From: Dehalococcoidia bacterium
GTDB taxonomy: Bacteria > Chloroflexota > Dehalococcoidia > UBA2979
Length of the DNA stretch: 64,000 bases
Direction of reading: 5' to 3'
Assembly: GCA_965219085.1 (NCBI GenBank)
Contig: OZ244720.1
Coordinates: forward strand, 2,592,001 to 2,656,000
Positions within the stretch are counted from its first letter, which is position 1, and the number at the start of each line of letters is the position of its first letter. The position numbers and the translations under genes are program-made. Of this stretch, positions 1 to 64,000 are shown in pieces. The notes under the pieces were generated by a model, which was given only the letters and a program-made list of their open reading frames with translations, was not told the DNA's origin and made no database searches.

Positions 1-175
1 GCTCCCCGTCGCCTGCCTGAGAAGCGCGGGTCGCGTGTTCGAGCAGGATCGCGGCGATGCGGCGCAGGCGCGCCTCAGCGTCGGGAGTGGGCCGGTACTC
101 GACGGCGACCACGCGCGGCTCAGGGCCACCGGGGTGGCTGCTCCTCGTGCGCTCCCGCCGCTTCGCCGATTTCAT
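1..175 (-). CDS. Small hypothetical protein, 3' end off window (MKSAKRRER...VEYRPTPDAEARLRRIAAILLEH)
   Basis: Manual translation from ATG at 175, open to the window edge; amphipathic helix; not in ORF track. Confidence 0.5.
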   Translation of the reverse strand, partial: MKSAKRRERTRSSHPGGPEPRVVAVEYRPTPDAEARLRRIAAILLEHATRASQAGDGE

Positions 176-297
176 CTCGTCCGACCTCGTACGCCCGCTC
201 CACGGGCAAAGCGTGATGGGCTGGAGCGCCGGGCGTAATCCCATGAAAGGGACTGCACCGATGACATGTTTCGGCCTTCGCTCGCCCGTCGTACCGC

Positions 298-593
298 CCG
301 TCGCCTCCCGTTATTGGTGCTGCTGACGGCCATCGAGTGTGCGGGGGCGGGCGTGGCGGCGGAATGCCCTATAGGGGAGGGCGCGCGTGGCCCCGCCCCC
401 ATGGAGCGGGCGCAGCCGGGGCCGACGGGTGTCATGGGCGTGTACAGGGAAAAGACGTGAGTTCCGAGAGAGGGAAGTCCCAGAAAACGCAGGCAGGTCA
501 AGGGGAAACGCCTCTACAGGACGCGTCGGGCAGAAATTCGGGAGGAAGCGCGTATTCCACCCGAAGACGCGGAAAGTTCCGTCGGAGGGAAGT
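298..593 (+). promoter_or_regulatory. Conserved non-coding block, copy 1 (oriT/operator-like)
   Basis: Colinear similarity to the reverse complement of 35163-35460; TTCC-N7-GGAA palindromes at 462-476 and 577-591; CTACAGGA motif. Confidence 0.65.
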
Positions 594-922
594 CGGAAAT
601 GACCATCAGGTGCGCGACATCCATGGCCTCGCCCGAGGATGCGGCGGCGATGGTCGGGGCGTCGCCGTCGGGGTCGCCGAACACACCCGGCGAGGACACG
701 CGCCGCGTCGCTCCCGCCCCGGGCGACCGCCGTGGCGTCGTTCCGTCCCGCCCCAGGCATGGGGCGCAGCCCCTTGCGAGCGGACTTCGCGCGTGAAGCC
801 CCCCTGTGAGGGATGGTCGCGCCGTCCCCCGACTCCGACGCTGGAAGCGGCTAGACACCCACCCTGCGGCCCGCAGGGCGGCAAAACGGGCGGGCGTTGC
901 GCCCGCCGGGAGATGGACCAGC

Positions 923-1105
923 GTGAAGACCCAGCGAGCGCTGAGCGACGAGCAGGAACGGCTCCGCATCGAGGGCCTGCGCATCCTTGCGCGCATCATC
1001 GCTCGTCGCGTGCTCGCTCAGCCCCGCCCTCCTGCCGACCCAACGTCAGGGACGCGGACGGACGGGACGCAACGCGAGCGCATCCGCCTCGACCGCGGCG
1101 CGTGA
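923..1105 (+). CDS. Small helical protein (LSDEQERLRIEGLRILARII), paralog of 47932..48138
   Basis: GTG start in ORF 806..1105; shares the EQ..RL.GLR.LAR.I motif with the small gene divergent from the integrase. Confidence 0.6.
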   Translation: MKTQRALSDEQERLRIEGLRILARIIARRVLAQPRPPADPTSGTRTDGTQRERIRLDRGA

Positions 1106-1242
1106 GCCTCCCCCACGGCCAGCGGAGGCGCCGTTCCGCGCCAGCGCACGGGGCGAGGCTGGCGGAGCCTGCGATGCGCACCACTCCGTAGCCACTAGCG
1201 GGAACGGCTCCGTATCATCTCGCGGAGACTCCAGGGGGCGCT

Positions 1243-4200
1243 GTGGTGGCCACGGTCGACGGCACAGGCGACGCGAACAGGGACGCTCGCGTGGGGAGCG
1301 AGCCCGAAGGCGCGGACGGGACTACCGGCGATCCAATCGCGAGCCGGATCGGCGAGTGGCAGACGCGACTGCTCCAGCTCAACCGTCGGAACAACCTGCT
1401 CTATTTCAAGCCCGGGCGTAGCGCGGTCGGGATCACAGGCCTTGGTCCCGACGAACTCTATGATCGGCTCCGCCGGTCGCGGCGCGGCCTCGAGTTCCCA
1501 TACGCGCCACCGCCGAGACGACGCGGCCGGTTCGCTCAGGAAGACGAGCCCGAAGAGGAGCCCGCCGCCCCTGTCAGTTCCCGAGCTGACCTGGCGACGG
1601 ACTGCGAAGTGGTCGACTTGCAGCGGAGACTCCGCAATCTCCGCCGCCGCGACCGCGAATGGGAAGAGGAGCAGGGCCTTAACGTACTCTTCCTCGCCGT
1701 CGGATTCCTCGATTGGATTGACGCCGACGGCGAGCCGGCGCGCTCGCCGCTGGTGTTGATTCCGTGCGACCTCGAACGTGCATCGCCACGCGACCCGTTC
1801 CGCCTGCGAGCCGAGGACGACGATCCGGTAGTGAACCCCACCCTGAGCCACCAGCTTTCGATCCTGGGCGTTGACCTGCCCGCACTCGGCGGCGACTCCT
1901 CCGAGGACGAATCGCTCGACGCGTATATCGCCGCGGTCGGCGACCTCATAGGAAGTCGAGCGGACTGGGCGGTCGATGGCGGCATCGCGCTCGGCGCATT
2001 CTCGTACTCGAAGCTCGCGATGTACCAGGACCTGGAGCGGATGTTGCGTCACGGCGTCCGGAGTGACCTCACGCAACTGCTCGCCTCCGGTGGCGCCGCC
2101 CGAATCGAGCGGGCAACGGCGAGTGGCACGGCACCTGCGGCGGTGCGTGGAGAAGACCTCGCCGGCGGCCGACTGGACGACCTGCTGGATATCCGCGATC
2201 AGTACGCAGTGCTCCCGACCGACTTCAGCCAGCTGGGCGCGCTCGATCAGGCGCGCGAGGGCGGACACCTGGTCATCCACGGTCCGCCGGGCACGGGCAA
2301 GAGCCAGACGATCGCGAACCTGATCGCGACGCTCCTCGCCGACGGAAAGCGCGTCCTCTTCGTAAGCGAGAAGACGGCCGCCCTCGATGTCGTGAAGCAG
2401 CGGCTGGAGGAGTGCGAGCTCGGGGTGTTCTGCTTCGACCTGCACAGTGACCGGGGTAGGAAGAGCGAGGTCTACGCGCAGTTGCGGGAATCCGTCAACA
2501 ACCCCCGCGCGCGCATCGCCGCCGGTGTGTCCGCAGACGAACTGAAGGAGCAACGGGACCGCCTCAACCGTGTCGTGCGCAGGCTCCACGAGCGCCGGCA
2601 ACCGCTGGGGCTGTCGGTGTACGAGGTGCAGGGCCGCTTCGCAGGACTCCGTCACCTTCCCCGGTTCGAGGCGCTCAAGGCACCATCGGTCGCGGATCTG
2701 GAGCAGGAGTGGATTCGTCAGGCCGAGGCCGATGCTGGCCGGATCGCGCGGCGGCCCGCAGAGTTTCTAAGCCATGACGCCAGCCTGTGGATGCCGCTCC
2801 GAACGCCACAGCGCTCGCTACAGCTCGCGGACCTGATCCGGCACGACATGGCGGACGTACTACAAGCCGTTGAGGAGTTCCGAGCGGCCGCCCAGCCGCA
2901 CGCGGAGTGGCTCGGCGTGCGGGCGATCGGGTCCGCGGAGGATGCGCGAGCCGTGGCGCGACTGTTCGAGCTGCTCGCAGAGGCCCCGGCCGTCCCCGGT
3001 GCATGGCTCGAGCCGGGCACTGTGCCGCGTCTGCGCCGGTTGTCGCGAGAGCAGGCCGAGCAGCAGCGCGAACGCCGCCGCCTTGAAGGGGTGCTGTCGG
3101 ACGCGCTCGGTACTGAACCACCATCTATCGACTACCGCGCCGTACTGAGCCGCATACCTCTCTCGCCTGGAGATCAGGAGGCCCTCGAGGCGACGGCGGG
3201 GCGCGGCTGGCGCAGCGCCCTCGCTACCGATCCGTCGGCGCTGTTGGATGAGGCGAGCGACCTTGCCGCGGCACTCGACCGGCTGGCGGCCGGCGCCGCG
3301 GCGATCGCCGAGCCGCTCGGGAACCCGGAACTGCGCACCCTGAGCCGGATTGATCATGCAGCCGGCCTGGCGCAGCGCGTCCTCGGCTTTGATCCCGTCC
3401 CGCAACACTGGCTCACGGCCGCCGCTATCGATGAGCTGGAGGAGGAAGTCGCACAGGCGCGGTCGCTGCTCGACCAGCTCAGTAGTGAGGAGGATGCGCT
3501 CAGGGCGGACTTCTCCGACGGCCTGGTCGAGCTCGTGGATGAGGAGATGCTTGTCCGCTACCGCACGGATCACCAGAGCTTCTGGCGACGTCTCTTCCGT
3601 GGGGAGTACCGGAGTGACCAGCGCGTGCTGAGAGGCCAACTCGCGGCCCCGCGCAAGCTCTCGCCCGTCGAGTCGCTCACCGCGGTCGAGCGCGCCCTCA
3701 ACGTGCAGCGGCTGCGCGCCCGCTGGAGCGAGATCGAGTCGGAGTTGAGCGAGACTCTGGGGGCGCGCTTCCGTGGACGCGAGACGCAGTGGGAGCGAGT
3801 TGGCGAGGATTCCCGGTTGCTGCGCGGGGTGCTCACCGACTGGCGCGGAGAACCCTCCATCCTCCGCGAATTGACTGCCGCCGGAACGGACGGCGAACGG
3901 CGCCACGAGCTCGAATTGGCAACCGAGCCGCTCAACGATGCCCTCGCTCGGTACCGCAGGGCCGTGGAGGCGATCGGCCATGAGCCACTCGGCGATGCGC
4001 AACTGGACGTGGCAGCCACGGGGGAGGCGGTTCGACGGGCGTTGGAGCCGCTGCACCGCATCCGGGACGCAACGGCGGAACTCTTCCGCAGTCTCGTGAA
4101 GCCGCTCGCCGACTACTACGCGCTGATGGGACTTGTCGAGAGCGGCGTGAGGCTCATGGCGATACGTGACGAGGACGAACGCCTGGCACCGGCACTTGCG

Positions 4201-6945
4201 TCTGACTTCGGCACCCTCTTCGCGCACGAGACGACCGACTGGGCAGCTGTGTCGAGAGCGCTCGATTGGACCGAGGGGTTCCTTCGCGCAGCCAACGGGC
4301 GGGTGAGCGACACGCTGCGCCAGCACGTCACCGACCCGCAGGGGGATGGGGAGTACACGGCGCGCGCTCACATCCTCATCGAGGCTTGCGGTCACTATGG
4401 GGAGGCTCTGCGCAGGCTCGATCAACGCTTCGACATCGCCGCTACGGACTGGGCCTCGTGGGATGCGCCTTCCCTTCGCGACATCGAGGCGTGGGCCGCA
4501 GGTCTCCGCGAGAACGCAGGCGACGCACCGGCGTGGGTCGAGTACCGGGACGCAGTGCGTGGGTTCGACGCGCGCTTCGGCGAGGGAGCGGCAACCGCCG
4601 TGCGCTCGCTGACCGAGTCAGCGGCGGATGTGCCGGGCATCGTCGCGCGGCGCGTCTACGAAGCGTGGCTGGACGAGTTGTATGCCGCCGCGCCCGAGCT
4701 CGGCGAGTTCAACCGGGTCGACCACGAGGAGGTCCGCGCACGCTTCCGGGAGCTGGACGAGCAGTTTCCGACGGCGGCGCGTCAGCGGGTACGCGAGCTC
4801 GCATTCGGGAGGTATCCGGAGCAGCACGCGACACCCCTCCAGGCTGGCCAGCTTGGCCTGCTCACCGGCGAACTCTCGAAGCGGCGTCGGCAGATGTCCG
4901 TCCGCCGCCTGATAGCGAGAGTCCCGAACGTGCTACAGGCGCTGAAGCCATGCTTCTTGATGAGTCCCCTCGCGGTCAGTCAGTACCTACCCGACGGCCC
5001 GCTGGAGAGCGATCATCTCGCCTTCGACGTGGTGATCTTCGACGAGGCGTCTCAGGTGCTGCCCGAGGACGCGATCCCGGCCATCGAGCGCGCGCGCCAG
5101 GTGATCGTCGTTGGCGATCGCCTCCAGCTCCCGCCCACGGCGTTCTTCCAAGGTGGCGTCGGTGACGACGACGACAACCTGGACGACGACGATGACAGGC
5201 CCGCCGACGCCTTTGAGGGTCGTGAGAGCATCCTCGACGTCATGGTGGGACAGGTTGGCCCGGGCATCGCCGAGCGGTACCTGTCCGTGCACTACCGCAG
5301 CCGCTGCGAGAGTCTCATTCGCTTCTCGAACCACGCCTTCTACGACAACCGGCTGCTGACATTCCCCGGTCCGGACCCCGACGCCCCGTGCGTGCGTGAT
5401 GTCTACCTGCCGGACGCGACCTACGACGCCGGCGGAAGCCGCCAGAACCGCCTTGAGGCCGAGCGTGTCGCCGACATAGTGTTCGAGTTGATGGAGACGC
5501 TTCCTGACGGTGACAGCGTCGGGGTTGTCGCTCTCTCGCGCGCGCAGGCCGAGCTGATTGAGAACCTGATCGAGCAGGGTCGGCTGATCCGCCGCCATCT
5601 CGACGCACGGTTCAGCGAAGATGTCCGGGAGCGCTTCTTCGTCAAGAACCTGGAGAACGTCCAGGGCGACGAGCGCGACCACATGATCCTGTCGATTGGC
5701 TACGGTCGTACCCCTGCGGGTGCCGTACGGAACAATTTCGGACCGATCAACAACGAAGGTGGCGAGCGCAGGCTGAACGTGGCGGTCACGCGCGCCCGCA
5801 AGTCGATGACCGTCGTCCATGCCCTCCGCCCCGAGGACATCACGTCCACCACGCCCGGCGCCCAGCAGCTGCGCCGCTACCTTGAATACGCGCGCAACCC
5901 GCTCACCGCACTCGACGCCACAGTCACGGGCACGGGCGAACCGGAGAGCCCCTTCGAGGAGGCTGTACTTGCCGCACTGCGCGGCCGCGGGCATCGCGTT
6001 CATGCACAGGTAGGTGTCTCCGGGTATCGGATCGACCTTGCGATCCTGTCGCAGGATGGCGCCGGGTACGACCTCGGAATCGAGTGTGACGGAGCCACCT
6101 ACCACCGCTCGCCCGCCGCTCGGGACCGCGACTGGCTAAGGCAGAAGGTGCTTGAGGGCCTCCACTGGCGCATCCACCGGGTGTGGTCGACCGCATGGAT
6201 CCGGGACCAGGAGTCCGAGATCGCAGCCATCGAGGAAGCGCTCGAACGAGCGCGGGCGGGCGTAGCTGCCGAGCCTCACCCGCCGCCGGCCGCGGACACT
6301 GCGAACGATGTTCCCGAGGAGGCCGCCCCCGCGCGCGGACCTGTCGGCGAGAGGGAACCGGCTATAGAAGCCAGAGCGATCGACGGCCCTGCCCCGATAG
6401 AGACCGAGCTGTTCTTCGATGACTATCGCCGCTCCTACGGCGAACTCTGGGACGGCGACGCGCTCGACATCCCGTTGGCCGCGCTGGCGGCACGGGTCCG
6501 CCATCTCGTCGAGGTCGAACAGCCCGTCCACATCGATGCGGTCGTCGACGGGCTGCGTGTCGTCCTCGGCGTCAGACGGGTCGGTGCACGAATCCGCGCT
6601 CACATTGAGCGCGCGATCTCCACCGCGATCTCGGGCAACGCCCTGTCCCGGGACGGCGAGTTTCTCCAGGTTGCCGAGGAGGCTGGCACTGCGCCGCGTC
6701 CGAGGTACGACCCGGACCGCCCCATCGGACGAGTCGCCGACTCCGAGCTCGACGAGGGCCTGCTGCTCGTCGCTCGTCGCACCTTCGGCGCCTCGTCGTC
6801 GGACCTCGTTCGCGAGACGGCTCGCCAATTCGGCTGGCGCCGTACCGGGCACGACATCAGGGACCGGCTGAACGAACGGATCGACTCACTCCTTGAGAGC
6901 GAGCGGCTGCGTCGGCGAGGTGACACGCTCATCGCTCCGGAGTGA
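1243..6945 (+). CDS. DUF4011 - SF1 (UPF1-like) helicase - Vsr/MTES_1575-like endonuclease - DUF3320 protein; Hhe-type anti-phage defence candidate
   Basis: WQTRLLQLNRRNNLL N-terminus; HGPPGTGKSQT, DEASQ, VQGDERD, RRLNVAVTRAR helicase motifs; ESPFE...GYRIDL...IECDGATYH nuclease motif. Confidence 0.9.
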   Translation: MVATVDGTGDANRDARVGSEPEGADGTTGDPIASRIGEWQTRLLQLNRRNNLLYFKPGRSAVGITGLGPDELYDRLRRSRRGLEFPYAPPPRRRGRFAQEDEPEEEPAAPVSSRADLATDCEVVDLQRRLRNLRRRDREWEEEQGLNVLFLAVGFLDWIDADGEPARSPLVLIPCDLERASPRDPFRLRAEDDDPVVNPTLSHQLSILGVDLPALGGDSSEDESLDAYIAAVGDLIGSRADWAVDGGIALGAFSYSKLAMYQDLERMLRHGVRSDLTQLLASGGAARIERATASGTAPAAVRGEDLAGGRLDDLLDIRDQYAVLPTDFSQLGALDQAREGGHLVIHGPPGTGKSQTIANLIATLLADGKRVLFVSEKTAALDVVKQRLEECELGVFCFDLHSDRGRKSEVYAQLRESVNNPRARIAAGVSADELKEQRDRLNRVVRRLHERRQPLGLSVYEVQGRFAGLRHLPRFEALKAPSVADLEQEWIRQAEADAGRIARRPAEFLSHDASLWMPLRTPQRSLQLADLIRHDMADVLQAVEEFRAAAQPHAEWLGVRAIGSAEDARAVARLFELLAEAPAVPGAWLEPGTVPRLRRLSREQAEQQRERRRLEGVLSDALGTEPPSIDYRAVLSRIPLSPGDQEALEATAGRGWRSALATDPSALLDEASDLAAALDRLAAGAAAIAEPLGNPELRTLSRIDHAAGLAQRVLGFDPVPQHWLTAAAIDELEEEVAQARSLLDQLSSEEDALRADFSDGLVELVDEEMLVRYRTDHQSFWRRLFRGEYRSDQRVLRGQLAAPRKLSPVESLTAVERALNVQRLRARWSEIESELSETLGARFRGRETQWERVGEDSRLLRGVLTDWRGEPSILRELTAAGTDGERRHELELATEPLNDALARYRRAVEAIGHEPLGDAQLDVAATGEAVRRALEPLHRIRDATAELFRSLVKPLADYYALMGLVESGVRLMAIRDEDERLAPALASDFGTLFAHETTDWAAVSRALDWTEGFLRAANGRVSDTLRQHVTDPQGDGEYTARAHILIEACGHYGEALRRLDQRFDIAATDWASWDAPSLRDIEAWAAGLRENAGDAPAWVEYRDAVRGFDARFGEGAATAVRSLTESAADVPGIVARRVYEAWLDELYAAAPELGEFNRVDHEEVRARFRELDEQFPTAARQRVRELAFGRYPEQHATPLQAGQLGLLTGELSKRRRQMSVRRLIARVPNVLQALKPCFLMSPLAVSQYLPDGPLESDHLAFDVVIFDEASQVLPEDAIPAIERARQVIVVGDRLQLPPTAFFQGGVGDDDDNLDDDDDRPADAFEGRESILDVMVGQVGPGIAERYLSVHYRSRCESLIRFSNHAFYDNRLLTFPGPDPDAPCVRDVYLPDATYDAGGSRQNRLEAERVADIVFELMETLPDGDSVGVVALSRAQAELIENLIEQGRLIRRHLDARFSEDVRERFFVKNLENVQGDERDHMILSIGYGRTPAGAVRNNFGPINNEGGERRLNVAVTRARKSMTVVHALRPEDITSTTPGAQQLRRYLEYARNPLTALDATVTGTGEPESPFEEAVLAALRGRGHRVHAQVGVSGYRIDLAILSQDGAGYDLGIECDGATYHRSPAARDRDWLRQKVLEGLHWRIHRVWSTAWIRDQESEIAAIEEALERARAGVAAEPHPPPAADTANDVPEEAAPARGPVGEREPAIEARAIDGPAPIETELFFDDYRRSYGELWDGDALDIPLAALAARVRHLVEVEQPVHIDAVVDGLRVVLGVRRVGARIRAHIERAISTAISGNALSRDGEFLQVAEEAGTAPRPRYDPDRPIGRVADSELDEGLLLVARRTFGASSSDLVRETARQFGWRRTGHDIRDRLNERIDSLLESERLRRRGDTLIAPE

Positions 6946-7313
6946 GACGCGGGCGGAGCGACCGTCGCGCGAATGCGAACGTCGAGAACGGCCCTTCCGG
7001 CAGTTGCTCGCGGACGGAACGCGCGGCAGCGTCAAGGGTTGTCGGTTTCGACACGGTCCTCTGCGAAGAACGTCGCGGCCTCACTCCGCTACAGGAGGCC
7101 CGTGAACCGGCTGAACCGGTTTTGCACCATGTGGCGCGAAACGGGCTGTTTGGGGCAGACAGACGCTGTAGAGAGAAGAACGTAGGTCAGACTGCCCCAC
7201 GGACACCACGAAAGTACTGCGAACACTGGGCTCTTCATGGGGCAGCGTGCACGACAGGCTGTCGCGGGAGAGCCCCCTACAGGAAGTGCTACGCCCGGCC
7301 TTGTGACACTTTG

Positions 7314-9266
7314 TCACCCCGTGGCGAGGAAGTGCGGGCGACGGCGTTCGGGTGCAGCCGGAGCCGGCAACCGCCAGGCTGCACCGAGGGGACCGTCGAA
7401 GCCAATCGACTCGACGGTGGCGCTCGCCAGCGGCGCCTCGGGCATGTCCGAGGCGGTGCGCAGGAAGGCCTCCTCCGCGTGCTCCGTCTCGAACACGAAC
7501 AACACCATGGGCGGCCGTCCCTCGTGGTCGAGCCGCGCCCGTCCGCTCGCGAAGTAGCGGCGGTACGAAGCCAGCCGCTCGGGCAGCCGCTTCGGCGTCG
7601 TCGCCCGCCGTTCGTACTCGAGCAGGTACCACGTCCACTCATCCTTGTAGCCGAGCTGGAACGAGGCGTCGGGATGGATCACGTAGCCCGTGTCGCGATG
7701 CGGGTAGGCGATCTGCGAGCGGTGCGTGGGCAGCAGGTCCAGCAACTTATGGTCGCGGGAGGAGGCGGCGTCGAGGGCGAGCAGCGAGACGAGCTCCGCC
7801 AGCCCCCGCTGGTGCTCGCCCTGCGAGGCGAGGGCGCGCAGCGCGCTCCCGATGTAGATGCAGCCGTCGCGCTGCGGCGTCCAGCGGTCGAGGACCGGTC
7901 CCACGGCCGCCCGGTCGCGCCGCGCGAGGGCGCTCAGGCCCTCGTCCGTGAGCACCAGCGCGTCCCCGTCGCTGCGCACGAGACCGCGCCTGCGCAGCGG
8001 GCGCAGCACCTGGTTCACGCGCCGCGCGCTCACCCCGCCCATGAGGTTGGCGAGTTGCTCCGTCGTGCAGAGCGGCCAAGCCGCGAGCAGGTCCAGCGCC
8101 TGTTTCCCGGCGGCCGTCAGCTGCAGCGCGAGCGCGTCCCCGAACGCATCGTCGCCGCTGGGCGGTGTCGCCCGCACGCCGCCGGCGGAGAGCCAGGCCC
8201 AGTGTCGTTTCGGCAGCACCCCGTGCACGGGGTGCTCCGCCTCGCGTCCGGCCAGGTCGACCAGCCATGCCAGGCTCGTGTCGGGGGCGATGACCGGTGT
8301 GTTCCCGCGACCGTAGCGAGCCGGTTGCCAGACGCGCGCCCACGCGCCGCCGCCGACCACGGCGCCCAGCGTCGCCACCGCGCTGTGGTGGAAGCCCGAG
8401 GGCTCCCCCAACGCGCGCACGGCGCGGCGCGTGTCCTGGTCGGAGTCGGTCGCGACCAGCGTGACGTGAGGAAGCTCCTGCACGCCCATCCGCTCGATCG
8501 TGCGGATGCGGTAGCGCAGGCTGGCGGCGCTCAGGTGCGGCCCCTGCCGCACGACGCCCAGCGTGCGGCCCCCGGAGAGCGTGACGAGCGCGTCGTACGG
8601 CCCCCGGCGGCAGTGCTCGACGCGCACGGGGTCCTGCTCGGGGTCGGCGTCTGCGATCATCGCGGCCAGCTCGTAGACGAGCGCCACGCCGTCGAGGCGC
8701 TCGGCGAGCAGCCGCAACCACTGGCGGGAGACGGGATAGCGGCGCAGCAGGTCGTCGTCGCCAAGGGCCGCGATGCCCGCCGGGGTCGGGACGTAGCGCC
8801 GCAGCGGACGGCCGCTCAGCATCGCCAGGCGGTGCGGATGCGCCTCGGTCAGGCCCAGCCTGCGCAGCTTCGCCAGTCGCTCGCGCAGCGTGGAGGCGGG
8901 CACGCGCTTGATGCGCGAGAGGTCCTCTACGCTCGCGAAGGGCGTCTCGCAGACGAGCAGGAGGGTCTCCGACAGGGCGCGCGTCAGGCGCGGCGTGCGG
9001 GGGCGCTCACGCGGTGCCGGGCGCGAATCGCCCCTGAGTGCGCGCCGCGCCGCAGCGAGCTTGCCGGGGGTGTCGCCGGCCTTGCTCATCACCGCGCGCG
9101 GCAGCGCGCGACCCGGCTGGCCGCGCTCGAGGAAACGCCACAGCGTGTGGCGCGAGACGCCGAACGCCTCAGCCGTGTGGGCGTGCCCGTGCTTCCACGC
9201 ATGGGCGCGGAGATAGCTCCTGATCTCGCCGGTCAGCTTGCTGTCGGGAGCGCCGCTTGTTGCCAC
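7314..9266 (-). CDS. Replic_Relax (MOBC-like, PD-(D/E)XK) relaxase with extra N-terminal HTH
   Basis: HPDASF...LLEYERRATTPKRLPERLASY motif; GTG at 9266 after GAGGA; full-length similarity to 44536..46146. Confidence 0.8.
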   Translation of the reverse strand: MATSGAPDSKLTGEIRSYLRAHAWKHGHAHTAEAFGVSRHTLWRFLERGQPGRALPRAVMSKAGDTPGKLAAARRALRGDSRPAPRERPRTPRLTRALSETLLLVCETPFASVEDLSRIKRVPASTLRERLAKLRRLGLTEAHPHRLAMLSGRPLRRYVPTPAGIAALGDDDLLRRYPVSRQWLRLLAERLDGVALVYELAAMIADADPEQDPVRVEHCRRGPYDALVTLSGGRTLGVVRQGPHLSAASLRYRIRTIERMGVQELPHVTLVATDSDQDTRRAVRALGEPSGFHHSAVATLGAVVGGGAWARVWQPARYGRGNTPVIAPDTSLAWLVDLAGREAEHPVHGVLPKRHWAWLSAGGVRATPPSGDDAFGDALALQLTAAGKQALDLLAAWPLCTTEQLANLMGGVSARRVNQVLRPLRRRGLVRSDGDALVLTDEGLSALARRDRAAVGPVLDRWTPQRDGCIYIGSALRALASQGEHQRGLAELVSLLALDAASSRDHKLLDLLPTHRSQIAYPHRDTGYVIHPDASFQLGYKDEWTWYLLEYERRATTPKRLPERLASYRRYFASGRARLDHEGRPPMVLFVFETEHAEEAFLRTASDMPEAPLASATVESIGFDGPLGAAWRLPAPAAPERRRPHFLATG

Positions 9267-9399
9267 TCGCTGTCCTCTTCGATGGCCGCGGAAGCGTTGC
9301 AACACGTCGGGGAAGGCGCGCACGTGTTGATCCGTGGCGGGCGCGTCGGTCGCGGCGCGCAGTCCTCGTCCAGCTTGCGATCAGGACGTACGTTCGTCA

Positions 9400-9531
9400 A
9401 CGCACCACGACGGCGAGTTCGTGCCGCTGATCCCGGGCGCGCCCAAGTTCGTGAACCGGCCCTTCCACGAGCTGTTCCCGCACGGCGTTCCGCCCCTCAC
9501 GCCGCTGGTCGCCGCAAGCGACGGGCGGTAG
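9400..9531 (+). pseudogene. Orphan 3' fragment of a giant surface-protein gene (C-terminal repeat only)
   Basis: HDGEFVPLIPGAPKFVNRPFHELFPHGVPPLTPLVA versus HDGEFVSYILGAPAFVNREFRELFADGLPAVTPLVA at the end of 11191..24711. Confidence 0.75.
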
Positions 9532-9919
9532 GCCCCCTCGGAGCGCGACACCGCTGCCACTGCGCGCGGCCGAGTTCGCTCCGCCTTCCGCGCAGAACGC
9601 TCTTGCCCGGCAAGCGGCGTGACGGCTGCACTCCGCAGCGCGCCACCGCGTCGCTGGTTCTCAGGCAGTCGCTCATTGCCTGAGAAGAGGCCACACGGCC
9701 CTCAATCCATGACATTCACGCTATGTTCACAGAGTAGCATCGCAAGTTCACGTCCCGTGCACTGACACCAAGCCAACGAGCAGGAAGAATTGCCCCGTTG
9801 AACCTGGGAGAGCGCAACACGCGCGCGAGGGGGCACTGGTGCGTCGGACGGTCGCGAAGTCGAACGGGAACGCGCGGCAGGCAAGCGCAACGGCGCTGCC
9901 TGCGCGCATCGCGCTACTA

Positions 9920-9943
9920 GAACAAACGTACCCCCCCCCCCCC
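9920..9943 (+). promoter_or_regulatory. SOS-box-like site GAAC-AAAC-GTAC followed by a C13 homopolymer
   Basis: Read directly; lies about 250 bp upstream of the surface-protein operon. Confidence 0.45.
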
Positions 9944-10192
9944 ATTTTTCCGTCGGCGGCCCGTAGCCGGGCCTCGCTCGTTCGCTTCAACCGCCTCCGC
10001 CGCAGCGCCGCACGCCCGGAGCACACGCCCGTCCGCCGTCTCTCATCCGAACCGTCGCCGCCCCCGGCGCTCCAGTAGGGGCGCGCCCGTGCGTACCACG
10101 CCTCGTCTGCCGGCGTAGGCGCACGCCGCCGCCCCCGTTGGACGGAGGCTTGACGACGGGGCCATGCGCAACACGCACCAGGAGGAGCAACG

Positions 10193-11194
10193 GTGGCCCA
10201 CACAGCCAGACCCAGGCTCGCCATCCTCTTCGTCGCCCTGGCCGCGCTGCTCGCGCTGTCCCTCACCGGCGCGCCGGCCCAGGTCCAGGAGGGCTCCGCC
10301 CCCGAACGGCCCACGGGCCTGGCCCTCTCGGACGTCAGGCACGACTCGGTGACCCTGACCTGGGACGACCCCGGTGACCCCAGCATCACCCACCACCAGA
10401 TCTTCCGGCGGGACCTCGCCGTCCACGCCGTCGGCGAGTTCGTCGCCATCGAGGAAGACACCGGCTCGGCGGCCACCAGCTACACCGACGCAACGGTGCA
10501 GCCGGAGCAGGGCTACGTCTACCGGGTCAAGGCGGTGAACCGGCACGGGGCCAGCCAGTGGTCGCGGTACGCGGGCGCCGACACCCCGGCGGCGTCCAGC
10601 CCGGAGCTTGGGCCCGAACCGACGCCGCAAGGCTCCCCCACGCCCACCCCTACGGCAAAGCCGGTGGTCCTGCCGCTCAAGGACCTGCCCACGACATTCG
10701 CCAAGCGCTCAACGACAGGCGGACGGGGAGACGCAAGCTCGGCGCAGGGAGCGGTCTACACCTACGAGGACGGCGACCGGACCATCAGAGTCGTCTTGCA
10801 GACCGATCTCGTCGTCCGGCAGACCGGCGCCGACACGTCCACCAACGTTGTGGTGCGCCGCGTGGCCGGGGGCAGCATCGTCCGCAGTCACTTCGCATAC
10901 GGCGCCGCTGCCCAGCCGGTGTTCCGCTCTGCGTCGGGAGGTCAGCTGATGACGCTGCCCGGCGGCGTGCTGCTCGCCCTGGACCCGGAGTGGGACCGGG
11001 ACAGGGTCCAGCGCTTCTTCTCGGAGAACAGCATCTCCAAGGCACGAATATCCGAGCGGAACTTCATACCGAACGGCTTCTTCGTGGAGACCGAGCCGGG
11101 TTTTCCGTCACTTGATCTGGCCAACGCGTTGGCGGCGCAGGAGGGCGTCGTGTTTGCCAGCCCCAACTGGTGGCAGGAAGCCTCGACGCAATGA
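10193..11194 (+). CDS. Secreted protein: signal peptide, fibronectin type III domain, Pro/Thr linker, subtilase prodomain-like C-terminal domain
   Basis: GGAGG RBS; Fn3 pattern (VTLTWDDP...YVYRVKAVN); ends SLDLANALAAQEGVVFASPNW; ATGA overlap with next gene. Confidence 0.8.
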   Translation: MAHTARPRLAILFVALAALLALSLTGAPAQVQEGSAPERPTGLALSDVRHDSVTLTWDDPGDPSITHHQIFRRDLAVHAVGEFVAIEEDTGSAATSYTDATVQPEQGYVYRVKAVNRHGASQWSRYAGADTPAASSPELGPEPTPQGSPTPTPTAKPVVLPLKDLPTTFAKRSTTGGRGDASSAQGAVYTYEDGDRTIRVVLQTDLVVRQTGADTSTNVVVRRVAGGSIVRSHFAYGAAAQPVFRSASGGQLMTLPGGVLLALDPEWDRDRVQRFFSENSISKARISERNFIPNGFFVETEPGFPSLDLANALAAQEGVVFASPNWWQEASTQ

Positions 11195-14100
11195 GACGCC
11201 CACGCCCACCAGCGCATGGCGGCCGCCGCGCATTTCTGCTTGCGCGTCTTGGCCGCAACATTCATGCGTTGTTGCTGCGAAACGCGTGGATGCTGCTTGC
11301 GGCGCTCCTGGTGTCCCCGTTGCTCGTCCTGCACGCCACCGGCGTCGCAGGACAGACCATAGAGACTCGCGACGGAGACACTTTCGCCACCGCGACCGAT
11401 ATATCGCTTGGGGCATCAGTGGAAGGAGAAATCGACTCAGCCGACGATCCCGACTACTTCAAGCTGGACCTGTCGGGCCAATCCGGAACCACCGACGTGG
11501 TCATATCCACGACCGGCAGCACCGACACCACTGGAAAACTGTATGGCAGCGACGAAATGCTCATCATGGAAGACGACAACAGCGGAACCGATACTAACTT
11601 TCACATGGAGGAGACTCTCTCGCCGGGCGTTTACTACGTGCTGGTTGAGGGCTCTGGAAGTGCAACCGGATCCTACACACTGTACGCCAAACCGGTCCTT
11701 TCCCCGGGATCCTCGGTGGAGATGAGCATCGACTCCATCGGCGAGGTTGACCACCATATTTTGGACTTGACGGGCGAAACCGGCACCACCGACGTATCGC
11801 TCTTTGCGGTCAGCGACAACCTGCGGCTTGTTCGATCTAATGGATCTAAGCCTGATCGACTTACGAATACAGACGCTTTGGGTCAACGAAGGGTGCTTCA
11901 TCATTGGTACTATACCGACGTTGACGGCGGCACGGCTTACGCTTTTGATGTTAAGAGCGACGATGTTGAGGAGGAGAGTTGGCGCACTGGAGACTATAGG
12001 GTGCACTTCGCGACCGTGCCTAGTGGCGCCGGCTCATTTTTTGATCCCACGACTCTGAGCCTCGATGTCCCAACGTCCGGCAAGCTGCGCTCCCTCGATC
12101 ACTACTTCGGGCTGACGCTCGACGAGCCCAAAGACCTGGTCATCATGACCTTTTTGAGTGCTCGGGCAGTCATCCTTGACTCCGATGGTAACGAGATATC
12201 AGTAAACGACACATACGATCATTCCTCAGAGTATCTATACAGCACGATAAGCGACGACTTCGCCGCCGGCAATTACTTCGTCAAGATAAGCGCTCCTGAT
12301 GCAAACAGTTTCAACCCCGTTTACTACGCGCTCTATGCCTACGAGGACACCGGCTACGGGGAATGGTCCGACGCCTGCGACGTTGCAACAGGGGCACTGA
12401 CTTTCCAGGTCAGCGACCCCCTGTATGCCTGCCAGTGGCACCTAAACAGCGCCGACAGCGCGGGCATGGACATCGACGTCGAATCGGTCTGGGCGAGCGT
12501 CACGGGCGCGGGCGTGAACGTCGCCGTGGTAGACGAAACGATCGATTACAGCCATGAGGACCTCGCCGCCAACGTCGACAGCACGCTCAGTTATGATTAC
12601 GGGCCGCTCAGCAGCGCCTACCGTTCCATCGACCACCACGGCACGTACGTCGCGGGCGTGATCGCAGCCAGGGACAACGCCATCGGCGTACGCGGGGTGG
12701 CCCCCAGGGCCACCATCTACGGGTATAACCTCCTTGGCGATGGCGAAACTCTCTTTTCGCATGATAGGGCGGTAGACGCCATGTCCCGCAACCAGGACGT
12801 AACCGGGGTCTCCAACAACAGTTGGGGTTTAAGCGGAGATAGCGCCGGTTTCGTCATGGCGCCCACTCAGTGGTGGACGGTGCTGGACGGCGGCGTCACG
12901 CAAGGCTACGGGGGCAAGGGGGTCTTCTATGTCTTCGCCGCCGGCAACGGACACCCGTATGGAGCAAATTCCAACCTTGATGAGATGATCAACCATTACG
13001 GCGTCACCGCCGTGTGCGCGGTGGGTGCAGAAGACACCAGGGCTTCATACTCGGAGCAGGGCGTCAACCTGTGGGTCTGCGCCCCGTCGCAGGGAGGCTA
13101 TGAAGGCGATGCCGCCGCCGACCGGGCCATCGTCACCACGGAGAATTCCGACCGCTACACCAATGCCTTCGTTGGGACCTCCGCGGCGACCCCGATAGTC
13201 TCAGGCGTGGCCGCGCTGCTGCGCCAGGTCAACCCGGCGTTGACGTGGCGGGACCTGAAGCTGATCCTGGCCGCCTCGGCGCGCAAGAACGACCCCGGCA
13301 ACGCCGGCTGGACGGATGGCACCCGCAAGTACGGCTCGTCCAACGCGTCGGACACATATCACTTCAACCGGGAATACGGGTTCGGCATGGTTGACGCCGG
13401 CGCCGCAGTGGCCCTGGCGCGGAGCTGGAGCTTGCTCCCGCCGTTTCTGGATGATTCAGAGCAATCGAGCCCGCTCAACGCCGCGATCCCCGATAACAAC
13501 ACCAGTGGTATCACTAGCTCCCTCACCCTGGATACGGATATCGAGTTCACCGAGTTCGTCGAGGTGGAAGTCACAATCGACCACAGCTACTGGCGTGATT
13601 TGCAGATAGAGCTGGAGTCTCCGGATGGGGCCGTTTCCACATTGGCCGTAGCAGCACAGGTGAGTCCATCTGCCTCGCCGGGCACGTTCCGATTCGGCTC
13701 GGCAAAGCACCTTGGCGAGGACCCGAACGGTGCGTGGAAGCTTCGCGTCTCCGACCAGGTAGCCGTGGACAGCGGCACGTTGGAGAGCTGGAGCATCAAG
13801 GTCTATGGCCACGGCTCCACGATACGCGCGGCCAGCACCGGGCCGACGACGGCCACGGCCACGGTGTGGCAGCACAACCCTGACTCGGCGAGCCGGACGG
13901 TCCACCTGCGCCACAGTGACAACGATGGGGCTACCTGGTCCACGCCCGCGGTCCAGACGACCACGGGAGCGTCGGTGGAGTTCAGCGTGACAGGTCTTGC
14001 GCCCAATGCCGAGTACAAGCTGCAGGCGTCCTTGGACGGCGCCTTCGCGGACAAGGTCCAGGCCGACTTCGTCAACCGGCCGGCGCGCCAAGACATCGGC

Positions 14101-17100
14101 ACCGCGTCCCCGAGCCGCAATCTCAAGGGCCTCTGGTCGGACGGCACGACCATGTGGGTGGCGGATCGGACCAACTTCCGTATCTACGCGTACACGCTGG
14201 CCACGGGGGCGCGGGACGCCGACAAGGACATCAGCAACCTGGCGGGGGCCGGGAACACACACCCCGAAGGCATCTGGTCGAACGGCACGACCATGTGGGT
14301 GTCGGACTTTTTCGACGAGAAACTCTACGCGTACGCGCTGGATGGCGGGGCACGGGACGCCGACAAGGAGTTCAACTTGGCGGCTGCGAACACCAGCCAC
14401 TGGGGCCTCTGGTCGGATGGCGCGACCATCTGGGTGGCGGACTCGGGAGACGAGAAACTCTACGCGTACGCGCTGGATGGCGGGGCACGGGAAGCCGACA
14501 AGGACATCAACACCCTGGCGGCCGGGAACGCCTACCCCTGGGGCCTCTGGTCGGACAGCACGACCATGTGGGTGTCGGACTTGTCCAACGGCCGGGTGTA
14601 CGCGTACACGCTGGCCACAGGCGCGGACGAGGGCCGGAAATTCAACACCCTGGCGGCCGGGAACGGCAACCCCTTCGGCATCTGGTCGGATGGCAAGACC
14701 ATGTGGGTGGCGGACTCGCAGGGCAAGCTCTACGCCTACTACGTGCCCGCCAACACAAATCTGAGCGCTCTGAGCGTGAATGGCACGCCCGTGGCCGACT
14801 TCCGCCCGGGCTTCACCACGTACCAGTTGGCCGTGGCCAACTTGGTGACTCAGGCGACGGTGTCGGGCGACGCCGCCGACGGCGATGCCACGGTGGCCTA
14901 CGGCGGCGCCGCCAACGCCACTGGCCAGGTGGACCTGGTCGAGGGCCGCAACGTCGTGACGGTGACCGTGACCGCCGAGGACGCCGCCATCACGAAGGAC
15001 TACACCGTCAGCATCAACCGGGCATCGGCCGCCCCCTACGGCTGGAGAGCCGACAAGGACCTCGACACCCTGGCGGCGGCCGGGAACACCTTCCCCTTCG
15101 ACATCTGGTCGGACAGCACGACCGCGTGGGTAGTGGACTGGCAGGACCAGAAGCTCTACGCCTACACGCTGGCCACGGGGGCGCGGAACGCGGTCAAGGA
15201 ATTCGACCTGAAGTCCGGAAACACCTCTCCGACCGGCATCTGGTCGGACGGCGCGACCATCTGGGTGGGGGACTCGCAAGACGACATGTTCTACGCATAC
15301 ATGCTCGACACCGGGGCGCGGGTCTCAAATAAGGACCTTGACCCGTCCCTGGTCGCGGTCGGTGATCTTTGGTCGGACGGCACGACCATGTGGATGGCGG
15401 ACTTTGGCAACCGGAAGCTCTACGCCTACACGGTAGTCACTGGCAGACGTAACCCAGATAAAGACATCGACCTTACGACCACGAACGTTTACGGCCATGG
15501 TCTTTGGTCGGACGGCACGACCATGTGGGTGGCGGACCTGCAAGGGAAGCTCTACGCCTACGCGCTGGACGGCGGGGCACGGAAAGCCGGCCAGGACTTC
15601 GACACCCTGGCGGCGGCCGGGAACATCTCGTCGAGGGGCATCTGGTCGGACGGCGAGACCATGTGGGTGGCAGACTCGCACGACGCCAAGATCTACGCCT
15701 ACAACATGCCGCCTCCCAACAGCCCGCCGGAGTTCAGCGACGGGGCGAGCACGACGCGGAGCGTGGCGGAGAACACGGCCCCGGGCGAGAACGTGGGGTC
15801 TGCGGTGGCCGCCACCGACGTCGACGGTGACACGCTGACCTACACCTTGGAGGGGACGGATGCGGCGTCCTTCGACATCGTAACGACCAGCGGGCAGATT
15901 CTGACCAGCGCGGCCCTGAACTACGAGCAGAAGACGTCATATTCGGTGACGGTGAGCGTCGCCGACGGCGAGGGCGGCACGGACACCATCGGGGTGACCA
16001 TCAACGTCACCGACGTGAACGAGAAGCCGGCGACGCCCGGCCCGCCCACGGTGACGGCGACCGCGAACATCACCACGAGCCTAGACGTGAGTTGGACGGC
16101 GCCGGGGCTCAACGGCGGGCCGGCGCTGACGGGCTACGAGGTGCGCTACCGGATCAGCGGCAGCTGGATCGACTGGACGCACAGCGGCACGGGCACGAGC
16201 GCGACGATCACGGGGCTCACGGCGAGCACCACCTACGACGTGCAGGTGCGGGCGCTCAACGGCGAGACGCCCAGCGCCTGGTCTTCTACGGGCACAGGCA
16301 GCACCGGGACCCCGGCGAACAACGCGCCGGAGTTCAGCGACGGGGCGAGCACGACGCGGAGTGTGGCGGAGAACACCGCTTCCGGCGCCAACGTGGGGTC
16401 TGCGGTGACGGCCACGGACGCCGACGGCGACACCCTGACCTACACGCTGGACGGCACCGACGCGGCGTCCTTCGACATCACCTCGACCAGCGGGCAGATT
16501 CTGACCAGCGCGGCCCTGAACTACGAGCAGAAGACGTCATATTCGGTGACGGTGAGCGTCGCCGACGGCGAGGGCGGCACGGACACCATCGGGGTGACCA
16601 TCAGCGTCACCGACGTGAACGAGAAGCCGACGACGCCCGGCGCGCCGACGGTGACGGCGACCTCGAACACGACCGACAGCCTGGACGTGAGCTGGACGGC
16701 GCCGGGGCTCAACGGCGGGCCGGCGCTGACGGGCTACGAGGTGCGCTACCGGATCAGCGGCAGCTGGATCGACTGGACGCACAGCGGCACGGGCACGAGC
16801 GCGACGATCACGGGGCTCACGGCGAGCACCACCTACGACGTGCAGGTGCGGGCGCTCAACGGCGAGACGCCCAGCGACTGGTCTTCCACGGGCGCCGGCA
16901 GCACCGGGACCCCGGCGAACAACGCGCCGGAGTTCAGCGACGGGACGAGCACGGCGCGGAGCGTGGCGGAGAACACCGCTTCCGGCGCCAACGTGGGGTC
17001 TGCGGTGACGGCCACGGACGCCGACGGCGACACCCTGACCTACACCCTGGGGGGCACCGACGCGGCCTCCTTCTCGATAGTGGGGGCCAGCGGGCAGATA

Positions 17101-20100
17101 CAGACCAGCGCGGCCCTGGACCACGAGACGAAGTCCAGCTACTCGGTGACGGTGAGCGTCGCCGACGGCGAGGGCGGCACGGACACCATCGGGGTGACCA
17201 TCAGCATCACGGACGTGGACGAACCGCCGTCGGCGCCGGCGGCGCCGGCGATCAGCGGCGTGTCGGGCTTCAACGACCGGCTGCTGGTGAGCTGGACGGC
17301 GCCGTCGGACACGGACCGGCCGGCGGTCACGGACTACGACGTGCAGTACCGCGAGAGCGGCGTCGGCGCCTGGAGCGACTGGAGTCACACGGGCACGGCC
17401 ACGACGACGACGATCACGGGGCTCGATGCGGGTGCGACGTACCAGGTGCAGGTGCGGGCCGAGAACGATGAGGGCGAGGGCGCGTGGTCGGCCTCGGGCA
17501 CGCAGGCGACCAACGCGCCGCCCGCGTTCGCCGGGTCGACGACAACGCGGGCCGTGGAGGAGAACACGGCGGCGGGGATGGGCGTGGGCGCGGTCGTGAC
17601 GGCCACCGACGCGGACAACGACACCCTGACCTACTCGCTGGAGGGGACCGACGCGAGCAGCTTCGTGATCGTCGCGAACAGCGGGGGGATCCAGACCAAG
17701 TCGAACGTGACCTACGACCACGAGGCCAAGTCGACCTACTCGGTGACGGTCCGGGCCAAGGACGGGCAGGGCGGCGACGCCACGATCAGCGTGACGATCA
17801 CGATCACGGACGTCGACGAGCCGCCCTCGGCGCCGGCGGCGCCGGGGGTCGCGTTCACCTCGGGCACGACCGACGGCCTGGACGTGAGCTGGGACGCGCC
17901 GGTCGACACGGGCAAGCCGCCTCTCACGAGCTTCGAGGTGCAGTACCGCAAGACCAGCGCCAGCACCTGGGCCACTTGGCTTTTCGTCGGCCCGGGCGCG
18001 ACGGCGAAGATCAAGGGCCTGGATGCCGGTACGGAGTACGAGGTCCAGGTGCGGGCCAACAACGACGAAGGCATGAGCGCCTGGTCGGCCTCGGGCATGG
18101 CGGAGACGGACGCCGCCCCGGCCTTCGCGTCGGGCGACTGCCAGTACAACAGCTGCACGGTCACGTTCGGCGAGAGCCTCGACAGCACGTCGGGCAACAC
18201 GCCGCCGGTGGGCGCCTTCACGCTCACGGCCGGTGGCGCCAGCCTGACGATCGGCGGCGTCAGCGTCAGCGGCACGACCGTGACGCTGTCGTCCGTGTCC
18301 CCCTTCATCAGGCAGGGCCAAGCGATCACGCTGGCCTACGCCGACCCCAGCACCAACAACGACACCGCGGCTCTGCAGGACGCCCTGGGCAACGATGTCG
18401 CCTCGTTCAGCGAGACGCTGACCAACAGCTCCCCCTACGACTTCCCCTCGGAGCCGACGCAGCTGAGTGCGCTCCAGAACGGCCGCAACCAGATCGACGT
18501 CGAGTGGACGGCGCCGACCGACAACGGCGGCGATGCGAACTTCAGCTACCGGTTGGAGGTGTCGACCGACGCTGGCGCGAATTGGACCACGCAGGTCGCC
18601 AGTCAGACCGCCACCACGTACAACCACACGGGCCTGATGGCGGGCGACACGCGGCACTACCGGGTCTTCACGGTCAACATCATCGGCGACAGCCGGGCCT
18701 CCAGCACGGCCAGCGCCACCACCAACCGTCCGCCGACGGGCGCGCTGGTGATCGACGGCACGGCCCAGGTGGCCGAGAAGCTGACGGCGAACACGTCCAA
18801 CATCTCCGACGCCGACGGCCTGCCCGCGGACGATCAATTCAACTTCCAGTGGCTCCGGGTCGCCGGCGGCAACGAGTTCAGCATCCCCGGGGCCACGCAG
18901 TCCAGCTACCGGCCGGTCCCGGCCGACCTGGGCCAGACGCTGCGGGTGCGGCTCGACTACGACGACAACGCCGAGTTCGCCGAGACGCTGACCAGCGCGG
19001 CGACGGCGGCGGTGCAAGAGTCCCCCTACGGGGAGATCGTCTGGGCCGCCACGCTCACGGCGGGGCAGGCGGGCACGACCCTCGGCTTCAACAGCACCGG
19101 CCCGGTCGGCTCCTTGGAGGCGAAAACGTTCGCGCCCGGCGCCATCACGGTGAGCCAGCTCACCTACGACGGCGGCGCGGGGACGTTCGCCGTCACGGGC
19201 TTGGGTTCGGGCGACTACATCCTCTATCTCGGCAGCGGGCCGCAAGGCGCGCACGCGCTGATCGTGGATCCGGCGTCGGACGCCGACGACGTCTTCGACT
19301 TCTCCAGCACCGGGCTGAGCTGGAGCGCCGGTCAAGCGGTGGAAGTGCGGCTGACGCTGAACCGCGAGCCCGTGGGCGTGCCCTTGATCAGCGGCGCGGC
19401 CGTCGAGGGGACAACCCTGACGGCCGGGATCGAGAACGTCACGGACGCCGACGGCCTGCCCGCCTCCGATCAGTTCCGCTACCAGTGGATCGTGACCGAC
19501 GGGGGGACCGAGTCCGAGATCACGGGGGCGACCGGCACGACCTATACGCCGGAGCTGACCGACCTCGGCAAGACCTACACGGTGCGGGTCGACTACACCG
19601 ACAACGCCAACTTCCCCGAGTCGCTGACCAGCGCGCCCACGGATCCGATCGAGGTACGCGGGCAGGTCATCTGGTCGGCGGAGCTGACCGTCGAGGGCTG
19701 GGGCGAGCCAAGCCTCAGATCTTTCGGTTTCGATGCATCATCCGCGACCGTCCGTGGGGCGCTGCAGCCGGACACGATCATCCACAACGGCGCCTACGAG
19801 GTCGAATCGCTGCTCTACTCCGGCCATCAGAGCTTCGGGACCGGCCCCGTGCTGAACAAGACGATGCTGTTCTCGACGACCACCGAGCTGCCGGCGGGCG
19901 ACTATGCCCTCTGGGTGGTGGATGACGACGGCGACGCCGATCTGGGCGATCTTCCGTTCATCTTCCCGGCAGCCGATGCGGATGGATTCTTGCAGAATCC
20001 CGTCGTGCTGACCTGGGCAGACGATGACACGGTGGACGTGCGGCTCACGGTCAACCGCCTGCCCGGCGGCGCGCTCACGATCAGCGGCCAGGCCAAGGTG

Positions 20101-23100
20101 GGCACCACGGTGACGGCGGACGTCTCGGGCGTCTCCGACGCCGACGGCCTGCCCGCCAGCGGCGAGTTCCGGTACCAGTGGTTCACCGTTGACAGCGGCT
20201 CCAACACGCCGATCGGCGGTGAGACGGATCAGAACTACACGCCGGTGAGCGCCGATCTCGGGAAGTCGATCAGGGTGCGGCTGCGCTACACCGACGACGC
20301 CTTCTTCACCAACACCGTGTTCAGCGCCGCGGCGGTGGTGGCGTCGGGCACGGGCAACCACCCGCCGCAGTTTTCCACGACCTCCACGTCGCGGACGTTG
20401 ACCGAGAACACGGGGGCGGGCGTGAACGTCGGCGCGGCCGTCAGCGCCAGCGACGCCGACAGCGGCGACAGCCTGACCTACACGCTGGAGGGGACGGACG
20501 CCGGCTCGTTCGACATCGTCCCGGCGAGCGGGCAGATCCAGACCAAGACGGGCGTGACCTACGACTTCGAGACGCAGACGAGCTACTCCGTGACGGTCAA
20601 GGCCGACGACGGCAACGGTGGCACCGACACCGTCGCGGTGACCATCAACGTCGTGAACGTCAACGAGCCGCCGGTGATCAGCGGGGTGTCCAGTGTGAGC
20701 TACGCCGAGGGAGGCACGGCAGAGGTCGCCAGCTACAGCGCGACGGACGAGGAGGGGGCCACGATCACGTGGTCGCTCTCGGGCACGGACGCCGGCGACT
20801 TCGAGATCGGCGCCAACAGCGGTGTGCTGACCTTCAAGACCTCGCCGGACTACGACAACCCCGCGGATGGGAACGGCGACAACGACTACCTCATCAGGGT
20901 GCAGGCCTCGGACGGGACGAACCTGGTCCCGTTCGACGTGACCGTGACCGTCACCGGGGTGGACGAACTCCCGACCATCCCCAGCGGTCCGGCCAGCGTG
21001 GACTACGCCGAGAACGGCACGGCGGCGGTCGCGACCTACAGCGCGACGGACCCGGAGGGCGACACGATCACCTGGGCGCTGATAGGCCCCGACGCCGGCG
21101 CCTTCGCGATCGACGCCGGCGGCGTGCTGACGTTCGCCGCCACGCCCGACTACGAGAACCCCAGCGACCAGGGCGGCCAGTCCGGCGACAACGTGTACAG
21201 CCTGCTCGTCGTGGCCTCGGACGCCGGGAACAACACCGCCTTGCTGGCCGTGACCGTGACCGTCACGCCCGTGGACGAGACTCCCGTGGTCGGCGGCCAG
21301 GCGAACGTGAGCTACGCAGAGAACGGCACGGCCGATGTCGAGACCTACAGCGCGGCGGACCCGGAGGGCGACCCGATCACCTGGTCGCTGGCGGGCGCCG
21401 ACGCCGGCGACCTCGCGATCGACGCCACCGGCGTGCTGACGTTCACCGCCCCGCCCGACTACGAGGACCCCCGCGACCAGGGCGGCGACAACGAGTACGT
21501 CGTGACGGTGCAGGCCTTCGACGGGACGAACATGGGCACGCGCGAGGTGACCGTCACGGTCATCGACGTGAACGAGCCGCCGGTCATCAGCGGCGATGCG
21601 ACCGTCGGCTTCGCCGAGCACGCCACGGGCAGCGTCGCCACCTACACCGCCGACGATCCCGATGACGCCACCATCATCTGGACGCTGGCGGGGACGGACA
21701 GCGGGTTCTTCTCCCTCAGCGGCGGCGTGCTGACCTTCGACACGCCGCCCAACTTCGAGCTCCCACAGGACGCGAACTTCAGCAACGACTACGAGATCAC
21801 GATCGGGGCCTCCGACGGGGCCAACCCGGTGAGCCAGGCGGTGACCGTCACGGTCGTCGACCTCGAGGAGCCGGGGACGATCAGCCTCTCCTCGCCGCAG
21901 CCGCAGGTCGGGACCGGGCTGACGTCCACGCTCGATGAGCGGGACGCGATTGTCGTCGCCGCCGTCCGGAAGTGGCATCGCTCGCCCGACGGGAGCACCG
22001 CTTGGACCCTCATCCTGGGGGCCACGGCGAGCAGCTACACGCCCGTGCAAGGCGATCTGAACTATTACCTGCGGGTGACGGTGTCGTACACCGACACGCA
22101 CGGCCCCAAGACGCCGGAGGCCGTCTCGGAGAACGCGGTGCGGCCGGTGCCGGCCGGCGCCAACCATCGTCCCGAGTTCGACGAGGGCTTCAGCACGACC
22201 CGCTCCGTCGCCGAGAACTCGGCCGGCGACACGCCCATCGGCGACCCGGTGGAAGCTACCGACGCCGACCCCGCCGACGTCGTCGCACTGACCTACTCGC
22301 TCTCGGGCTCGGACCTCTTCACGGTCGACCCCGCCACGGGGCAGATCGCGGTCGCGGAGGGCGCGGTGCTCAACCACGAGGCGCAGGCTTCGCACACGGT
22401 CACGCTGACCGTCGCGGATCCCGGCGGCCTGGAAGACACCATCACCGTCACCATCACCATCACCGACGTGAACGAAGCGCCCGAGCCGGTGGGCGACGAC
22501 GCCACGACCAACGAGGACACGCCTGTCATGATCGAGGTGCTGGACAACGACAGCGACCCCGAGGATGACGACCTCACTGTCTCCTCGTTCAACTCCCCGG
22601 CCAACGGCTCGGTGGCGAGAGCCCGCGACGACCCCAACAAGCTCACCTACACCCCCGACCCCGACTTCCACGGCGTGGACACGTTCACCTACCAGGCGAC
22701 CGACGCTAGGGGCCTCTTCGGGGAGGCCACGGTCGTCGTGATGGTGAACCCGGTGAACGACGCGCCGGAGTTCCCCGCCGGCCCGGTCCAGCGCTCCGTC
22801 GTCGAGACCGCGCAGGCAGGGGACAAGGTGGGCGACCCGGTGGAGGCCATCGACCCGGATGTCGGCGACACGCTGACGTACGCACTCTCGGGCATCGACG
22901 TGAGCAGCTTCGGGATCGACGGGGACACGGGCCAGATCACCGTGGCCGCCGACGTCGATCTCGAACCGACGACCGAGGATAACCTCGCCCTCAGCGTCAC
23001 CGTGACTGCCACAGAGGTGCGCACCGATGGGCAGTCTCCCGCCAGCGACAGCATCCAGGTCACCATCACCGTCACGACCGGTTCCACCGGTCCCGTCATC

Positions 23101-24711
23101 AGCGGCGGCGGCGGGGGTGGTGGCGGCCCGTCGGGGCCCTCGCCGAGCGAGCTGGACTTCGAGTGGAACGTGAAGCGCGACCTCGAAGCGCTGGACGGCG
23201 GCCACGACACGCCGACCGGCTCCTGGTCGGACGGCACAACCCTCTGGATACTCGAAAACGGCTCCGGCGCCGACGACGCCATCTACGCCTACGACCTGAA
23301 CACGGGCGAACGCCTGGAGGAGCGCGAGTTCGAACTCGACGAGCGCAACCGCGCACCGCGCGGCGTCTGGTCCAACGGCACGGTCATCTGGGTCTCCGAC
23401 AGCGGCCAGGACCGCCTCTTCGTCTACGACCTCGGGACGGGCGAGCGGCTGCCGGAGCGCGACCTCGAGCTCGGCGAGCGCAACGGCGGCGCCCGCGGCA
23501 TCTGGTCCGACGGCGTCACGATGTGGGTGCTCGACAGCCTCTTCGCCTACGACCTCGGGAGCGGCGAGCTGCTGGCGGAGTACGCCCTCGACGACGCCAA
23601 CGGGAGTCCCCACGGGATCTGGTCGGACGGCGTCACGATCTGGGTCTCGGACCACGGCGCGAAGCGGCTCTTCGCCTACCGCCTCGAGGATGGGGCGCTC
23701 GTACGCAACAGCGAGGAGGAGTTCACGGAGCTGAGCAAGGCCTCCAACAACAGCCCGCGCGGCATCTGGTCGGACGGCGAGGTGATCTACGTGGCCGACG
23801 AGAGCGACGACAAGGTCTACAGCTACAACATGCCCGACGCGATCGACGCGCGCCTCGCCTCACTGTCGCTGAGCGGCATCGAGATCGGGGAGTTCTCGGG
23901 GGACCGCACGGAGTACGACGGCGTCGCCGCCGAGGGCGTGACGGAGACGACGGTCGAGGCGGAGGCGATGCAGCGCCGTACGGATGTCGCCATCGACCCG
24001 CCCGACGGCGACGGGGACGAGGCGAACGGGCACCAGGTGGCGCTGGAGGGCGTCGAAGAGATCACCGTCACCGTCACCTCGGCCGACGACAGCCGCACGA
24101 AGGTCTACCGTGTGCGCTTCCCTGAGGTGGCGTGGGACCCGGCCCGCGATCCCTGGCCGCACTGCCTGCGCGGCGCCGTCTCCGAGGGCTTCAGTCTCAT
24201 CGTCTACGAGGGGGGCAGCGTCGAAGAGCTGCTCGCCTGCGCGGAGAGCCGGGAGATCGTGGCCCTCTACGCCCTGCATGAGGGTGTCTACATTTCCTAC
24301 ATCCTCGGGGCGCCGGACTTCGTCAACCGCGAGTTCACTGAGCTGTTCGCCGGCGGGTTCCCGGTCATGACGCCTCTCGTCGCCGGCAGCAACGGACCGC
24401 CCTCGGCGGACCCGTTCGGGGATGACCTTGACGCCGCTGGGCCGCAGCCGTGGCCGGAGTGCCTGCGCGGGGACGTTGTCGAGGGCTTCAGCCTCGTCAT
24501 CTACGAGGGCGGTAGCGTCGATGATCTCGTGAACTGCGCAGAGAGCTTGCGCGTCACGGCCCTCTACGCGCTCCACGACGGCGAGTTCGTCTCCTACATC
24601 CTCGGCGCGCCTGCGTTCGTGAACCGCGAGTTCAGGGAGTTGTTCGCCGACGGCCTGCCCGCCGTCACGCCGCTGGTCGCCAAGAGCGAGGGGCCTCACG
24701 AGGCCAACTGA
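11191..24711 (+). CDS. Giant secreted surface protein (4,506 aa): PPC-like domains, kexin-like S8 peptidase with P-domain, WSDG beta-propeller repeats, cadherin, Fn3 and other Ig-like domains, two C-terminal repeats
   Basis: Catalytic triad motifs VAVVD, HHGTYVAG, GTSAATP; FAAGN oxyanion motif; LTWRDLK; many GIWSDGTTMWVAD repeats; cadherin motifs ATDADGD/LDYE; ATG at 11191 overlaps upstream TGA. Confidence 0.92.
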   Translation: MRRPRPPAHGGRRAFLLARLGRNIHALLLRNAWMLLAALLVSPLLVLHATGVAGQTIETRDGDTFATATDISLGASVEGEIDSADDPDYFKLDLSGQSGTTDVVISTTGSTDTTGKLYGSDEMLIMEDDNSGTDTNFHMEETLSPGVYYVLVEGSGSATGSYTLYAKPVLSPGSSVEMSIDSIGEVDHHILDLTGETGTTDVSLFAVSDNLRLVRSNGSKPDRLTNTDALGQRRVLHHWYYTDVDGGTAYAFDVKSDDVEEESWRTGDYRVHFATVPSGAGSFFDPTTLSLDVPTSGKLRSLDHYFGLTLDEPKDLVIMTFLSARAVILDSDGNEISVNDTYDHSSEYLYSTISDDFAAGNYFVKISAPDANSFNPVYYALYAYEDTGYGEWSDACDVATGALTFQVSDPLYACQWHLNSADSAGMDIDVESVWASVTGAGVNVAVVDETIDYSHEDLAANVDSTLSYDYGPLSSAYRSIDHHGTYVAGVIAARDNAIGVRGVAPRATIYGYNLLGDGETLFSHDRAVDAMSRNQDVTGVSNNSWGLSGDSAGFVMAPTQWWTVLDGGVTQGYGGKGVFYVFAAGNGHPYGANSNLDEMINHYGVTAVCAVGAEDTRASYSEQGVNLWVCAPSQGGYEGDAAADRAIVTTENSDRYTNAFVGTSAATPIVSGVAALLRQVNPALTWRDLKLILAASARKNDPGNAGWTDGTRKYGSSNASDTYHFNREYGFGMVDAGAAVALARSWSLLPPFLDDSEQSSPLNAAIPDNNTSGITSSLTLDTDIEFTEFVEVEVTIDHSYWRDLQIELESPDGAVSTLAVAAQVSPSASPGTFRFGSAKHLGEDPNGAWKLRVSDQVAVDSGTLESWSIKVYGHGSTIRAASTGPTTATATVWQHNPDSASRTVHLRHSDNDGATWSTPAVQTTTGASVEFSVTGLAPNAEYKLQASLDGAFADKVQADFVNRPARQDIGTASPSRNLKGLWSDGTTMWVADRTNFRIYAYTLATGARDADKDISNLAGAGNTHPEGIWSNGTTMWVSDFFDEKLYAYALDGGARDADKEFNLAAANTSHWGLWSDGATIWVADSGDEKLYAYALDGGAREADKDINTLAAGNAYPWGLWSDSTTMWVSDLSNGRVYAYTLATGADEGRKFNTLAAGNGNPFGIWSDGKTMWVADSQGKLYAYYVPANTNLSALSVNGTPVADFRPGFTTYQLAVANLVTQATVSGDAADGDATVAYGGAANATGQVDLVEGRNVVTVTVTAEDAAITKDYTVSINRASAAPYGWRADKDLDTLAAAGNTFPFDIWSDSTTAWVVDWQDQKLYAYTLATGARNAVKEFDLKSGNTSPTGIWSDGATIWVGDSQDDMFYAYMLDTGARVSNKDLDPSLVAVGDLWSDGTTMWMADFGNRKLYAYTVVTGRRNPDKDIDLTTTNVYGHGLWSDGTTMWVADLQGKLYAYALDGGARKAGQDFDTLAAAGNISSRGIWSDGETMWVADSHDAKIYAYNMPPPNSPPEFSDGASTTRSVAENTAPGENVGSAVAATDVDGDTLTYTLEGTDAASFDIVTTSGQILTSAALNYEQKTSYSVTVSVADGEGGTDTIGVTINVTDVNEKPATPGPPTVTATANITTSLDVSWTAPGLNGGPALTGYEVRYRISGSWIDWTHSGTGTSATITGLTASTTYDVQVRALNGETPSAWSSTGTGSTGTPANNAPEFSDGASTTRSVAENTASGANVGSAVTATDADGDTLTYTLDGTDAASFDITSTSGQILTSAALNYEQKTSYSVTVSVADGEGGTDTIGVTISVTDVNEKPTTPGAPTVTATSNTTDSLDVSWTAPGLNGGPALTGYEVRYRISGSWIDWTHSGTGTSATITGLTASTTYDVQVRALNGETPSDWSSTGAGSTGTPANNAPEFSDGTSTARSVAENTASGANVGSAVTATDADGDTLTYTLGGTDAASFSIVGASGQIQTSAALDHETKSSYSVTVSVADGEGGTDTIGVTISITDVDEPPSAPAAPAISGVSGFNDRLLVSWTAPSDTDRPAVTDYDVQYRESGVGAWSDWSHTGTATTTTITGLDAGATYQVQVRAENDEGEGAWSASGTQATNAPPAFAGSTTTRAVEENTAAGMGVGAVVTATDADNDTLTYSLEGTDASSFVIVANSGGIQTKSNVTYDHEAKSTYSVTVRAKDGQGGDATISVTITITDVDEPPSAPAAPGVAFTSGTTDGLDVSWDAPVDTGKPPLTSFEVQYRKTSASTWATWLFVGPGATAKIKGLDAGTEYEVQVRANNDEGMSAWSASGMAETDAAPAFASGDCQYNSCTVTFGESLDSTSGNTPPVGAFTLTAGGASLTIGGVSVSGTTVTLSSVSPFIRQGQAITLAYADPSTNNDTAALQDALGNDVASFSETLTNSSPYDFPSEPTQLSALQNGRNQIDVEWTAPTDNGGDANFSYRLEVSTDAGANWTTQVASQTATTYNHTGLMAGDTRHYRVFTVNIIGDSRASSTASATTNRPPTGALVIDGTAQVAEKLTANTSNISDADGLPADDQFNFQWLRVAGGNEFSIPGATQSSYRPVPADLGQTLRVRLDYDDNAEFAETLTSAATAAVQESPYGEIVWAATLTAGQAGTTLGFNSTGPVGSLEAKTFAPGAITVSQLTYDGGAGTFAVTGLGSGDYILYLGSGPQGAHALIVDPASDADDVFDFSSTGLSWSAGQAVEVRLTLNREPVGVPLISGAAVEGTTLTAGIENVTDADGLPASDQFRYQWIVTDGGTESEITGATGTTYTPELTDLGKTYTVRVDYTDNANFPESLTSAPTDPIEVRGQVIWSAELTVEGWGEPSLRSFGFDASSATVRGALQPDTIIHNGAYEVESLLYSGHQSFGTGPVLNKTMLFSTTTELPAGDYALWVVDDDGDADLGDLPFIFPAADADGFLQNPVVLTWADDDTVDVRLTVNRLPGGALTISGQAKVGTTVTADVSGVSDADGLPASGEFRYQWFTVDSGSNTPIGGETDQNYTPVSADLGKSIRVRLRYTDDAFFTNTVFSAAAVVASGTGNHPPQFSTTSTSRTLTENTGAGVNVGAAVSASDADSGDSLTYTLEGTDAGSFDIVPASGQIQTKTGVTYDFETQTSYSVTVKADDGNGGTDTVAVTINVVNVNEPPVISGVSSVSYAEGGTAEVASYSATDEEGATITWSLSGTDAGDFEIGANSGVLTFKTSPDYDNPADGNGDNDYLIRVQASDGTNLVPFDVTVTVTGVDELPTIPSGPASVDYAENGTAAVATYSATDPEGDTITWALIGPDAGAFAIDAGGVLTFAATPDYENPSDQGGQSGDNVYSLLVVASDAGNNTALLAVTVTVTPVDETPVVGGQANVSYAENGTADVETYSAADPEGDPITWSLAGADAGDLAIDATGVLTFTAPPDYEDPRDQGGDNEYVVTVQAFDGTNMGTREVTVTVIDVNEPPVISGDATVGFAEHATGSVATYTADDPDDATIIWTLAGTDSGFFSLSGGVLTFDTPPNFELPQDANFSNDYEITIGASDGANPVSQAVTVTVVDLEEPGTISLSSPQPQVGTGLTSTLDERDAIVVAAVRKWHRSPDGSTAWTLILGATASSYTPVQGDLNYYLRVTVSYTDTHGPKTPEAVSENAVRPVPAGANHRPEFDEGFSTTRSVAENSAGDTPIGDPVEATDADPADVVALTYSLSGSDLFTVDPATGQIAVAEGAVLNHEAQASHTVTLTVADPGGLEDTITVTITITDVNEAPEPVGDDATTNEDTPVMIEVLDNDSDPEDDDLTVSSFNSPANGSVARARDDPNKLTYTPDPDFHGVDTFTYQATDARGLFGEATVVVMVNPVNDAPEFPAGPVQRSVVETAQAGDKVGDPVEAIDPDVGDTLTYALSGIDVSSFGIDGDTGQITVAADVDLEPTTEDNLALSVTVTATEVRTDGQSPASDSIQVTITVTTGSTGPVISGGGGGGGGPSGPSPSELDFEWNVKRDLEALDGGHDTPTGSWSDGTTLWILENGSGADDAIYAYDLNTGERLEEREFELDERNRAPRGVWSNGTVIWVSDSGQDRLFVYDLGTGERLPERDLELGERNGGARGIWSDGVTMWVLDSLFAYDLGSGELLAEYALDDANGSPHGIWSDGVTIWVSDHGAKRLFAYRLEDGALVRNSEEEFTELSKASNNSPRGIWSDGEVIYVADESDDKVYSYNMPDAIDARLASLSLSGIEIGEFSGDRTEYDGVAAEGVTETTVEAEAMQRRTDVAIDPPDGDGDEANGHQVALEGVEEITVTVTSADDSRTKVYRVRFPEVAWDPARDPWPHCLRGAVSEGFSLIVYEGGSVEELLACAESREIVALYALHEGVYISYILGAPDFVNREFTELFAGGFPVMTPLVAGSNGPPSADPFGDDLDAAGPQPWPECLRGDVVEGFSLVIYEGGSVDDLVNCAESLRVTALYALHDGEFVSYILGAPAFVNREFRELFADGLPAVTPLVAKSEGPHEAN
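15725..17220 (+). repeat. About 2.5 near-identical 600-bp tandem units (cadherin + Fn3) inside the giant gene
   Basis: CGCCGGAGTTCAGCGACGGG recurs at 15725, 16325 and 16925 with long identical stretches. Confidence 0.9.
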
Positions 24712-26516
24712 TCGCTCTTCGCTGCCTGCGCCAGCTCGTAACGGCAACCGCCTATCGGCCTGGTGGAGGCAACGCCGCCTCCCATGAGTAGCGCAGCGTT
24801 TGGTGTGGATTGGAAAACCGAGACCTCCGTCTCGAACCAGACGATCGTCGGGAAGTCGACGAGGTCGAGGCCCGTCTGCACGAGCCGCGGGTGGCAGACG
24901 AGCACGTCGGCACCCTCCTCGACGCGCTGCGCCACCCACGCCTCGCGGCGCTCAGGCGGGACGGCGTCGGACTTCATGACGGCCACCCGGAAGCCGTGGC
25001 GGCCGAGGAAGTCCTCCATCCGCCCCGTGATGTCGCGCGTCCCGGTGTGGGTCGCGTAGACGAGCACCCGGCGGCCCTGGACCCGCTCGGCGGCGACGAG
25101 GTCGACCAGCGCCTGCTCCTTCGGGTAGAGCTTCTCCGCAGGGAGCGGCGGCACCTGTACGAGCAGCTCTTCGCCCTCCGGGTCGAAGACCGCCTCGCCG
25201 CGCGTGCAGCCGTCGGGGTAGGCCAGCAGCGTCTGCAGGTAGGTCGCGAGCAGCCGCCGCGAGCCCTTCGAGAGCGCGTCGGCGAGCGCCGCCCGCAGCG
25301 TCCCGAAGAGCGTGTCGTAGCCGCTGTGCTGCGAGAGCCCGGCGGCGTCCGCCTCCGCGTCCATCGAGGAGAGCAGCACGCGCTCCTCGTAGGCCGGGAG
25401 TCCCGAGGCCACGTCGGCGAGCCGCAGGAAGACGCTGTTGCCGATGAGGTGGAAGAGGGCGGCCGGGGCGAGCCCCGGGCGCTCCCGGATCACCTTCCGG
25501 TACTTGCGCCTGCGGCTCGTGCGCCCGTCCTCGAGTGAGTCGCCGTCGTCGCGGCCGATCGTGTGCTCGACGAAGCCGTAGCGCTCGATCCAGCGGCCCT
25601 CCTCGGAGCGCCCGAACTCCCCCCGAATCTCCGGGCTGAACCGGTAGAGCAGGTGGAAGAGCGTCGAGGAATAGCCGCCCATGAGCGTGCCGCTCAGGCT
25701 GAGCGACTTGCCGCAGACGTCGGCGAGGATGCCGGCGGCGATGCCCTGGGCGGAGCCGCGGCCCTTGTACTCGTGCACCTCGTCGCCGACGAGCAGGTCG
25801 AAGAAGCCCTTCAGGCGGTGCTTCACGTAGTCGGCGAGCGGGTAGCGCTTCGGACCGGAGCGGTCGGCCTGCCAGAGGGCGGAGCCGCACTCCGGGCACC
25901 AGCGCTTGCGGCGGCCGAGGTCACGGCCGAGCAGGGGCACGCCGTCCTTGTCGACGATCTGGGCGTGGCAGTCCGGGCAGCACGGCACGCGGAACGGCTC
26001 GCCCGTCTCCTCGTGGCGGACGAGGCGGCCGCGCACCGTCGCCCAGCGCTCCACCGTGGCGGGCTGCCAGCGGTAGGAGAGCTTGGCGCGCTCGCGCGAC
26101 ATGATCGCGAAGAGCGGGCCGAGGCCGGTCGTGGCGCGCAGCCGCTCGAGGTCGGTGATCGAGGCGACGATGACGGCGCGGGCGCCGGGCACCGTCTCCT
26201 CGACCTCGCGCTTCCACTTGCGGGTGAGGTGCGGCGGGCAGAGCACGAGCACCCGCTCGAAGCCGGCCATGTGCGCCGCCGAGGCGGCGATGAAGGTCTT
26301 GCCCGTGCCCATCTCGCCGACCACGGTCGTGCCGCGCTGCGCCTCGAGCGAGAGCGCCGCGCCGCGGATCGCGTCGGCCTGCGCCCCCAGGGGAGCGCGC
26401 AGCAGGGGCGGGAGTTCGCGGCCCGGCTCGGAGGGCCGGTAGCGGGGTGGGTAGGACTCCACCACCCGCCGGGCGATGGCGTCGCGGTATGCGTCGATGA
26501 ATCCTGCGAGGTCCAT
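24696..26516 (-). pseudogene. SF2 (SNF2/DEAD-like) helicase, apparently 3'-truncated
   Basis: GEMGTGKT, DEVHEYK, SGT, LVQTGLDL motifs present; no arginine-rich motif VI; reads into unrelated sequence after WFETE at about 24826. Confidence 0.75.
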
Positions 26517-26552
26517 GGTTCCGTTCCTTTCTTGCTTTGGTCGTGACGTGGC

Positions 26553-26584
26553 GAGGCCCCGCGATCGCATGACCGCGGGGCCTC
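26553..26584. other. Perfect 11-bp inverted repeat between MTase and helicase
   Basis: GAGGCCCCGCG-N10-CGCGGGGCCTC. Confidence 0.6.
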
Positions 26585-26609
26585 GTGGATGCGGCCCGGT
26601 GTCGAGCCG

Positions 26610-27644
26610 TCAGGCGGCGATGTCGGTGATCTCGCCGATGTCGAGGTCGAGGGCGACGACGGTGGTGCGCAGCCGCTCTCGGTAGGTCTCCTTCTCCGGC
26701 GTGGTCTCGACCAGCACCATCTCCTTGCTGGTGCGGCCCTTGACGAGGATGCGGCTGCCGTCGGCCTCGAGTTGGAGGTTGTCGAGGAAGCCGGCCGCGA
26801 CCAGCATCGCGAGGTGGCCGCGCCGCAGCGGCATGAGCGGCCGCGTTCGCCCGTCCTCCGCCGGCCAGAGCGCGTCGGTGACCGTGGCGCTGACCCAGAG
26901 CCCGGAGCGCCGCGACTCGGCCGCCGCGGCGACCGGGTCGATGGTGCGGGTGGCGAAGAGCACCTCGCCGCCCACGCTCGCCCGCGCGTTGTAGACCGGG
27001 TAGCGCTGCCGGCTCAGCTCCTCGACGTTGCCCTCCATGCACTCCTGCAGCCGCACGGCGCTGTACTGGTCGTACTGCACCTCGGCCTTGCGCGTGCCGG
27101 TGACGACGACCTGGTCGAAGGCCTCACGCTCCGGGTCGGGGAAGGCCCAGCAGCGCAGCCGCGCGTAGTGCGAGGCGAGGTAGTTGGCGGAGCCCGCCAG
27201 CCGCCGCCTCGGCACCACGAACACGAGCAGCCCATGCTCGGCCAGGTAGCGCGTGCAGTGCCGCAGGAACGCGTGCTCGGTCCGCTTCTCCTCGCCCGCG
27301 TCGTCGTCGTACGGCGGGTTCAGGTAGAGCAGCCCGAACGCCCCGTTGGCGATCGAGGTCTGGAAGAGGTCCGTGCCGAGCACGTGGTCGAGGCGGCCCT
27401 CCGCCTCATGTGCGCGCTCGGCGTGGAGCTCGACCCCGTAGGTCTCGACGGCGGAGCCGTCGGGTCGGCCGATGCGCGCGGCGAGGTCGGCCAGCGCATC
27501 CCCGGCCCCGCAGCAGGGGTCGAGGACGCGCAGCGCGGTCTCGCCGCGAGCGGTGCTGCGAGCCTGCATCAGGCTCGCGATCATCTCGGTGACGCGTGGC
27601 GGCGTCGGGTAGAACCCGCCCTTCGCCTGTGCGGCCAGTCTCAT
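26610..27644 (-). CDS. Class I SAM-dependent (amino) DNA methyltransferase, DUF6094-like
   Basis: GGFYPTP, LDPCCGAG, LYLNPPY motifs. Confidence 0.85.
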   Translation of the reverse strand: MRLAAQAKGGFYPTPPRVTEMIASLMQARSTARGETALRVLDPCCGAGDALADLAARIGRPDGSAVETYGVELHAERAHEAEGRLDHVLGTDLFQTSIANGAFGLLYLNPPYDDDAGEEKRTEHAFLRHCTRYLAEHGLLVFVVPRRRLAGSANYLASHYARLRCWAFPDPEREAFDQVVVTGTRKAEVQYDQYSAVRLQECMEGNVEELSRQRYPVYNARASVGGEVLFATRTIDPVAAAAESRRSGLWVSATVTDALWPAEDGRTRPLMPLRRGHLAMLVAAGFLDNLQLEADGSRILVKGRTSKEMVLVETTPEKETYRERLRTTVVALDLDIGEITDIAA

Positions 27645-28294
27645 CTCGTGTCTCCTTCCGGGTGTTCGCTGGTTGACTGCTCACGCGGCAGCGTGAGCGT
27701 CCCGGCCGCCACGGCGTGCGAGAGGTCCTCGCGCAGCGCCTCGGCGTCCGGGGTGCAGCGGTAGGCGGCGATGCCGGCCGACTGCAGCGGCACGATCTCG
27801 CCCTCCGCCAGTCCCCGCTGCCACAGCCAGTCCGCCCAACTGCGGTGCAGGGGCAGCGGGCTGCGGCGGTCGAGGAAGCGGTGGTGCAGGGCGGGCGCCT
27901 CGTCCTCGCCGGGGGCGAGCAAGAGGAACCCGTCCCGCTCGAAGGCGTACTCGGCCATCCGCGTGTAGACGAGGGCATGCCAGCCCCCCGAGACCGGCAG
28001 GCGAGCGATCTTCGTCGTCCACGTCCCCAGCGTCTCGTAGGGGATCTCGCAGCGGTGGAAGCCGCCGGAGAGCACCGTCCCGTCCGTGCCGACGAGCAGG
28101 TGGGCGGTCTCCGGTGGCCGCTTGAGGAGGGCGGCCCAGATTGCCTTGAGGGCGCTCTGGGCTCCGACCATCGAGAGGAACCAGAGTCCCTCCGAGTCGG
28201 GGTCGCGCGCGAACGCGTCGGCCGTGGCCGAGAAGCCGTTCGCGCTGATCGTGTACAGGTCCCGGGTGTCCGGGGCGGCGTGGGCCGCGGTCAT
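27641..28294 (-). CDS. Hypothetical ICE protein coupled to the methyltransferase
   Basis: AAGGAG RBS, ATGA overlap with MTase, globular composition. Confidence 0.75.
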   Translation of the reverse strand: MTAAHAAPDTRDLYTISANGFSATADAFARDPDSEGLWFLSMVGAQSALKAIWAALLKRPPETAHLLVGTDGTVLSGGFHRCEIPYETLGTWTTKIARLPVSGGWHALVYTRMAEYAFERDGFLLLAPGEDEAPALHHRFLDRRSPLPLHRSWADWLWQRGLAEGEIVPLQSAGIAAYRCTPDAEALREDLSHAVAAGTLTLPREQSTSEHPEGDTR

Positions 28295-28354
28295 GGCCTG
28301 TCTCCTTCCGTAGGTGCCTGGTGGTTCGTGCGCGGGCACGGGCCCGCGTCTGCG

Positions 28355-28852
28355 TCAGCCGCCGAAGAGCCCGCGCTCCCGGAGGCTGACGGCCTCGTCG
28401 CCGATCACGATGTGGTCGAGCAGTTCGATGCCGAGCAGCGTCGCCGCCTCCGCCAGCGCCTTCGTGACGTCGACGTCGTTCGTGCTCGGCGTGGCGTCGC
28501 CCGACGGGTGGTTGTGGACGACGATCAGGTTGGGAACGGCCTCGACGACCGCCGGGCGCAGCACCTCGGCCAGCCGGACGACTGCCGAGTAGCAGTTGCC
28601 GAGGTAGATCACCCGCTGCCCCACGACGCGGTTGCGGCGGTCGAGCAACAGCACGCGCAGTTGCTCCTGCGCGAGCATCCCCATCTCCGGCCCCAGCAGC
28701 CGCTGCACGTCCTCCGGCGATCCGATGATCGGAGCGTCCGGCTCGCGCTCAGGCCGCGTCTCGACCTCGTAGCGCACGGCCAGCTCGCCCAGGACGTCCA
28801 GGTTGCTGCGCAGCGCCGCGAGCAGCGCGTCCGCGTGCGCGGTGGCGGTCAT
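28355..28852 (-). CDS. radC: RadC/JAB (MPN) domain protein
   Basis: QEQLRVLLLD, HNHPSGDATPSTND, LLDHIVIG. Confidence 0.9.
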   Translation of the reverse strand: MTATAHADALLAALRSNLDVLGELAVRYEVETRPEREPDAPIIGSPEDVQRLLGPEMGMLAQEQLRVLLLDRRNRVVGQRVIYLGNCYSAVVRLAEVLRPAVVEAVPNLIVVHNHPSGDATPSTNDVDVTKALAEAATLLGIELLDHIVIGDEAVSLRERGLFGG

Positions 28853-29385
28853 GCCGTCACCTCCACGGGGATCGCCTGCCCGAGGGGGCAGATGCAGTCC
28901 TGGTGGTCGGGCGAGGCGTCGTCGTCGCAGTCGAGGCAGTTGCCGCAGTTGCGGCAGGCCACCCGCTGGTGGGAGGCGTCGCGGGCGTGCCGCCGGGCGA
29001 CGGTGTCCTCCCAGCAGCAGTTCAGCTCGCAGTTGTCGCCGTGGCCGTCCCCGGCCTCGGCGGCGTCCTGCTCGCAGTCGCGGCAGTGCGTGCGTCCGCG
29101 CACGACGGGGTGGCCGCAGCCGGCGCAGTCCCCGCCGTAGTCGCCGCTGCGCTCGAGCTCGGCCCGCACGATCTGGCGGGCGGAGGGGTGGCCCTCGGGC
29201 CCGCCGGACTCGGCGACGTAGTGCCAGGCCCACTTCGCCCCGAGGTCGGCCCAGTCGTCGGTGCGGTAGGACCAGCCGTCGCAGGTGCAGTGGCCGTTGA
29301 AGTGGTCCGGACCCTCGAGCAGGGTCATGACCAGTGTGTGCGCGCTCCAGGTCGGGAGCGCGTCGCGTTCGGTAGTGCGCGCCAT
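28849..29385 (-). CDS. Cys/His-rich hypothetical protein, probably metal-binding
   Basis: AAGGAG RBS; HCTC, CAGC, CRDC, CRNCGNCLDC, CIC; ATGA overlap with radC. Confidence 0.7.
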   Translation of the reverse strand: MARTTERDALPTWSAHTLVMTLLEGPDHFNGHCTCDGWSYRTDDWADLGAKWAWHYVAESGGPEGHPSARQIVRAELERSGDYGGDCAGCGHPVVRGRTHCRDCEQDAAEAGDGHGDNCELNCCWEDTVARRHARDASHQRVACRNCGNCLDCDDDASPDHQDCICPLGQAIPVEVTA

Positions 29386-29503
29386 GTTGCTTCTCCTTGG
29401 TGGTGGTGCTGATCGGGTGGAACGAGAGCGGGGCCGCCCCCGTGAGGGAGCGGCCCCGTGTGCGCCCGCACGCGGCGGGCGGCGTCTGTGTGCCGTTGGT
29501 TGG

Positions 29504-29902
29504 CTAGAAGGGCTGATCGTCCGCGACCTCGGCGGCGGCCTGCTGGCCACCGTTGCCGTTGCCGTTGGAGCGCCCGTTGCCGTTCGAGTCGAGGAAGATG
29601 ACCTCCTGCGCGTGCACCTCGCTGCGGTGGCGGCGCTGGCCGTCCTGCGTCTCGTAGCTGTTCTGGGCGAGCGAGCCCGCGACGAAGATGCGGTTGCCCT
29701 TCTTCACGTACTCGGCGACGGCCTCGGCCTGCTTACCCCAGCAGACGACCGAGTGCCAGTCGGCGTCGGTCTCGCCGTTCTGGCGGCGGCGATCGGTCGC
29801 CAGCCTGAGCTGGCAGATCGCGGTGCCGTTCTGGCTGTACTTCAGTTCGGGGTCCGTGCCCACGCGGCCCAGCAGTTCGATGCGGTTGATCGTGCGCGAC
29901 AT
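29504..29902 (-). CDS. ssb: Single-stranded DNA-binding protein, copy 2
   Basis: INRIELLGRVGTDPELKY OB fold; acidic tail DDQPF. Confidence 0.95.
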   Translation of the reverse strand: MSRTINRIELLGRVGTDPELKYSQNGTAICQLRLATDRRRQNGETDADWHSVVCWGKQAEAVAEYVKKGNRIFVAGSLAQNSYETQDGQRRHRSEVHAQEVIFLDSNGNGRSNGNGNGGQQAAAEVADDQPF

Positions 29903-30052
29903 TTCAGTCTCCTTCGTTGATCTGGTGTGGTTGTCATGTGGCGGTGCGGCGTGAGCCGCACCTCGCTGGAACGGAGCGGGGCCGCCCCCGTTGAGGGAGC
30001 GGCCCCGTGTGCGCCCGCGCGCGGCGGGCGGCGTCTGTGTGCCGGTGGTTGG

Positions 30053-30451
30053 CTAGAAGGGCTGGTCGTCCGCGACCTCGGCGGCGGCCTGCTGGCCACC
30101 GTTGCCGTTGCCGTTGGAGCGCCCGTTGCCGTTCGAGTCGAGGAAGATGACCTCCTGCGCGTGCACCTCGCTGCGGTGGCGGCGCTGGCCGTCCTGCGTC
30201 TCGTAGCTGTTCTGGGCGAGCGAGCCCGCGACGAAGATGCGGTTGCCCTTCTTCACGTACTCGGCGACGGCCTCGGCCTGCTTGCCCCAGCAGACGACGT
30301 TGTGCCAGTCGGCGTCGGTCTCGCCGTTCTGGCGGCGGCGGTCGGTCGCCAGCCTGAGCTGGCAGATCGCGGTGCCGTTCTGGCTGTACTTCAGCTCGGG
30401 GTCGGTCCCGACGCGGCCCAGCAGCTCGATGCGGTTGATCGTCCGTGACAT
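30053..30451 (-). CDS. ssb: Single-stranded DNA-binding protein, copy 1
   Basis: Differs from copy 2 by one residue (WHN versus WHS); ATG at 30451 after AAGGAG. Confidence 0.95.
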   Translation of the reverse strand: MSRTINRIELLGRVGTDPELKYSQNGTAICQLRLATDRRRQNGETDADWHNVVCWGKQAEAVAEYVKKGNRIFVAGSLAQNSYETQDGQRRHRSEVHAQEVIFLDSNGNGRSNGNGNGGQQAAAEVADDQPF

Positions 30452-30643
30452 GTTCAGTCTCCTTCTGGTGATCGTTGCCACCGTGGTGGTGCGGTCTCGC
30501 CGCACCTGGGTTCGAAACGAGAGCGGGGCCGCCCCGAAGGACGGCCCCGTGTGCGCTCCCGGGAGGTAGCGTCTCTGCAGTGCTTGTGTCTCAGGCACCT
30601 GCGATGGGCACCTCCTTCCGTTCGTTCGCCGGCATTCGGTCGC

Positions 30644-31363
30644 TCAGGCGGCCCTCGGCGTCTCGCTCGCGCCGTCCTCCTGCAGCTTGCGGGCCGCGGC
30701 CTCCACCAGCGGGGTGAGGGCCGCGACCGGGAGCTCGTCGAGGTCACGGCCCGTGCGCTCGCGGACGGCGGATCGCACCTTCGCCTCGTCGAAGCCACGG
30801 CAGTTGCCGAGGTCGACGAGGGTCTTGCGCAGCGACGGCGCGAGGTCGCCCGTCGCACCCTCGCCGTAGAGGCTGTTCCCGAACTGGTCGCCGTAGCTCC
30901 GCAGCGCCCGCTTGAGCGCGTCGGTCACGGCTCCCTTGTGTGCGGTCTCGTACCCCTCCACTGTCTCGTCGGCGACAGCCTGGAAGCCGACGTCGGTGCG
31001 AGACGGCGAGCCGGGAACCGTGACCCGCACGGTCGCGGTGTAGGCGCGCCAGGGCTTGGCCTCGCCCGTCCTCGGGTCGACGCTCTCGCCCTCGCGCAGT
31101 TCCACCGGTGCGACGAGTTCGTAGCCCCAGCCGCCGTGCCCGAAGACGCGGTTCGCCTGGTCGATGGCGGTGCGCCCCTCGAGGTAGGCGTAGCTGCGGT
31201 TGCCGCGCCCCTTGCGCTGCGAGACGAGGCCCTCGTCGAGGGGCTCGCCCAGCTGCTGCGTGACTGCGGGCGGGAGGCCGTCCCACACGAGGTCGCGCTC
31301 GGGAACTGGTTCGGGGTGGACGCCGTTGCGGCTGCCGTTGACGGTCGGTGTTGCGTTCGTCAT
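30644..31363 (-). CDS. Rad52/Rad22-family (Sak-like) single-strand annealing protein
   Basis: YLEGRTAIDQANRVFGHGGW, KGAVTDALKRALRSYGDQFGNSLY. Confidence 0.9.
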   Translation of the reverse strand: MTNATPTVNGSRNGVHPEPVPERDLVWDGLPPAVTQQLGEPLDEGLVSQRKGRGNRSYAYLEGRTAIDQANRVFGHGGWGYELVAPVELREGESVDPRTGEAKPWRAYTATVRVTVPGSPSRTDVGFQAVADETVEGYETAHKGAVTDALKRALRSYGDQFGNSLYGEGATGDLAPSLRKTLVDLGNCRGFDEAKVRSAVRERTGRDLDELPVAALTPLVEAAARKLQEDGASETPRAA

Positions 31364-31559
31364 ATCTTGCTCCTTCGTGCTGTGCGTTGCCTGGGTGGAC
31401 TTCGGACCTCCCCGCGGGAGGCCCGTGCGCGGGGCGGAGCCCCGTCGGTCAGCGGTCATCGCGCCTCCTTCCGGTGGGCGGTTGGCCGGCAGGCACACGG
31501 AAGCGGCCCGGCCCTCTGGGGAGCCGGACAGTCGGTGCCCGTCCGATGGGATGGGTTGG

Positions 31560-32600
31560 TTAGCGGGCGGCCCGGGCCGCCCGCTCGAGCAGGCGCAGGA
31601 AGACCCGGCGCCCGTGGTGCACCGTGGCCAGGTCGGCCACGTCCGCGACGCCCCCGGGCAGGGTCACGACGGCGGCGCGGCGGCCGAGCAGGCCGGCGAG
31701 CCGCGCCGTGGCCTCGCGCCCGGCGTCGTCGTTGTCGAAGGCGATGAAGATGTTGGGGCAGCCGCGCAGGGTGGCGGCCACCCGCTCCATGCCCTGCGTG
31801 CCGAGGGCGGAGCAGGCGGGCAATCCCCACTCGCTTAGGACGAGCCAGTCGAAGACGCCCTCGGTCACGACCGCCCACGGCGGGGCGGGACCGAGCCGCC
31901 CCAGCCCGAGCACGGGCTTGGGACCGGGCAACGCCTGGAAGCGCGGCGAGTGCTTCTGGTTGATGCCCCGCCCCGCCAGCCAGCGGGCACGTCCATCGAT
32001 GATCTCGGGGACGACCACCATGCCGGCGAAACGCTCGCCACGCTCGGTGCACAACCCGCTCTCGCGGACCCGTCCGGCGGCGAAGCCGGCGGATGCGAGC
32101 GCCGTCTGCAGCCCGCGCCCCGGCACGTAACCGAGGCCGAGCCGCCGGGCGGTGTCGAGCCCGACGCCCCGTGAGGTGAGGTATGCCCTCGCCTCGGGAC
32201 TGCGCCGCAACTCCCTGGCGTAGTGGCGCGCCGCCGCCGTCACCAGCGCCGGGTCCGGCGGCGGTGCCGCGGCCGGGGAGCGTGGCCGACGGGAGCTTGC
32301 GGAGCGGCCGGGGACAGGCGTCGAGCCGTCGAGCCGCCGGATCGCCTCCCGCAGGCTCAGGCCCTCGGTGCGCTGGAGGAAGTCCAGCACGTCGCCGCCC
32401 TCGCCGCAGCCGAAGCAGTACCAGCGCTCGGTGTCGGCGTAGACCGTGAAGCTGCCCTCGGCCTCGTTGTGGAAGGGGCAGACGCCCTGGCGGACGCGGC
32501 CCCTGCCGTGCAGCCGAACGCCCGACGCCTCGACCACGTCGCCCAGCGGGTGACGCGACTTCAGCGCCGCGATGTCGACGGGCGCATGGGCGGCGACCAT
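31560..32600 (-). CDS. DnaG-like primase (CHC2 zinc finger + Toprim)
   Basis: CPFH...WYCFGC; TEGVFD; FDNDDAG; TGATG overlap with upstream gene. Confidence 0.9.
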   Translation of the reverse strand: MVAAHAPVDIAALKSRHPLGDVVEASGVRLHGRGRVRQGVCPFHNEAEGSFTVYADTERWYCFGCGEGGDVLDFLQRTEGLSLREAIRRLDGSTPVPGRSASSRRPRSPAAAPPPDPALVTAAARHYARELRRSPEARAYLTSRGVGLDTARRLGLGYVPGRGLQTALASAGFAAGRVRESGLCTERGERFAGMVVVPEIIDGRARWLAGRGINQKHSPRFQALPGPKPVLGLGRLGPAPPWAVVTEGVFDWLVLSEWGLPACSALGTQGMERVAATLRGCPNIFIAFDNDDAGREATARLAGLLGRRAAVVTLPGGVADVADLATVHHGRRVFLRLLERAARAAR

Positions 32601-33064
32601 CAAGAGCCGCCCTTCGCCAGGGGCCGGAGCCCCCGCAGGCTGCGCCGCGAGACGACCTTGCCGGGCTGCCAGCGCATCCCGAGAACCGCCAGCACCTCCA
32701 GCGCTCCGCCGGGGTGCGGCGCGAGCACGGCGGCTCGCCCGGTGGCGGGGCTGTAGACGACCGCCTCGCGCCCCGCGAAGCGCCGCCGTGCGAGGTCGAG
32801 CCACTCGGCGTACGCCCAGCGCACGTCCTGCTCCGTGGCCTGCGTCAGGTCCGCGCTGGCGAGGACCCCCGCCGCGCTGTCGAGGTCGCCCTGCTGCCGG
32901 AGCCGCCGCGCCTCGTGGACGCTGCGGGCGATGCTCGGTTCGGGCTCCGGGGCCGCTCCGAGGAGCGCCTCGAATACCCTGTCGACCAACTCTTCGAGGC
33001 TGCGCCCGGGGCGGGAGACCGCCTCGGTCGCAGCCGTGTTCATCGTTGCCGTTGCCATCGTCAT
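32600..33064 (-). CDS. Hypothetical protein
   Basis: AAGGAG RBS; coupled to primase. Confidence 0.7.
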   Translation of the reverse strand: MTMATATMNTAATEAVSRPGRSLEELVDRVFEALLGAAPEPEPSIARSVHEARRLRQQGDLDSAAGVLASADLTQATEQDVRWAYAEWLDLARRRFAGREAVVYSPATGRAAVLAPHPGGALEVLAVLGMRWQPGKVVSRRSLRGLRPLAKGGS

Positions 33065-33183
33065 TTCGATGCTCCTTGTGCTGTGGCTCGTGCCGGTGTC
33101 GTGCGCCCTCACGGGCATGAAGAGGGGCCGCCTCCGAAGAGACGGCCCCATGGCTGTGTGGATGCCGGGTGAGGGCCGGGTCG

Positions 33184-33687
33184 TCAGCGGAGAAGCACCC
33201 TCGTGCGGCGGCGGCCGGCGAGCACCCGTGCGACGAGGAGCGTCCCGATGCCGAGGCCGGCCGCGTTGAGCACGGCCAGTTCGCCGCCATGGCCGAACAG
33301 CAGCGGCGCCGCGAGCAGCGCCACCAATCCGACGACCACGGCGGGCTTCCGCCCTTGCCGCTTCGGACGAACCGGGGCAGCCTCGGCCACCGGCTCGTAG
33401 GCCGTCCAGATCGGCAGCCTAAGGACGCCCTCGAGCGCCGTCACAGCGTGGGCGCGCGTGCATCCGCCGGTGTGACAGCGCACGTCGATGCCGTTGCCGT
33501 CGGGCCGCTGCCGGAACGCCAGTCCGTCCGACGCGCCGCCGTGGCAGATGGCGGTGGTCGTCCAGAACCAGCCCCGCTCGAAGCTCACCCGCTGCGGGAT
33601 GAGATTCGAGATCCGGCCGGCGCTCGGTCCTGTGTACTGCTGTGCCACGGCTCGCATCTCCATGGCGTCCCTCTGCTCTGTGTTCAT
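33184..33687 (-). CDS. Hypothetical protein with primase-like Zn-ribbon pattern and two C-terminal hydrophobic helices
   Basis: AAGGAGG RBS; ICHGG...VRCHTGGC; hydrophobic C-terminus. Confidence 0.65.
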   Translation of the reverse strand: MNTEQRDAMEMRAVAQQYTGPSAGRISNLIPQRVSFERGWFWTTTAICHGGASDGLAFRQRPDGNGIDVRCHTGGCTRAHAVTALEGVLRLPIWTAYEPVAEAAPVRPKRQGRKPAVVVGLVALLAAPLLFGHGGELAVLNAAGLGIGTLLVARVLAGRRRTRVLLR

Positions 33688-34277
33688 GTCTCGTGACCTC
33701 CTTCGTCACTGCTGCGTTGCTGGTGACCCGTGCCGGCATCCGTGGCGCGGGTCATGGCTGTGTTGCTGCTGGACGCACTCCGCCCACGGTCGGATGCCGG
33801 GACCGGGGAACGGAGTGGCTGGGCCGCGCGTATGCGAAGCGGCCGGCCTGCGAGTCAGTCGCGGGCCGGCACGTCTTCAGCGCGGCGGGCATGGGGAACG
33901 GGCCGAGCGCAGGACGCACTCCGCCCAGGGACTCCGGGGTCGTGGCGCATAACGCACCTCGCCCGCGGTCTCCCGGCGTTCGAGGCGGCGTCGGGGGAGC
34001 AGCGCTCGACCCTTCAGCTGCCTCCCGCTGCGGGAAGGCGGATGTCCCTCACTGGAACGCCGTCGGGAGAGCAGGGCTCGATCCGTCAGGTCGTTCCGGG
34101 TCCGGGATGGACCCTCCAGGTTTCTGTGGCAGGAAACGCTGGAAAAGCCGGAAACTGCTTGGCAGTGTCGCCGAACGCCCACCCCCAACGGAAGGGGTTT
34201 CGGGGCCTTCCGCCGGAATCACTTGCCGTGGTTCGACAGGAGTTCGACAGGAATGCGACCACGACCGCAGCGCACGG

Positions 34278-35147
34278 CTACGCCCACCAGATCCCGAGCG
34301 TGAGGAGACGGCGCAGGCGGCGCAGCCACTGCGCCCGGCGGCGCTCGCCGCGGACGCGCTCGAGCGTCCGTTCGCGCCAGCGCAGCTGCGCCCGCCGCGT
34401 CAACCCGTCCCAGCGGTAACTCTGCGGCGGCAGCGCGAGTTCGTGGTTGCCGATGAGCGCGATCTCCAGCTCGCGCAGGCGCTCCCCGTCGCGCAGCCAG
34501 TCCACGCCCCGCCCTGCGGCGGGATGACGTGCGCGTACGGCCCGCCACTCCTCGACGAGCGGCCAGGCCGGGCCGTAGGCGCGCTCGTCGTCCGGCCCGG
34601 CCTCCTCCGTCACGACCGTGGGAGACGCCGTCGGCGGGCGAACGGGAGCGGACGTCGGCCTGACGGCGATGCGGGGCGCGCCCCGGTCCGGCGCGGGCGC
34701 CCCGCCGGAACGCGGGGTCTCGACCGCCGTGAGCTGCTGCTCGCTGTCCGCCAGCCGTTCCCCATGCTCGTGCCGGAGCTGTTCCACCGTGTCCGCCAGC
34801 GCCTGCACGGCGTCCGTGGCGCCGCGCACCTCGCCGGCCGTGCCATCGATGCCGTCCGGAGGAGCCTCGGACCCGGCTCCGCCATCGTCCGACGGGGCCG
34901 GCGTCGCCGTGGGCGGCAGGGCCGCGCCGCGTTCCAGCGCCTTTGTGAGCAGGGCCTCTCGCAGCCGCACCTTGAGCGGGCCCGGTTCGTCGAGGGCGCG
35001 CGCCAGCGTCTTGTAGTTGACCCCCAGCGCATCCGCCGCCCGCATCCGTCCCTGCTCCGCCACGAGCTCGTGCAGGAACGCCCGCAGCCGCCCCTCGTAG
35101 GGCTGTTCCGACTCCTCCGGGGCCTGTTGCCGGCTTGTCTCGTCCAT
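34278..35147 (-). CDS. HTH-containing hypothetical protein next to the putative oriT
   Basis: GGGAGG RBS before ATG 35147; RAADALGVNYKTLARAL helix-turn-helix. Confidence 0.75.
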   Translation of the reverse strand: MDETSRQQAPEESEQPYEGRLRAFLHELVAEQGRMRAADALGVNYKTLARALDEPGPLKVRLREALLTKALERGAALPPTATPAPSDDGGAGSEAPPDGIDGTAGEVRGATDAVQALADTVEQLRHEHGERLADSEQQLTAVETPRSGGAPAPDRGAPRIAVRPTSAPVRPPTASPTVVTEEAGPDDERAYGPAWPLVEEWRAVRARHPAAGRGVDWLRDGERLRELEIALIGNHELALPPQSYRWDGLTRRAQLRWRERTLERVRGERRRAQWLRRLRRLLTLGIWWA

Positions 35148-35162
35148 CTCACGGCCTCCCGG

Positions 35163-35460
35163 CACTTCCCTCGGAGGGAACTCTGCCCCCTGCGGCGTGG
35201 AATACGCCCTGACAGCGAAGTTGTTGCTCAGCACGTCCTGTAGGGCCGTTTTCCCTTGGCCCGCCTTGTGTTTCGGCACATTTCCCTCGCTGGGAACCAA
35301 CGTCCTTCTCCGTACACACCCATCACACCCTTCGGCCCGCCCGATCGCCATGTCCTGTAGGGGAGGGCGCACACGCCCTCCCCTATGAGGCATTACATCG
35401 CGGCCCCGATATCCACACACTCGATTGCCGTCACGACCACTCACCTCGAGGAGACGACGG
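35163..35460 (-). promoter_or_regulatory. Conserved non-coding block, copy 2; divergent promoter region and candidate oriT
   Basis: Between divergent tra and DNA-processing operons; perfect 12-bp hairpin 35358-35385; TTCC-N7-GGAA at 35166-35180 and 35282-35296. Confidence 0.65.
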
Positions 35461-35461
35461 C

Positions 35462-36082
35462 ATGCGACGGCAACCGAGAACCACCACCAATAGAACGAGG
35501 AGACTGCGGGCGCTGGCGGCGGCGCTGCTGCTGGCGGCGCTGGCGGCGATCCCCTCGAGCGGCACCGCCCTCGCCCAGGAGCCGCCCGCGGGCGACGGCA
35601 TCGTGCTCGTCAACGAGGCCGCCGAGGATCTCGTCGAGCGCAAGGACGACGGACGCTTCATCGCCCGTCCCGTCTTCGACCGCGAGGTCCCACTCCTCTA
35701 CTACGGCGTGCGCGAGGGCGACACGGGCGAGTGGGTCACCGTCGTTTTCCGGGTGCGCGACGACGGCGAGGAGCGGCGCGACGGTCACGAGTACTCCTTC
35801 GAGTACCCCTTCGAGAACGGCCAGCCCGAGCTCGACCCGGACCGCCCCTACCTGCTGGTGATGCTCGCGGGCGAGCTGGCGGAGTCGCCACAGCCCTTCT
35901 ACGCCGTCATCCCGCCTCACCAGCCGGGGGGCCTCTGGAACAAGGTCCTCGGAGCGCTCGAACCCGAGCGCTGGGGCAAGGCCGTCGCCCGCTGGGTGAT
36001 CGAGGGCGCGCACGGGACGCTCTGCGGCGTCGTCGAGCGCGCCTCCGGCGCAGACGCCGATACCTGCGAGGCCACCCCGTGA
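35462..36082 (+). CDS. Secreted hypothetical protein, first gene of the transfer operon
   Basis: Signal peptide ending ALA-Q; GTGA overlap with next gene. Confidence 0.75.
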   Translation: MRRQPRTTTNRTRRLRALAAALLLAALAAIPSSGTALAQEPPAGDGIVLVNEAAEDLVERKDDGRFIARPVFDREVPLLYYGVREGDTGEWVTVVFRVRDDGEERRDGHEYSFEYPFENGQPELDPDRPYLLVMLAGELAESPQPFYAVIPPHQPGGLWNKVLGALEPERWGKAVARWVIEGAHGTLCGVVERASGADADTCEATP

Positions 36083-37065
36083 GCGACATCTTCACGGGCA
36101 CTCCGCCCGGCCTCACCTATGATCACGAGATCGTCCGCCAGGCGTGGACGGCGGTCTGGATCATCACCTCGGGTGCGCTCGTCGTGATCATCGGCTGGAT
36201 GGGGCTGAGCCTCATCGTCGGAGACCACCTCGGCCGCGCACAGGCGGGCTGGCGCGAGTTGGTCCCGCGCCTCGGGCTCGGGCTCGTGGCTGCCGCCGCC
36301 TCGCTCTGGTGGTGCGCGCTCGTCATCGACGTGGCCGACGCGGTGTCAGGGTTCGTGGCCGCCGAGCTGGGCGTCACCGCCAGCGACATGCTGCGCTCGA
36401 CGCTGCGCACGCTGCTGACCGCGGTGGCGGCGGGCAGCGTGGGCATGGCCCTGGTCCTGGCGCTGCTCTACCTCGTCTACGGCTTCTTCGTGCTCTACCT
36501 CGTGGTGCAGATGGTGCTGCGCCTCGCGCTGATCGACATCCTGCTCGCGCTCGCGCCGATCGCCCTCGGGCTGTGGATCCTCCCGCACACCGCGGGCTGG
36601 GGCCGGCACTGGCTGCGGCTCTTCATGACGACCGTCTTCCAGCAGGCGATCCAGCTCGTCGCGCTGGCGCTGGGCATCTCCTTCCTCAACGAGTTCGCGT
36701 CGATCGGCGCCGGCGAACCCGTACAGGAACTCGTCTGGAAGCTGCTGATGTCGCTCGCCTTCATCTACCTGGCGACGCGCGTGCCCTCGATGCTCGGCAA
36801 CACCGGGACCTTCGACGCCTGGCTGCACACCCTCTACTTCGGCATGTCCCTGCCCGGCTCGATGGTCCGCTCGGCGCGCTCCGTGGGACTGCTCGCGGGC
36901 GGCGGTGCGGCGGGCGGCCCGGTGGGCGCGGCGGTTGCCGCCGGGGCAGCAGGCGGCGTGGCCTCGGCGGCCACCTCGGGCGTGCGCTCGGCGGCCGATA
37001 TGGCAACCCCCTCCTCGGGCGGCGGCGCCGCCGGTGGCGGCGCCCCCCGGAGCAGCAGCGAGTAA
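36079..37065 (+). CDS. VirB6/TrbL-like polytopic conjugation membrane protein
   Basis: Multiple TM helices, LAPIALGLWILP.T..W..W pattern, Gly/Ala tail. Confidence 0.8.
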   Translation: MSDIFTGTPPGLTYDHEIVRQAWTAVWIITSGALVVIIGWMGLSLIVGDHLGRAQAGWRELVPRLGLGLVAAAASLWWCALVIDVADAVSGFVAAELGVTASDMLRSTLRTLLTAVAAGSVGMALVLALLYLVYGFFVLYLVVQMVLRLALIDILLALAPIALGLWILPHTAGWGRHWLRLFMTTVFQQAIQLVALALGISFLNEFASIGAGEPVQELVWKLLMSLAFIYLATRVPSMLGNTGTFDAWLHTLYFGMSLPGSMVRSARSVGLLAGGGAAGGPVGAAVAAGAAGGVASAATSGVRSAADMATPSSGGGAAGGGAPRSSSE

Positions 37066-37209
37066 CCGAACCACAACGAGAACAAGGAGGCGCGGTGTGT
37101 CGCGCCGTTCGGAGAGAACACCGGAGGTGAGAGATGTGCCGGTAGGCGAACGAGCAGCAGCACCGAGAGACGAACGAGCACACGCAAACGCGAGAGGAGC
37201 GAAACACAA

Positions 37210-37497
37210 GTGGAAGACCTGACTCAGACCATCTCCAACCTGGTGGGCATCCTGCTGGGCGTCGTCGGCGCGATCGGCGTCGGCTTCTTCATCTACGGGT
37301 CCTACCTCTACCTCACCGCCTCGGGCGCACCGCACCAGATGGAGCGCGGCAAGAGCGCGATGATGACCGCTTTGGCCGGCATCGTGCTGGCGATGGTGGC
37401 CTTCGGCGTCGTCGAGCTGGTGATGGACGCCGTCGTCAACCCCGTCGTGGATGTCGACGTCCCCGAGCCCACGGGCGCGGGTTCGTCGGAAGGATAG
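37210..37497 (+). CDS. TrbC/VirB2-like pilin
   Basis: Two TM helices with YLTASGAPHQMERGKSAM loop. Confidence 0.8.
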   Translation: MEDLTQTISNLVGILLGVVGAIGVGFFIYGSYLYLTASGAPHQMERGKSAMMTALAGIVLAMVAFGVVELVMDAVVNPVVDVDVPEPTGAGSSEG

Positions 37498-37506
37498 GGG
37501 GACGTC

Positions 37507-39240
37507 ATGCGAGAGCACGAGGTTCCAACCCACGTGCAGGCCGAGGACCGCGTCCTGCTGTGGTTCACCTTCCCCCAGATCGTGGCGATGACGGCAGTCT
37601 GCGCCCTCGCCTACGGCGTCTACCGCTACGCCCCGCTCGGTCCGTCCGAGGTACGCATGGCCGCGGCCGTGCTCTTCGGACTGGCCGGACTGGCGGTCGT
37701 CGCGGGGCGGATCGGAGGCAGGCGGCTGCCGCTGGTGGCGGCCGACCTGCTGCGGTTCGGACTGGGCGCGCGGCGCTACGCCGGGCCTCCAGCCCAGTTG
37801 GTGCGGAGCGAACCACCCGCAGCCGCGCAGCCAGCATCGAGCGGCGCCAGGCCACGGCGGCTGCTGGCGCGTCGCATACGGCGCGTCGTGCGCCGCCGCT
37901 CAAGGAAGCGGAAGGAGGGTGAGCGCCGCAACGGGCGGATGCCCTTTCGTCCGCACCGCATCTTCGGCAAGCGCCGGCGGCAGGGCGGCGAGGAGCCCGC
38001 TGAGGCGCAACGGCCGGCGACGCAGGAGCGCGGCGGGCGGCGTCTCGGACGCTGGCGCGTGCTCCCGGCGGTCGCCGTCCTGGCGGTCGCCCTCGCCGCC
38101 ACGCCGCTGCTCCCGGCGCTGGCCCAGGAGCCGGGCGGGGAGGGCTGGTTTTCGGAGGAGATCGAGTTCCAGCCTCCGCCGCTGGTCCCCGGACGACGGC
38201 TCTTCGTCGAGGGGCTCACGGTCGGCGGCGAACAGGCAGCGGTCACGCTGCGGGCCGCCACGGACCTGGACCTGACGGTGCGGGCCTACGGCGGTCCGGA
38301 CGGACGGTCGCTCCGCTTCTTCGGGACGGCCGCCCTCGAGCAGGGCGAGCGCAGCGAGTACGACCTGCCGCTGCACGGCCCCTCGCCCTCGCTCGTCTTC
38401 TCCTGGGAGGACGAGCTGGGCCAGGCCGGGGCCGTCAGCCTCGGTGGCGAGCGGCTCCCGTGGCCGCTGCCCGCGGTGGCGGGCGAGCTGTGCGTCCTGC
38501 GCGTCGTCTCGCTCGGCTGGAGCGCGGGCGCCGTCGAGGGGGCGATCAGCTCGGAGTGCGTGAGCACCACCGAGGAAGCGGTCGTTCTCCAGACGGTCGC
38601 CGGGCACGCCGACGTGACCGCGACGGCCCTGCTGGAAGGCGAGGTCGTTGCCGTCACCGGGACCATCACGGTCGCCGGAGACGGCCCTGCGACGAGCGTC
38701 ACGTTTGTCGCCGGCGGCGAGACCCGCTTCCGGCTCCCGGTCGCGGCGGGCGAGGCCGTCCACGCCCTCGCCATCGAGGCGGACCTGGTGGCGTCCCTCA
38801 GCGTCGCCCTGCCGCCGCTCGTGGAGCTCACCCACCACCCGCGGCGCGTCGAGCAACTCACGGAGACGGCGGAGGTGGGCATCCCGGCGTTCGGCGACAC
38901 CGTGACGGAGACGTTCACGGTCCCCAACGAGGACGGCACCGTCACTGAGCACACCGTGACGGCCAGCTGCCATGTCCCCGCGTCGACCGTCCGCCAGGAC
39001 GTCGTCTTCAGCGTCGTCCACCCCGAACGCGTCGAGGCCGAGGTGATGGCGCGGCTACCGCTCGCACGCAGCCGGGATGAGTCGCTTGCCCTGGCGCTCA
39101 GCGTCGGGGCCGACGACCCCTACGTGGCGCTGGCCGTACCCGAGCCCGAGCCGGAGCCCGATCCCGTGACGCAAACACCCGCCGAAGAGGACGAGCTGAG
39201 CGACTGGTTCGAGCAGCTCGGCTGGGAGTGGGTCTGGTGA
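37507..39240 (+). CDS. PrgI/VirB3-like protein fused to a large extracytoplasmic domain
   Basis: HEVPTHVQAEDRVLLWFTFPQ N-terminus with two TM helices; internal signal-like segment. Confidence 0.7.
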   Translation: MREHEVPTHVQAEDRVLLWFTFPQIVAMTAVCALAYGVYRYAPLGPSEVRMAAAVLFGLAGLAVVAGRIGGRRLPLVAADLLRFGLGARRYAGPPAQLVRSEPPAAAQPASSGARPRRLLARRIRRVVRRRSRKRKEGERRNGRMPFRPHRIFGKRRRQGGEEPAEAQRPATQERGGRRLGRWRVLPAVAVLAVALAATPLLPALAQEPGGEGWFSEEIEFQPPPLVPGRRLFVEGLTVGGEQAAVTLRAATDLDLTVRAYGGPDGRSLRFFGTAALEQGERSEYDLPLHGPSPSLVFSWEDELGQAGAVSLGGERLPWPLPAVAGELCVLRVVSLGWSAGAVEGAISSECVSTTEEAVVLQTVAGHADVTATALLEGEVVAVTGTITVAGDGPATSVTFVAGGETRFRLPVAAGEAVHALAIEADLVASLSVALPPLVELTHHPRRVEQLTETAEVGIPAFGDTVTETFTVPNEDGTVTEHTVTASCHVPASTVRQDVVFSVVHPERVEAEVMARLPLARSRDESLALALSVGADDPYVALAVPEPEPEPDPVTQTPAEEDELSDWFEQLGWEWVW

Positions 39241-39554
39241 GGCGGCTCACGACCGCCCTGCTACTCGCCGGGGTCGCGCTGGTCACGACCGGCGCGGCCC
39301 CGGCCGAGGAGCGGGCCATGCTCGACGCCTTCGATGAGGCGCTTACCGCGCTGGCCTACGCCGCCGCCGGGGTCTGCGTCTTCGCGATCGCCTGGGCGGG
39401 CGTCCTGCTCATGGCCGACGGTGCCGACGAGCGTGGCGGCGGGCGCGCAAAGAGCGCCGTCTTCCTGGCCGTGGCCGGCCTCGCGCTCGTGCTGTCGGCC
39501 AAGGGCGTGGCTGCCCTGCTGCGCGCAGGCATCGTCCCCATCCCCGTCCCCTGA
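39237..39554 (+). CDS. Second pilin-like membrane protein
   Basis: Signal plus two TM helices, GRAKSAVFLAVAGL; GTGA overlap. Confidence 0.65.
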   Translation: MRRLTTALLLAGVALVTTGAAPAEERAMLDAFDEALTALAYAAAGVCVFAIAWAGVLLMADGADERGGGRAKSAVFLAVAGLALVLSAKGVAALLRAGIVPIPVP

Positions 39555-39573
39555 CACCCAGGAGCAGATCCCG

Positions 39574-41874
39574 ATGAGACCACTACTCGAACTCACGAAG
39601 CGCGCGGCGGCGGCCCTGCCAGGCGGGGCCGCCGCCGCGCGGGCGCCCGGAGCCGCCCGCGAGGCCACCTCGCCAGCGACCGAGACCGAAGCGGCCGTTC
39701 CGAAGCTCCCGCCCGGGCTGCCGGTCGCCTTCATGCTCTCCCACCTCGAGGAGGACGGGCCGGTGCGCCTCGATGGCGTCAAGCTCGGCGTCTGCGAGGT
39801 GCTCGGACTCGAGCTGGACGAGCCGAAGCTGGGGGCCTTCGCCGGCGCGCTCAACGCCTGCGACTTCCCGCTCCAACTGCTCGTGCGCCAGCACCCGCCC
39901 GGCCTCGGGAAGCTCCGCGAGGACCTCGAGGAGTCACAGCCGGAGGATCTGCCCCCGCGGACGGAGGCTGCCGCGGGCTCGCTGCGGCGGCTGCTCGCCG
40001 AGCTGGAGCGCCGCGACGGCATCCTCGACCGCCGCTTCTACGCCGTCTGCGAGTTCGAGCGGATTGGCGAGCTGCGGGGCCTGCTGGCGCGGGCCGGACT
40101 CTCCGTCCACCCGCTCGAGGGCCGCCAGTTGCGCATGCTGCTGCTGGCGTCGGCGCTCGGCGGCTCGCCCCGCGAGATCGACGAGGACACGCCCACCGAC
40201 GTCACGGTCAACCGCCGTGACATCCGCATCGGCGATCGCCTCGTGCGCTCCCTGCATCTCGGCAAGTGGCCGCGCTCGCTCTCCCCCGGCTTCCTCCAGA
40301 ACCTGATGTCCACGGGCGCGCCCATGGACCTCTCCCTCCACCTCGGCCCGATCCCCGCCGCGCAGGCAGCGCGCACGCTGGAGTGGCAGAAGGTGCGCTT
40401 CGAGTCGGCGCAGAGCCTCTCCTTCAAGCGGGGGCGCTCGATGTCGTCGGAGGCGGAGATCGCCCTCGAGGATGTGATGCGCCTCCGAGACGAGGTGCAG
40501 CGTGGCAGGGAGCGGCTCTTCCACGCGTCCCTCTCCGTCACGCTCCATGCTGACGACGAGGAGTCGCTCAAGGAGCTGACGCAGCGCGCGAAGGCGCACT
40601 TCGCGGCCTCGCTCGGCAAGCTCGACGCGCTTCCGTTCCGCCAGCGTGAGGGGCTGCTCTCGACGCTCCCGCTCGCGCTCAACGCCGTCGCCGTCTGGCG
40701 CACGCTCGACACCTCGTCGCTGGCGCGCCTGTACCCCTTCTCCCCGCCCGACCTCGACACCCGCGGCGGCAGCCTCTACGGCATCGACATGCGGGCCTCG
40801 TCGCCCGTCGTCTACGACCCCTGGGACGGCACCCACCTCAACGCCAACACGGCGGTGCTCGCGCGCTCGGGCTCGGGCAAGTCCTTCGCAACCAAGCTGG
40901 GCGTGCTGCGCGGCCTCTGCCGCGGTGTCACCGCCTACGTGATCGACCCCGAGGGCGAGTACGCCGACATGGCCCGCGCCGCGGGCGGACGCGTGCTCTC
41001 GCCGGGCGTCGCTGGCGAAGGGATGAACCCCTTCGTTATCGACTCGGGCGACCCCGAGGAGCTACTGCTGCGCATCGGCAGCCTCAGGCGGCTGATCGAG
41101 GTGATGATCGGGGAGTCCCTCGGCGCCGAGCGGCGCGCCGCCCTCGACCACGCCCTCGCCGCCTACTACGCACAGCCGCGCGAGCGCACCGGCTTCGGCG
41201 ACTTTTTCACGTTCCTGAAGGGCGACGAGGCCGACGGCGATCCCGGCCTCGCCAGGCTGCTGCGCCCCTTCGCCACGGGCAGCCTGCGCCACCTGCTCAC
41301 CGACGAGGGTGACGACCTGCTCACCAACGAGGCGCTGGTGACGGTCTTCGACCTGCGGCTGCTGGAGCCGGAGCTGCGCCCCGCCGCGGCGATGGTCTGC
41401 ACCGAGACGGTCTGGGCCGCTGCCGCGCGCGACCCGAAGCCCCGGCTGCTCGTGGTCGACGAGGTGTGGTCGATCATGCAGCACCCCGAGGGCGCGGCCT
41501 TCATGGTCTCGATGGCGAAGCGGGCGCGGAAGCACCGCCTGGGTTTGCAGTTCATCACCCAGGATGTGCAGGACCTGCTCTCCGAGGACCCCTCGCGCGC
41601 CATCACCGGCCACAGCGGGCGCGCTCTGCTCCAGAACGCCGCCTTCAAGCTCCTGCTCCAGCAGGACGCCGCCGCCATCTCAACCGTCGGCGACGCCTTC
41701 GACCTCCCACAGGACCTGCAGCGCTGGCTGCTCTCGTGCCCTCGTGGTGACGGCCTCCTGCTCGCCCGAGGCAACCGCTTCCCGATCCGCATCGAGGCGA
41801 CGCCCGAGGAGGCGGAAGTGATCGAGTGGCGGCCGGGCTCGCACCACCGCAAGGGGGCTGCGGCCAGCGAGTGA
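39574..41874 (+). CDS. virB4: VirB4-family conjugation ATPase
   Basis: ARSGSGKS, IDPEGEY, VVDEVW, KRARKH, ITQ motifs. Confidence 0.9.
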   Translation: MRPLLELTKRAAAALPGGAAAARAPGAAREATSPATETEAAVPKLPPGLPVAFMLSHLEEDGPVRLDGVKLGVCEVLGLELDEPKLGAFAGALNACDFPLQLLVRQHPPGLGKLREDLEESQPEDLPPRTEAAAGSLRRLLAELERRDGILDRRFYAVCEFERIGELRGLLARAGLSVHPLEGRQLRMLLLASALGGSPREIDEDTPTDVTVNRRDIRIGDRLVRSLHLGKWPRSLSPGFLQNLMSTGAPMDLSLHLGPIPAAQAARTLEWQKVRFESAQSLSFKRGRSMSSEAEIALEDVMRLRDEVQRGRERLFHASLSVTLHADDEESLKELTQRAKAHFAASLGKLDALPFRQREGLLSTLPLALNAVAVWRTLDTSSLARLYPFSPPDLDTRGGSLYGIDMRASSPVVYDPWDGTHLNANTAVLARSGSGKSFATKLGVLRGLCRGVTAYVIDPEGEYADMARAAGGRVLSPGVAGEGMNPFVIDSGDPEELLLRIGSLRRLIEVMIGESLGAERRAALDHALAAYYAQPRERTGFGDFFTFLKGDEADGDPGLARLLRPFATGSLRHLLTDEGDDLLTNEALVTVFDLRLLEPELRPAAAMVCTETVWAAAARDPKPRLLVVDEVWSIMQHPEGAAFMVSMAKRARKHRLGLQFITQDVQDLLSEDPSRAITGHSGRALLQNAAFKLLLQQDAAAISTVGDAFDLPQDLQRWLLSCPRGDGLLLARGNRFPIRIEATPEEAEVIEWRPGSHHRKGAAASE

Positions 41875-41932
41875 CGACCCCTCGGAACCATCAGCCCCAA
41901 CCAACACAGCAACCACGAAAGGGACCCCGGCC

Positions 41933-44539
41933 ATGCGATTCAATCCATTCAAGACCATCCCCAATCGCGAGCCCGTGCTGCTGGCGGTGACGCCGCCGCG
42001 CACGGGCGAGCGCACGCTGCTCGGCGTCGAGAACCTGCTCGGCTCGATCGCCGTGCCCGAGCCCTTTTCGCTCGAACTCGCGGGCGGCGCCGACGGCGTC
42101 ACCCTGCTGGCGCGCTGCCTCGGCGAGCAGGTCGTGCGCGGCCAGATCGCCGCCCACTATCCCCAGGCACGCATCCACCAGCTCCAGCCCGAAGAGGATC
42201 CGCTCCGGCTCCGCGGGGGCGAGCAGGCCTGGAGCATGACCCTGCGCCCGAGCGGACCCGAGTACCTGCCCCTGCGCCTCTTCCGCGACGACGACCTGCT
42301 CGACGCGGGCTCCGACCCGATCCTCGCCCTGCTCGGCGCGCTCTCCGACCTCGAGGAGGACGAGCGCGTCGTCGCGCGGCTGCGGCTGCGCTCGCTCGGT
42401 CCCGACTGGTCGCGGCAGCACCAGGTCAGGGCGCACGAGCGGCCCCAGCCGGAGCGGACCGACTCCTACCAGATCAGCGAGTCGCGCCGCCACCGCGTCG
42501 AGATCGCGGGGGTGGCCGTCCTCGGTGCCGCCGTCGCCGGCGCTGCCCAGGGCTACCGCTGGTGGCAGGCGGGCGAGCAGTGGAAGACGGTCGCGCTCGG
42601 GGCGGGCATCGCCCTCACGCTCGGTGTGGCCGGCTGGGCCTGGGCGCGCTGGCAGCGCGCCCGCAACCGCGTCGTCGACCCCCTCCTGGTCAAGGAGAAG
42701 GTCTCGCGCATCGCCTTCGAGGCGGAGATCGAGGCCGTCGCCGTGCTGCCCGCCGGCGGCACCGAGGAGCGCGCGCGCGACCTGCTCGAGCCGGTGGCGG
42801 CCGCCTACCGCCACTACGACCACCCCGCGGGCGCGCGCCTGCAGGCGGGCGAGGTGCAGCCGCTGATCCCGGACCCGGCGGCGCTGCATCCCTCCCCGCC
42901 CGGCCTCTTCCGGGGGCGCAGCGTGCTCGGCGTGCGCGAGGCGGCGGCGCTCTGGCATCCGCCCGGCGCCGGGGACGAGACGCCGCTCGTCTCCCGTTCC
43001 GGGGCGAAGGTGCTGCTCCCCACGGCGCGCAGCGTCAGGGGCGGGGCGCTCGTCGGCGAGACCACGGCGGGGAGCCCCCGCGAGATCCATTTCCCCGACG
43101 ACCTGCTGCGCCGCCATCACCTCTACGTGGCGCGCACGCGCATGGGCAAGTCGACGCTCATGCAGCACCTCGTTACCCACAGGCTGCGGGAGAAGGCGGC
43201 AGGGGTCGGCGGCGACGCGATCGTCGTCGTCGACCCCCACGCCGACCTCGTCGCCGGCATCCTCGAGCACGTCCCCGAGTCCCTGGTTGGCTCCGTGCGC
43301 CTCGTCGACCTCGCGGGCAGCGGCGGCTACCCCGGCATCAACCTGCTCGACACGCACGTCTTCGCCGACCGCGACCGCACCGCCGACTCGGTCGTGCGCG
43401 TCGCGCGGGGGCTCTGGGAGCAGTGGGGGCCGCGCATGCAGTCGATCCTCGAGCAGACGGTGAAGACGCTGCACGAAGCTAACGCCCACCCCGACACGGC
43501 GGCCGAGGAGCAGAGCACCATCCTCGATGGGCTGCGCCTCCTGTCCGACGACGGCTTCCGCAGCCACGTCCTGGAGCGGGTCTCCGACCCCTTCCTGCTC
43601 GACTGGTGGGCGCGAGACTTCGGTGGCTGGCGGCGCGAGTACCGCGCCGAGGCGCTGGCGCCGGTCCAGACGCGCCTCTCCTACTACGCCTCCTCGAAGC
43701 GGGCGCGAGCGATCCTCGGCCAGGCGCGGTCCACCATCGACCTGCGCCGCACCATCCTCGACGGGGGCGTGCTGCTCGTCTCCACCGCGCAGGGCACCGC
43801 CGGGCGCGACGTCGCCGCGCTCGTGGGCGCGTCGATCCTCAACCTCGTCGATGCCGTCATCCGCGAGCAGGGCGAGCTGCCCCCGGAGCGCAGGCGCGGC
43901 GCGCTCGTCGTCGTCGACGAGATGCAGTCGATGCCGGGCGTCGACTACGAGTCGATGCTCTCGGAGCTGGGCAAGTTCGGGGCCAGCTTCGTGCTCGCCA
44001 CGCAGAGCCTCGCCAAGCTCGCCGATCTCTCACCGACGATGCGCGACACGCTGCTCGCCAACGTGGGCTGTCTCGCCATCTTCCAGGTGGCCGGCTCCGA
44101 CGCGCGCCAGCTCGTCTGGGAGCTCGACCGCGACCGCGTCTCCGAGGAGGATGTCGTCTCCCTGCCCGCGCACCACTGCTACGTGCGCGCGACCGTGGGA
44201 ACGCAGCGCATGCCCGCCTTCTCCATGGAAGTGCGCAAGCCCGACGGAGGCGACCCGGGGCGGGCCTCCCGCATCCGCGCGGACGCGGCGTCCTACCTGC
44301 TGACGGAGGAGGAGATCGCCGCCCGCCAGGCGGAGGGCCGCCGTCGCGTGGAGCAGTGGCGCGAGGCCGGCGAGGCGCTTCGCAACGGCGATGGTTCCGG
44401 GCCGGACGCGGACGCTGCTCCGGGGGAGGGCTCCGATCCGGGCACGGGCGACACCTCCGGGGAAGCAGAGCGCGGGAAGCAGTCGCGCAGCAAGCACTTC
44501 CAGCCGCCCGGCCGCAACTCCGGGAAGGCTGAGCAGTGA
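41933..44539 (+). CDS. virD4: Type IV coupling protein (VirD4/TraD-like)
   Basis: Two TM helices, ARTRMGKST, VDPHADL, VVDEMQ, LATQSL. Confidence 0.85.
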   Translation: MRFNPFKTIPNREPVLLAVTPPRTGERTLLGVENLLGSIAVPEPFSLELAGGADGVTLLARCLGEQVVRGQIAAHYPQARIHQLQPEEDPLRLRGGEQAWSMTLRPSGPEYLPLRLFRDDDLLDAGSDPILALLGALSDLEEDERVVARLRLRSLGPDWSRQHQVRAHERPQPERTDSYQISESRRHRVEIAGVAVLGAAVAGAAQGYRWWQAGEQWKTVALGAGIALTLGVAGWAWARWQRARNRVVDPLLVKEKVSRIAFEAEIEAVAVLPAGGTEERARDLLEPVAAAYRHYDHPAGARLQAGEVQPLIPDPAALHPSPPGLFRGRSVLGVREAAALWHPPGAGDETPLVSRSGAKVLLPTARSVRGGALVGETTAGSPREIHFPDDLLRRHHLYVARTRMGKSTLMQHLVTHRLREKAAGVGGDAIVVVDPHADLVAGILEHVPESLVGSVRLVDLAGSGGYPGINLLDTHVFADRDRTADSVVRVARGLWEQWGPRMQSILEQTVKTLHEANAHPDTAAEEQSTILDGLRLLSDDGFRSHVLERVSDPFLLDWWARDFGGWRREYRAEALAPVQTRLSYYASSKRARAILGQARSTIDLRRTILDGGVLLVSTAQGTAGRDVAALVGASILNLVDAVIREQGELPPERRRGALVVVDEMQSMPGVDYESMLSELGKFGASFVLATQSLAKLADLSPTMRDTLLANVGCLAIFQVAGSDARQLVWELDRDRVSEEDVVSLPAHHCYVRATVGTQRMPAFSMEVRKPDGGDPGRASRIRADAASYLLTEEEIAARQAEGRRRVEQWREAGEALRNGDGSGPDADAAPGEGSDPGTGDTSGEAERGKQSRSKHFQPPGRNSGKAEQ

Positions 44540-46146
44540 GGCCGGAGCGCGACCTGCTGCGCCTGCTTGCGGAGATGCCCTTCCTCGACCGGCTGGAGGC
44601 GGCCGCCGTCTCCGGTTGGTCGCGGGGCGCGGTCTACGCCGCGGTGGCCAAGCTGGAGCGTGAGGGGATGGCCGCGGCCGTCCCCCACGCCTCGGAGTTC
44701 ATCGCCCCGACGCAGCGCTACTCCCTCACGGCAGCCGGGCTGCGGCGCCTCGCGGACGCCGAGGGGACCGCCGTGGAGCAGGTGCTGCGCTCGCGGCCGG
44801 TCTCGGGGCGCTCGCGGCGCATCCTGCTGGAGCGTCTCGACGGCGTGGCCGTCACCTACCGCCTCGCCTCGGCGATCGCCGACGCGGCCTGGCCGATCCG
44901 CCTGCGCTGGTACCGGGCGGCACCAATGGACGCCGCCATCGCGCTCCCCGGCGGGCGCACCCTCGCGATCGTCCGCCAGGGCCGCACGACCGAGCGCACG
45001 GCCTTCGCCAAGCGCCTCTGGCGGCTGCGCGAGGGGCCGCGCCCGGGCGCCTACCTGCTGCTTGCACCCGACGGTGTGCGCCTGCGCCGTCTCGCCCGCC
45101 TCATGGCGGAGGCGGGGACGGTCAGCTTCCTCGCGCTGGAGCGCGACGCGGCCGCGGCGCGTGCGGGCGCGCGCATCTGGCGCACTGCGTCCGGGTCGCC
45201 CGCGCTCTCGCTGGACGAAGCGCTCGCCCTCGTCGGGCCGGGCGGCGCCTGGCCCGGCGAGCAGCCGTTGGCGCGGGTCGCGTTGCCTTCCCCGCTGCCG
45301 GACACGGAGCACGGCGCGCTCCCGCTCTGGATGCTCCCCTCCGAGCTGACGCCCGTGGACAAGCGCGCCCTCGGCCTGCTCGCCGACTGGTCCTGGCTTG
45401 CCCGCGAGCCGCTGGGCGCGCTCCTCGGCGTGGGGCGCACGCGGCTGTCGGGCGTGCTCGGGCGGCTGGACGGGCTCGGCCTCGTCCGCGCCCCGCGCGA
45501 CGGCCGGCTCGCGCTCTCGGACCGCGGGCTGGCGCTGCTCGCGCGCCGCGACCGCGCCTCGGAGGGGGACGCGAGGCGGCGCTGGAGCGCGGCGCCGCTG
45601 GACCCGCGGGCGCCGCTCGCCTGGCGCAACGTCTCCGGCAGGCGCAGCCGCCAGCTCCTTCGCAACCTCGACCACACCGCGGCCGTGCACGGCTTCCTCG
45701 CGGCGCTGACGGCGCAGGCGCGTGAGCGCGGCTGGGAGGTGGCGCAGCTCGACCCGCCCCACCGCGCGTCGCGCTACTTCCGCCACGGCGGCGGCCTGCG
45801 CTCCGTCCACCCCGACGCCTTCGGTGTCCTCCGCCGCGGCGATGCCACACGGGCCTTCTTCCTCGAGTGGGAGCGCCGCGCCGTGCGGCCCTCCACGATG
45901 GCCGCCCGCCTCGCCCCCTACCTGCGCTACTACGCCTCGCAGCGCCCCACCGACGACCACGGCGTCCGCCCCGCCGTGCTGGTCGTCTTCGACGACGAAC
46001 TCGCCGCCCACCACTTCCTGCGCGTCGCGCGGAGGGAGCTGGACCGCGCCCGCGTCGAGTTGCCCCTGCGCGTCTCGCACCGCGCGCTCATCGAACGGGA
46101 AGGGCCGCTCGAGTGCCGCTGGCGCTCTCCCGCAGGCGGCTCCTGA
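44536..46146 (+). CDS. Replic_Relax (MOBC-like) relaxase of the ICE
   Basis: HPDAFG...FLEWERRAVRPSTMAARLAPY; GTGA-coupled to the coupling protein. Confidence 0.82.
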   Translation: MRPERDLLRLLAEMPFLDRLEAAAVSGWSRGAVYAAVAKLEREGMAAAVPHASEFIAPTQRYSLTAAGLRRLADAEGTAVEQVLRSRPVSGRSRRILLERLDGVAVTYRLASAIADAAWPIRLRWYRAAPMDAAIALPGGRTLAIVRQGRTTERTAFAKRLWRLREGPRPGAYLLLAPDGVRLRRLARLMAEAGTVSFLALERDAAAARAGARIWRTASGSPALSLDEALALVGPGGAWPGEQPLARVALPSPLPDTEHGALPLWMLPSELTPVDKRALGLLADWSWLAREPLGALLGVGRTRLSGVLGRLDGLGLVRAPRDGRLALSDRGLALLARRDRASEGDARRRWSAAPLDPRAPLAWRNVSGRRSRQLLRNLDHTAAVHGFLAALTAQARERGWEVAQLDPPHRASRYFRHGGGLRSVHPDAFGVLRRGDATRAFFLEWERRAVRPSTMAARLAPYLRYYASQRPTDDHGVRPAVLVVFDDELAAHHFLRVARRELDRARVELPLRVSHRALIEREGPLECRWRSPAGGS

Positions 46147-46271
46147 CCACGCCCAGAGCGTTCCCGCTCGCCACCTGGCCGCACGGATCGACCGCCGCGC
46201 GCGGGGCCTCGGCGCACGCGGCCGGGCGGCCGGCGGCAGGGGGTTACGCTAGACGGGGCAGTGCATGGGTA

Positions 46272-46290
46272 AGAACTGGCGTTCTATGAT
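46272..46290 (+). promoter_or_regulatory. Perfect SOS-box-like palindrome AGAAC-TGGC-GTTCT overlapping a TATGAT -10 element
   Basis: Read directly, just upstream of the XRE gene. Confidence 0.7.
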
Positions 46291-46322
46291 GGATCGGGCG
46301 GGGCCGGCCGAGGAGCGCAGAC

Positions 46323-46691
46323 ATGACCGTCGACCACGGCTACCGCTGGAAGGAGTTCGGCGCCCGCATCCGCGCGGCCCGCGAGCGCGCCGGCTTCACG
46401 CAGAAGCGCCTCGGCGAGCTCGTCGGCGTGCGCGCGCACACCGTCTGGTGCTGGGAGGCGGGGCGGATGAAGCCCAACCACGCGAACCTCGCGGAAATCG
46501 CCTACCAGTGCGCGACGAGCGTGGCGCTGCTTGAGGGACGCGACGTGGTCGAGGCGGAGTTGCTGAGAGAAGCCGAAGTCTTGTTCCGCGACGCCGTCGC
46601 CGGCCTCCCCATGGAGGACATCGAGTCGATCCGCAACTACATCCGCTTCGTCAAGTCGGAGCGGCGCAGGCAACGCCGCGCCGGGAGCTGA
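46323..46691 (+). CDS. XRE-family transcriptional regulator
   Basis: IRAARERAGFTQKRLGELVGV...WEAG. Confidence 0.88.
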   Translation: MTVDHGYRWKEFGARIRAARERAGFTQKRLGELVGVRAHTVWCWEAGRMKPNHANLAEIAYQCATSVALLEGRDVVEAELLREAEVLFRDAVAGLPMEDIESIRNYIRFVKSERRRQRRAGS

Positions 46692-46722
46692 ACCGGGCGC
46701 AGCGGCGCGCGAGGGGCTGCCG

Positions 46723-47013
46723 CTACGCCGCCCGCCCGTCAGCCGCGGGCGGCGATTCCTCCTCCGAAGCCGATCCGGCGATGGCATGTCCCGCCGCCGT
46801 GAGGGTCACCGCGCGCGCCAGGCGGGGCGCACGCACGATCAGGCCCGCGCGCTCGCACGCGTCCAGCCAGTGCGCCACGTTGGAGGTGGAGGACAGCCCG
46901 GTCGCCGTCCTCAACTCGCGCACGCTCGGCGCATAGCCGTGCCTGGCCCGGTAGCGGGCGATCGCCCCGACCACCGCGCGCATCCGCTCCCGTCGCCGCC
47001 TCGAGGCGCTCAC
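46723..47013 (-). CDS. LexA N-terminal DNA-binding domain-only protein
   Basis: HGYAPSVREL...GLSSTSNVAHWL...GLIVR...RAV; no peptidase domain; GTGA overlap with upstream gene. Confidence 0.8.
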   Translation of the reverse strand: MSASRRRRERMRAVVGAIARYRARHGYAPSVRELRTATGLSSTSNVAHWLDACERAGLIVRAPRLARAVTLTAAGHAIAGSASEEESPPAADGRAA

Positions 47014-47393
47014 AGGGCGGCGCCCTTCGCGAGCGGCAGTGCCGCTCCCTGCCCGAACTCGCCGGGCGCGCCGCCGCGTACTGCCAGCTCCCACGAGCGG
47101 ACCAGACTCTCCGCTGGCGCCCCGGCCTCGTCGACGAGTAGCGCCGCGCCTGGCAGCAGGCAGGGCAGCAGGTTCCGTTCGAGGGCGAAGACGACCAGCG
47201 CGTAGAGATGGCCGGAATCGGGCGTCGTCCCGTTCCTCCAGCGCCGCAGCATGCGCGTGTCGACGCGCAGCGCGCGCGCCAGTCCCCGCCAGCTCAGCCC
47301 GGCCTCCCGCCGCAGGCGGTCGAGGCGCTCGGGGAAGTCCGGCGGAAAGCGTGACGGCTCAACGTGGTAGACGTGCTGCTGGCGGCGTCCCAT
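47010..47393 (-). CDS. XRE-like HTH protein
   Basis: DFPERLDRLRREAGLSWRGLARAL...RRWRNG. Confidence 0.8.
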   Translation of the reverse strand: MGRRQQHVYHVEPSRFPPDFPERLDRLRREAGLSWRGLARALRVDTRMLRRWRNGTTPDSGHLYALVVFALERNLLPCLLPGAALLVDEAGAPAESLVRSWELAVRGGAPGEFGQGAALPLAKGAAL

Positions 47394-47695
47394 CAGCGCC
47401 TCCGCTCCGGGCGCACGACGATCAGCTCCTCGCCCAGCAGTGCGCCCAGGCCCCCGGGCACCCGCGTCGCGAGCCGCACCAGCGAGAGCATCGCCCCGCC
47501 GCCGGGCGAGGCGCCCTGCCGCCAGCGCCAGAGCTGGCGGGGGTCCACGCCCAGGCAGACCGCCATCCGCTCCCAGGGCAGCCCGGTCAGTTCCTTGATC
47601 GCCACGAGCCGCGCCGCGAAGTCCTCGGGCAGGAGCGCCACGCCGGGCAGGAAGGCCGTCTCGGGGGCCGTCGGCGCCCTACTCATCGGGCTCAT
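47393..47695 (-). CDS. XRE-like HTH protein (start uncertain)
   Basis: DFAARLVAIKELTGLPWERMAVCLGV...WRWRQG; similar to neighbour. Confidence 0.78.
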   Translation of the reverse strand: MSPMSRAPTAPETAFLPGVALLPEDFAARLVAIKELTGLPWERMAVCLGVDPRQLWRWRQGASPGGGAMLSLVRLATRVPGGLGALLGEELIVVRPERRR

Positions 47696-47942
47696 CCTCG
47701 TCGGACTCATCGGGGTGCACCACGTAGAAGAGATCGTCGAAGCGCGCGTGCAGCACGCGCAGCATGCTCTCGCGCAGCCCGGCGGAGGCGCGCCGGCGCC
47801 CGTTCAGCACCAGCGAGATGTAGCCCGAGGAGCGGCCGACCGCTCGCGCGAAGCCGTTCTGCGTCAGGTTGAGGCGCACCATTCGCTCCCAGACGGCCTC
47901 GGCCCTGACCTCGACCGTGGGGCGGGCGACTCTACTCGGCAT
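47679..47942 (-). CDS. Cro/XRE-like HTH protein
   Basis: LTQNGFARAVGRSSGYISLVLNG...FDDLF. Confidence 0.8.
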   Translation of the reverse strand: MPSRVARPTVEVRAEAVWERMVRLNLTQNGFARAVGRSSGYISLVLNGRRRASAGLRESMLRVLHARFDDLFYVVHPDESDEDEPDE

Positions 47943-48138
47943 GCTCGCCCTCCCCGGCGGCCGCATCGCGGTCCGCTTCGTCGGACGGAAACGCGCCGTT
48001 GGGCCCCGTGCCGCCGCGGGCGGTCGAGGCGAGGTGGGCGCGCACGATCAGCCGCGCGAGGGCGCGCAGGCCGCGCAGCCGCTGCTCGTCCTGCTCCTTG
48101 GTGAGTTGCCGGGGGGTCGTCGTCCGGGGGGTTCGCAT
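47932..48138 (-). CDS. Small helical protein divergent from integrase (possible directionality factor)
   Basis: LTKEQDEQRLRGLRALARLI; paralog at 923..1105. Confidence 0.6.
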   Translation of the reverse strand: MRTPRTTTPRQLTKEQDEQRLRGLRALARLIVRAHLASTARGGTGPNGAFPSDEADRDAAAGEGEHAE

Positions 48139-48180
48139 CGTGGCATCCGCATGGCTGGTCTGGGGGAGTACCCCTGTGTA

Positions 48181-48308
48181 AGTACGTACGTTCTGTTATC
48201 GTGACAATAGCAGCGAGGCAGGCGCGCCGACAACGAGATCCGAGCCTAATTCGGCCCGGATCTCCTAAATCGCTTGCTGCAATGTGACAGAAGGCGAACA
48301 ACTGTACG
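48181..48308. promoter_or_regulatory. Two SOS-box-like sites in the integrase/regulator divergent promoter
   Basis: AGTAC-GTAC-GTTCT at 48181-48194; CGAAC-AACT-GTACG at 48295-48308. Confidence 0.6.
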
Positions 48309-48368
48309 CCTCGGCGCGCTACCATGTGACCAGCGAACACAGACTCCCCGCCTGTCAGGAAGCGACCG

Positions 48369-50042
48369 ATGCCCGACCAACAGCCCGATCTCAAGCCCGC
48401 CGCCCTCTACGCCCGCGTCTCCAGCGACCGCCAGGACGTCGACCTCTCCGTCTCCGCCCAGCTGCGCGCGCTCCGCGACTTCGCCGAGAAGAACAATTAC
48501 CTTGTCGTCCGCGAGTATGTCGACGAGGCCGAGAGCGGGCGCGTCGCCGACCGCCCGCAGTTCCGGCAGATGCTCGATGCGGCCGGCAGCGACGACGCGC
48601 CCTTCGAGGAGATCCTCGTCTGGAAGTTCTCGCGCTTCACCCGCAAGCGCGAGCACGCCGTCGCCTTCAAGTCGATGCTGCGCCGCCGCGGCATCCGCGT
48701 CGTCTCCATCACCGAGCACGCCGACGACTCCCCCACCGGCAAGCTCATGGAGGCGATCATCGAGAGCGTCGACGAGTTCTATTCGGAGAACCTGGCGCAG
48801 GAGGTCATGCGCGGTCTGCGCGAGTCGGCTTCACGCGGCTTCTGGGTCGCCCCGCGCGCGCCTTACGGCTACCGCAGGGTCCAGGTGCAGGACGGCCCTA
48901 GGACGCGACCGAAGCTGGAGTTGAATCCGCCCGCCGACGGCATGGTCCGCCGCATCTTCGAGATGGCTCTGCAGGACCGGAGCGTCCTCGAGATCAGCAA
49001 GACGTTCAACGCCGAGGGCATCCCCAGCCCGGCAGGCAAGCGCTGGAACAAGACGACTATCCACCAGATGCTCGCCAACGAGACCTATACGGGAACCTTG
49101 CTCTGGGGCGTCACGGCCAAAGACGGGCTCCCACCCGTGCGTGTCGAGGATGCGTTCCCCGCCATCGTCTCCCGGAAGGAGTTCCAGGAGGTCGCGGGCC
49201 TGCTGCGTGCGAAGGCGCCGGCGCAGGTACATCCGCGTCGCGCCGGGAGCCCATATCTGCTGAGCGGGCTCGTGAAGTGCCGGCGCTGCCGCCGAGCGCT
49301 CACGGCAGCCGAGGCGAAGAGCGGCAAGTACACCTACTACGTCTGCCAGTCGCTGTTGAAGCGAGGCAGCGGTACCTGCGAGACCCCGCGGCTCAACGCG
49401 CAGCACTTCGAGCGGCTGATCATCGAGCAGATTCGGGAGCACATCCTCACCGAGTCCAACATCCGCGACCTCGTGCGGCTCGTTGACGAGGAGATGGACG
49501 GCGTAGCGCGCGAGGAGCGTGCGAAACTCGAGACCACCGAGGCCGAGCTGGCCGAGGTGCGCAGCAAGATGGACCGGCTGTGGCACGCCGTCGAGACCTC
49601 CGATCTGGAGGTCAACGACATCTTGCCCCGCCTGAGGCAGCACCAGGAGCGCCAGGAGCGCCTCGAGACGGCGGCGGCGGATGCGCGCAGGGCGCTCTCG
49701 GAGCGCCGCGTGGCGCTGGACAGCGTCGAGACCATCACCGCCTTCGCTCGAGAGATGAGCGAGTTCCTGCGGACCAGTAAACTCACCGAGTCGAAGACGT
49801 TCATCCGCTCCTTTGTGAAGGAGATCGCCGTCAAGCCCGGGACGGCGACGATCCGGTACACCATCCCGACGCCGCCGGACAGCCCCATCGGTGGGGGAGA
49901 TGCTGCGGAGATCGAGTTGCCCGAGGCAGTTCGCAGTACAGTCAGCTATGGCTGCCGGGGGAGGAATCGAACCTCCATCAAGGGATCCAAAGTCCCCTGT
50001 GCTACCGTTGCACCACCCGGCACCGCTGCGGATCCAGTCTAG
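48369..50042 (+). CDS. Large serine recombinase (integrase)
   Basis: YARVSS catalytic motif, SRFTR, APYGY recombinase domain, LSGLVKCRRC zinc ribbon, coiled coil. Confidence 0.95.
   Translation: MPDQQPDLKPAALYARVSSDRQDVDLSVSAQLRALRDFAEKNNYLVVREYVDEAESGRVADRPQFRQMLDAAGSDDAPFEEILVWKFSRFTRKREHAVAFKSMLRRRGIRVVSITEHADDSPTGKLMEAIIESVDEFYSENLAQEVMRGLRESASRGFWVAPRAPYGYRRVQVQDGPRTRPKLELNPPADGMVRRIFEMALQDRSVLEISKTFNAEGIPSPAGKRWNKTTIHQMLANETYTGTLLWGVTAKDGLPPVRVEDAFPAIVSRKEFQEVAGLLRAKAPAQVHPRRAGSPYLLSGLVKCRRCRRALTAAEAKSGKYTYYVCQSLLKRGSGTCETPRLNAQHFERLIIEQIREHILTESNIRDLVRLVDEEMDGVAREERAKLETTEAELAEVRSKMDRLWHAVETSDLEVNDILPRLRQHQERQERLETAAADARRALSERRVALDSVETITAFAREMSEFLRTSKLTESKTFIRSFVKEIAVKPGTATIRYTIPTPPDSPIGGGDAAEIELPEAVRSTVSYGCRGRNRTSIKGSKVPCATVAPPGTAADPV
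49949..50022 (-). tRNA. tRNA-Gln (TTG)
   Basis: Cloverleaf, anticodon loop CTTTGGA, GGTTCGATTCC T-arm, CCA end. Confidence 0.95.
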
Positions 50043-50126
50043 GCAACCGGCCCCTCCCGGCGATAGCCTGATAGGTGAAGGCGGCACGCTCGAGCTGCCG
50101 TCGCACTGCGCATGGGAGGCCTCACC

Positions 50127-51260
50127 ATGACCGAGTTGCAGGCCGAGGCACAGCAGCGCCTGGACGAGTTGGAGTCGAAGTTCGAAGCCCTGGCGGGGCA
50201 CTTCCTCGGCTACCCGACCAACCAGGACTTCGACTACTCGGCGCTGCTGCCGTTCCTGAGCTACAACGTGAACAATGTCGGCGATCCGTTTCACGAGAGC
50301 GGCTTCAGCACCAACACCCACGACATCGAGCGCGAGGTGATCGGCCACTTCGCGGACTTGATGCGCCTCCACGACGACGAGGCGTGGGGCTACGTCACCA
50401 ACGGCGGCACCGAGGGCAACATGTACGGCATGTTCCTCGCCCGCGAGCTGTTCCCGGACGGCATCGTCTACTTCTCCGAGGACACCCACTACAGCATCCT
50501 CAAGATCACGCGCGTCCTCAGGACCCGCAACATCATGATCAAGAGCCAGACGAGCGGCGAGATCGACTACGACGACCTCTACGAGTCAATCCGCATCAAC
50601 CGCGATGTGCCTGTGATCTTCATGGCCAACATCGGCACCACCATGAAGGGCGCCATCGACGACGCGCGACGCGTGCGCGAGATCTTCGAAGCCCTCGCCA
50701 TCACGCAGCACTACATCCACGGCGATGCGGCGCTCAGCGGGATGATCCTGCCGTTCGTCGACGACCCGCAGCCGCACACCTTCGCCGACGGCTTCGACAG
50801 CATCTCGATCAGCGGCCACAAGCTCATCGGCGCGCCGATCCCCTGCGGGGTCGTGCTTTCCCGCAAGGAGTACGTCGCGCGCATCGCCCGATCGATCGAG
50901 TACATCGGGGCGATGGACACCACGCTCACGGGCTCGCGCAACGGCATCACCCCGCTGATGCTGTGGCTCGCCTGGGAGCGTTACGGTATCGAGGGGTTCC
51001 GCGAGCTCGTCGCGAACATGCTCGGCGTCGCCGCGTACGCCGTCGAGCGCTTCAACAGCCTCGGGATCCCGGCGTGGCGCAACCGCAACTCGGCGACTGT
51101 CGTGTTCCCGCGTCCGCCCGCCGACATCATCGAGAAGTGGCAGCTCGCGCCGTACGAGGCCATCGCGCACCTGATCACGATGGGCCACGTGACCCGCGAG
51201 CAGATCGACCAACTCGGCGACGAGCTCGCGGCGGCGCGCAGGGTCAGCCGGTCCGCCTGA
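50127..51260 (+). CDS. hdcA: PLP-dependent histidine decarboxylase
   Basis: NNVGDPF, WGYVTNGGTEGNMYG, THYS, HGDAALSG, SISGHK, GSRNG. Confidence 0.85.
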   Translation: MTELQAEAQQRLDELESKFEALAGHFLGYPTNQDFDYSALLPFLSYNVNNVGDPFHESGFSTNTHDIEREVIGHFADLMRLHDDEAWGYVTNGGTEGNMYGMFLARELFPDGIVYFSEDTHYSILKITRVLRTRNIMIKSQTSGEIDYDDLYESIRINRDVPVIFMANIGTTMKGAIDDARRVREIFEALAITQHYIHGDAALSGMILPFVDDPQPHTFADGFDSISISGHKLIGAPIPCGVVLSRKEYVARIARSIEYIGAMDTTLTGSRNGITPLMLWLAWERYGIEGFRELVANMLGVAAYAVERFNSLGIPAWRNRNSATVVFPRPPADIIEKWQLAPYEAIAHLITMGHVTREQIDQLGDELAAARRVSRSA

Positions 51261-51297
51261 CCACGCACGTCCCTCGCGGCCGCCGAGCGGCCGTGGC

Positions 51298-51705
51298 ATG
51301 AAGAGGAGCGCCATGCAGCGCATCATCGTGAGCACGAAGAACGAGGTCGGCGTGATCGCCGGCATCACCGCGGCCCTCGCCGACCGCGGCATCAACATCC
51401 AGTCGCTCGACACCGAGGGCGTCGGCGATCACGGGATGGTCGTCATCACCACCGATGACGATGACCGCGCGCTCCTCGCGCTCTCGAGCGCTGGCTACCG
51501 CGCCGTCGCCGACGACGCCCTGATCGTGCGGCTCGTCGACGAGCCGGGCGCGCTCGCGCAGCTCTCGGCGCAGTTCCGCGACGCGGGCGTGAACATCCAG
51601 AGCATGCACATCCTCAACCGCCACGGCGGCCACGCCACGATCGCGCTCAGCGCCGACAACATCGACCTCGCACGCTCGGTCGTGGACGAGGGCTCGATGC
51701 TCTGA
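51298..51705 (+). CDS. Double ACT-domain protein
   Basis: NEVGVIAGITAALADRGINI and DEPGALAQL...AGVNI. Confidence 0.85.
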   Translation: MKRSAMQRIIVSTKNEVGVIAGITAALADRGINIQSLDTEGVGDHGMVVITTDDDDRALLALSSAGYRAVADDALIVRLVDEPGALAQLSAQFRDAGVNIQSMHILNRHGGHATIALSADNIDLARSVVDEGSML

Positions 51706-51809
51706 GCCGCGGCGGGGGCAGCGAGTTCCAGGCGCGCCCCGCCGTCCGGCCTGCACGCACGGAGCGAGGAATCGTAGACCGACCTGCTCCGGGAACCGGG
51801 TACCTCGCG

Positions 51810-52104
51810 CTGGTGCTCGGGCTCATCCTCGGACCGGTGTGCTGTTCGTCGTGTTCGGCCTGGGACTGCGTGGCAAGGGCCGCGTTGAGCAACTCGCCGC
51901 GGTCGCGAGGTGGCGACCGTCGAGCGAGCCGGGTTCATTCCGCGCGTGCTCGGTTGGGGCGGCGGGCGAGGCCTCGCGAATCGGCTGACCGACGGCCTCC
52001 GCATCACGCTGGAGTCGGGAGCTATCTACTACATCAGCCCCTCGGACCGCGCGGCGCTCGCGGACAGCGTCCTTGCGAGCGCGGAGGACCAGCAGGCCGG
52101 TTAG
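51810..52104 (+). pseudogene. Probable degraded PH-domain membrane-protein gene
   Basis: C-terminal LRITLESGAIYYISPSDR pattern; upstream hydrophobic part lies in another frame. Confidence 0.3.
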
Positions 52105-52140
52105 GCTTCCCGCCCCGGAGAGCGGGGCGGCGCGCGCTCG

Positions 52141-52551
52141 CTACCCCTCGGCGCGCTGGCGGACGAGCACCATCTCGCCCTCCGGCATGTAGCCGGCGGC
52201 GGCGGCAAGAGCGAGGCCGCCCGTGTTCTGCTCGTGGACCATCACGTAGATGGCGCTGGCGCCCTCGCCGAAGAGGTGGTCGGCGGCCTCGTCCATGAGC
52301 GCCCGCGCCACACCCTTGTGGCGCGCGTCCTCCGAGACGGCGACGTGGTAGATGTACGCACGCCACCCGTCGAAGGAGGCGACGGCCGCGCCGACCATGG
52401 CGTCACCGTCCTCGGCGACGAGGACGGCGGCCGCGGGATGCGCCACCAGCACGTCCCACTCCTCCTCGCTGAGGCGTCCGAGGCCGGTCTCGACCCACAG
52501 GTCGACGAGACTGTCGTGGTCGCTGCTGTTGGCTCTTCGGATGTCCACCAT
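52141..52551 (-). CDS. GNAT acetyltransferase
   Basis: YHVAVSEDARHKGVARALM. Confidence 0.88.
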   Translation of the reverse strand: MVDIRRANSSDHDSLVDLWVETGLGRLSEEEWDVLVAHPAAAVLVAEDGDAMVGAAVASFDGWRAYIYHVAVSEDARHKGVARALMDEAADHLFGEGASAIYVMVHEQNTGGLALAAAAGYMPEGEMVLVRQRAEG

Positions 52552-52685
52552 CTCGCGCCTCGCTTCCCGCCGCGGTGCGCGTTCGCGGCTCACCACGAAC
52601 GTGCACCGTGCGGCCCGAGGCCGTCAACACCCGCCCAGCCGTTGCGCCCTGCCTCGGTCGCCGCGTGCCGGGGCGGAGCCCCGCG

Positions 52686-53507
52686 CTACCGCCCCTTGAA
52701 CTGCGGCGCGCGACGCTCCGAGAACGCCGCGACCGCCTCGCCCATGTCCTCGGTCTTCATCGCCAGCCCCTCGGCGGCGAGGGAGAACGGGATCACATCC
52801 TGCGAGATGCGCTCGAGCGAGCGGTTGATCGCGCGCTTCGTGGTGCGGATCGCGTAGGGCGCGCCCGCCGCGATGCGCGACGCCATCGCGATCGCCTCGT
52901 CGAGCAGGTCCTCGTCGTCGTAGACGCGGAACACGAGGCCGAGCCGCTCGGCGGTCTCGGCGTCGACGTGCTCGCCGGTGAAGAGGTAGTACTTCGCGGC
53001 CTGCGGGCCGACCAACTGCGGCCACAGCACCGCCCCGCCGTCGCCGGCCGTGATGCCGACCACGACGTGCGTGTCGCCGATGCGGATGCTGCGCCCGGCG
53101 AGCACGATGTCGCCGAGCAGCGCGACCGTCGCGCCGAGACCCAGTGCGTAGCCCTTGACCGCCGTGATCACCGGCTTGTCGAGCCGCAGGAAGCCGTCGA
53201 CGATGTTGCGCGCTTCGCCCTCGAGGCCGAGCGGCAGCGCGGGGTCGAGCGAGGGGTCGCCGAAGCTCGCCTCGACGTCGGCGCCGGAGCAGAACGAGCG
53301 CCCGGCGCCGGTGAGGACCACCGCTCGCACATCCTCGTCGTCCTGGATGTCGCCCGGCAACTGCGCAAGTTCGCTGTGCATCGGCCCGCCGACGGCGTTG
53401 TGACGCTCGGGTCGGTTGAGCGTGACGACGGCGACACCGTCGTCGCGCTTGTCGATGAGCATGACCTCGTAGTTGCTCTGGTCGAGGGTCCGGGGCGGGC
53501 GAGCCAT
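52686..53507 (-). CDS. Enoyl-CoA hydratase/isomerase family protein
   Basis: TLNRPERHNA, FCSGAD, AVKGYALGLG. Confidence 0.92.
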   Translation of the reverse strand: MARPPRTLDQSNYEVMLIDKRDDGVAVVTLNRPERHNAVGGPMHSELAQLPGDIQDDEDVRAVVLTGAGRSFCSGADVEASFGDPSLDPALPLGLEGEARNIVDGFLRLDKPVITAVKGYALGLGATVALLGDIVLAGRSIRIGDTHVVVGITAGDGGAVLWPQLVGPQAAKYYLFTGEHVDAETAERLGLVFRVYDDEDLLDEAIAMASRIAAGAPYAIRTTKRAINRSLERISQDVIPFSLAAEGLAMKTEDMGEAVAAFSERRAPQFKGR

Positions 53508-53650
53508 GGGCGTGTGTTTCCTTTCACGATCGCGTGCCCAATCGATGCTACATGGGCGGGCGAAGGCTCGCGGGCGGGTGTACCATCCGCATCGTTATCT
53601 CCAGGGCAGGGGCCGCCGACATCCTCGCGCCGGGGCTTGGGGGAGCGCGC

Positions 53651-54352
53651 ATGGCTGGCGGCGTACCGAGTCACGGGCCGTGGTGCAGCACGCAGACGTA
53701 TCCGACGCGATGTGTCGTATGCGGTGACGATGTCTTCCATTTCCGATGCACCTGCGGATCGAGTGTCCTCTTCGACCATCTCGGCGACCCATGGCCGATC
53801 CACCGGGACGACTCGCTGCCCTACCAGCGCAAGCTTGAGATCGTGGCGGCGAAGATCGGCGGCAAGGATGCAGCCGCGCGCTACCTCGAGACCCAGATGA
53901 TGACCGGCACCGTCGATGCCGCCTCCGGGCGGCGCGTCGAGCCGACATGGTGGCGGGAGGTGAAGCCGCCGCCACATCCGCCTCTGCCCGATGAGCCCGC
54001 CCGCGAGATCGTCCGGATGGACCCCTACGCCGGGGCAGCCGAGGACGTGATGGGCGTGGTCCGCGACCTCTTCCGGGACGTTGACGTGTACCGCCGACTC
54101 GGGCTCCCGGAGACATCCGTCTCGGCCGCCGCGCTCGACGAACTGGGCGAGGGCCGGTTCGCCCAAATCACCGTGCACAACACGGCCATCGGCGAACCGG
54201 ACATCGAGAGCTACACGTTCTTCATCCGCGCGCGGCGGATTGCGGGGCTCGGCGTCCGCCGCGGGCACCTCGTCCATTGCTCGCTGCGAGGCGTCTCCGT
54301 GGTGGAACGCGATCCCGTCTGGCTGTGCGACGACATCGAGTGGCCGATCTAG
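53651..54352 (+). CDS. Hypothetical protein with N-terminal Cys/His zinc finger
   Basis: CVVC...CTCGS...PWPIH; start uncertain. Confidence 0.6.
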   Translation: MAGGVPSHGPWCSTQTYPTRCVVCGDDVFHFRCTCGSSVLFDHLGDPWPIHRDDSLPYQRKLEIVAAKIGGKDAAARYLETQMMTGTVDAASGRRVEPTWWREVKPPPHPPLPDEPAREIVRMDPYAGAAEDVMGVVRDLFRDVDVYRRLGLPETSVSAAALDELGEGRFAQITVHNTAIGEPDIESYTFFIRARRIAGLGVRRGHLVHCSLRGVSVVERDPVWLCDDIEWPI

Positions 54353-54381
54353 GCTGCTCCCCACGGCTCCCCCACCCAGGT

Positions 54382-54645
54382 GCGAGGATCCCGGCGCTGC
54401 CGAGCAGCCGCGCGAGGTTGCGCGGGCGCACGCCGTCGCCAAGCCCTCGCACCGCGTCGACGACCGCCGTGCGGCCGTTCGCAGTCAGCGTGCGGTCCGT
54501 GAGATCGTCGAACCTGGCCTCGAGCTCGGCGGGGGAGAGCGGGCGCTCCGGGTCGCCCTTCGCGCCCTCGACGTACACACGCAGCGTGCGGCCGTCCGTC
54601 AGTTCGTGGGCGAGCCATGGGCGTGTGTTTCCTTTCACGATCGCG
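54382..54645 (-). pseudogene. Chimeric remnant: enoyl-CoA hydratase leader joined to a MmgE/PrpD 3' end
   Basis: 54608-54645 is identical to 53497-53534; 54382-54606 resembles 55480-55704. Confidence 0.8.
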
Positions 54646-54704
54646 CCGAGATGCTACGCGCGGGACCCTCTACGGCCCTCTCCCGCGACTTGAATCGTGC
54701 CCCG

Positions 54705-55379
54705 TTATCCGCGGCCGGTGGCTACCGCGGTGTATCGGTGGAGGTGGTGCGCGTAGGCCTCGGGCGAGACGAACGAAGGCGCGTTCGCGGTCTCGAATCG
54801 GTCCGTTGCGTCATTCCAGTGGTGGATCAGTCGCGCGGCTACCCGGCCGTCGCGGACATGATCGACTTCGTGGATGGTCTCGACGACGCGTCGCTCGGGG
54901 TTCTGCCACCTGCCGAAGCTGCGGATGTAGACGACCACATCGATCAGCGAGGCCTGCTCGTTGGTGACTCCGTTCTCCGCGATCACGTCGAATGCGGAGT
55001 CGATGCCGTCAGCGTGCAGCGCCGTCGCGATCACATGTCCGCGAGCGTGCGCGGCCGCGAAGACCTGCCGCACGTCGGGCCCCCACAGGTAGCTGTCGGT
55101 GACGGGGTGTGGCGCGATTTCGGACATCGTGAGGTAGCCGGGCGCCGCGCCCGCATCCGGTATCCCGAGCGAGTCGCCGTGTCGCCTCCCGAGCATGTAG
55201 AGCGGGATCGACTCGGGGCGCTCCTCGAACACCGCCGACATGAGCGTCGTCTTGCCCGCGTTCCGGGGAATCGCAACCATCAGCAGGGACCGCGGTTCGC
55301 CGACGGCCGCCGCAAGGAACGCGGCCATCCCAGGGCCGAGCGTCCGGTTCGCAACCAGTTCGCTGAGCGTGAGTGCCAT
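54705..55379 (-). CDS. Short CpaF/VirB11-like P-loop ATPase
   Basis: PRNAGKTT Walker A, MSEI, TALHAD. Confidence 0.7.
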   Translation of the reverse strand: MALTLSELVANRTLGPGMAAFLAAAVGEPRSLLMVAIPRNAGKTTLMSAVFEERPESIPLYMLGRRHGDSLGIPDAGAAPGYLTMSEIAPHPVTDSYLWGPDVRQVFAAAHARGHVIATALHADGIDSAFDVIAENGVTNEQASLIDVVVYIRSFGRWQNPERRVVETIHEVDHVRDGRVAARLIHHWNDATDRFETANAPSFVSPEAYAHHLHRYTAVATGRG

Positions 55380-55454
55380 CGATCACCTCCCATTCCCCTG
55401 GCAGAAGGGGCAGCGGAGTCCCGAGCATGCCGAGGGCCTCGGCGCGGGCGCGGT

Positions 55455-56864
55455 TTAGCCGAGATCCGCCACCCCTGGCGCGAGGATCCCGGTGCTGCCG
55501 AGCAGCCGCGCGAGGTCGCGCGGGCGCACGCCATCGCCGAGGCGCCGGACTGCCTCGATCACCCGCGCGCGGCCGTCTGTGGTGAGCGTGCGGTCGGTGA
55601 GGTCGGCGAACTTGGCCTCGAGCTCGGCCAGCGACAGTGGCTGCTCCGGATCGCCCTTTGCACCCTCGACGTACTTGCGCAGCGTGCGGCCGTCGGTCAG
55701 CTCGATCTCGACCTCGGCGGGCCAGTGCTGTGGGAAGATCGCCTCGAGGTCCGGCGAGCGGTAGCACTCGACCCGGTCCATGAACGCGGCCGCCTCCGGC
55801 GAGGCGATCGCGTCAGGACGGTACTGGCGCGTGCCGGCGGCGCGATGCAGCACTGCCACCGCCGCGGCGTACGGCATGCTGAACTGCGCGTCGACGATCG
55901 AGGCCGGCCTGCGCTTCTCCGCCTCGGGCTCCGCGACGATGCTCCACCCCGCTTCGAGCACCCCGACGCGGACGCGCGCGATAGCGTCGGGCGCGAGGTC
56001 ATGCTCGCGAACGAGCGTGAGGATCGCGTCGATCGGCGCCTGGTTGTAGCGGCAGCACGCGTACGCCTTGATGCTGGTCGTGTGGATCGCGAGATCGGCG
56101 GTCCGGAGGCCCGCCGTGAGCGCGCCCGGATCGGACGTGTCGCTGTACGCCTGCAGGAACCCCGACCGCCCGGCGATGGGGTCGATCGGCCCGATGTAGC
56201 CGAGCGCGGCGAGCCGCGCGGCGACGATGCCGCCGTGCGCCGCCCAGCCGGGGTGCAGCCGCTTCGTCCACGCGCCGCCGTCGAGGAACGCCATCGAGCC
56301 CGCGGCCGTGCTGAGCGCGATGCCGAGCGCGGAGCGTAGCTGCGTGGCGTCGAGCCGGAGCAGCCGCCCGGCGGCGACCGCCGCGCCGAAGACGCCGACC
56401 GTGCCCGTGGGGTGGAAGCCGCGCGCGTACTGGCCGGCCGCGGTGGCGGCCTCGCCGATGCGCCCGATCACCTCGTACCCGGCGACGACCGCCTCGGCGA
56501 ACGCGTCGAAGTCGGCGTCGGTGGACTCGGCGAGCGCGAGCGCTGCCGGGAACACGGCCGAGCCGGGGTGCGACGACGACGGCTGGTGTGTGTCGTCGGA
56601 TTCGAGGGCGTGCGCGCTGACCCCGGCGACGAGCGCCGCGTACTCCTCGGGCGCTCGCAGCCCGCCCGGCGCCGGGCTCGCGCCCGGCCGGTCGGCGACG
56701 AAGCGCCGCACGGTACACGTCGACTCGGCGTCGAGCCCGCCGAGGGCGTTCGCGGCGTGGTCGAGCAGCAGGTAGCGGATCTGCGTCGCGTCGGCCTCAT
56801 CGAGCCGGTACGAGGCGGCCCAGTCGAGCAGCGCGGCGGTGGCGGTGAGGTCGGTGGTGGTCAT
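55455..56864 (-). CDS. MmgE/PrpD family protein
   Basis: HALESDDTH...HPG, RGFHPTG, KAYACC, AQFSMPY, KGDP. Confidence 0.92.
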   Translation of the reverse strand: MTTTDLTATAALLDWAASYRLDEADATQIRYLLLDHAANALGGLDAESTCTVRRFVADRPGASPAPGGLRAPEEYAALVAGVSAHALESDDTHQPSSSHPGSAVFPAALALAESTDADFDAFAEAVVAGYEVIGRIGEAATAAGQYARGFHPTGTVGVFGAAVAAGRLLRLDATQLRSALGIALSTAAGSMAFLDGGAWTKRLHPGWAAHGGIVAARLAALGYIGPIDPIAGRSGFLQAYSDTSDPGALTAGLRTADLAIHTTSIKAYACCRYNQAPIDAILTLVREHDLAPDAIARVRVGVLEAGWSIVAEPEAEKRRPASIVDAQFSMPYAAAVAVLHRAAGTRQYRPDAIASPEAAAFMDRVECYRSPDLEAIFPQHWPAEVEIELTDGRTLRKYVEGAKGDPEQPLSLAELEAKFADLTDRTLTTDGRARVIEAVRRLGDGVRPRDLARLLGSTGILAPGVADLG

Positions 56865-56940
56865 CGCGGCGGCGTCCCCGCTCGGCGCAGTCGCCGCCCG
56901 GCGGAGTCGCGAGGCCAGGGCGACGTCAATGCGGTGAGGT

Positions 56941-57014
<74 letters not shown>

Positions 57015-57127
57015 CCGGACTTCGATTGTCGCGGTTGCGCGCTGCGGTTTCCAGCGCGCCGGTTTCAGTGCTGCGGTTCAAGCGCACGCGCGCCCCGGAG
57101 ACCGGGGCGCGTGACGTGTGTGATTGC

Positions 57128-57214
57128 TGGTGCCGAGGATGAGACTCGAACTCATACGCCCTTACGGGCACCGCCCCCTCAAGACGGCGTGTCTGCCAAT
57201 TCCACCACCTCGGC
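57128..57214 (-). tRNA. tRNA-Leu (GAG)
   Basis: Anticodon loop TTGAGGG, long variable arm, CCA. Confidence 0.95.
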
Positions 57215-57223
57215 AGGTGTTGC

Positions 57224-57299
57224 TGGCAGGAGTGGAGGGATTCGAACCCCCGACCTGCGGTTTTGGAGACCGCTGCTCTTCCAGCTGAGCTACACTCCT
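57224..57299 (-). tRNA. tRNA-Trp (CCA)
   Basis: Anticodon loop CTCCAAA, T-arm, CCA. Confidence 0.95.
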
Positions 57300-57476
57300 G
57301 CGCCCCATCGAGTCTAACAATGGCTCTGCGGGGAGTGAAGCGCCCGCTATCCCCGTGGGCGTGTGGTCGCGGGGTGCCGATAGCAACGTGGGTTGGACGT
57401 GATAGCCAGCGAGGTCGCCTAAGAGCACACTACTGGAGCGTGTGAATCAAGCTACCGCTGCCAGGAGGACATACTG

Positions 57477-57629
57477 ATGGGCAGACAGAGCGACCGCGAC
57501 AACCACGCGAATCAGCTCAATCCCAATAACGACGCTTACTGGCAGTCGCGCCAGGAAGACGAGCGCCCGCGGGGCTGGGATAACCGGACGCAAGAAGACA
57601 AGAAGCGGGACGAGACTCAGAAGAGCTGA
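57477..57629 (+). CDS. 50-aa small protein (MGRQSDRDNHANQLNPNNDAYWQSR...)
   Basis: AGGAGG RBS, clean ORF below the track's size cutoff. Confidence 0.7.
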   Translation: MGRQSDRDNHANQLNPNNDAYWQSRQEDERPRGWDNRTQEDKKRDETQKS

Positions 57630-57674
57630 ACGGGGCAGGCGACCACCGCCGATGTCCCGAGCGACCCGACTGGG

Positions 57675-58133
57675 TCACTCATCTGAGAGTCGCGAGCGGT
57701 TGATCGCCGCGCACAGTTGCGCCTGGACCTCGCGCATCTGTTCCGGGCTCTCGTAGGCGTGGCGAGGCCAGAAGAACCCTCGGAGCCCGTCGCCGCGGCT
57801 CCTCGGCACGACGTGCAAGTGCAGGTGCGCGACGCTCTGGCTCACGCGGTTGTTATTCGCCACGAACGTCCCCTGCGCGCCCAGCGCCTCCGGCATCACC
57901 CACGCGATGCGCTGCACGACCTCGAAGAACGCCCCGAGGTCACGTGCTGGCAGGTCCGACAGCGTCTCGACATGGGCGCGCGGAATCACGAGCGTGTGCC
58001 CCGGAAACAGCGGACGGTGATCGAGGAACGCGAGCGTCCGTTCGTCCTCGTACACGATGTGGGCCTCGGCATCGCCCGACGCGATCGCGCAGAAGACGCA
58101 GCGCTCGCCGCCCGTCGCGTCTGGCGGCGTCAC
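57675..58133 (-). CDS. HIT family protein
   Basis: CVFC, GHTLVIP, HLHLHVVPR. Confidence 0.92.
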   Translation of the reverse strand: MTPPDATGGERCVFCAIASGDAEAHIVYEDERTLAFLDHRPLFPGHTLVIPRAHVETLSDLPARDLGAFFEVVQRIAWVMPEALGAQGTFVANNNRVSQSVAHLHLHVVPRSRGDGLRGFFWPRHAYESPEQMREVQAQLCAAINRSRLSDE

Positions 58134-59281
58134 CGCGCGCTCGTTTCGCCATCGGCCCCAACAGTGGACACGAGGATCGCCGCGATGGCGGTCGTGATCG
58201 GCACGGCGGCCACGATGCCCATGCTGCCCATGAGCGTGCGCACGATCTCCGTCGCGAACAGGTCGCGGCTGATCAGCAGCCCGAGTGGCTCGGGCTGCGC
58301 CGCGAGCAGCACGACGAGTGGGAGCGACGCGCTGACGTAGGCAAGTACCAGCGTGTTCACGGTTGAGGCAATGTGGTCGCGGCCCACGTTCAGCGCCCGC
58401 GCGAACAGCTCGGTCGCGCCGAGGCGGTCGTTGGCGCGCCTCAGCTCGAACACCGTCGAGGCCTGCGTAGCGGTGACATCGTCGAGCACGCCGAGCGCGC
58501 CGATGATGATGCTCGCGAGCAGCAGCCCGCGTGCGTCGATCGTGTTGTGCGAGAGGATGTTGAGCGCGATCGCATGCTCGTCGGCGAGCCCGGTCAGCTC
58601 CGTGAACGCCACGCCGAAGCGTGCGAACACGAAGACGAGCGCGAGGCTGAGTGCGGTGCCGCTGATGGCCGCTACGGTCTTCCAGTTCGCCCCGTGCGCA
58701 AGCACGAGTGTAGAGAACGCGATCACCATTGCGCCGATCACCATGGTCGCGACGGGGTCCCAGCCGGTGAGTATGGCGGGGATGATGAAGCGCACGATCA
58801 CGAGGAAGCTCGCCGCCAGCCCGACCAGCGACCACACGCCTCGCCACCGCCCCACGACTGCCACCAGTGCCGCGAACGCGATCACCAGCACCCACAGCGC
58901 GAGCGTCCGCGAGCGGTCCGCGATGTAGTAGGTAGTCCCGTCGGGCGTCTCGTTCGCCGTCACGAGCACGCGGTCGCCGGGCGTGACGTGGATGCCGACC
59001 GGGTCGTCCTCGGCGAACTGCCGCTCGATGGCGACCTGTTCGCCGCCGCTCAGCCGCACGGTGACGCGCTCGCTGCGGATGACGCCGACCTCGCTCGGGC
59101 GGCGGTCGGTGACCTCGACGGTGAGCACCTCGGCGTCAGTGGAGTCGGCGCCGAACGGGTTGAGCGCGGGCACCTCGAAGGCGGCGACCGCCGGCACGAC
59201 GGCGATGGTCACGAACAGCACGAGCGCGACGGCGCCGTAGGTGAGCGCATGCGTGTGGAGGAGCAAGGAGCGCACTGTCAC
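58130..59281 (-). CDS. YibE/F family membrane protein
   Basis: IGALGVLDDVT, VGRDHIASTVNTLVLAY. Confidence 0.88.
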   Translation of the reverse strand: MTVRSLLLHTHALTYGAVALVLFVTIAVVPAVAAFEVPALNPFGADSTDAEVLTVEVTDRRPSEVGVIRSERVTVRLSGGEQVAIERQFAEDDPVGIHVTPGDRVLVTANETPDGTTYYIADRSRTLALWVLVIAFAALVAVVGRWRGVWSLVGLAASFLVIVRFIIPAILTGWDPVATMVIGAMVIAFSTLVLAHGANWKTVAAISGTALSLALVFVFARFGVAFTELTGLADEHAIALNILSHNTIDARGLLLASIIIGALGVLDDVTATQASTVFELRRANDRLGATELFARALNVGRDHIASTVNTLVLAYVSASLPLVVLLAAQPEPLGLLISRDLFATEIVRTLMGSMGIVAAVPITTAIAAILVSTVGADGETSAR

Positions 59282-59343
59282 GCGGGCAGTCTGCCCGCGC
59301 TGCACGCCCCGCGCCACCGCGCCGCGCGACGTATGATCGACGC

Positions 59344-59799
59344 ATGAGTGACGTCGCGGCTCCGCTTGTGCAGCGCCGGCCTTCGCCCGCCGTACCACGG
59401 CGGCTCCTCGGCTTCGCAGTACTCGCTGCGGTCGTCGCCTGGGCGATCGTGCAGGGGGCGCACTCTCACGACGGCTTGCAGCCGGTCGCCGCCGACCTTT
59501 CGGGCGCGGAGGTCTCGCGTGTCATCCACGTCGACGCGTCGACGGGGCAACTGGACCTCGAGGATGTCGCGGTCGCGCCCGGTGAGATGGTGGAGTTCGT
59601 GCTCGACGGCAGCGGGGGATCGGGGCACCGCTTCGTGCTCAACGGCCTCACCGGCGCCGCGATCCAGCAGCGCAGGGCGCCGAACGGCGACGTGATCGTG
59701 CGCGTGCAGGCGCCGCAGAGCGGCGCGCTCAGCTTCTTCTGCGCGATTCCGGGCCACGAGGGCCTGCACGGCAGCCTCGTCGTCGGGGTCGGAGACTAG
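59344..59799 (+). CDS. Membrane-anchored cupredoxin-like protein
   Basis: TM helix; HRF and FFCAIPGH copper-site pattern. Confidence 0.7.
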   Translation: MSDVAAPLVQRRPSPAVPRRLLGFAVLAAVVAWAIVQGAHSHDGLQPVAADLSGAEVSRVIHVDASTGQLDLEDVAVAPGEMVEFVLDGSGGSGHRFVLNGLTGAAIQQRRAPNGDVIVRVQAPQSGALSFFCAIPGHEGLHGSLVVGVGD

Positions 59800-60587
59800 G
59801 CGGAACCCCTCGACGCACGCGCTTGGCCGGGCCGGCCGTGCAGCGCCGGCTCGAGGCCATGGGCACGCAGCAATTCGCTGTCACCGAGGATCGCCTCGGT
59901 GGGGCCGTCGCCGACGACCCGTCCAGCCGACAGCACGACCACGCGGGTCGCGAGGCCGCGCGCCATCGCGAGGTCGTGTGTGGCGATGAGCTGCGTCTGC
60001 GGCAGCTCGCGCAGCAACTCGATCAGCTCGTGGCGCGCGGCCGGTGCGAGCGACGCCGTCGGCTCATCGAGCACGAGGACATCGGGGCGCATCGAGAGCA
60101 CGGTAGCGATGGCGACGCGTTTCTTCTCGCCGACGCTGAGCCGGTGCGGCGTCCGGTCCTCGTAGGCCTCCATCCCCACCTCGGCGAGGGCGGCGCGCGA
60201 GCGCGCCAGCACCTCGTCGGCGTCGAGGCCCTGGTGCAGCGGCCCGTAGGCGACGTCGTCGAGCACGGTGGGGGAGAAGAGCTGGTCGTCGGGGTTCGAG
60301 AACAGCAGCCCCACGCGCGAGCGGATCGACCGCACCGTGTCGTCGGTCAGCGGCTCGCCGAAGACCTCGATCGTCCCCTCGCCGCGGATCAGCCCGTTGA
60401 GGAGCCGCATGAGCGTGGACTTGCCGGCGCCGTTCGGGCCGATCACGGCCACGAGTTCGCCTCGCGCGATGTCGAGGTCGATGCCGCGCAGGCCGGGGGT
60501 GCCGTCCGGGTAGTCGTAGCGGACGCCGCGCAGCCGCAGTGCCGGCGCATCTTCGTGGAGGGGCGGTTGGGCCCCGTTCGTGCTCAC
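59796..60587 (-). CDS. cbiO: Co/Ni ECF transporter ATPase
   Basis: GPNGAGKST, NPDDQLF, LSVGEKKR, LDEPT. Confidence 0.9.
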   Translation of the reverse strand: MSTNGAQPPLHEDAPALRLRGVRYDYPDGTPGLRGIDLDIARGELVAVIGPNGAGKSTLMRLLNGLIRGEGTIEVFGEPLTDDTVRSIRSRVGLLFSNPDDQLFSPTVLDDVAYGPLHQGLDADEVLARSRAALAEVGMEAYEDRTPHRLSVGEKKRVAIATVLSMRPDVLVLDEPTASLAPAARHELIELLRELPQTQLIATHDLAMARGLATRVVVLSAGRVVGDGPTEAILGDSELLRAHGLEPALHGRPGQARASRGSA

Positions 60588-61372
60588 AGCCGCACCGCCG
60601 CCTGCACCGCGCAGCCGTAGAGCACCACGACCACCGCGACGACTGCCGCACCCACGCCCACGCGGGGCGTCGCGAGGTGGCGCTGCTCCCCGTCATAGCC
60701 TCGCGCGAGCATCGCCGCGTGCACGCGCTCGCTGCGCTCGATGGAGCGGACGAAGAGCGTGCCGACGAGGTTGCCTGCGACGCGCGCACGCCAGCGCAGG
60801 CCAACGCCGGCGCGGCGGCCCTCGATCGCGGCGCTGCGGCTCGAGCGCGCCTGGAGCATGCGGGACGCCTCGTCGGTGACGACGAACAGGTAGCGATACG
60901 CGAACTCGACCGATGCGACCAGCAGCCTCGGCAGCCGCAGCGCGCGCAGCGCCCGCAGTAGCGCCGGCGCCTCGGTGCTCGCCATCAGCACCACGGCGAC
61001 AACGACGGAGAGCCAGGACTTCCCGAGGATGGTCGCGACTGCCACTGCTCCCTCGTCGCTGATCGTCCAGCCGAGCACGGGCAGCTCGGCGATCACCTCG
61101 CCGGGCCGCGTGAACAGCAGCGGCAGCGCCACGAGCAGGAACGGCACGGCGAGGAGTGCGCGCCCGAATACGAGACGCAGCGGCAACCTCGACGCCAGCA
61201 CGACGACGCCCACGGGCAGGACGAGCAGCGCGAGCGCCGTCCAGTCGCCCTCGCGCGTGAACGTGATCACGAAGATGAAGGCGATCGCGGCGACCAGCTT
61301 CACCCGCGCGTCGGCGCGATGCACGAGGCTGTCGCGCGCGTGGTATCGCTCAAGGAGCGCGGGGACGGCCAT
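60584..61372 (-). CDS. cbiQ: Co/Ni ECF transporter T component
   Basis: HRADARVK, YRYLFV, AMLARGY. Confidence 0.9.
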   Translation of the reverse strand: MAVPALLERYHARDSLVHRADARVKLVAAIAFIFVITFTREGDWTALALLVLPVGVVVLASRLPLRLVFGRALLAVPFLLVALPLLFTRPGEVIAELPVLGWTISDEGAVAVATILGKSWLSVVVAVVLMASTEAPALLRALRALRLPRLLVASVEFAYRYLFVVTDEASRMLQARSSRSAAIEGRRAGVGLRWRARVAGNLVGTLFVRSIERSERVHAAMLARGYDGEQRHLATPRVGVGAAVVAVVVVLYGCAVQAAVRL

Positions 61373-61387
61373 GCGCGGCCCGCCGCG

Positions 61388-61723
61388 CTACCGCGGCCCG
61401 CTGGAGGCCGCGCCGCCTCGGCGGTTGCGGGCCGAGCGCGCGCGCAGCACCCGCACGGCGAGCAGCGTGATGCCCGCCACCACGAGCGCACCGATCACGC
61501 CCGAGAGGACCGTCGACGCGGCCTCGTTGTCCACGCCCGGGATGGTGTAGTCGGGCAGCAGCTCGAACCGTGCGCCCTCGGCGCCATCGGCGAAACCCTG
61601 GTCCTGGGCGACGCGCTCCAGGCCGTCGGGGCTGCTCGACGCATTCGGCGCCAGCACCAGCACGACGAGCAGCGCGACGGCGAGCCCGCCCGCGAGCAGC
61701 GCGAGGTTCCCGCGACGCACCAC
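61388..61723 (-). CDS. PDGLE-domain (NikN-like) ECF component
   Basis: ASSSPDGLERVA, LPDYTIPG, two TM helices. Confidence 0.88.
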   Translation of the reverse strand: MVRRGNLALLAGGLAVALLVVLVLAPNASSSPDGLERVAQDQGFADGAEGARFELLPDYTIPGVDNEAASTVLSGVIGALVVAGITLLAVRVLRARSARNRRGGAASSGPR

Positions 61724-62421
61724 TACACCTCCGCCCGGGCATGCCGCGCGAGCAGGTCCGGACGTGCCGCGCGCACGAGGCCGAGCGCGCCCACGGTGAT
61801 GAACCCCTCGCCGATCCCGATCAGGGCGTGCACGCCGAGCATCGCGGGTAGTGCGACCTCGAGCGGCGAGGTGTTGGATGCCGCTAGCTGGAACGTCGTC
61901 GCGATCGCGGCCGCCTCGACGGAGAGCCAGGCGGCGGCGAACGCCGCCACGGCGGGCACCGCCGGGTGGAGGGCGCGCAGGGGGTGGAGCGCGCGGTACA
62001 CGGCCCAGCCGACCAGGACGGTGAGCACGGCCATGTTGAGCGTGTTCACGCCCAGGGCCGCCAGCCCGCCGTCCTGGAAGAGCAGCGCCTGCAGCGCGAC
62101 CACAGCGGTCATGACGATGATCGCCGCCCATGGCCCGAGCAGGATCGCGGCGAGCGCGCCGCCCAGCAGGTGGCCCGAGGTGCCGCCCGCGACCGGGAAG
62201 TTGACCATCTGGCCGGCGAAGATGAACGCGGCCATTACGCCCATCAGCGGGGCCGCGCGCTCGTCGAGGTTGCGGTCCGCGCGGCGCGCCGCGAGTGCGA
62301 TCACCGCGCCTGCGACCACCCACCCCGCAGCCGCGACCGGGGCGCTGACGAACCCGTCCGGGATGTGCAGCGCGGGCGCCTCGGCGGCTGCGATGACGGT
62401 GACGGGGTCGATGTTCGCCAT
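61723..62421 (-). CDS. cbiM: Co/Ni ECF substrate-binding component (CbiM/NikM)
   Basis: HIPDGF, GGTSGHLLGG, QALLFQDGG. Confidence 0.92.
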   Translation of the reverse strand: MANIDPVTVIAAAEAPALHIPDGFVSAPVAAAGWVVAGAVIALAARRADRNLDERAAPLMGVMAAFIFAGQMVNFPVAGGTSGHLLGGALAAILLGPWAAIIVMTAVVALQALLFQDGGLAALGVNTLNMAVLTVLVGWAVYRALHPLRALHPAVPAVAAFAAAWLSVEAAAIATTFQLAASNTSPLEVALPAMLGVHALIGIGEGFITVGALGLVRAARPDLLARHARAEV

Positions 62422-62436
62422 GGTCGGGGCCGTGCC

Positions 62437-62877
62437 CTAGCCGCTCGCGGGGCGGCAGTCCGGGCAGAGGCCCGGGATCGCGAGGTGACGGATGTCGGCC
62501 TCGAACCCGGCTTGCTCGCGGATCTCGGCCTCGGCGAGTCGCAGCGAGGCGAGTTCAACCACCTCGGTGCGGCCGCACGAGCTGCACTCGATGTGGTGGT
62601 GCGTGGTGCCGGGCTCGTTCCACTCGTAGACGGTGGTGCCGGAGGCGCCCCGCAGCTCGGAAGTGAGCTGCAGGTTCGTCGCGGTTTCGAGCGTGCGGTA
62701 GACCGTCGAGAGCGAGATGTCGGCGAGGGGATCGTCGCCGTGCACGCGGTCGAGGATCTGCTCCGCGCTCTGATGCTCGTCGGCGTGGCGGAGCGCGCTG
62801 AGGATCTTGGCGCGCTGGATGGTCAGCCGGCGCCCGCGTTCGCGGACGGCCTGCGCGATCTCGGGTTCGCAGCTCAC
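62437..62877 (-). CDS. Fur-family metalloregulator
   Basis: RLTIQR, STVYRTL, HHHIECSSC, GLCPDC. Confidence 0.9.
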   Translation of the reverse strand: MSCEPEIAQAVRERGRRLTIQRAKILSALRHADEHQSAEQILDRVHGDDPLADISLSTVYRTLETATNLQLTSELRGASGTTVYEWNEPGTTHHHIECSSCGRTEVVELASLRLAEAEIREQAGFEADIRHLAIPGLCPDCRPASG

Positions 62878-62905
62878 GGTCGAGCCCCCTTCGCTGCGCG
62901 GATTC

Positions 62906-62935
62906 GCTGCTGCGAATCTTTGCAGCAGCATTGTA
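62906..62935 (-). promoter_or_regulatory. Palindromic operator next to a TACAAT -10 element of the fur-cbiM operon
   Basis: GCTGCTGC-GAATCTTT-GCAGCAGC at 62906-62929; ATTGTA at 62930-62935. Confidence 0.6.
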
Positions 62936-63016
62936 TAGCACCCGTTCCGGCTATCAAGCGCGCGCGGGGACTATGCTCGCGATTCCGGGACGCGGGAGGA
63001 GGCCACCATCGACGCA

Positions 63017-63523
63017 GTGCTGATCGTCGTGGTGGTCGCGGCCAAGTACCTGCTGCCGCTGCTGCTCATCCCGTTCCCCTTCTTCGCGGGCTGGGGGAAC
63101 TTCATCCTCGACAGCGCCGACGGCGAGCTGCTGATCCCGCTGGGGCTCTCGGACCCCGTGTACCAGCAGATCGACAAGTCTGCCGACTACGTCACGTACA
63201 TCTGCATGGTGGTCGCGGCGTGGCGCTGGCCGCTGCGGCGCGCGGTGATCGCGCTGTTCGCGCTGCGCACGGTCGGCCAGGCGCTCTTCTTCATCACGGG
63301 CAACGAGATCGTCTTCTTCCTGTTCCCGAACTTCCTCGAGCCGCTGTTCCTCGTCTACGCCACCATCCTGCTGTTCAAGCGGTCGGACGCCGCGGCGTTC
63401 TTCGCGCGCCACGCGATCGTGATCTGGGTGCTGGTGATCGCGTACAAGCTACAGGACGAGTTCGTCACGCACGTCGCCAACGTCGACCGCTCCGAGCTGA
63501 TCGGCCGCCTCTTCGGCGGCTGA
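63017..63523 (+). CDS. Hypothetical membrane protein
   Basis: Several hydrophobic helices; typical codon usage. Confidence 0.75.
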   Translation: MLIVVVVAAKYLLPLLLIPFPFFAGWGNFILDSADGELLIPLGLSDPVYQQIDKSADYVTYICMVVAAWRWPLRRAVIALFALRTVGQALFFITGNEIVFFLFPNFLEPLFLVYATILLFKRSDAAAFFARHAIVIWVLVIAYKLQDEFVTHVANVDRSELIGRLFGG

Positions 63524-63594
63524 GCACGGCCTGACGCGCGAGGGCGGTGCCGGCCTGGGCGCCGCGTGCCGCGAGGGGCGAACGGGGTGTGGTG

Positions 63595-63669
63595 TGGAGC
63601 GGGAGATGGGATTCGAACCCACGGCCCTCTGCTTGGAAGGCAGATGCTCTACCCCTGAGCTACTCCCGC
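63595..63669 (-). tRNA. tRNA-Gly (TCC)
   Basis: Anticodon loop CTTCCAA, T-arm, CCA. Confidence 0.95.
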
Positions 63670-63766
63670 CCGGGGTGATCCATTCAAGCGATGAGGCCGC
63701 GCGCGGTCAATGCGAGCACCCGGTGCATCCCTCGCACACAACGCGCGCGCCGTCGAACATGGCCGC

Positions 63767-64000
63767 ATGGCAAGCCTGATTCGGCATCTGCTCCCGGCGG
63801 CGCTGCTCGCCGCCGTCCTGCTCGGCGCCCTCGACTCGCCGGATAGGGCGAGCGCACAGGGACCGTTCGAGGCGGGTGAGCAGGTCGTCGTGAGCGCGGA
63901 CGGCGACTGCCTCAACCTGCGGGCGGGTGCAACGATCCTCGCAAGCGTCATCAGCTGCGTCGCCGACGGCACGCTCCTCACCGCGCTCGGAGGGCAACGG
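63767..64000 (+). CDS. Secreted SH3-domain protein, partial
   Basis: Signal peptide followed by VSADGDCLNLRAG; runs off window. Confidence 0.7.
   Translation, partial: MASLIRHLLPAALLAAVLLGALDSPDRASAQGPFEAGEQVVVSADGDCLNLRAGATILASVISCVADGTLLTALGGQR

Follow-up and report, generated by a model that had tools for sequence, protein, structure and literature searches.

A probable integrative element in the helicase gene of an ICE in a Dehalococcoidia bacterium

The clostridial mobilisable transposons Tn4451/Tn4453 are units of about 6 kb that combine the large serine recombinase TnpX with the Mob protein TnpZ, are relaxed in their choice of target, and use a Mob family unlike that of the nested element described here. 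Conjugative elements of Chloroflexota have, to our knowledge, hardly been described. The available excerpts of two streptococcal studies present IME_SNF2, serine-integrase IMEs that occupy snf2, a methylase/helicase gene carried by Tn5252-superfamily ICEs (PMC5357655, PMC7168690), a precedent that the initial annotation of the present locus had invoked and that can indeed be found in print. The listings of literature searches on ICEs of Dehalococcoidia, Chloroflexota, and Tepidiformaceae contained no report of such a nested element, and the precise insertion of a serine-recombinase element in an ICE helicase gene is apparently new for Chloroflexota.

The DNA analysed, termed the window, is a stretch of 64,000 nucleotides from a Dehalococcoidia bacterium (contig OZ244720.1, positions 2,592,001 to 2,656,000). 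It had been proposed that a mobilisable satellite is nested here in the helicase gene of an ICE, with a recombinase and the missing helicase 3' half left of position 1; both predictions for the DNA left of the window came true, and the nested arrangement is supported. The locus very probably represents an integrative element of about 26.64 kb, running from 1813 nt left of the window through window position 24825, which entered the helicase gene of a T4SS-type ICE by site-specific recombination and whose mobility would be passive or ICE-aided. It is best regarded as a putative serine-integrase IME that occupies the methylase/helicase gene of an ICE, a kind already known. The range first assigned, 1 to 24834, continues on the left to about 1813 nt beyond position 1, and its right end is near the breakpoint then claimed. 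The features are collected in Table 1.

Table 1. Features of the nested element, the interrupted helicase gene, and the host ICE (window coordinates)
Feature	Position	Strand	Basis or remark
86-aa ORF, 3' part in window (start 16 nt left of it)	1..244	-	directly upstream of recombinase, co-directional
Conserved non-coding block	300..617		blastn 71% identity to window 35164-35433 of ICE, inverted
Small ORF with GLR.LAR.I motif	806..1105	+	motif scan; twin is ICE ORF 47932-48138(-)
1900-aa DUF4011 / SF1 helicase / MTES_1575 nuclease / DUF3320 protein	1243..6945	+	Pfam
669-aa Replic_Relax (PF13814, MobC-type) relaxase-like protein, N-terminal HTH extension	7314..9323	-	Pfam
333-aa fn3-domain protein, upstream part of adhesin cassette	10193..11194	+	Pfam fn3
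4513-aa secreted-type giant protein: subtilase S8, P-domain, cadherin, fn3, Big_9 repeats; adhesin	11170..24711	+	Pfam
P' arm, the element's right end of the attachment site	24781..24825	-	kept after helicase break, 5 genomic loci and G018
Inferred crossover dinucleotide, GA in helicase sense	24826..24827	-	sole dinucleotide common to both junctions and empty site
Helicase 5' part, DEAD/ResIII, ~580 codons	24828..26570	-	ORF continues to 24696 via element DNA
DUF6094 DNA methyltransferase, helicase's partner	26610..27644	-	both fused in intact paralogue
ICE body: RadC, two SSB, Rad52-like, primase, TrbL/VirB6, T4SS pilins, VirB4-like ATPase, coupling protein, PF13814 relaxase	28355..46146		Pfam
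ICE's own large serine recombinase	48369..50042	+	ORF extends into tRNA-Gln (minus strand, 49949-50022)

The minus-strand ORF at 24696-26570 (624 aa) is helicase-like up to '...LVQTGLDLVDFPTIVWFETE', then continues as 'VSVFQSTPNAALLMGGG...' and lacks motif VI, and the intact paralogue reads '...CWYETDYSVYTMRQASRRSWRIGQ...' at the corresponding point. Helicase sequence breaks off between motifs V and VI, with the crossover at window 24826-24827. In Pfam the truncated ORF matches ResIII only; the intact methylase-helicase fusion of 1145 aa matches both ResIII and Helicase_C. The loss of motif VI and the turn into unrelated sequence, both noticed at the outset, are confirmed. The inverted repeat reported at this breakpoint is also present: CGAGACCTCCGTCTCG at 24819-24834 has one match in the window against 0.06 expected. 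Since 63 perfect 6/4/6 inverted repeats occur in the window, the repeat is significant only through its location, where it is a hybrid site composed of the element's P' arm, a TC crossover at 24826-24827, and then the helicase B arm.

The missing 3' half lies 1.8 kb left of the window at genome 2590185->2589631 (L001 18185->17631), begins with the codon that follows the break, and has the same orientation as the 5' half, 26.6 kb away. When the halves are joined in silico at the common GA, they yield an in-frame helicase of 770 aa that contains motif VI and shares 88.6% identity over 765 aa with an uninterrupted paralogue elsewhere in the genome, which represents the empty target site. A second helicase 3' fragment is found 7.4 kb further left; in all, the genome holds more than ten helicase 3' fragments and five helicase 5' ends with the P' arm.

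Directly beside the 3' half stands a large serine recombinase gene encoding 597 aa (L001 17975-19768(-), window -2025..-232). Its frame is intact and open, its Pfam domains are Resolvase, Recombinase, and Zn_ribbon_recom, and it matches the PHROG 95 integrase (3.5e-100). The protein contains a CxxC ribbon and the stretch 'IYARVSDKSQ' (RVS motif), whose serine we take to be the catalytic one from its location in these enzymes. These domains, together with a 2-bp core common to both junctions, identify it as a large serine recombinase of the integrase type. The genome has only two full copies of the recombinase, and one contains an in-frame TGA.

The P' arm, which recurs within five mismatches at four of its genomic loci, and the P arm on the recombinase side together make up an imperfect dyad, as expected of attP. 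No attP form was found in the available sequence: every P' arm (four in this genome, one in G018, a genome of the same genus) follows the helicase B arm, and a P' arm follows the recombinase in none of 80 related recombinase loci, which come from MAGs labelled Dehalococcoidia/Tepidiformaceae. Logan contigs of four runs, searched on window 24000-27000 for circular or excision junctions, gave pieces of 86-197 nt with none across 24826; a unitig of 182 nt stops at 24815 in each of the four runs, and the pieces are too fragmented to bridge the junction. Sponge-metagenome runs in the run search had only small shares and support no claim on habitat.

Other genomes preserve the junctions. The element of G018, about 17 kb long, shares the recombinase end and the 45-nt P' arm but has different cargo, and CA stands in place of GA at both of its junctions. 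By tblastn, the helicase 3' half follows directly behind the recombinase from residue 1 in 16 of the 80 related loci, and in a seventeenth (L022) the junction is visible before the contig ends. In the other genomes, matches are confined to the recombinase, the 86-aa ORF, and the block as far as window ~617; past that point, in a search extended to window 3000, nothing matches. A close relaxase orthologue (78%) was found in only one of 12 same-genus genomes searched, and the relaxase of the G018 element is reduced to a 0.4-kb remnant; the relaxase is not a stable component of this element family.

These ends suggest how the locus arose. The recombinase would pair a target of about 40 bp, situated in the helicase codons that separate motif V from motif VI, with attP, whose arms form an imperfect dyad and whose left arm falls within the recombinase gene at its 3' end; strands would be exchanged at the central GA. 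Such an insertion would split the helicase into the 5' part, read from 26570 to 24828, and the 3' part beside the recombinase. An element without transfer apparatus, the insert would ride passively inside the ICE; its excision, if the recombinase is still active, would restore the helicase, and the excised form might then be mobilised by the coupling protein and T4SS of the ICE, with its own MobC-type relaxase acting on an ICE-like origin. In the terms by which IMEs are recognised in the available parts of PMC5357655 and PMC5704250, the element possesses its own integration/excision enzyme in the 597-aa recombinase ORF, has no complete T4SS module among the scanned ORFs, and is discrete, with attachment sites and an identifiable empty target.

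The gene content of the insert agrees largely with what had been described. Among the scanned ORFs of 1-24800 no T4SS, coupling-protein, or phage structural family was matched, as claimed for the T4SS; VirB4, coupling-protein, VirB6, and pilin matches, missing from the scanned ORFs of the insert, are all present in the ICE to the right. A phage origin was rejected, only the integrase and fn3-domain noise matching PHROGs. The 86-aa ORF (GC3 0.84) exists in three copies, namely this one, genome copy c358, and that of G018; it has no Pfam or PHROG match, and a role as regulator or directionality factor would be a guess. What had been called a second oriT-like block holds as a non-coding block of about 300 nt (~300-617) shared with the ICE, devoid of a coding GC3 signal and kept upstream of related recombinases, and it is a candidate oriT or regulatory region. 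No structured RNA was detected in the shared block, Rfam at gathering score giving only five tRNAs in the window. An ORF at 337-1191 was rejected as a gene because its GC3 is 0.68 and the alignment of its Arg/Gly-rich product with the ICE reflects nothing more than the translation of non-coding DNA. The second GLR.LAR.I small gene is present as well; it and its ICE twin each diverge from the serine recombinase of their own element. Nucleotide relatives of the element's copy adjoin other ICE recombinases; its GC3 is only 0.79, and it has no family match.

The 1900-aa protein matches PADLOC PDC-S37 (E=0, 1270 bits) and PADLOC Hhe (2e-150). Against the NCBIfam models for the single-gene anti-phage systems Hhe and ProA (NF042953, NF058533) it remains below the equivalog cut-offs, with 1180 vs 1500 bits for ProA and 728 vs 2000 for Hhe; it is therefore an Hhe/ProA relative with the same domain set and, by the curated cut-off, a non-member. 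Judged by its domains, it may serve as Hhe/ProA-like anti-phage cargo. The second relaxase proposed earlier corresponds to the 669-aa relaxase-like protein, which scores 35.9 bits for PF13814 against a cut-off of 25.3, has a GC3 of 0.91, and is 33% identical to the ICE gene at 44536-46146; an alignment shows a 'PDA ... LE.ERRA' block common to it and the ICE paralogues. An overlapping ORF of 913 aa at 6942-9683(+), with a GC3 of 0.73, was dropped in its favour. PF13814 is equated with MobC relaxases in the available text of PMC5357655. The 4513-aa adhesin gene, convergent with the broken helicase, has a C-terminal 499 aa with many paralogues in the genome, and the regions upstream of two adhesin genes beside the intact ICE copy match window 9400-10597 at 89% identity. 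Defence and adhesin cargo, as first described, are thus present by domain content.

The body of the host ICE is collinear with, and 80-89% identical to, an ICE copy bearing an intact helicase. The tRNA-Gln marks its right end, and its left boundary was not found via a tRNA-Gln repeat or via similarity to the intact copy. Left of the insert lies a rearranged patchwork of decayed relaxase, recombinase, and coupling-protein fragments. With the left boundary unfound and this DNA rearranged, the host ICE may not be transfer-proficient. The integration module of the ICE (47932-50042) resembles the nested element in having a large serine recombinase ORF across the element boundary, a divergent GLR.LAR.I ORF, a paralogous PF13814 relaxase, and a non-coding block related to that of the element. 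The two recombinases, in contrast, are only about 27% identical, and their targets differ: the ICE uses tRNA-Gln at its 3' end, the nested element the ICE helicase.

The alternative with most weight, possible yet clearly less probable than the account above, accepts the insertion origin and contests only present mobility: the insert would have begun as such an element and would now be a fixed composite island that neither excises nor transfers alone, its adhesin cassette, defence gene, and perhaps relaxase having been taken up from the genome's many adhesin arrays and ICE remnants through homologous recombination. At 86-89% identity to cassettes beside the intact ICE copy, the adhesin cassette may itself be a secondary acquisition through homologous recombination, which would make the insert composite. 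The scarcity of full recombinases beside numerous broken helicase ends, the completely different cargo of G018, and the rarity of the relaxase orthologue in the genus point the same way, and, in the available excerpt of PMC7168690, the tested streptococcal IME_SNF2 failed to excise. Against fixation, in this copy the genes for the recombinase, the relaxase, the defence protein, and the adhesin are all open and in frame, as are the two helicase halves, which combine to a full ORF; this favours an insertion that is recent or can still be reversed.

It is very improbable that no foreign element is involved and that a recombinase-driven inversion or translocation within the ICE separated the helicase 3' end from the 5' end. 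In the intact ICE copy the homologous adhesin gene is convergent with the helicase, about 480 nt from the helicase stop, and inverted arrangements of adhesin ends and helicase fragments occur elsewhere in the genome, both points in its favour; yet the same two ends enclose unrelated cargo in G018, the recombinase-helicase junction is kept in 17 of 80 loci of other genomes, and the direct orientation of the halves rules out a single inversion. That the helicase is a decayed pseudogene or ends here naturally, next to an inverted repeat that arose by chance, can practically be dismissed: such repeats are common, but five copies in the genome break at the identical codon into the same 40-nt sequence, and the existing 3' half, which fits in frame, refutes it. 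Homologues also extend past the break point, among them the paralogue, the helicases of three of four same-genus genomes searched (open frames of 766-1020 aa), and plasmid homologues that align through residue 1006 of 1145. Insertion of an integrative element into the helicase gene remains the preferred reading.

A tentative extension, rather improbable on present evidence, is that the helicase att site, beyond receiving a single satellite, serves in this lineage as a hub of recombination through which giant adhesin genes are moved and multiplied. Of 25 adhesin 3' ends listed in the genome, 13 lie at most 170 nt from helicase-att-derived sequence, and in eight of these a helicase 3' fragment follows co-directionally. 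Behind a conserved adhesin tail, three of these eight (318064, 346099, 1924170) carry 17-19 nt from the helicase B arm, variably decayed, so that a near-minimal attB is preserved. Among the others of the 13 ends, two have a short attB-like stretch only, one is a B-arm/P'-like hybrid, and two abut the P' arm and helicase 5' half. Should the serine recombinases of this family act on such sites, adhesin cassettes would be passed around in cassette fashion, from ICEs to nested elements to arrays on the chromosome and back.

From the paired junctions and the empty site, together with the covariation of the GA/CA core, the attP/attB pair of a new large serine integrase can be read off directly, and the cargo would connect conjugative traffic in this lineage with anti-phage defence and with surface adhesins of very large size. 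The 'parasite of a parasite' strategy, in which a serine-integrase element occupies an ICE methylase/helicase gene, is not limited to streptococci and recurs in Chloroflexota. Tn4451/Tn4453 resemble the nested element in their large serine recombinase, excision and integration via a 2-bp crossover, own mobilisation protein, and lack of a T4SS; they differ in that the nested element measures 26.6 kb and has one defined target inside an ICE gene.

Compared with IME_SNF2 as portrayed in the available excerpts, the Chloroflexota element shares the large serine integrase, the disruption of a conserved ICE methylase and helicase gene, the absence of a T4SS, and accessory cargo. In IME_Spy2096_SNF2 the recombination site likewise lies within the integrase gene, and the genomes concerned are similarly rich in decayed copies and truncated target genes. 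The analogy drawn at first holds for architecture and type of target, the streptococcal counterparts of the recombinase and of the DUF6094 methylase plus helicase being the Ser_3 integrases and the COG4646 snf2 gene; because the taxon is Chloroflexota, and not Firmicutes, the element parallels the streptococcal ones without implied relatedness. Its relaxase is of the PF13814/MobC type, which the excerpts give only for two IME_Class_8 elements that also carry VirD4. The cargo differs too: the streptococcal IME_SNF2 carry antibiotic resistance, whereas the element described here combines an anti-phage gene with a giant adhesin.

The helicase gene of the host integrative and conjugative element (ICE) is split by the nested element. 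The window, with a G+C content of about 70%, comes from one 3.31-Mb contig (positions 2,592,001-2,656,000), and its helicase ORF remains helicase-like up to '...LVQTGLDLVDFPTIVWFETE', thereafter reading 'VSVFQSTPNAALLMGGG...*'. The intact paralogue (genome 719,398-721,698) fuses a DUF6094 methylase to the helicase in 1145 aa, has a Pfam match to Helicase_C as well, and continues with '...CWYETDYSVYTMRQASRRSWRIGQ...' at the break point, which agrees with the absence of motif VI recorded in the initial annotation. The inverted repeat described there, CGAGACCTCCGTCTCG, is present at 24819-24834 and consists of the P' arm, the element-side half of the attachment site, and the helicase arm set face to face; since 6/4/6 repeats are common (63 within the window), it is meaningful by position alone. 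A tblastn search with the intact paralogue's last 196 residues located the helicase 3' half at genome 2,590,185->2,589,631, a position 1.8 kb beyond the window's left edge; this half shares the strand of the 5' part and begins at the first residue past the break. Immediately upstream of it lies a 597-aa recombinase ORF with an 'IYARVSDKSQ' stretch, whose serine we take to be catalytic from its position, and a CxxC ribbon. Both the 3' half and the recombinase had been predicted to lie left of the window. When four same-genus genomes were searched with the helicase, three proved to have unbroken copies, with open frames of 766-1020 aa. Plasmids of Thermus, Thermoanaerobacterium and proteobacteria carry pairs of DUF6094 methylase and DEAD helicase at 34-43% identity. 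The fused methylase-helicase ORF of the intact ICE copy (L096 2395-5832; 1145 aa) corresponds to two ORFs with 40 nt between them at window 24696-27644.

Read in the helicase sense, the right junction passes from helicase '...TGGTTCGAGACGGA' into 'GGTCTCGGTTTTCCAATCC...', and the left junction from '...GATTGCCAAACCGGAGCCGA' back into helicase, 'CTACTCCGTCTACACG...'. Because GA is the sole dinucleotide present at both junctions and at the empty site, it is taken as the putative crossover dinucleotide (plus strand TC, window 24826-24827). Joined in silico at GA, the halves yield an open frame of 770 aa that contains 'YSVYTMRQASRRSWRIGQ' and shares 88.6% identity with the intact paralogue over 765 aa. 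The nested element measures about 26.64 kb. Its arms are imperfect inverted repeats of one another, as would be expected of a serine-integrase attP. The recombinase ORF crosses the core, with 597 aa in the integrated form, 527 aa common to both forms and a predicted 551 aa in the excised form. As read from the sequence, this anatomy shows insertion of the element by a serine recombinase at the presumed GA core.

Features of the nested element and its host ICE (window coordinates unless stated; insert genes from left to right)
Feature	Position	Strand	Description
Serine recombinase, leftmost insert gene	L001 (left-flank stretch) 17975-19768, outside window	minus	597 aa; Resolvase, Recombinase, Zn_ribbon_recom domains
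86-aa ORF	after recombinase		conserved in three copies
Non-coding block	~300-617		~300 nt; about 71% identical to ICE 35164-35433
Small GLR.LAR.I ORF	806-1105		twin adjoins ICE's own recombinase
1900-aa protein	after GLR.LAR.I ORF		DUF4011 / SF1 helicase / MTES_1575 nuclease / DUF3320
Replic_Relax protein (PF13814)	7314-9323	minus	669 aa; 33% identical to ICE's gene
fn3 protein	after Replic_Relax gene		333 aa
4513-aa protein	last in insert		subtilase/cadherin/fn3/Big_9
Broken helicase ORF (holds the 5' part)	24696-26570	minus	624 aa; ResIII helicase N-domain
Host ICE	right of insert		DUF6094 methylase, RadC, two SSB genes, Rad52-like gene, primase
Host ICE, continued			TrbL/VirB6, pilins, VirB4-like ATPase, coupling protein, PF13814 relaxase
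Host ICE end	48369-50042 (recombinase)		HTH proteins, then second large serine recombinase

The coding status of the insert ORFs was judged by third-position G+C. The non-coding block, whose ICE counterpart lies just upstream of the T4SS genes, is also kept upstream of related recombinases. The 1900-aa protein matches PDC-S37 and Hhe in PADLOC, while its matches to NCBIfam ProA and Hhe fall below the equivalog cut-offs. PF13814 has been equated with MobC relaxases (PMC5357655). No T4SS or phage structural family was matched among the scanned insert ORFs; this lack of a T4SS, together with the second relaxase-family gene and the second GLR.LAR.I gene, is as the initial annotation had described.

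The host ICE stretch is collinear with, and 80-89% identical to, the ICE copy carrying the intact helicase. Its large serine recombinase is only ~27% identical to the nested one, and the ORF reads into a tRNA-Gln gene (49949-50022) on the opposite strand; similarity to two other ICE copies stops at ~49954, the tRNA 3' end. In both the ICE and the nested element, the recombinase gene reads across its own attachment site. The adjacent SSB genes (29504-29902 and 30053-30598) stand in a leading-region-like block with the RadC, Rad52-like and primase genes. The left end of the ICE was sought and not found; further to the left come defence-like genes, decayed ICE remnants and a second 3' fragment of the helicase. 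This second fragment (L001 10179-10733) is more diverged and lies 7.4 kb left of the first. The intervening DNA (L001 10924-17631; the whole stretch is genome 2,582,179-2,589,631) encodes a DUF1156-type methylase, an unknown 458-aa protein, an SNF2-like helicase and a NOV_C protein. Beyond the second fragment, on its left, are genes for a type III restriction enzyme-like protein, a PIN protein and a TmtA-like 1516-aa protein. Taken together, these genes have the look of a defence cluster, belonging either to the left arm of the ICE or to another inserted element. Left of L001 a decayed ICE copy stands in tandem (genome 2,556,720-2,571,000): its coupling-protein gene has lost an internal segment, its relaxase and its ICE-type recombinase are both frameshifted, and it contains additional relaxase fragments.

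There are further, independent copies. Five helicase 5' parts in this genome break at the identical codon and continue into the same ~40 nt, and a second recombinase copy at 358 kb (91% identical, one in-frame TGA) adjoins another helicase 3' half. A DDE_Tnp_1/DUF772 transposase (Pfam) lies inside a decayed element copy (L015 9542-10516), and a long open frame downstream of the broken helicase at 3,111 kb (genome 3,106,100-3,111,300) presumably resembles an IS1182-type transposase. In the same-genus genome G018, a 91% identical recombinase adjoins a helicase 3' half, and the 5' part, about 17 kb away, ends in the same 45-nt P' arm. The G018 cargo differs, comprising a trypsin-like peptidase, a permease and an RCC1-repeat protein, with neither an adhesin nor an Hhe-like gene between the element ends. 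Both G018 junctions carry CA, whereas this element carries GA, a matched change that would be expected of a crossover core.

Scanning one genome per species yielded 249 related recombinase loci, and the 80 best were retained. One of these comes from a bin labelled Gammaproteobacteria; the others bear the labels Dehalococcoidia, Tepidiformaceae or other Chloroflexota MAGs. By tblastn, the helicase 3' half follows the recombinase immediately, from residue 1, at 16 of these 80 loci, and at a seventeenth (L022) the junction is visible before the contig end. At the remaining 63 loci the shared, conserved gene end is followed by other sequence, which shows that several targets are used by the family. 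L079, one of the 63, has a reversed junction with the helicase 5' side. Across L026-L095, the gene end '...TCGATTG...' is common and the abutting DNA differs: L057, L078, L083, L085 and L087 share related sequence whose first codons read FML, extended to FMLVGAMNPC in L083, L085 and L087, which we take to resemble ComM/Mg-chelatase-like genes, and several others have CACCGAC repeats. A maximum-likelihood tree, quick and unfinished, covers 76 rows (this copy and 75 loci, after removal of five whose matches were shorter than 450 aa). Rooted only at the midpoint and used for no order of events, it places the helicase-linked recombinases in two well-supported groups (10/12 and 8/11 rows) that are not sisters.

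Excision of the element would rebuild the helicase, and a moving ICE can carry the element along passively. Separate mobilisation, through the ICE's coupling protein and pore, is suggested by the relaxase paralogue and the ICE-like block, and might also occur. Several points count against current autonomy: no attP form was present in the sequences examined (P' arms of this genome and G018, and the 80 recombinase loci), a close relaxase orthologue occurs in only one of 12 same-genus genomes searched, the recombinase module alone is common to relatives, and the adhesin cassette, 86-89% identical to those adjoining the intact ICE, may be a later acquisition. Contigs from four public sequencing runs match this region as short pieces (86-197 nt), none of which reaches across 24826. 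The split gene itself is confirmed, and its reading as a nested element inserted in the ICE helicase gene is supported.

More unusual is how closely this genome's many giant adhesin genes are associated with remnants of this attachment site. The conserved C-terminal 499 aa of the 4513-aa adhesin have about 25 paralogues in this genome, several in tandem arrays of 13-15-kb genes (for example at 298-377, 603-719, 803-866, 1865-1944 and 3104-3106 kb). Helicase-att-derived sequence lies within 170 nt of 13 of the 25 listed adhesin 3' ends. Eight of the 25 have a helicase 3' fragment behind them in the same direction, and in three of these eight a conserved tail runs into 17-19 nt of the helicase B arm, more or less decayed, which makes a second type of junction.

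Streptococcal integrative and mobilizable elements (IMEs) with serine integrases sit in snf2, the methylase-plus-helicase gene of Tn5252-type ICEs; in one of them the recombination site falls within the integrase gene, and decayed copies and truncated targets are described as numerous (PMC5357655, PMC7168690). Among the papers listed for Chloroflexota, Dehalococcoidia and Tepidiformaceae, no title or abstract opening reports an ICE or IME from this bacterial class. The Chloroflexota element follows the same logic, even with the same kind of target, as a likeness of architecture, and it differs from the streptococcal snf2 IMEs, as these sources present them, in phylum, in its putative MobC-type relaxase and in its predicted defence and adhesin cargo.

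Follow-up and report, generated by a model that had tools for sequence, protein, structure and literature searches.

What does a non-coding block of approximately 290 nt do when it is present both in an integrative conjugative element (ICE) and in a mobilizable element inserted into it? This question is raised by a 64,000-nt stretch of Dehalococcoidia DNA (contig OZ244720.1, positions 2,592,001 to 2,656,000; hereafter the window), in which one copy of the block lies near the left end and a second one between two divergent operons of the element designated ICE-1. The answer favoured here, with slightly better than even credence, is that the block is a divergent control region of mobile elements operated by p289, the protein encoded next to the ICE copy; the role of p289 as the binder and its effect in trans are predictions.

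Two copies of the block in nested mobile elements

The left copy is located at 312..599 (+) (genome coordinates 2592312-2592599, +; profile match E 2e-58) and forms the non-coding head region of a recombinase element, while the ICE copy is found at 35164..35441 (-) (genome 2627441-2627164; E 4e-52). Within the genome, blastn aligns window positions 324-593(+) with 35433-35164(-) at 71.3% identity over 275 nt (E 1.1e-25), and the pair represents the longest inverted repeat in the window. The colinear alignment of 298-593(+) with 35163-35460(-) proposed in a preliminary description of this DNA was thereby confirmed, and all five sequence blocks quoted there are seen in a MAFFT alignment of window 200-760(+) with 35560-35000(-), whose colinear conserved part extends from about 325 to 595. 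The block is non-coding. None of the frames stays open across all 15 copies, the frame in which stop codons fall varies, indel lengths are not divisible by three and column variability by codon position (0.78, 0.70, 0.73) lacks a 3-periodicity. A codon-position bias of substitutions and homologs without linkage to relaxase or T4SS loci had been named beforehand as findings that would speak against the shared block being a transfer origin or operator; the former is absent, and a protein-coding reading was ruled out.

The ICE copy occupies the 315-bp gap between the starts of the p289 gene (34278-35147, -) and a gene at 35462-36082 (+). These flanking genes head the DNA-processing and T4SS operons, in agreement with the divergent arrangement noted earlier. 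The rest of the p289-headed operon (24696..34188, -) encodes a DnaG-type primase, Rad52, two SSB proteins and RadC (Pfam), as well as a DUF6094 methyltransferase and a helicase whose gene is cut by an insertion. The divergent T4SS operon (35462..46146, +) comprises genes for a secreted protein, TrbL/VirB6, a pilin, VirB4, a coupling protein and a Replic_Relax relaxase (44536-46146, +; Pfam).

The insertion in the ICE-1 helicase gene is a serine-recombinase mobilizable element of 26.6 kb (window -1811 to 24825, of which 1..24825 lies within the window). The helicase reading frame and the junctions document the interrupted gene; the latter share a TC dinucleotide, and two paralogous sites are uninterrupted. 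Besides the left block, the element carries genes for a DUF4011 helicase, a Replic_Relax relaxase (7314-9323, -) and a surface protein of 4513 aa, and a small gene (2..244, -) forms, together with a large serine recombinase gene beyond the left window end, an operon that is divergent from the left block. Recombinase and relaxase are thus present within an element that has neither a T4SS nor a coupling protein, and tblastn detected no p289 homologue in it. The element appears to be of the helper-dependent mobilizable island (MGI) type, being T4SS-less and sharing a cis region with the co-resident ICE-1. The region upstream of its relaxase gene (9323-10193) was considered as an origin of transfer (oriT) and rejected, as most of it (9400-10597) is repeated beside relaxase-less giant-protein genes.

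Internal organisation of the block

Conserved boxes, stem-loops and palindromic sites follow one another along the block. At the left edge, the box ATCGAGTGTG (332..341, +) belongs to the best conserved positions of a 96-sequence profile and of an 83-sequence alignment, termed A4. It is followed by stem-loop 1, which in the ICE copy (35358..35385, -) is a perfect 12-bp hairpin with the loop TGTG (arms 35374-35385 and 35358-35369; -25.8 kcal/mol), as previously recognised. In the left copy (372..402, +), the left arm (372-383) is intact and the right arm is imperfect. The earlier statement that only one arm is kept there is right about the damaged arm and slightly overstated, since a stem of nine pairs still folds (-17.2 kcal/mol). 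The conserved core GGGTGTCATGGGCGTGTACAGGGAAA (427..452, +) shows the highest information content in the 96-sequence profile and carries five of the seven invariant A4 columns (G114, T118, G125, T126 and A127 in first-row numbering). The first palindromic site, O1 (460..478, + in the left copy; AGTTCC-N7-GGAAGT), begins 17-19 nt after the invariant GTACA core. Between O1 and the second site, a small stem-loop 2 is followed by the CTACAGGACG box (together 501..523, +); this stem-loop corresponds to helix 4 of the covariation analysis, in which 75% of cells are paired, and most clades of A4, though not every one, conserve the box. Site O2 (575..593, +) is reached 115 bp after O1, and homology to other copies fades right behind it.

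In the ICE copy, O1 (35280..35298, -) has two mismatches to the pattern, and O2 (35164..35182, -) lies directly before a GGGAGG ribosome-binding site. A search with the pattern AGTTCC-N4-GAGGGAAGT located the sites at 460-478 and 575-593 (+; spacing 115) and at 35280-35298 and 35164-35182 (-; spacing 116), confirming two palindromes about 115 bp apart in each copy. With up to three mismatches allowed, the window gave seven matches, six of them within the four block sites (two of which match on the opposite strand too) and one outside at 13553-13571; among 100 shuffles the mean was 1.04 and none reached seven. Across the family, the O1-O2 spacing varies (105, 115-119, 129-132 and 173-187 nt), which fits helical phasing only in part.

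Stem-loop 1 is maintained by compensatory change, with 11 of its 12 pairs changing on both sides. The covariation score, which spans all 27 tested pairs of stem-loop 1, O1, stem-loop 2 and O2, is 0.275 compared with 0.144 in shuffles, and none of 500 shuffles reached the observed value. Of 74 distinct versions of stem-loop 1, 66 fold at -17 kcal/mol or below, with a minimum of -42. The check for RNA covariation that had been suggested at the outset therefore gave a strong signal in this GC-rich stem-loop, but no large fold. A sigma-70 consensus scan, whose consensus may not be that of this organism, found no promoter inside either copy and one promoter-like site outside the block at 1189-1218.

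Distribution of the block and its association with p289

A profile search detects eight copies of the block in the genome, four of them no more than 11 kb from a relaxase gene and the other four in decayed loci. Each of the four p289-family genes or gene remnants identified by tblastn has a block copy just upstream, and among 18 further genomes of the genus, 8 carry the block according to blastn. The p289 family comprises 372 loci, of which 80 homologue loci were examined for the block; here, 75 loci in a first pass and all 80 after one iteration had a profile match on the strand of the p289 gene and upstream of it. A primase gene follows within 4 kb downstream in 50 of these loci. On the opposite side, the neighbour of the block belongs to the T4SS genes in 47 loci, is a recombinase or small gene in 19 and is neither in 14; some of the last group have a relaxase or coupling protein as neighbour. 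The linkage to transfer loci whose absence would have been damaging is present: in a class sample, 18 of 19 p289-positive genomes have a Replic_Relax match, compared with 16 of 132 p289-negative genomes, and p289 and Replic_Relax matches lie at most 12 kb apart on one contig in at least 25 cases. On the T4SS side, ICE-1 and a second element, ICE-2, show 90-100% identity as far as approximately 35500; across the block and p289 this drops to only 45-75%, which indicates that the block travels with p289.

The block is also kept where other parts were lost. T4SS-deleted derivatives retain it beside a coupling protein or relaxase gene (L092, L114, L118, L134 and the element at 2556 kb), as do minimal recombinase modules that have no relaxase. 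The closest relatives of the left copy, at 360 kb and 794 kb, have wholly lost the right arm of stem-loop 1, and recombinase copies without p289 have lost the stem-loop but keep the segment from the core to the CTACAGGAC box, including O1, at approximately 92-97% identity (hand count). An apparent recurrent breakpoint or nic position at query positions 128-130 or so of partial copies was rejected, as it reflects a subfamily with a replaced right stem-loop arm. The idea that the passenger carries a diverged version of a site of the ICE is thus correct in that the site is shared, and too narrow in that the block heads a p289-primase-Rad52 module in 80/80 loci. The block is the constant head of this module across numerous ICEs and recombinase elements from Dehalococcoidia, and the left copy is a derived version that has lost p289.

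The 289-aa protein p289 (34278..35147, -) has an N-terminal XRE-like helix-turn-helix (HTH), a long helix and a conserved helical C-terminal domain; the AF2 model (pLDDT 81) shows the HTH at the N-terminus. No match was found in Pfam, NCBIfam or PHROGs, nor by tblastn against plasmid records, and a sequence profile search of the PDB returned noise only. Foldseek against the PDB gave E values of 1 or more, with weak leads to XRE/Cro-type folds, a wide structure search reached a top Z of 8.2 with generic helical hairpins throughout, and scores in the ESM Atlas search were at most 0.78. Regulators of the XRE/Cro type are thereby its sole leads, by fold and by feature, and weak ones.

Adjacency and covariation make p289 the candidate binder of O1 and O2. 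O1 recurs downstream within its own element, where the best 16-mer match has a mean of 12.8 identical positions, compared with 10.4 in elements with another O1 and 10.25 for shuffled O1. About eight palindromic site classes exist across lineages, and the start of p289 helix 3 tracks the half-site family in all 40 loci listed: N-(Y/H/N)-K-T accompanies GTTCC sites (23 loci), (A/N)-Y-R-T accompanies GTTGCA sites (6), D-R-R-T accompanies TGTACA sites (7) and D-P-R-T accompanies TGCAAG sites (4). As block and gene are co-inherited, the number of independent changes behind this match is only about three. Sites of the GTTCC-N6-GGGAA class are present in both the left copy and ICE-1, and ICE-2 belongs to a different class.

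Candidate functions and counterparts in known systems

If the block acts as a control region, it would head a portable module of block, p289, small gene, DnaG-type primase, Rad52 and SSB, apparently common to ICEs and serine-recombinase mobilizable elements of Dehalococcoidia. p289 would bind the two palindromic operators, O1 and O2, or apparently three in some clades, and would govern transcription in both directions, of its own operon and of any operon facing the other way, from promoters presumed to be placed at the block. The opposite operon would consist of the T4SS genes in ICEs and of the small gene and serine recombinase in mobilizable elements. Since operator and recognition helix differ between lineages, each lineage would possess its own code. 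The element with the left copy has lost p289 and keeps ICE-1-class O1 and O2 sites, so that regulation in trans by the p289 of the ICE is predicted; this would couple recombinase expression of the inserted element to the state of the ICE. Several features of a divergent switch are found at the locus. A regulator gene with a modelled HTH is adjacent, starting 16 nt after O2 with the T4SS operon opposite; palindromic intergenic sites are repeated, with recurrence of at least 13/16 in 44 of 83 elements; and operator and helix change together, which is a descriptive result with few independent changes. Of the original alternatives, "transfer origin or operator", the operator half has therefore gained from palindromes that recur and change with the helix, while neither a nic site nor plasmid similarity was found for the oriT half. 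The operators alone explain neither the covarying stem-loop of 12-24 bp nor the lineage-constant boxes, which may have an additional role, for example as oriT or in priming. In addition, the left copy, with its imperfect stem-loop, lost p289 and relatives lacking the right arm, may be a decaying relic.

That the block is, or also contains, an oriT seems possible, though clearly less probable. Here, a MOB_C relaxase would nick near the stem-loop or core with p289 as a relaxosome accessory at O1 and O2, and the related oriT of the inserted element would enable it to use the mating pore of the ICE. Because oriT regions often double as divergent promoter regions, this reading and the operator reading are compatible, and no feature was found in the block that separates an oriT from a promoter/operator hub. 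The very stable stem-loop with its compensatory changes is in favour of an oriT, and boxes that stay constant across lineages with differing operators are expected for a conserved enzyme; nic sites are usually found within the 3' flank of a stem-loop, but the 30 nt 3' of stem-loop 1 are poorly conserved in A4, no nic site could be identified in the block alignment and a comparison with 72,556 PLSDB plasmid records returned no match to the block. Co-occurrence of p289 and relaxase likewise favours an oriT, yet the ICE relaxase gene is 9-11 kb distant rather than adjacent to the block. Retention of the block in T4SS-deleted derivatives and relaxase-less minimal recombinase modules can be cited in support, but is confounded, since the promoter of the p289 operon would be retained along with it, and the loss of the stem-loop from p289-less recombinase copies that keep core and O1 is unexpected for an oriT repeat of hitch-hikers. 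With respect to position, the block is flanked by the transfer operon on one side and, on the other, by an operon resembling a leading region in content (two SSB genes, methyltransferase, RadC and primase), and SSB and methyltransferase genes are enriched in leading regions adjoining oriT according to PMC11541004. In the same source, leading genes are template-encoded on the transferred strand; if this also applied here, the operon would be expected to point towards oriT, which would place oriT beyond the helicase end and not at the block. A possible precedent is offered by mobilizable islands whose oriT resembles that of SXT-type ICEs, with 63% identity over 282 bp (PMC5704250).

A replication or priming site is a rather unlikely alternative, in which O1 and O2 would be iterons for an initiator p289, or the stem-loops single-strand initiation signals for the DnaG-type primase of the element. 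In either case, the excised element would use the site to replicate, or to synthesise the complementary strand once transferred. The tie of the block to the p289-primase-Rad52-SSB module rather than to T4SS genes would suit this, as would the repeated, lineage-specific sites, but only two or three sites are present and these are palindromic rather than direct iterons, and structure searches of p289 revealed neither a helicase loader nor a recognisable initiator fold. The GC content of the block drops to 58-63% in a genome of 70% GC and the forward strand is purine-rich, yet an AT-rich unwinding stretch is not evident in the two window copies. Stem-loop 1 is slightly more stable on the forward strand (47 versions, compared with 24), a weak bias among sequences that are related to one another. 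The same slightly better folding of the forward strand could instead point to a transcribed block that acts as RNA, either as a structured p289 mRNA leader or as a small regulatory RNA, a reading that we consider very improbable. Covariation in stem-loop 1 and to some extent in stem-loop 2, forward-strand G-U pairs (for example, 47 at the closing pair of helix 4) and the position of O2 directly before the ribosome-binding site agree with it. However, the constant asymmetric base of the O sites and their recurrence as sequence fit protein recognition better than pairing, and the single terminator-like hairpin found in a terminator scan is stem-loop 2 on the strand opposite to the ICE copy, leaving the forward strand without one. 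Rfam at the gathering score yields five tRNAs only in the whole window and no match in the block, and at E values up to 10 the two copies give one chance-level match (Methylosinus-1, 10.9 bits against a cut-off of 145). Consensus folding gives weak energies (-22.8 kcal/mol for 15 sequences, -8.4 for 73), with RNAalifold retaining stem-loop 1 and short palindromes only and no long-range helices. On these grounds, a large structured RNA was ruled out.

A speculative combination, which we regard as doubtful, would make the block a dual-purpose "docking head", the hallmark of an entire guild of Dehalococcoidia mobile elements, in which stem-loop and core serve as a transfer or priming origin and the operator pair, together with the p289 helix, as an identity code of hitch-hikers. 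In that case, MOB_C relaxases and the primase of the element would use the stem-loop and invariant core, and the operator code would decide which hitch-hikers answer to which ICE. Elements that keep the code without p289 would be obligate listeners of a resident ICE with the same code, and could live inside that ICE by targeting its helicase gene.

The block can be recognised as a cis element by a profile that detects it in all 80 related loci, and it marks where to seek oriT and the switch that starts transfer. Additionally, p289 represents an unnamed and widespread HTH family whose operator-helix code appears readable; together with the block profile, this code would make the pairing of helpers and hitchers testable from sequence alone. 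Dehalococcoidia include organohalide respirers as well as numerous uncultured bacteria of groundwater and sediment, and the block is relevant to gene flow among them. Conjugative elements of Chloroflexota are almost undescribed: a full-text literature search returned nothing on conjugative relaxase systems of Dehalococcoidia and, by title or abstract, no Chloroflexota ICE study among the matches listed.

Several characterised systems resemble parts of this arrangement. The repressor Rco of Bacillus plasmid pLS20, whose gene and the conjugation operon are transcribed in opposite directions, binds a pair of operators, with looping of the DNA, according to PMC4207663. The Rco/Pc/Pr region and the block share a divergent HTH regulator gene and two intergenic operators, putative in the block, about a hundred bp apart, and p289 would be expected to control both directions as Rco does. 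Unlike Rco, to which it has no sequence or detectable fold relation beyond a generic HTH, p289 heads a long primase-Rad52-SSB operon, and the block adds a covarying stem-loop and is reused before recombinase operons. In ICEBs1, the XRE-type repressor ImmR acts at several operators of the divergent PimmR/Pxis junction, between integration-maintenance and transfer genes. The XRE-like regulator gene at a divergent junction with several sites is a common feature, but the classical repressor ImmR is short and its gene shares an operon with those of its protease and the integrase, while p289 extends over 289 aa and includes a long helix and a C-terminal domain that is conserved. The oriT of pAD1 combines an inverted repeat with short repeats that confer specificity, an architecture that recalls the conserved stem-loop and lineage-specific sites of the block. 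The elements described here encode a Replic_Relax relaxase (PF13814, equated with MobC in PMC5357655), as do the MOB_C plasmids pAD1 and CloDF13; in contrast to the oriT of these plasmids, to which the PLSDB comparison revealed no sequence similarity, the block is distant from the relaxase gene in ICEs. The Frpo and ssi elements of plasmid leading regions are likewise structured, non-coding and located beside SSB, methyltransferase and primase genes. Frpo elements, however, are long hairpins mimicking -35 and -10 boxes (PMC11541004), while stem-loop 1 has only 12-24 bp and no -35/-10-like boxes, and the operon is transcribed away from the block. Lastly, Vibrio mobilizable genomic islands respond to regulators of helper SXT/R391 ICEs, which switch on the island integrase and excision genes (PMC5704250). 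Both cases involve a T4SS-less integrative element that shares about 280 bp of non-coding DNA with a helper ICE at 60-70% identity. The shared piece of the Vibrio islands is a proven oriT, and the SetCD activators act at separate promoters; the element inserted in ICE-1 differs in having its own relaxase and a serine recombinase and in being integrated inside the ICE itself, and the block described here may on its own serve as transfer origin, as regulatory region or as both.

Two block copies and the elements that carry them

The genome (3.3 Mb, 69.8% GC, one contig) carries in the window, at positions 2592001-2656000, two copies of a non-coding block of about 290-300 nt, the left copy (312-599, +) and the ICE copy (35164-35441, -). 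Within-genome blastn aligns 324-593 (+) colinearly with 35433-35164 (-), with 71.3% identity over 275 nt (E 1.1e-25), and this pair is the longest inverted repeat of the window. The sequence blocks quoted in the preliminary description are present in both copies of the alignment, each with two TTCC-N7-GGAA palindromes (left copy, 460-478 and 575-593; ICE copy, 35280-35298 and 35164-35182), and the 12-bp hairpin of the ICE copy was located at 35358-35385. The left copy, described as retaining a single intact hairpin arm, does have the weaker hairpin of the two, but this has not disappeared (9 pairs, -17.2 kcal/mol). The block is common to the conjugative element and its passenger, as proposed, but is not limited to that pair, since it belongs to a whole family; the finding is real and wider than first reported. 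Codon-position bias, a sign of protein coding, was not found and the block is non-coding: no reading frame is open in all 15 aligned copies, indels do not come in threes and variability lacks 3-periodicity. Rfam searches returned no family for the block. A large structured RNA was likewise rejected (consensus fold of -22.8 kcal/mol with 15 sequences and -8.4 with 73), and consensus folding leaves only one stem-loop and short palindromes.

The ICE copy does lie between divergent transfer and DNA-processing operons, as gene content on both sides confirms. The minus-strand operon begins with p289 (34278-35147, -), which encodes a 289-aa helix-turn-helix (HTH) protein assigned to no family, and comprises genes for a DnaG-type primase, Rad52, two SSB proteins, RadC, a DUF6094 methyltransferase and a ResIII helicase. 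The plus-strand operon encodes a secreted protein, TrbL/VirB6, a pilin, VirB4, a coupling protein and a Replic_Relax relaxase; beyond the relaxase gene come an HTH gene and a gene for a large serine recombinase. The Pfam family PF13814 corresponds to MOB_C relaxases (PMC5357655), and the element is therefore identified as an ICE (ICE-1). The 3' end of its serine recombinase ORF (48369-50042, +) overlaps a tRNA gene on the opposite strand (49952-50022, -), an overlap suggestive of an ICE border and attachment site in or beside this gene; a cluster of three tRNA genes within 360 nt (56944-57299, -) is located outside the ICE. A 300-nt direct repeat (29418-29717 and 29967-30266, 96% identity) spans both tandem SSB genes and points to their recent duplication. 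Two SSB genes are also present in ICE-2, the second ICE of this genome.

The left copy is flanked on one side by a small gene and a large serine recombinase, extending past the left end of the window, and on the other by a DUF4011 helicase, a second Replic_Relax gene, whose product is 33% identical to that of ICE-1, and a 4513-aa surface protein. Paralogous sequence shows window positions -1811 to 24825 (26.6 kb) to be an insertion: the flanks are uninterrupted at genome positions 719988 (within ICE-2) and 1863782, and the junctions, at 24826 (right) and -1812 (left, L005:16189 in the fetched locus), share a TC dinucleotide. The passenger is thus a mobilizable element of the serine-recombinase type lodged inside ICE-1. 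Its target is the C-terminal part of the ResIII/SNF2-type helicase gene of ICE-1, and it seems to target an ICE gene, not a host gene. The passenger's recombinase frame (L005:15975-17768, -) extends 213 nt beyond the left junction into the target helicase; its last 71 codons therefore come from the integration site. The surface-protein ORF (11170-24711, +) contains many internal repeats, with periods near 135-141 and 600 nt, and dozens of other genome loci match parts of it at 65-90% identity. Giant surface-protein genes also adjoin block copies at 360, 794 and 821 kb.

The block as head of a p289 module

Six block copies were detected in the genome by blastn and eight by profile, and all four loci with a p289-family gene or remnant (2627, 730, 2556 and 790.7 kb) have one copy upstream. 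Among 18 other genomes of the genus, 8 contain a blastn-detectable block, frequently in several copies. The p289 family, which has neither a Pfam domain nor a name, counts 164 members in the protein collection; the genome collection contains 372 of its loci, and almost all of these come from Dehalococcoidia MAGs. A profile built from 15 block copies located the block upstream of p289, on the same strand, at 75 of 80 fetched p289 loci, and at all 80 after one iteration. The gene opposite the block varies: T4SS genes (47/80), a recombinase or small gene (19/80), or neither (14/80), the last including T4SS-deleted derivatives in which a coupling protein or relaxase abuts the block. Recombinase-type loci of other genera maintain the ICE order of block, p289, small gene, primase and Rad52. 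ICE-1 and ICE-2 share 90-100% identity over the T4SS side, but where the 5' end of the secreted-protein gene begins the identity drops, and it stays at 45-75% across the block and p289. The profile matches, the varying opposite neighbor and this drop in identity together identify the block as the head of a p289-primase-Rad52 module, and the passenger's block as a derivative that has lost p289, because no p289 homolog exists inside the passenger.

A third element (genome 2555.4-2564.5 kb, L057) has no T4SS structural genes. It contains a diverged block, a p289 homolog with 38% identity and a Replic_Relax gene; of a coupling protein it carries the C-terminal part, and its recombinase is 87% identical to that of the ICE. 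The whole resembles an ICE that has undergone deletion. Two congeners have tandem block pairs 0.4-1.3 kb apart (L017:1501-1749 and 2824-3019; L008:1501-1683 and 1871-2112), the L008 pair with one copy of each sequence type, an arrangement that hints at elements having recombined at the block or close to it. Recombinase-type copies also show an additional conserved stretch between small gene and block (window about 250-290; L007, L017, L025), a perfect 18-bp palindrome in L007 from one congener and imperfect in the window.

Stem-loop 1, the palindromic sites and p289

On its forward strand, the block opens at the left edge with the box ATCGAGTGTG and a spacer of variable sequence and fixed length, followed by an AATGCC-like box, stem-loop 1 (the 12-bp hairpin of the ICE copy), about 30 variable bases and the best conserved core, GTG-N-TGTCATGG-N3-TGTACAGGGAA. 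The palindromic site O1 and the small stem-loop 2, with CCCCTACAGGAC at its end (missing in some clades), precede a CACTTTG box, a GGTTCC box, the second palindromic site O2 and the p289 ribosome-binding site. Block GC drops to 58-63% and the forward strand is rich in purines. Stem-loop 1 reaches -17 kcal/mol or lower in 66 of 74 distinct versions; its stems have 12-24 pairs and differ greatly in sequence, and the lowest energy is -42 kcal/mol. In an 83-sequence alignment, its two helices are paired in 88% and 78% of cells and both-sided changes occur at 11 of 12 pairs. Covariation analysis, a check named in the preliminary description, shows that stem-loop 1 covaries: the score, taken over 27 pairs of stem-loop 1, O1, stem-loop 2 and O2 together, is 0.275 versus 0.144 for shuffled alignments (0 of 500 reach 0.275) and at most 0.147 with slid partners. 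The better-folding strand is the forward one in 47 versions and the reverse in 24, a weak bias among related versions. Selection acts on the structure of stem-loop 1, and operators alone leave its conservation unexplained.

O1 starts 17-19 nt past the GTACA core, and a near-identical second site follows 105-132 nt beyond it; in some clades, where a third site may then exist, the distance is about 173-187 nt. The best 16-mer match to O1 inside the same element averages 12.8 (44 of 83 elements score at least 13, and 28 score at least 14), versus 10.4 for elements with another O1 and 10.25 for shuffled O1, every control mean being at most 11.6. The motif differs by lineage, with GTTCC forms (GTTCCG-N6-GGGAA, GTTCCG-N4-CGGAA, GTTCCC-N4-GGGAA, GTTCCA-N5-GGGAA) and others (GTTGCA-N3-TGCAA, TGCAAGTTGCA, TGTACA-N-TGTACA and a CCCC/GGGG type). 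In the p289 model (pLDDT 81), an N-terminal helix-turn-helix is followed by a long helix and by a C-terminal domain that is also helical; the only leads from fold and feature comparison are weak and point to XRE/Cro-type regulators. The first residues of helix 3 track the half-site family in all 40 loci printed: N-(Y/H/N)-K-T with GTTCC sites (23 loci), (A/N)-Y-R-T with GTTGCA (6), D-R-R-T with TGTACA (7) and D-P-R-T with TGCAAG (4). Because the p289 gene and its site are inherited together, this match amounts to about three independent changes, which hit positions expected to read bases. O1 and O2 are probable operators of p289.

Transfer origin or control region

Of the oriT or operator function initially proposed, the operator half is best supported. 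That the block also contains an oriT, which is compatible with the operator reading, appears rather unlikely. No nic motif can be named in it and the flank 3' of stem-loop 1 is variable. The block does adjoin an operon of leading-region-like content, and enrichment of SSB and methyltransferase genes beside oriT has been reported (PMC11541004). The covariation of stem-loop 1, boxes independent of lineage and retention of the block in all T4SS-less derivatives also favor an oriT, as does linkage to relaxase loci: Replic_Relax is present in 18 of 19 p289-positive versus 16 of 132 p289-negative genomes of the class sample (n=151), p289 typically lies 10-11 kb from the relaxase (1-5 kb in compact elements), and within the genus a relaxase is present in 8 of 9 genomes where blastn detects the block and in 6 of 10 where it does not, although blastn misses diverged blocks. 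However, these retention arguments are all confounded with the operon's own promoter, p289-less hitchers have lost stem-loop 1 and the plasmid records contain nothing similar to the block. As we read the strand geometry, leading genes encoded on the template strand would face an oriT, whereas here they face away from the block.

The best-supported function would be that of a divergent control region operated by p289, with an operator code matching between the ICE and the mobilizable element lodged in it. O1 and O2 of the left copy are of the same class as those of ICE-1, while the class of ICE-2 differs. Among the four recombinase-type copies of the genome, the segment from the core to the CTACAGGAC box (roughly 105 nt), which contains O1, is 92-97% identical by hand count, against whole-block blastn identities of 82-83%, and stem-loop 1 is weakened or lost. 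This pattern fits continued use of operators and core with a disused stem-loop in p289-less elements, and also fits slow decay. Under p289-operated control, the p289 protein of ICE-1 is predicted to control the recombinase operon of the passenger. The literature searched contains no description of the p289-block family itself, although systems of this kind are known. Two precedents come closest to the predicted control of the passenger: Vibrio islands, whose excision depends on SetCD and whose oriT matches that of the helper ICE at 63% identity over 282 bp (PMC5704250), and the two-operator Rco switch of pLS20 (PMC4207663).

Follow-up and report, generated by a model that had tools for sequence, protein, structure and literature searches.

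The closest precedent for the locus described here is GIL01, a temperate tectivirus of Bacillus thuringiensis in which host LexA together with the phage protein gp7 represses the promoters P1 and P3 via LexA boxes, and which itself encodes a truncated LexA homologue, gp6 (Fornelos et al. 2018, PMC6182141). Mobile elements with truncated LexA homologues have thus already been described. LexA also becomes truncated in the course of its own function: in E. coli and S. aureus the N-terminal fragment left by RecA-stimulated self-cleavage remains able to bind SOS boxes and has to be cleared by ClpXP (PMC6590174, PMC10584840). In a literature search on truncated or paralogous LexA proteins, gp6 was the sole precedent found on a mobile element. 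A different type of switch, ImmR/ImmA, pairs an XRE repressor with an M78 metallopeptidase and is found in ICEBs1 and many phages.

Results

The 64,000-nt stretch of DNA that we analysed (the window) gave transfer-related Pfam matches to TrbL, T4SS_pilin, TraG P-loop/AAA_10, TrwB_AAD_bind, Replic_Relax (twice) and Resolvase/Recombinase. With type IV secretion genes, a coupling protein, a relaxase and a recombinase at a tRNA-Gln gene, the window contains a 50-kb integrative conjugative element, which also carries genes for a primase, Rad52, SSBs and a giant surface protein. The recombinase, a large serine enzyme (Pfam Resolvase, Recombinase and Zn_ribbon_recom), is encoded on the plus strand at 48369..50042, and the 3' end of its gene runs into the tRNA-Gln gene (49949-50022, minus strand). 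A 669-aa relaxase-like Replic_Relax protein (E 1e-8) is encoded at 7314..9323 on the minus strand.

The regulatory locus of the element contains a five-gene operon of small DNA-binding proteins on the minus strand. Its first gene (47932..48138) encodes a 68-aa protein of no family that is conserved in related loci, followed in conserved synteny by genes for a 95-aa XRE-type HTH protein (47679..47966; HTH_31, E 3.9e-6) and a 105-aa HTH protein with a weak HTH_23 match (47393..47710), and then by the gene for a 127-aa HTH_3 protein (47010..47393). The stop codon of the latter overlaps, as GTGA, the GTG start (47013) of the last cistron, which encodes a 96-aa protein that we call mini-LexA (46723..47013, stop codon 46723-46725). 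Convergent with the mini-LexA gene is the plus-strand gene of a 122-aa XRE-family HTH protein (46323..46691; HTH_31, E 1.4e-8). In sister genomes the homologue of this XRE protein heads an operon of the order XRE - Peptidase_M78 - mini-LexA (type II relatives); Peptidase_M78 was not found in the window, all five M78 matches of the genome lying outside it.

The 96-aa protein had originally been predicted to be a LexA winged-helix domain only, and this proved correct. Pfam reports LexA_DNA_bind alone (E 1.3e-10, scored on the 123-aa frame), the S24 peptidase domain being absent from the 96 residues, and BLASTP aligns the protein with the N-terminal domain of host LexA at 31% identity (E 5e-9). 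The structure model (pLDDT 79) has T. maritima LexA 3k2z as its best PDB fold match, with an rmsd of 1.4 A over 63 columns, and the chain comprises a LexA winged-helix domain, one additional helix and a disordered tail ending G-R-A-A. The recognition helices, whose comparison had also been proposed, share the initial S-S-T-S and differ at four of ten positions between mini-LexA (SSTSNVAHWL) and host LexA (SSTSVVDYNL). The mini-LexAs of type II relatives read SSTSVVAY(W/R)L, so that 7 or 8 of the 10 residues are those of the host. Homologues of mini-LexA occur in 10 of 19 genomes of the same genus and in none of the 22 other genomes of our sample; some relatives carry the mini-LexA domain fused to HTH_3/HTH_31-type (XRE) domains in a single protein, and PF00717 is absent from all 12 longer homologues. 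Within this genus mini-LexA is an accessory family of patchy distribution, and in no case is it fused to an S24 peptidase.

The end of mini-LexA lies close to the position at which LexA is cut. The protein lacks the Ala-Gly self-cleavage site, since G-R-A-A is followed directly by the stop codon, and it terminates 25 residues past the last wing strand; in host LexA, Ala-Ala|Gly, taken by homology as the scissile site, lies 22 residues past that strand. Both the mini-LexA tail and the N-terminal part of host LexA end G-(R/K)-x(0-1)-A-A. Members of the mini-LexA family usually end Ala-Ala and so resemble the host ssrA tag; the tag encoded by the host tmRNA ends L-A-A, and clpX is present. We considered whether a GC hairpin formed by the final codons of the mini-LexA gene had caused the conservation of the tail, and rejected this, as the hairpin is not kept in L010. 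Together with the synonymous variation of the G-R-A-A codons, this loss makes selection at the protein level the better reading.

The SOS system of the host is complete: it comprises full-length LexA including S24, RecA, and repair genes preceded by perfect boxes. Host LexA combines LexA_DNA_bind and Peptidase_S24 in one open frame of 229 aa (a 215-aa ORF from ATG, C1:1247254-1247901), and its gene is the sole above-threshold S24 match in the genome; a second match, outside the window, scores 17.5 bits, below the 23.3-bit cut-off. Perfect GAAC-N4-GTTC sites lie upstream of recA, recQ, an imuB-like gene, a dnaE2-like gene and ruvB, as identified by Pfam (RecA, RecQ, IMS, Pol III alpha and RuvB, respectively), and lexA is preceded by a GTAC variant, GAACATACGTAC. 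The perfect box before recA is present in five of five genomes that hold related elements. Of 39 perfect boxes genome-wide, 25 fall in the non-coding 23% of the genome as left by a crude gene caller. A literature search returned nothing on the LexA SOS box in Dehalococcoides and nothing relevant on LexA GAAC in Chloroflexi. The sites before the repair genes and lexA support the predicted identity of GAAC-N4-GTTC as the LexA box of this host.

The original prediction placed five LexA boxes in the window. All five sequences exist; the positions 9920 and 9384 were exact, and the other three, off by one, are corrected here to 46273, 48182 and 48296. A perfect palindrome at 46273-46284 (GAACTGGCGTTC, no strand assigned) lies 39 nt upstream of the facing XRE gene, the site at 48182-48193 (minus strand; GAACGTACGTAC on the operon strand) lies 44 nt upstream of the first gene of the regulatory operon, and a site with one mismatch at 9384-9395 (GGACGTACGTTC, no strand assigned) lies 61 nt upstream of the Replic_Relax gene. 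Further GAAC-N4-GTWC matches on the plus strand are found at 48296-48307 (GAACAACTGTAC), 62 nt upstream of the recombinase gene, and at 9920-9931 (GAACAAACGTAC), which is followed by 13 C (9920..9943 with the C run) and lies upstream of the giant surface-protein operon. A sixth match, absent from the earlier list, falls within a coding region at 29837. The box at 46273 had been described as overlapping a -10 element. Strict scanning of 46100-48420 for sigma-70 promoters and for terminators returned neither, so box-promoter overlap was judged by eye: a -10-like hexamer, TATGAT (46285-46290), is indeed adjacent, but it abuts the box directly rather than overlapping it.

The plain GAAC-N4-GTWC pattern is not significantly enriched in the window (six matches versus a shuffle mean of 2.27, with 10 of 100 shuffles reaching six). 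Six canonical SOS-gene sites of the host genome (recA, recQ, imuB-like, dnaE2-like, ruvB and lexA) were therefore combined into a 20-nt matrix for ranking 3.3 million positions of that genome, and by this measure three of the sites in the window stand well above background: 48182 scores 21.9 bits (genome rank 6), 9384 scores 19.5 bits (rank 11) and 46273 scores 18.2 bits (rank 15). They account for three of the 15 genome positions that reach at least 18 bits (binomial P = 0.0028), and of 1000 Markov simulations covering the non-coding DNA of the window (6,845 nt), just 4 produced even one match of at least 18 bits. When the six sites were left out of the matrix one at a time, the three ranked between 5th and 25th. 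The same host matrix places 48296 at rank 190 (11.4 bits) and 9920 at rank 524 (9.2 bits), both at background level, although a core-only matrix lifts 9920 to rank 37. Three of the five proposed boxes are supported, by matrix fit and by conservation in place, and two are not.

At 46273, 48182 and 9384 the box is kept in place across related elements with varying 4-nt spacers and flanks. At the operon promoter a box occurs in all 12 related loci in which this promoter is available, with an invariant GAAC left half, a right half of (G/A)T(T/A)C, and variable spacer and flanks; information per position drops from 2.0 bits in GAAC to 1.59 for the right half, 0.67 for the spacer and 0.5 for the flanks. 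The XRE-promoter box is found as (G/A)AAC-N4-(G/T)TTC in all eight related loci with a convergent XRE gene, followed by TATGAT, TATGCT, TATCAT or TACACT. For the relaxase box, a box-like site precedes three of three orthologues (that of the window and the two close ones found); the latter, at 78% and 70% identity, have GAACATATGTAC (19.1 bits) and GAACGCCTGTGC, which scores 13.2 bits, in upstream DNA that bears no visible resemblance to that of the window. Many of the conserved operon-promoter boxes are off-consensus in their right half (GTAC, ATTC) and score 11-15 bits in their own loci, and in the present genome chance alone brings 35 positions to 15 bits and 225 to 11 bits; these would therefore be weak LexA sites.

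Type I elements have boxes on both sides of the mini-LexA module, and type II elements of sister genomes (L079, L080, L081) have a box before the operon ending in mini-LexA, but no box was found before the XRE - M78 - mini-LexA operon of one related lineage (L075, L076, L077; three genomes). The paralogous elements B and D of the present genome lack mini-LexA and keep the box before the operon, at 17.2 bits in B and 11.9 bits in D, and in element B a further perfect box lies some 25 nt upstream of the type IV secretion operon. This suggests that the protein binding the boxes is encoded elsewhere than in the element.

The site at 48296 was rejected as a LexA box, as five related loci, read by eye, keep an ACAAC(T/C) core alone and not the half-sites; a conserved TACCAT block beside this core looks like the -10 of the recombinase gene, and elements B and D are not alignable around the site. 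As a LexA box 9920 is doubtful: it lies within a repeat common to five of six paralogous regions and is kept there, but most of these copies are about 90% identical overall, and its flanks fit the matrix poorly. The C run that follows it visibly differs in length between the copies. We also rejected the GAACAA-NN-GTAC variants at 48296 and 9920 as a separate class of mini-LexA sites, because they are not conserved positionally across elements, and found no second conserved palindrome for mini-LexA.

Discussion

Most likely, to judge from matrix fit and conservation, the three sites are LexA-type operators that serve the promoters of the regulatory operon (48182) and of the facing XRE gene (46273) and the relaxase-like gene (9384). 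We consider it probable, at roughly 60%, that host LexA represses these three units and that DNA damage derepresses them; the binder of the boxes, the sign of regulation and the induction by damage are what we infer here. In undamaged cells host LexA would occupy all three operators, and upon DNA damage its RecA-stimulated self-cleavage would release them. Mini-LexA would be produced solely once its operon is on and would then act downstream; lacking the S24 domain, it cannot respond to RecA. It may re-occupy the same boxes as a RecA-insensitive repressor (option a) or act at a site of its own, like gp6 (option b), and we give each of these somewhat less than an even chance. Re-repression, first proposed along with a possible damping of the host SOS response, is thus one of two live options, because GIL01 gp6, at 44% identity to the LexA domain of its own host, recognises another palindrome, from which it activates the late promoter (PMC6182141).

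A division of labour as in GIL01, with host LexA on the boxes and mini-LexA on another site from which it would activate or repress later element genes, possibly the transfer or surface operons, differs from option (a) in the target of mini-LexA alone. Besides the gp6 precedent, the 31% identity to host LexA and the four changed recognition-helix positions of the window's mini-LexA speak for such a role. However, the second conserved palindrome that it calls for was not found, the GAACAA-NN-GTAC variants are not kept as boxes across elements, and the recognition helices of type II mini-LexAs are close to that of the host; we regard it as conceivable but doubtful.

A bolder reading, which we consider unlikely, is that mini-LexA imitates, as a protein with its own gene, the N-terminal fragment that cleavage of LexA leaves behind, and that it is ClpXP-labile and binds the same GAAC-N4-GTTC boxes. 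Mini-LexA ends within three residues of the host LexA cut position, and its disordered Ala-Ala tail, like the host ssrA tag, suggests that ClpXP would turn it over fast; the LexA N-terminal fragment and ClpXP were reportedly the subject of work by Neher et al. in 2003. Made solely after cleavage of host LexA, such a protein would re-occupy the boxes of the element and possibly those of the host SOS genes too, blind to RecA and timed by proteolysis, so that induction of the transfer genes would be a short pulse and the host SOS response would be damped.

Another possibility is an element-autonomous circuit, in which mini-LexA binds the boxes and so represses the facing XRE gene as well as autoregulating its operon, with a minor role or none for host LexA and damage. 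One repressor shutting two facing transcription units would be an odd switch design, which counts against host control, as does the observation that each box-bearing promoter adjoins or drives a gene for a LexA-type winged-helix protein of the element, which could therefore be the real binder. The boxes flanking the type I module would fit this circuit, as would the box before the type II operons, a classic layout for negative autoregulation, and the many boxes that are off-consensus for the host matrix; fused XRE domains, where they occur, could supply dimerisation. On the other hand, we know of no dimer interface in a lone LexA N-terminal domain, the matrix that selects the sites was built from host repair genes alone, and the relaxase box and those of its orthologues are not beside a mini-LexA gene. 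Elements B and D hold boxes without mini-LexA, but might be served in trans by copies A and C. Overall, we judge an autonomous circuit distinctly unlikely. Finally, that the sites are promoter elements or XRE/HTH operators resembling an SOS box by accident is very improbable, even though four other HTH proteins are encoded beside these promoters and the -10-like hexamer abutting the right half of the XRE-promoter box could partly explain its conservation, since conservation extends to the distal GAAC half-site and the 4-nt spacing but not to the letters of the spacer, the motif is common to three unrelated promoters, and the ranks under the host-derived matrix are far beyond chance.

If control by host LexA is confirmed, SOS control of mobile DNA would extend to conjugative elements of Chloroflexota (Dehalococcoidia), in which to our knowledge there is practically no genetics, and the three sites provide a concrete, testable operator set for an element of this group. 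Mini-LexA would add to gp6 a second, independent family of LexA DNA-binding domains encoded by mobile elements, suggesting that such elements recurrently use truncated copies of LexA to read or rewrite the DNA-damage signal of the host. If the Ala-Ala tail is a degron, mini-LexA would also offer a natural experiment on what becomes of the LexA N-terminal fragment and what that fragment does.

Among known systems, the ImmR/ImmA switches share with the sister genomes a single operon in which mini-LexA follows XRE and Peptidase_M78 genes; unlike them, the element in the window has XRE without an M78 gene, the pair occurring solely in type II relatives. Short actinophage proteins annotated as 'LexA-like DNA binding domain protein' (e.g., Mycobacterium phage Cosmo gene 13) match mini-LexA residues 14-72 at 37% identity, and are known by annotation alone and distant in sequence. 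A tblastn search with mini-LexA against 50,697 phage records matched 12 at E 1e-3 or better, none of them a tectivirus, so that this search gave no sign of close sequence kinship with GIL01. The likeness to GIL01 is one of design: a mobile element with host LexA boxes at its control promoters and a LexA winged-helix protein of its own without the self-cleavage domain. In contrast to the phage, the present element is conjugative and comes from a Dehalococcoidia-type bacterium, and in contrast to gp6, mini-LexA is encoded last in an operon of HTH proteins (in sister genomes, of XRE and M78 peptidase) and has an additional helix and a conserved tail ending Ala-Ala. With the LexA N-terminal fragment it shares domain content, a similar end point and the Ala-Ala terminus, although it is encoded by a gene rather than produced by cleavage and is 31% identical to the host domain. 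New here is that mini-LexA stops at about the LexA cut and usually ends Ala-Ala like an ssrA tag, and it may thus be a ready-made, ClpXP-labile version of the LexA N-terminal fragment.

Results

The genome is a single contig of 3.31 Mb with 69.8% G+C (contig positions are prefixed C1), in which the window covers bases 2,592,001-2,656,000 and the integrative conjugative element A occupies about 9.4-50 kb of the window. Element A carries type IV secretion genes (TrbL/VirB6, a T4SS pilin, a VirB4-like ATPase and a TrwB-type coupling protein), DNA-processing genes (two Replic_Relax genes, a DnaG-type primase, Rad52, two SSBs and a methyltransferase-helicase pair), a subtilase/cadherin/fn3 surface protein of 4,513 aa and a large serine recombinase (48369-50042), whose gene runs at its 3' end into a tRNA-Gln. 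A 176-nt gap containing the 46273 box separates one Replic_Relax gene (44536-46146, plus strand) from an XRE gene (46323-46691, plus strand). The latter is convergent with a five-gene operon on the minus strand (48138 down to 46723), which encodes a 68-aa protein, an XRE protein (95 aa), an HTH protein (105 aa), an HTH_3 protein (127 aa) and the 96-aa mini-LexA, and the 230 nt of divergent intergenic DNA between this operon and the recombinase gene contain the 48182 and 48296 sites. Self-BLAST identified element B (C1:720-746 kb), which is 80-89% identical to window 24.8-50.0 kb with the exception of the regulatory region, and two more relatives, copy D (C1:2555-2565 kb) and the reversed, decayed copy C (C1:837-841 kb, regulatory module C1:837.3-840.9 kb). 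Copy C has a frameshift in its XRE gene and has lost by deletion the operon/recombinase promoter region together with the first codons of the recombinase; its mini-LexA ORF is intact, with 71% identity.

The original prediction listed five LexA boxes in the window, all of which are present, although three had been given coordinates one base too low. Enrichment of the plain pattern was not borne out, with 6 matches against 2.27 expected and 6 reached in 10 of 100 shuffles, and we therefore went on to define the SOS box from host genes. Full-length lexA occurs once in the genome, with LexA_DNA_bind and Peptidase_S24 in a single 229-aa open frame (215-aa ORF from ATG), and its promoter carries GAACATACGTAC next to a second, degenerate box. 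Perfect GAAC-N4-GTTC palindromes lie directly upstream of the Pfam-confirmed RecA, RecQ, IMS-family (imuB-like), Pol III alpha (dnaE2-like) and RuvB genes, and 25 of the 39 perfect boxes genome-wide fall in the 23% of the genome left as non-coding by a crude GC3-based gene caller. The recA gene has the perfect palindrome in all five genomes carrying related elements, so the box is common to the hosts of these elements. Perfect boxes at C1:2468337, 1242998 and 2269676 precede ThsB-like TIR, DUF5131 and phage major-capsid genes, and defence and prophage genes may thus be part of the host SOS regulon.

A symmetrised 20-nt matrix built from the six host sites at recA, recQ, the imuB-like and dnaE2-like genes, ruvB and lexA, with the window sites left out, scored 48182 at 21.9 bits (genome rank 6), 9384 at 19.5 bits (rank 11) and 46273 at 18.2 bits (rank 15); below these three, window scores drop from 18.2 to 12.1 bits. 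The remaining predicted sites, 48296 and 9920, reached 11.4 bits (rank 190) and 9.2 bits (rank 524), and a sixth pattern match at 29837, which is coding, 5.0 bits (rank 3431). Across six leave-one-out matrices the top three sites ranked 5th to 25th. Scores of at least 18 bits occur at 15 genome positions, 3 of them in this 64-kb window (binomial P = 0.0028), and in Markov simulations of the window's non-coding DNA (6,845 nt) such a match appeared once in 4 of 1000 runs. Ranks, leave-one-out matrices and simulations place 48182, 9384 and 46273 well beyond chance, but not 48296 and 9920.

We traced the mini-LexA family in public genomes and found 31 loci, among which L007-L017, from Dehalococcoidia, Tepidiformaceae or 'Chloroflexi' MAGs, are close relatives. 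The conserved order of genes runs from the recombinase and the divergent promoter through the 68-aa gene, XRE, HTH, HTH_3 and mini-LexA to the convergent XRE. All 12 loci whose contig includes the operon promoter (A, B, L007, L008, L009, L011-L017) carry its box, a count that leaves out copy C, whose promoter is deleted, and L010 and L078, whose contigs begin at the first ORF, and that takes L064-L067 once, as L008, L007, L016 and L011 (identical sites). In these 12 loci the left half-site is always GAAC (2.0 bits per position) and the right half, (G/A)T(T/A)C, has 1.59 bits, against 0.67 bits for the spacer and about 0.5 bits for the 14-nt flanks. At this promoter element D carries no more than a weak AAACATACGTAC (11.9 bits, rank 141). 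Before the convergent XRE gene, all eight loci having that gene (A, C, L007, L008, L009, L010, L011, L016) show a box, always (G/A)AAC-N4-(G/T)TTC and always abutting TATGAT, TATGCT, TATCAT or TACACT (L011 judged by eye). Inside the coding region of this gene, a box-like GAAG/GAAC-N4-(G/C/T)T(T/C)C at window 46575-46586 is kept in L007, L010 and L011, which is most simply explained by conserved protein sequence.

Pfam searches revealed a second architecture in six sister genomes (L075-L081; G016, G023, G006, G010, G019, G018), with XRE, Peptidase_M78 (ImmA/IrrE-like) and mini-LexA genes as one operon. A perfect box abutting TATACT, TAAAAT or TATTAT precedes this operon in L079, L080 (the same place as L014) and L081; the near-identical L075, L076 and L077 have a half-site only, a real miss for box conservation. 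An aspartyl-protease-like gene comes next after the operon in L076 and L077. For the relaxase box at 9384 no counterpart was found in paralogs of the same genome, and both close orthologues from 40 relatives' genomes (78% and 70% identity) have a box-like upstream site (19.1 and 13.2 bits) in sequence without visible resemblance to that of the window. In element B, a perfect GAACGCTCGTTC at C1:730642 (genome rank 14) adjoins a long palindrome and lies about 25 nt upstream of the type IV secretion operon; the equivalent place in element A (window ~35436) has no box.

Ahead of the recombinase gene, site 48296 falls in a conserved block, and we rejected it as a LexA box: inspected by eye, L007, L008, L009, L011 and L016 keep the ACAAC(T/C) core alone and not the half-sites. 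This core is followed in the window (48320-48332) and related loci by a conserved TACCAT, about 40 nt before the recombinase start, which is probably the recombinase -10. Further conserved blocks, GATTT... and GCTGCTA, lie in the same intergenic region. Several giant surface-protein operons share an upstream repeat to which site 9920 belongs; the site is kept in five of six paralogous regions, one of them with diverged flanks. Its core is similar to the second, degenerate lexA-promoter box but its flanks misfit, and a LexA box here is doubtful. Directly after the motif lies a run of 13 C (window 9931-9943) of visibly different length among copies, being longer in three paralogs near C1:666.3, 690.8 and 704.6 kb, which looks like a slipped-strand phase-variation tract.

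Mini-LexA starts with GTG at 47013, overlapping the stop of the upstream gene (GTGA), and its description as a LexA winged-helix domain only was correct, as LexA_DNA_bind is the sole Pfam match of the 96-aa product. It is 31% identical to the N-terminal domain of host LexA (E 5e-9). The AlphaFold model (pLDDT 79) has three helices, a two-strand wing, an extra helix (73-85) and a disordered tail; its best PDB fold match is Thermotoga maritima LexA, followed by E. coli LexA (1.1-1.3 A rmsd), and the extra helix also gives matches to MntR/DtxR-type winged helices. The recognition helix, SSTSNVAHWL in the window and SSTSVVAY(W/R)L in members from XRE-M78 operons, compares with SSTSVVDYNL in host LexA, SSPSSVKHQL in a Bifidobacteriaceae LexA and KSPNAAEEHL in the LexA of PDB 8s7g; it is thus of the host LexA type, yet not identical.

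Among 40 family members of near length, PF01726 is the sole Pfam domain save in one 160-aa member that also lists XRE-type HTH domains, and the 12 longer homologues are fusions to XRE-type HTH domains, none with an S24 domain. Metagenome proteins P0043-P0054 combine an XRE HTH with a mini-LexA domain, sometimes with a second XRE module or two mini-LexA domains, and the three inspected sequences that end in a second XRE module all terminate in R-A-A. Strong matches occur in 10 of 19 same-genus genomes and in none of the 22 others sampled, where the hosts' own LexA is the sole match, a patchy, accessory-gene pattern. LexA-type winged-helix frames of 67-162 aa from stop to stop, with no visible S24 part and about 40% identity to mini-LexA, are found in Eubacteriales, Lachnospiraceae, Paractinoplanes and Sporolactobacillus (L019, L022, L028, L032), so that stand-alone LexA domains seem widespread.

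Past a variable acidic linker, the family ends in R-A-A in 16 and in A-A in 18 of 24 aligned members, and five of eight further members in sister genomes end in A-A, against a genome baseline of 71 A-A and 4 R-A-A ends in 2,288 crude gene calls; the G-R-A-A codons differ synonymously among loci. In host LexA the Ala-Ala|Gly motif, assigned as the scissile site by homology, lies 22 residues past the last wing strand (...G-K-I-A-A|G), and mini-LexA ends 25 residues past it (...G-R-A-A). The host tmRNA tag ends in L-A-A and the host has clpX.

Discussion

Element A has three LexA-type operators at conserved places in a host whose SOS system uses the same box, and it encodes a LexA domain without the RecA-responsive part. 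Of the original prediction, three of the five sites and the mini-LexA are confirmed, and its interpretation is supported in part. We propose that host LexA would occupy the operators at 46273, 48182 and 9384, and that DNA damage would derepress the regulatory operon, the facing XRE gene and the relaxase-like gene; judged from sequence, we give this a probability of roughly 0.6. Host LexA is preferred as the binder mainly because elements B and D carry boxes without mini-LexA and because B has a perfect box before its type IV secretion operon. Against this reading, many conserved boxes score only modestly with the matrix and one lineage has no box. An autonomous circuit with mini-LexA as the sole binder is unlikely.

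Alongside control by host LexA, mini-LexA might re-occupy the same boxes or, by analogy with gp6, the truncated LexA homologue of the Bacillus thuringiensis tectivirus GIL01, have a separate target; we regard the two as about equally likely. Neher et al. are said to have noted in 2003 that the new C-terminus of the E. coli LexA fragment resembles the end of the ssrA tag. The tail position, the A-A ends, the tmRNA tag and clpX, taken with published LexA-fragment data, suggest that mini-LexA may be a ready-made, unstable LexA N-terminal fragment: two papers describe that LexA cleavage exposes ClpX signals and that the N-terminal fragment binds SOS boxes until its removal by ClpXP (PMC6590174, PMC10584840).

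Mobile elements under SOS control are well known. LexA boxes in conjugative elements of Dehalococcoidia were the subject of no paper found in a literature search outside subscription journals, in which gp6 was the sole truncated LexA found on an element; short 'LexA-like DNA binding domain' genes are present among phage records. The closest known case is GIL01, in which host LexA with gp7 represses phage promoters via LexA boxes, while gp6, which binds a palindrome of its own, activates the late promoter (PMC6182141). In contrast to GIL01, the element studied here is conjugative and resides in Chloroflexota, its boxes lie at two facing promoters, and its mini-LexA belongs to a distinct family, marked by an additional helix and an Ala-Ala tail, that is tied to XRE genes, in relatives also to an M78 peptidase, fusions included.
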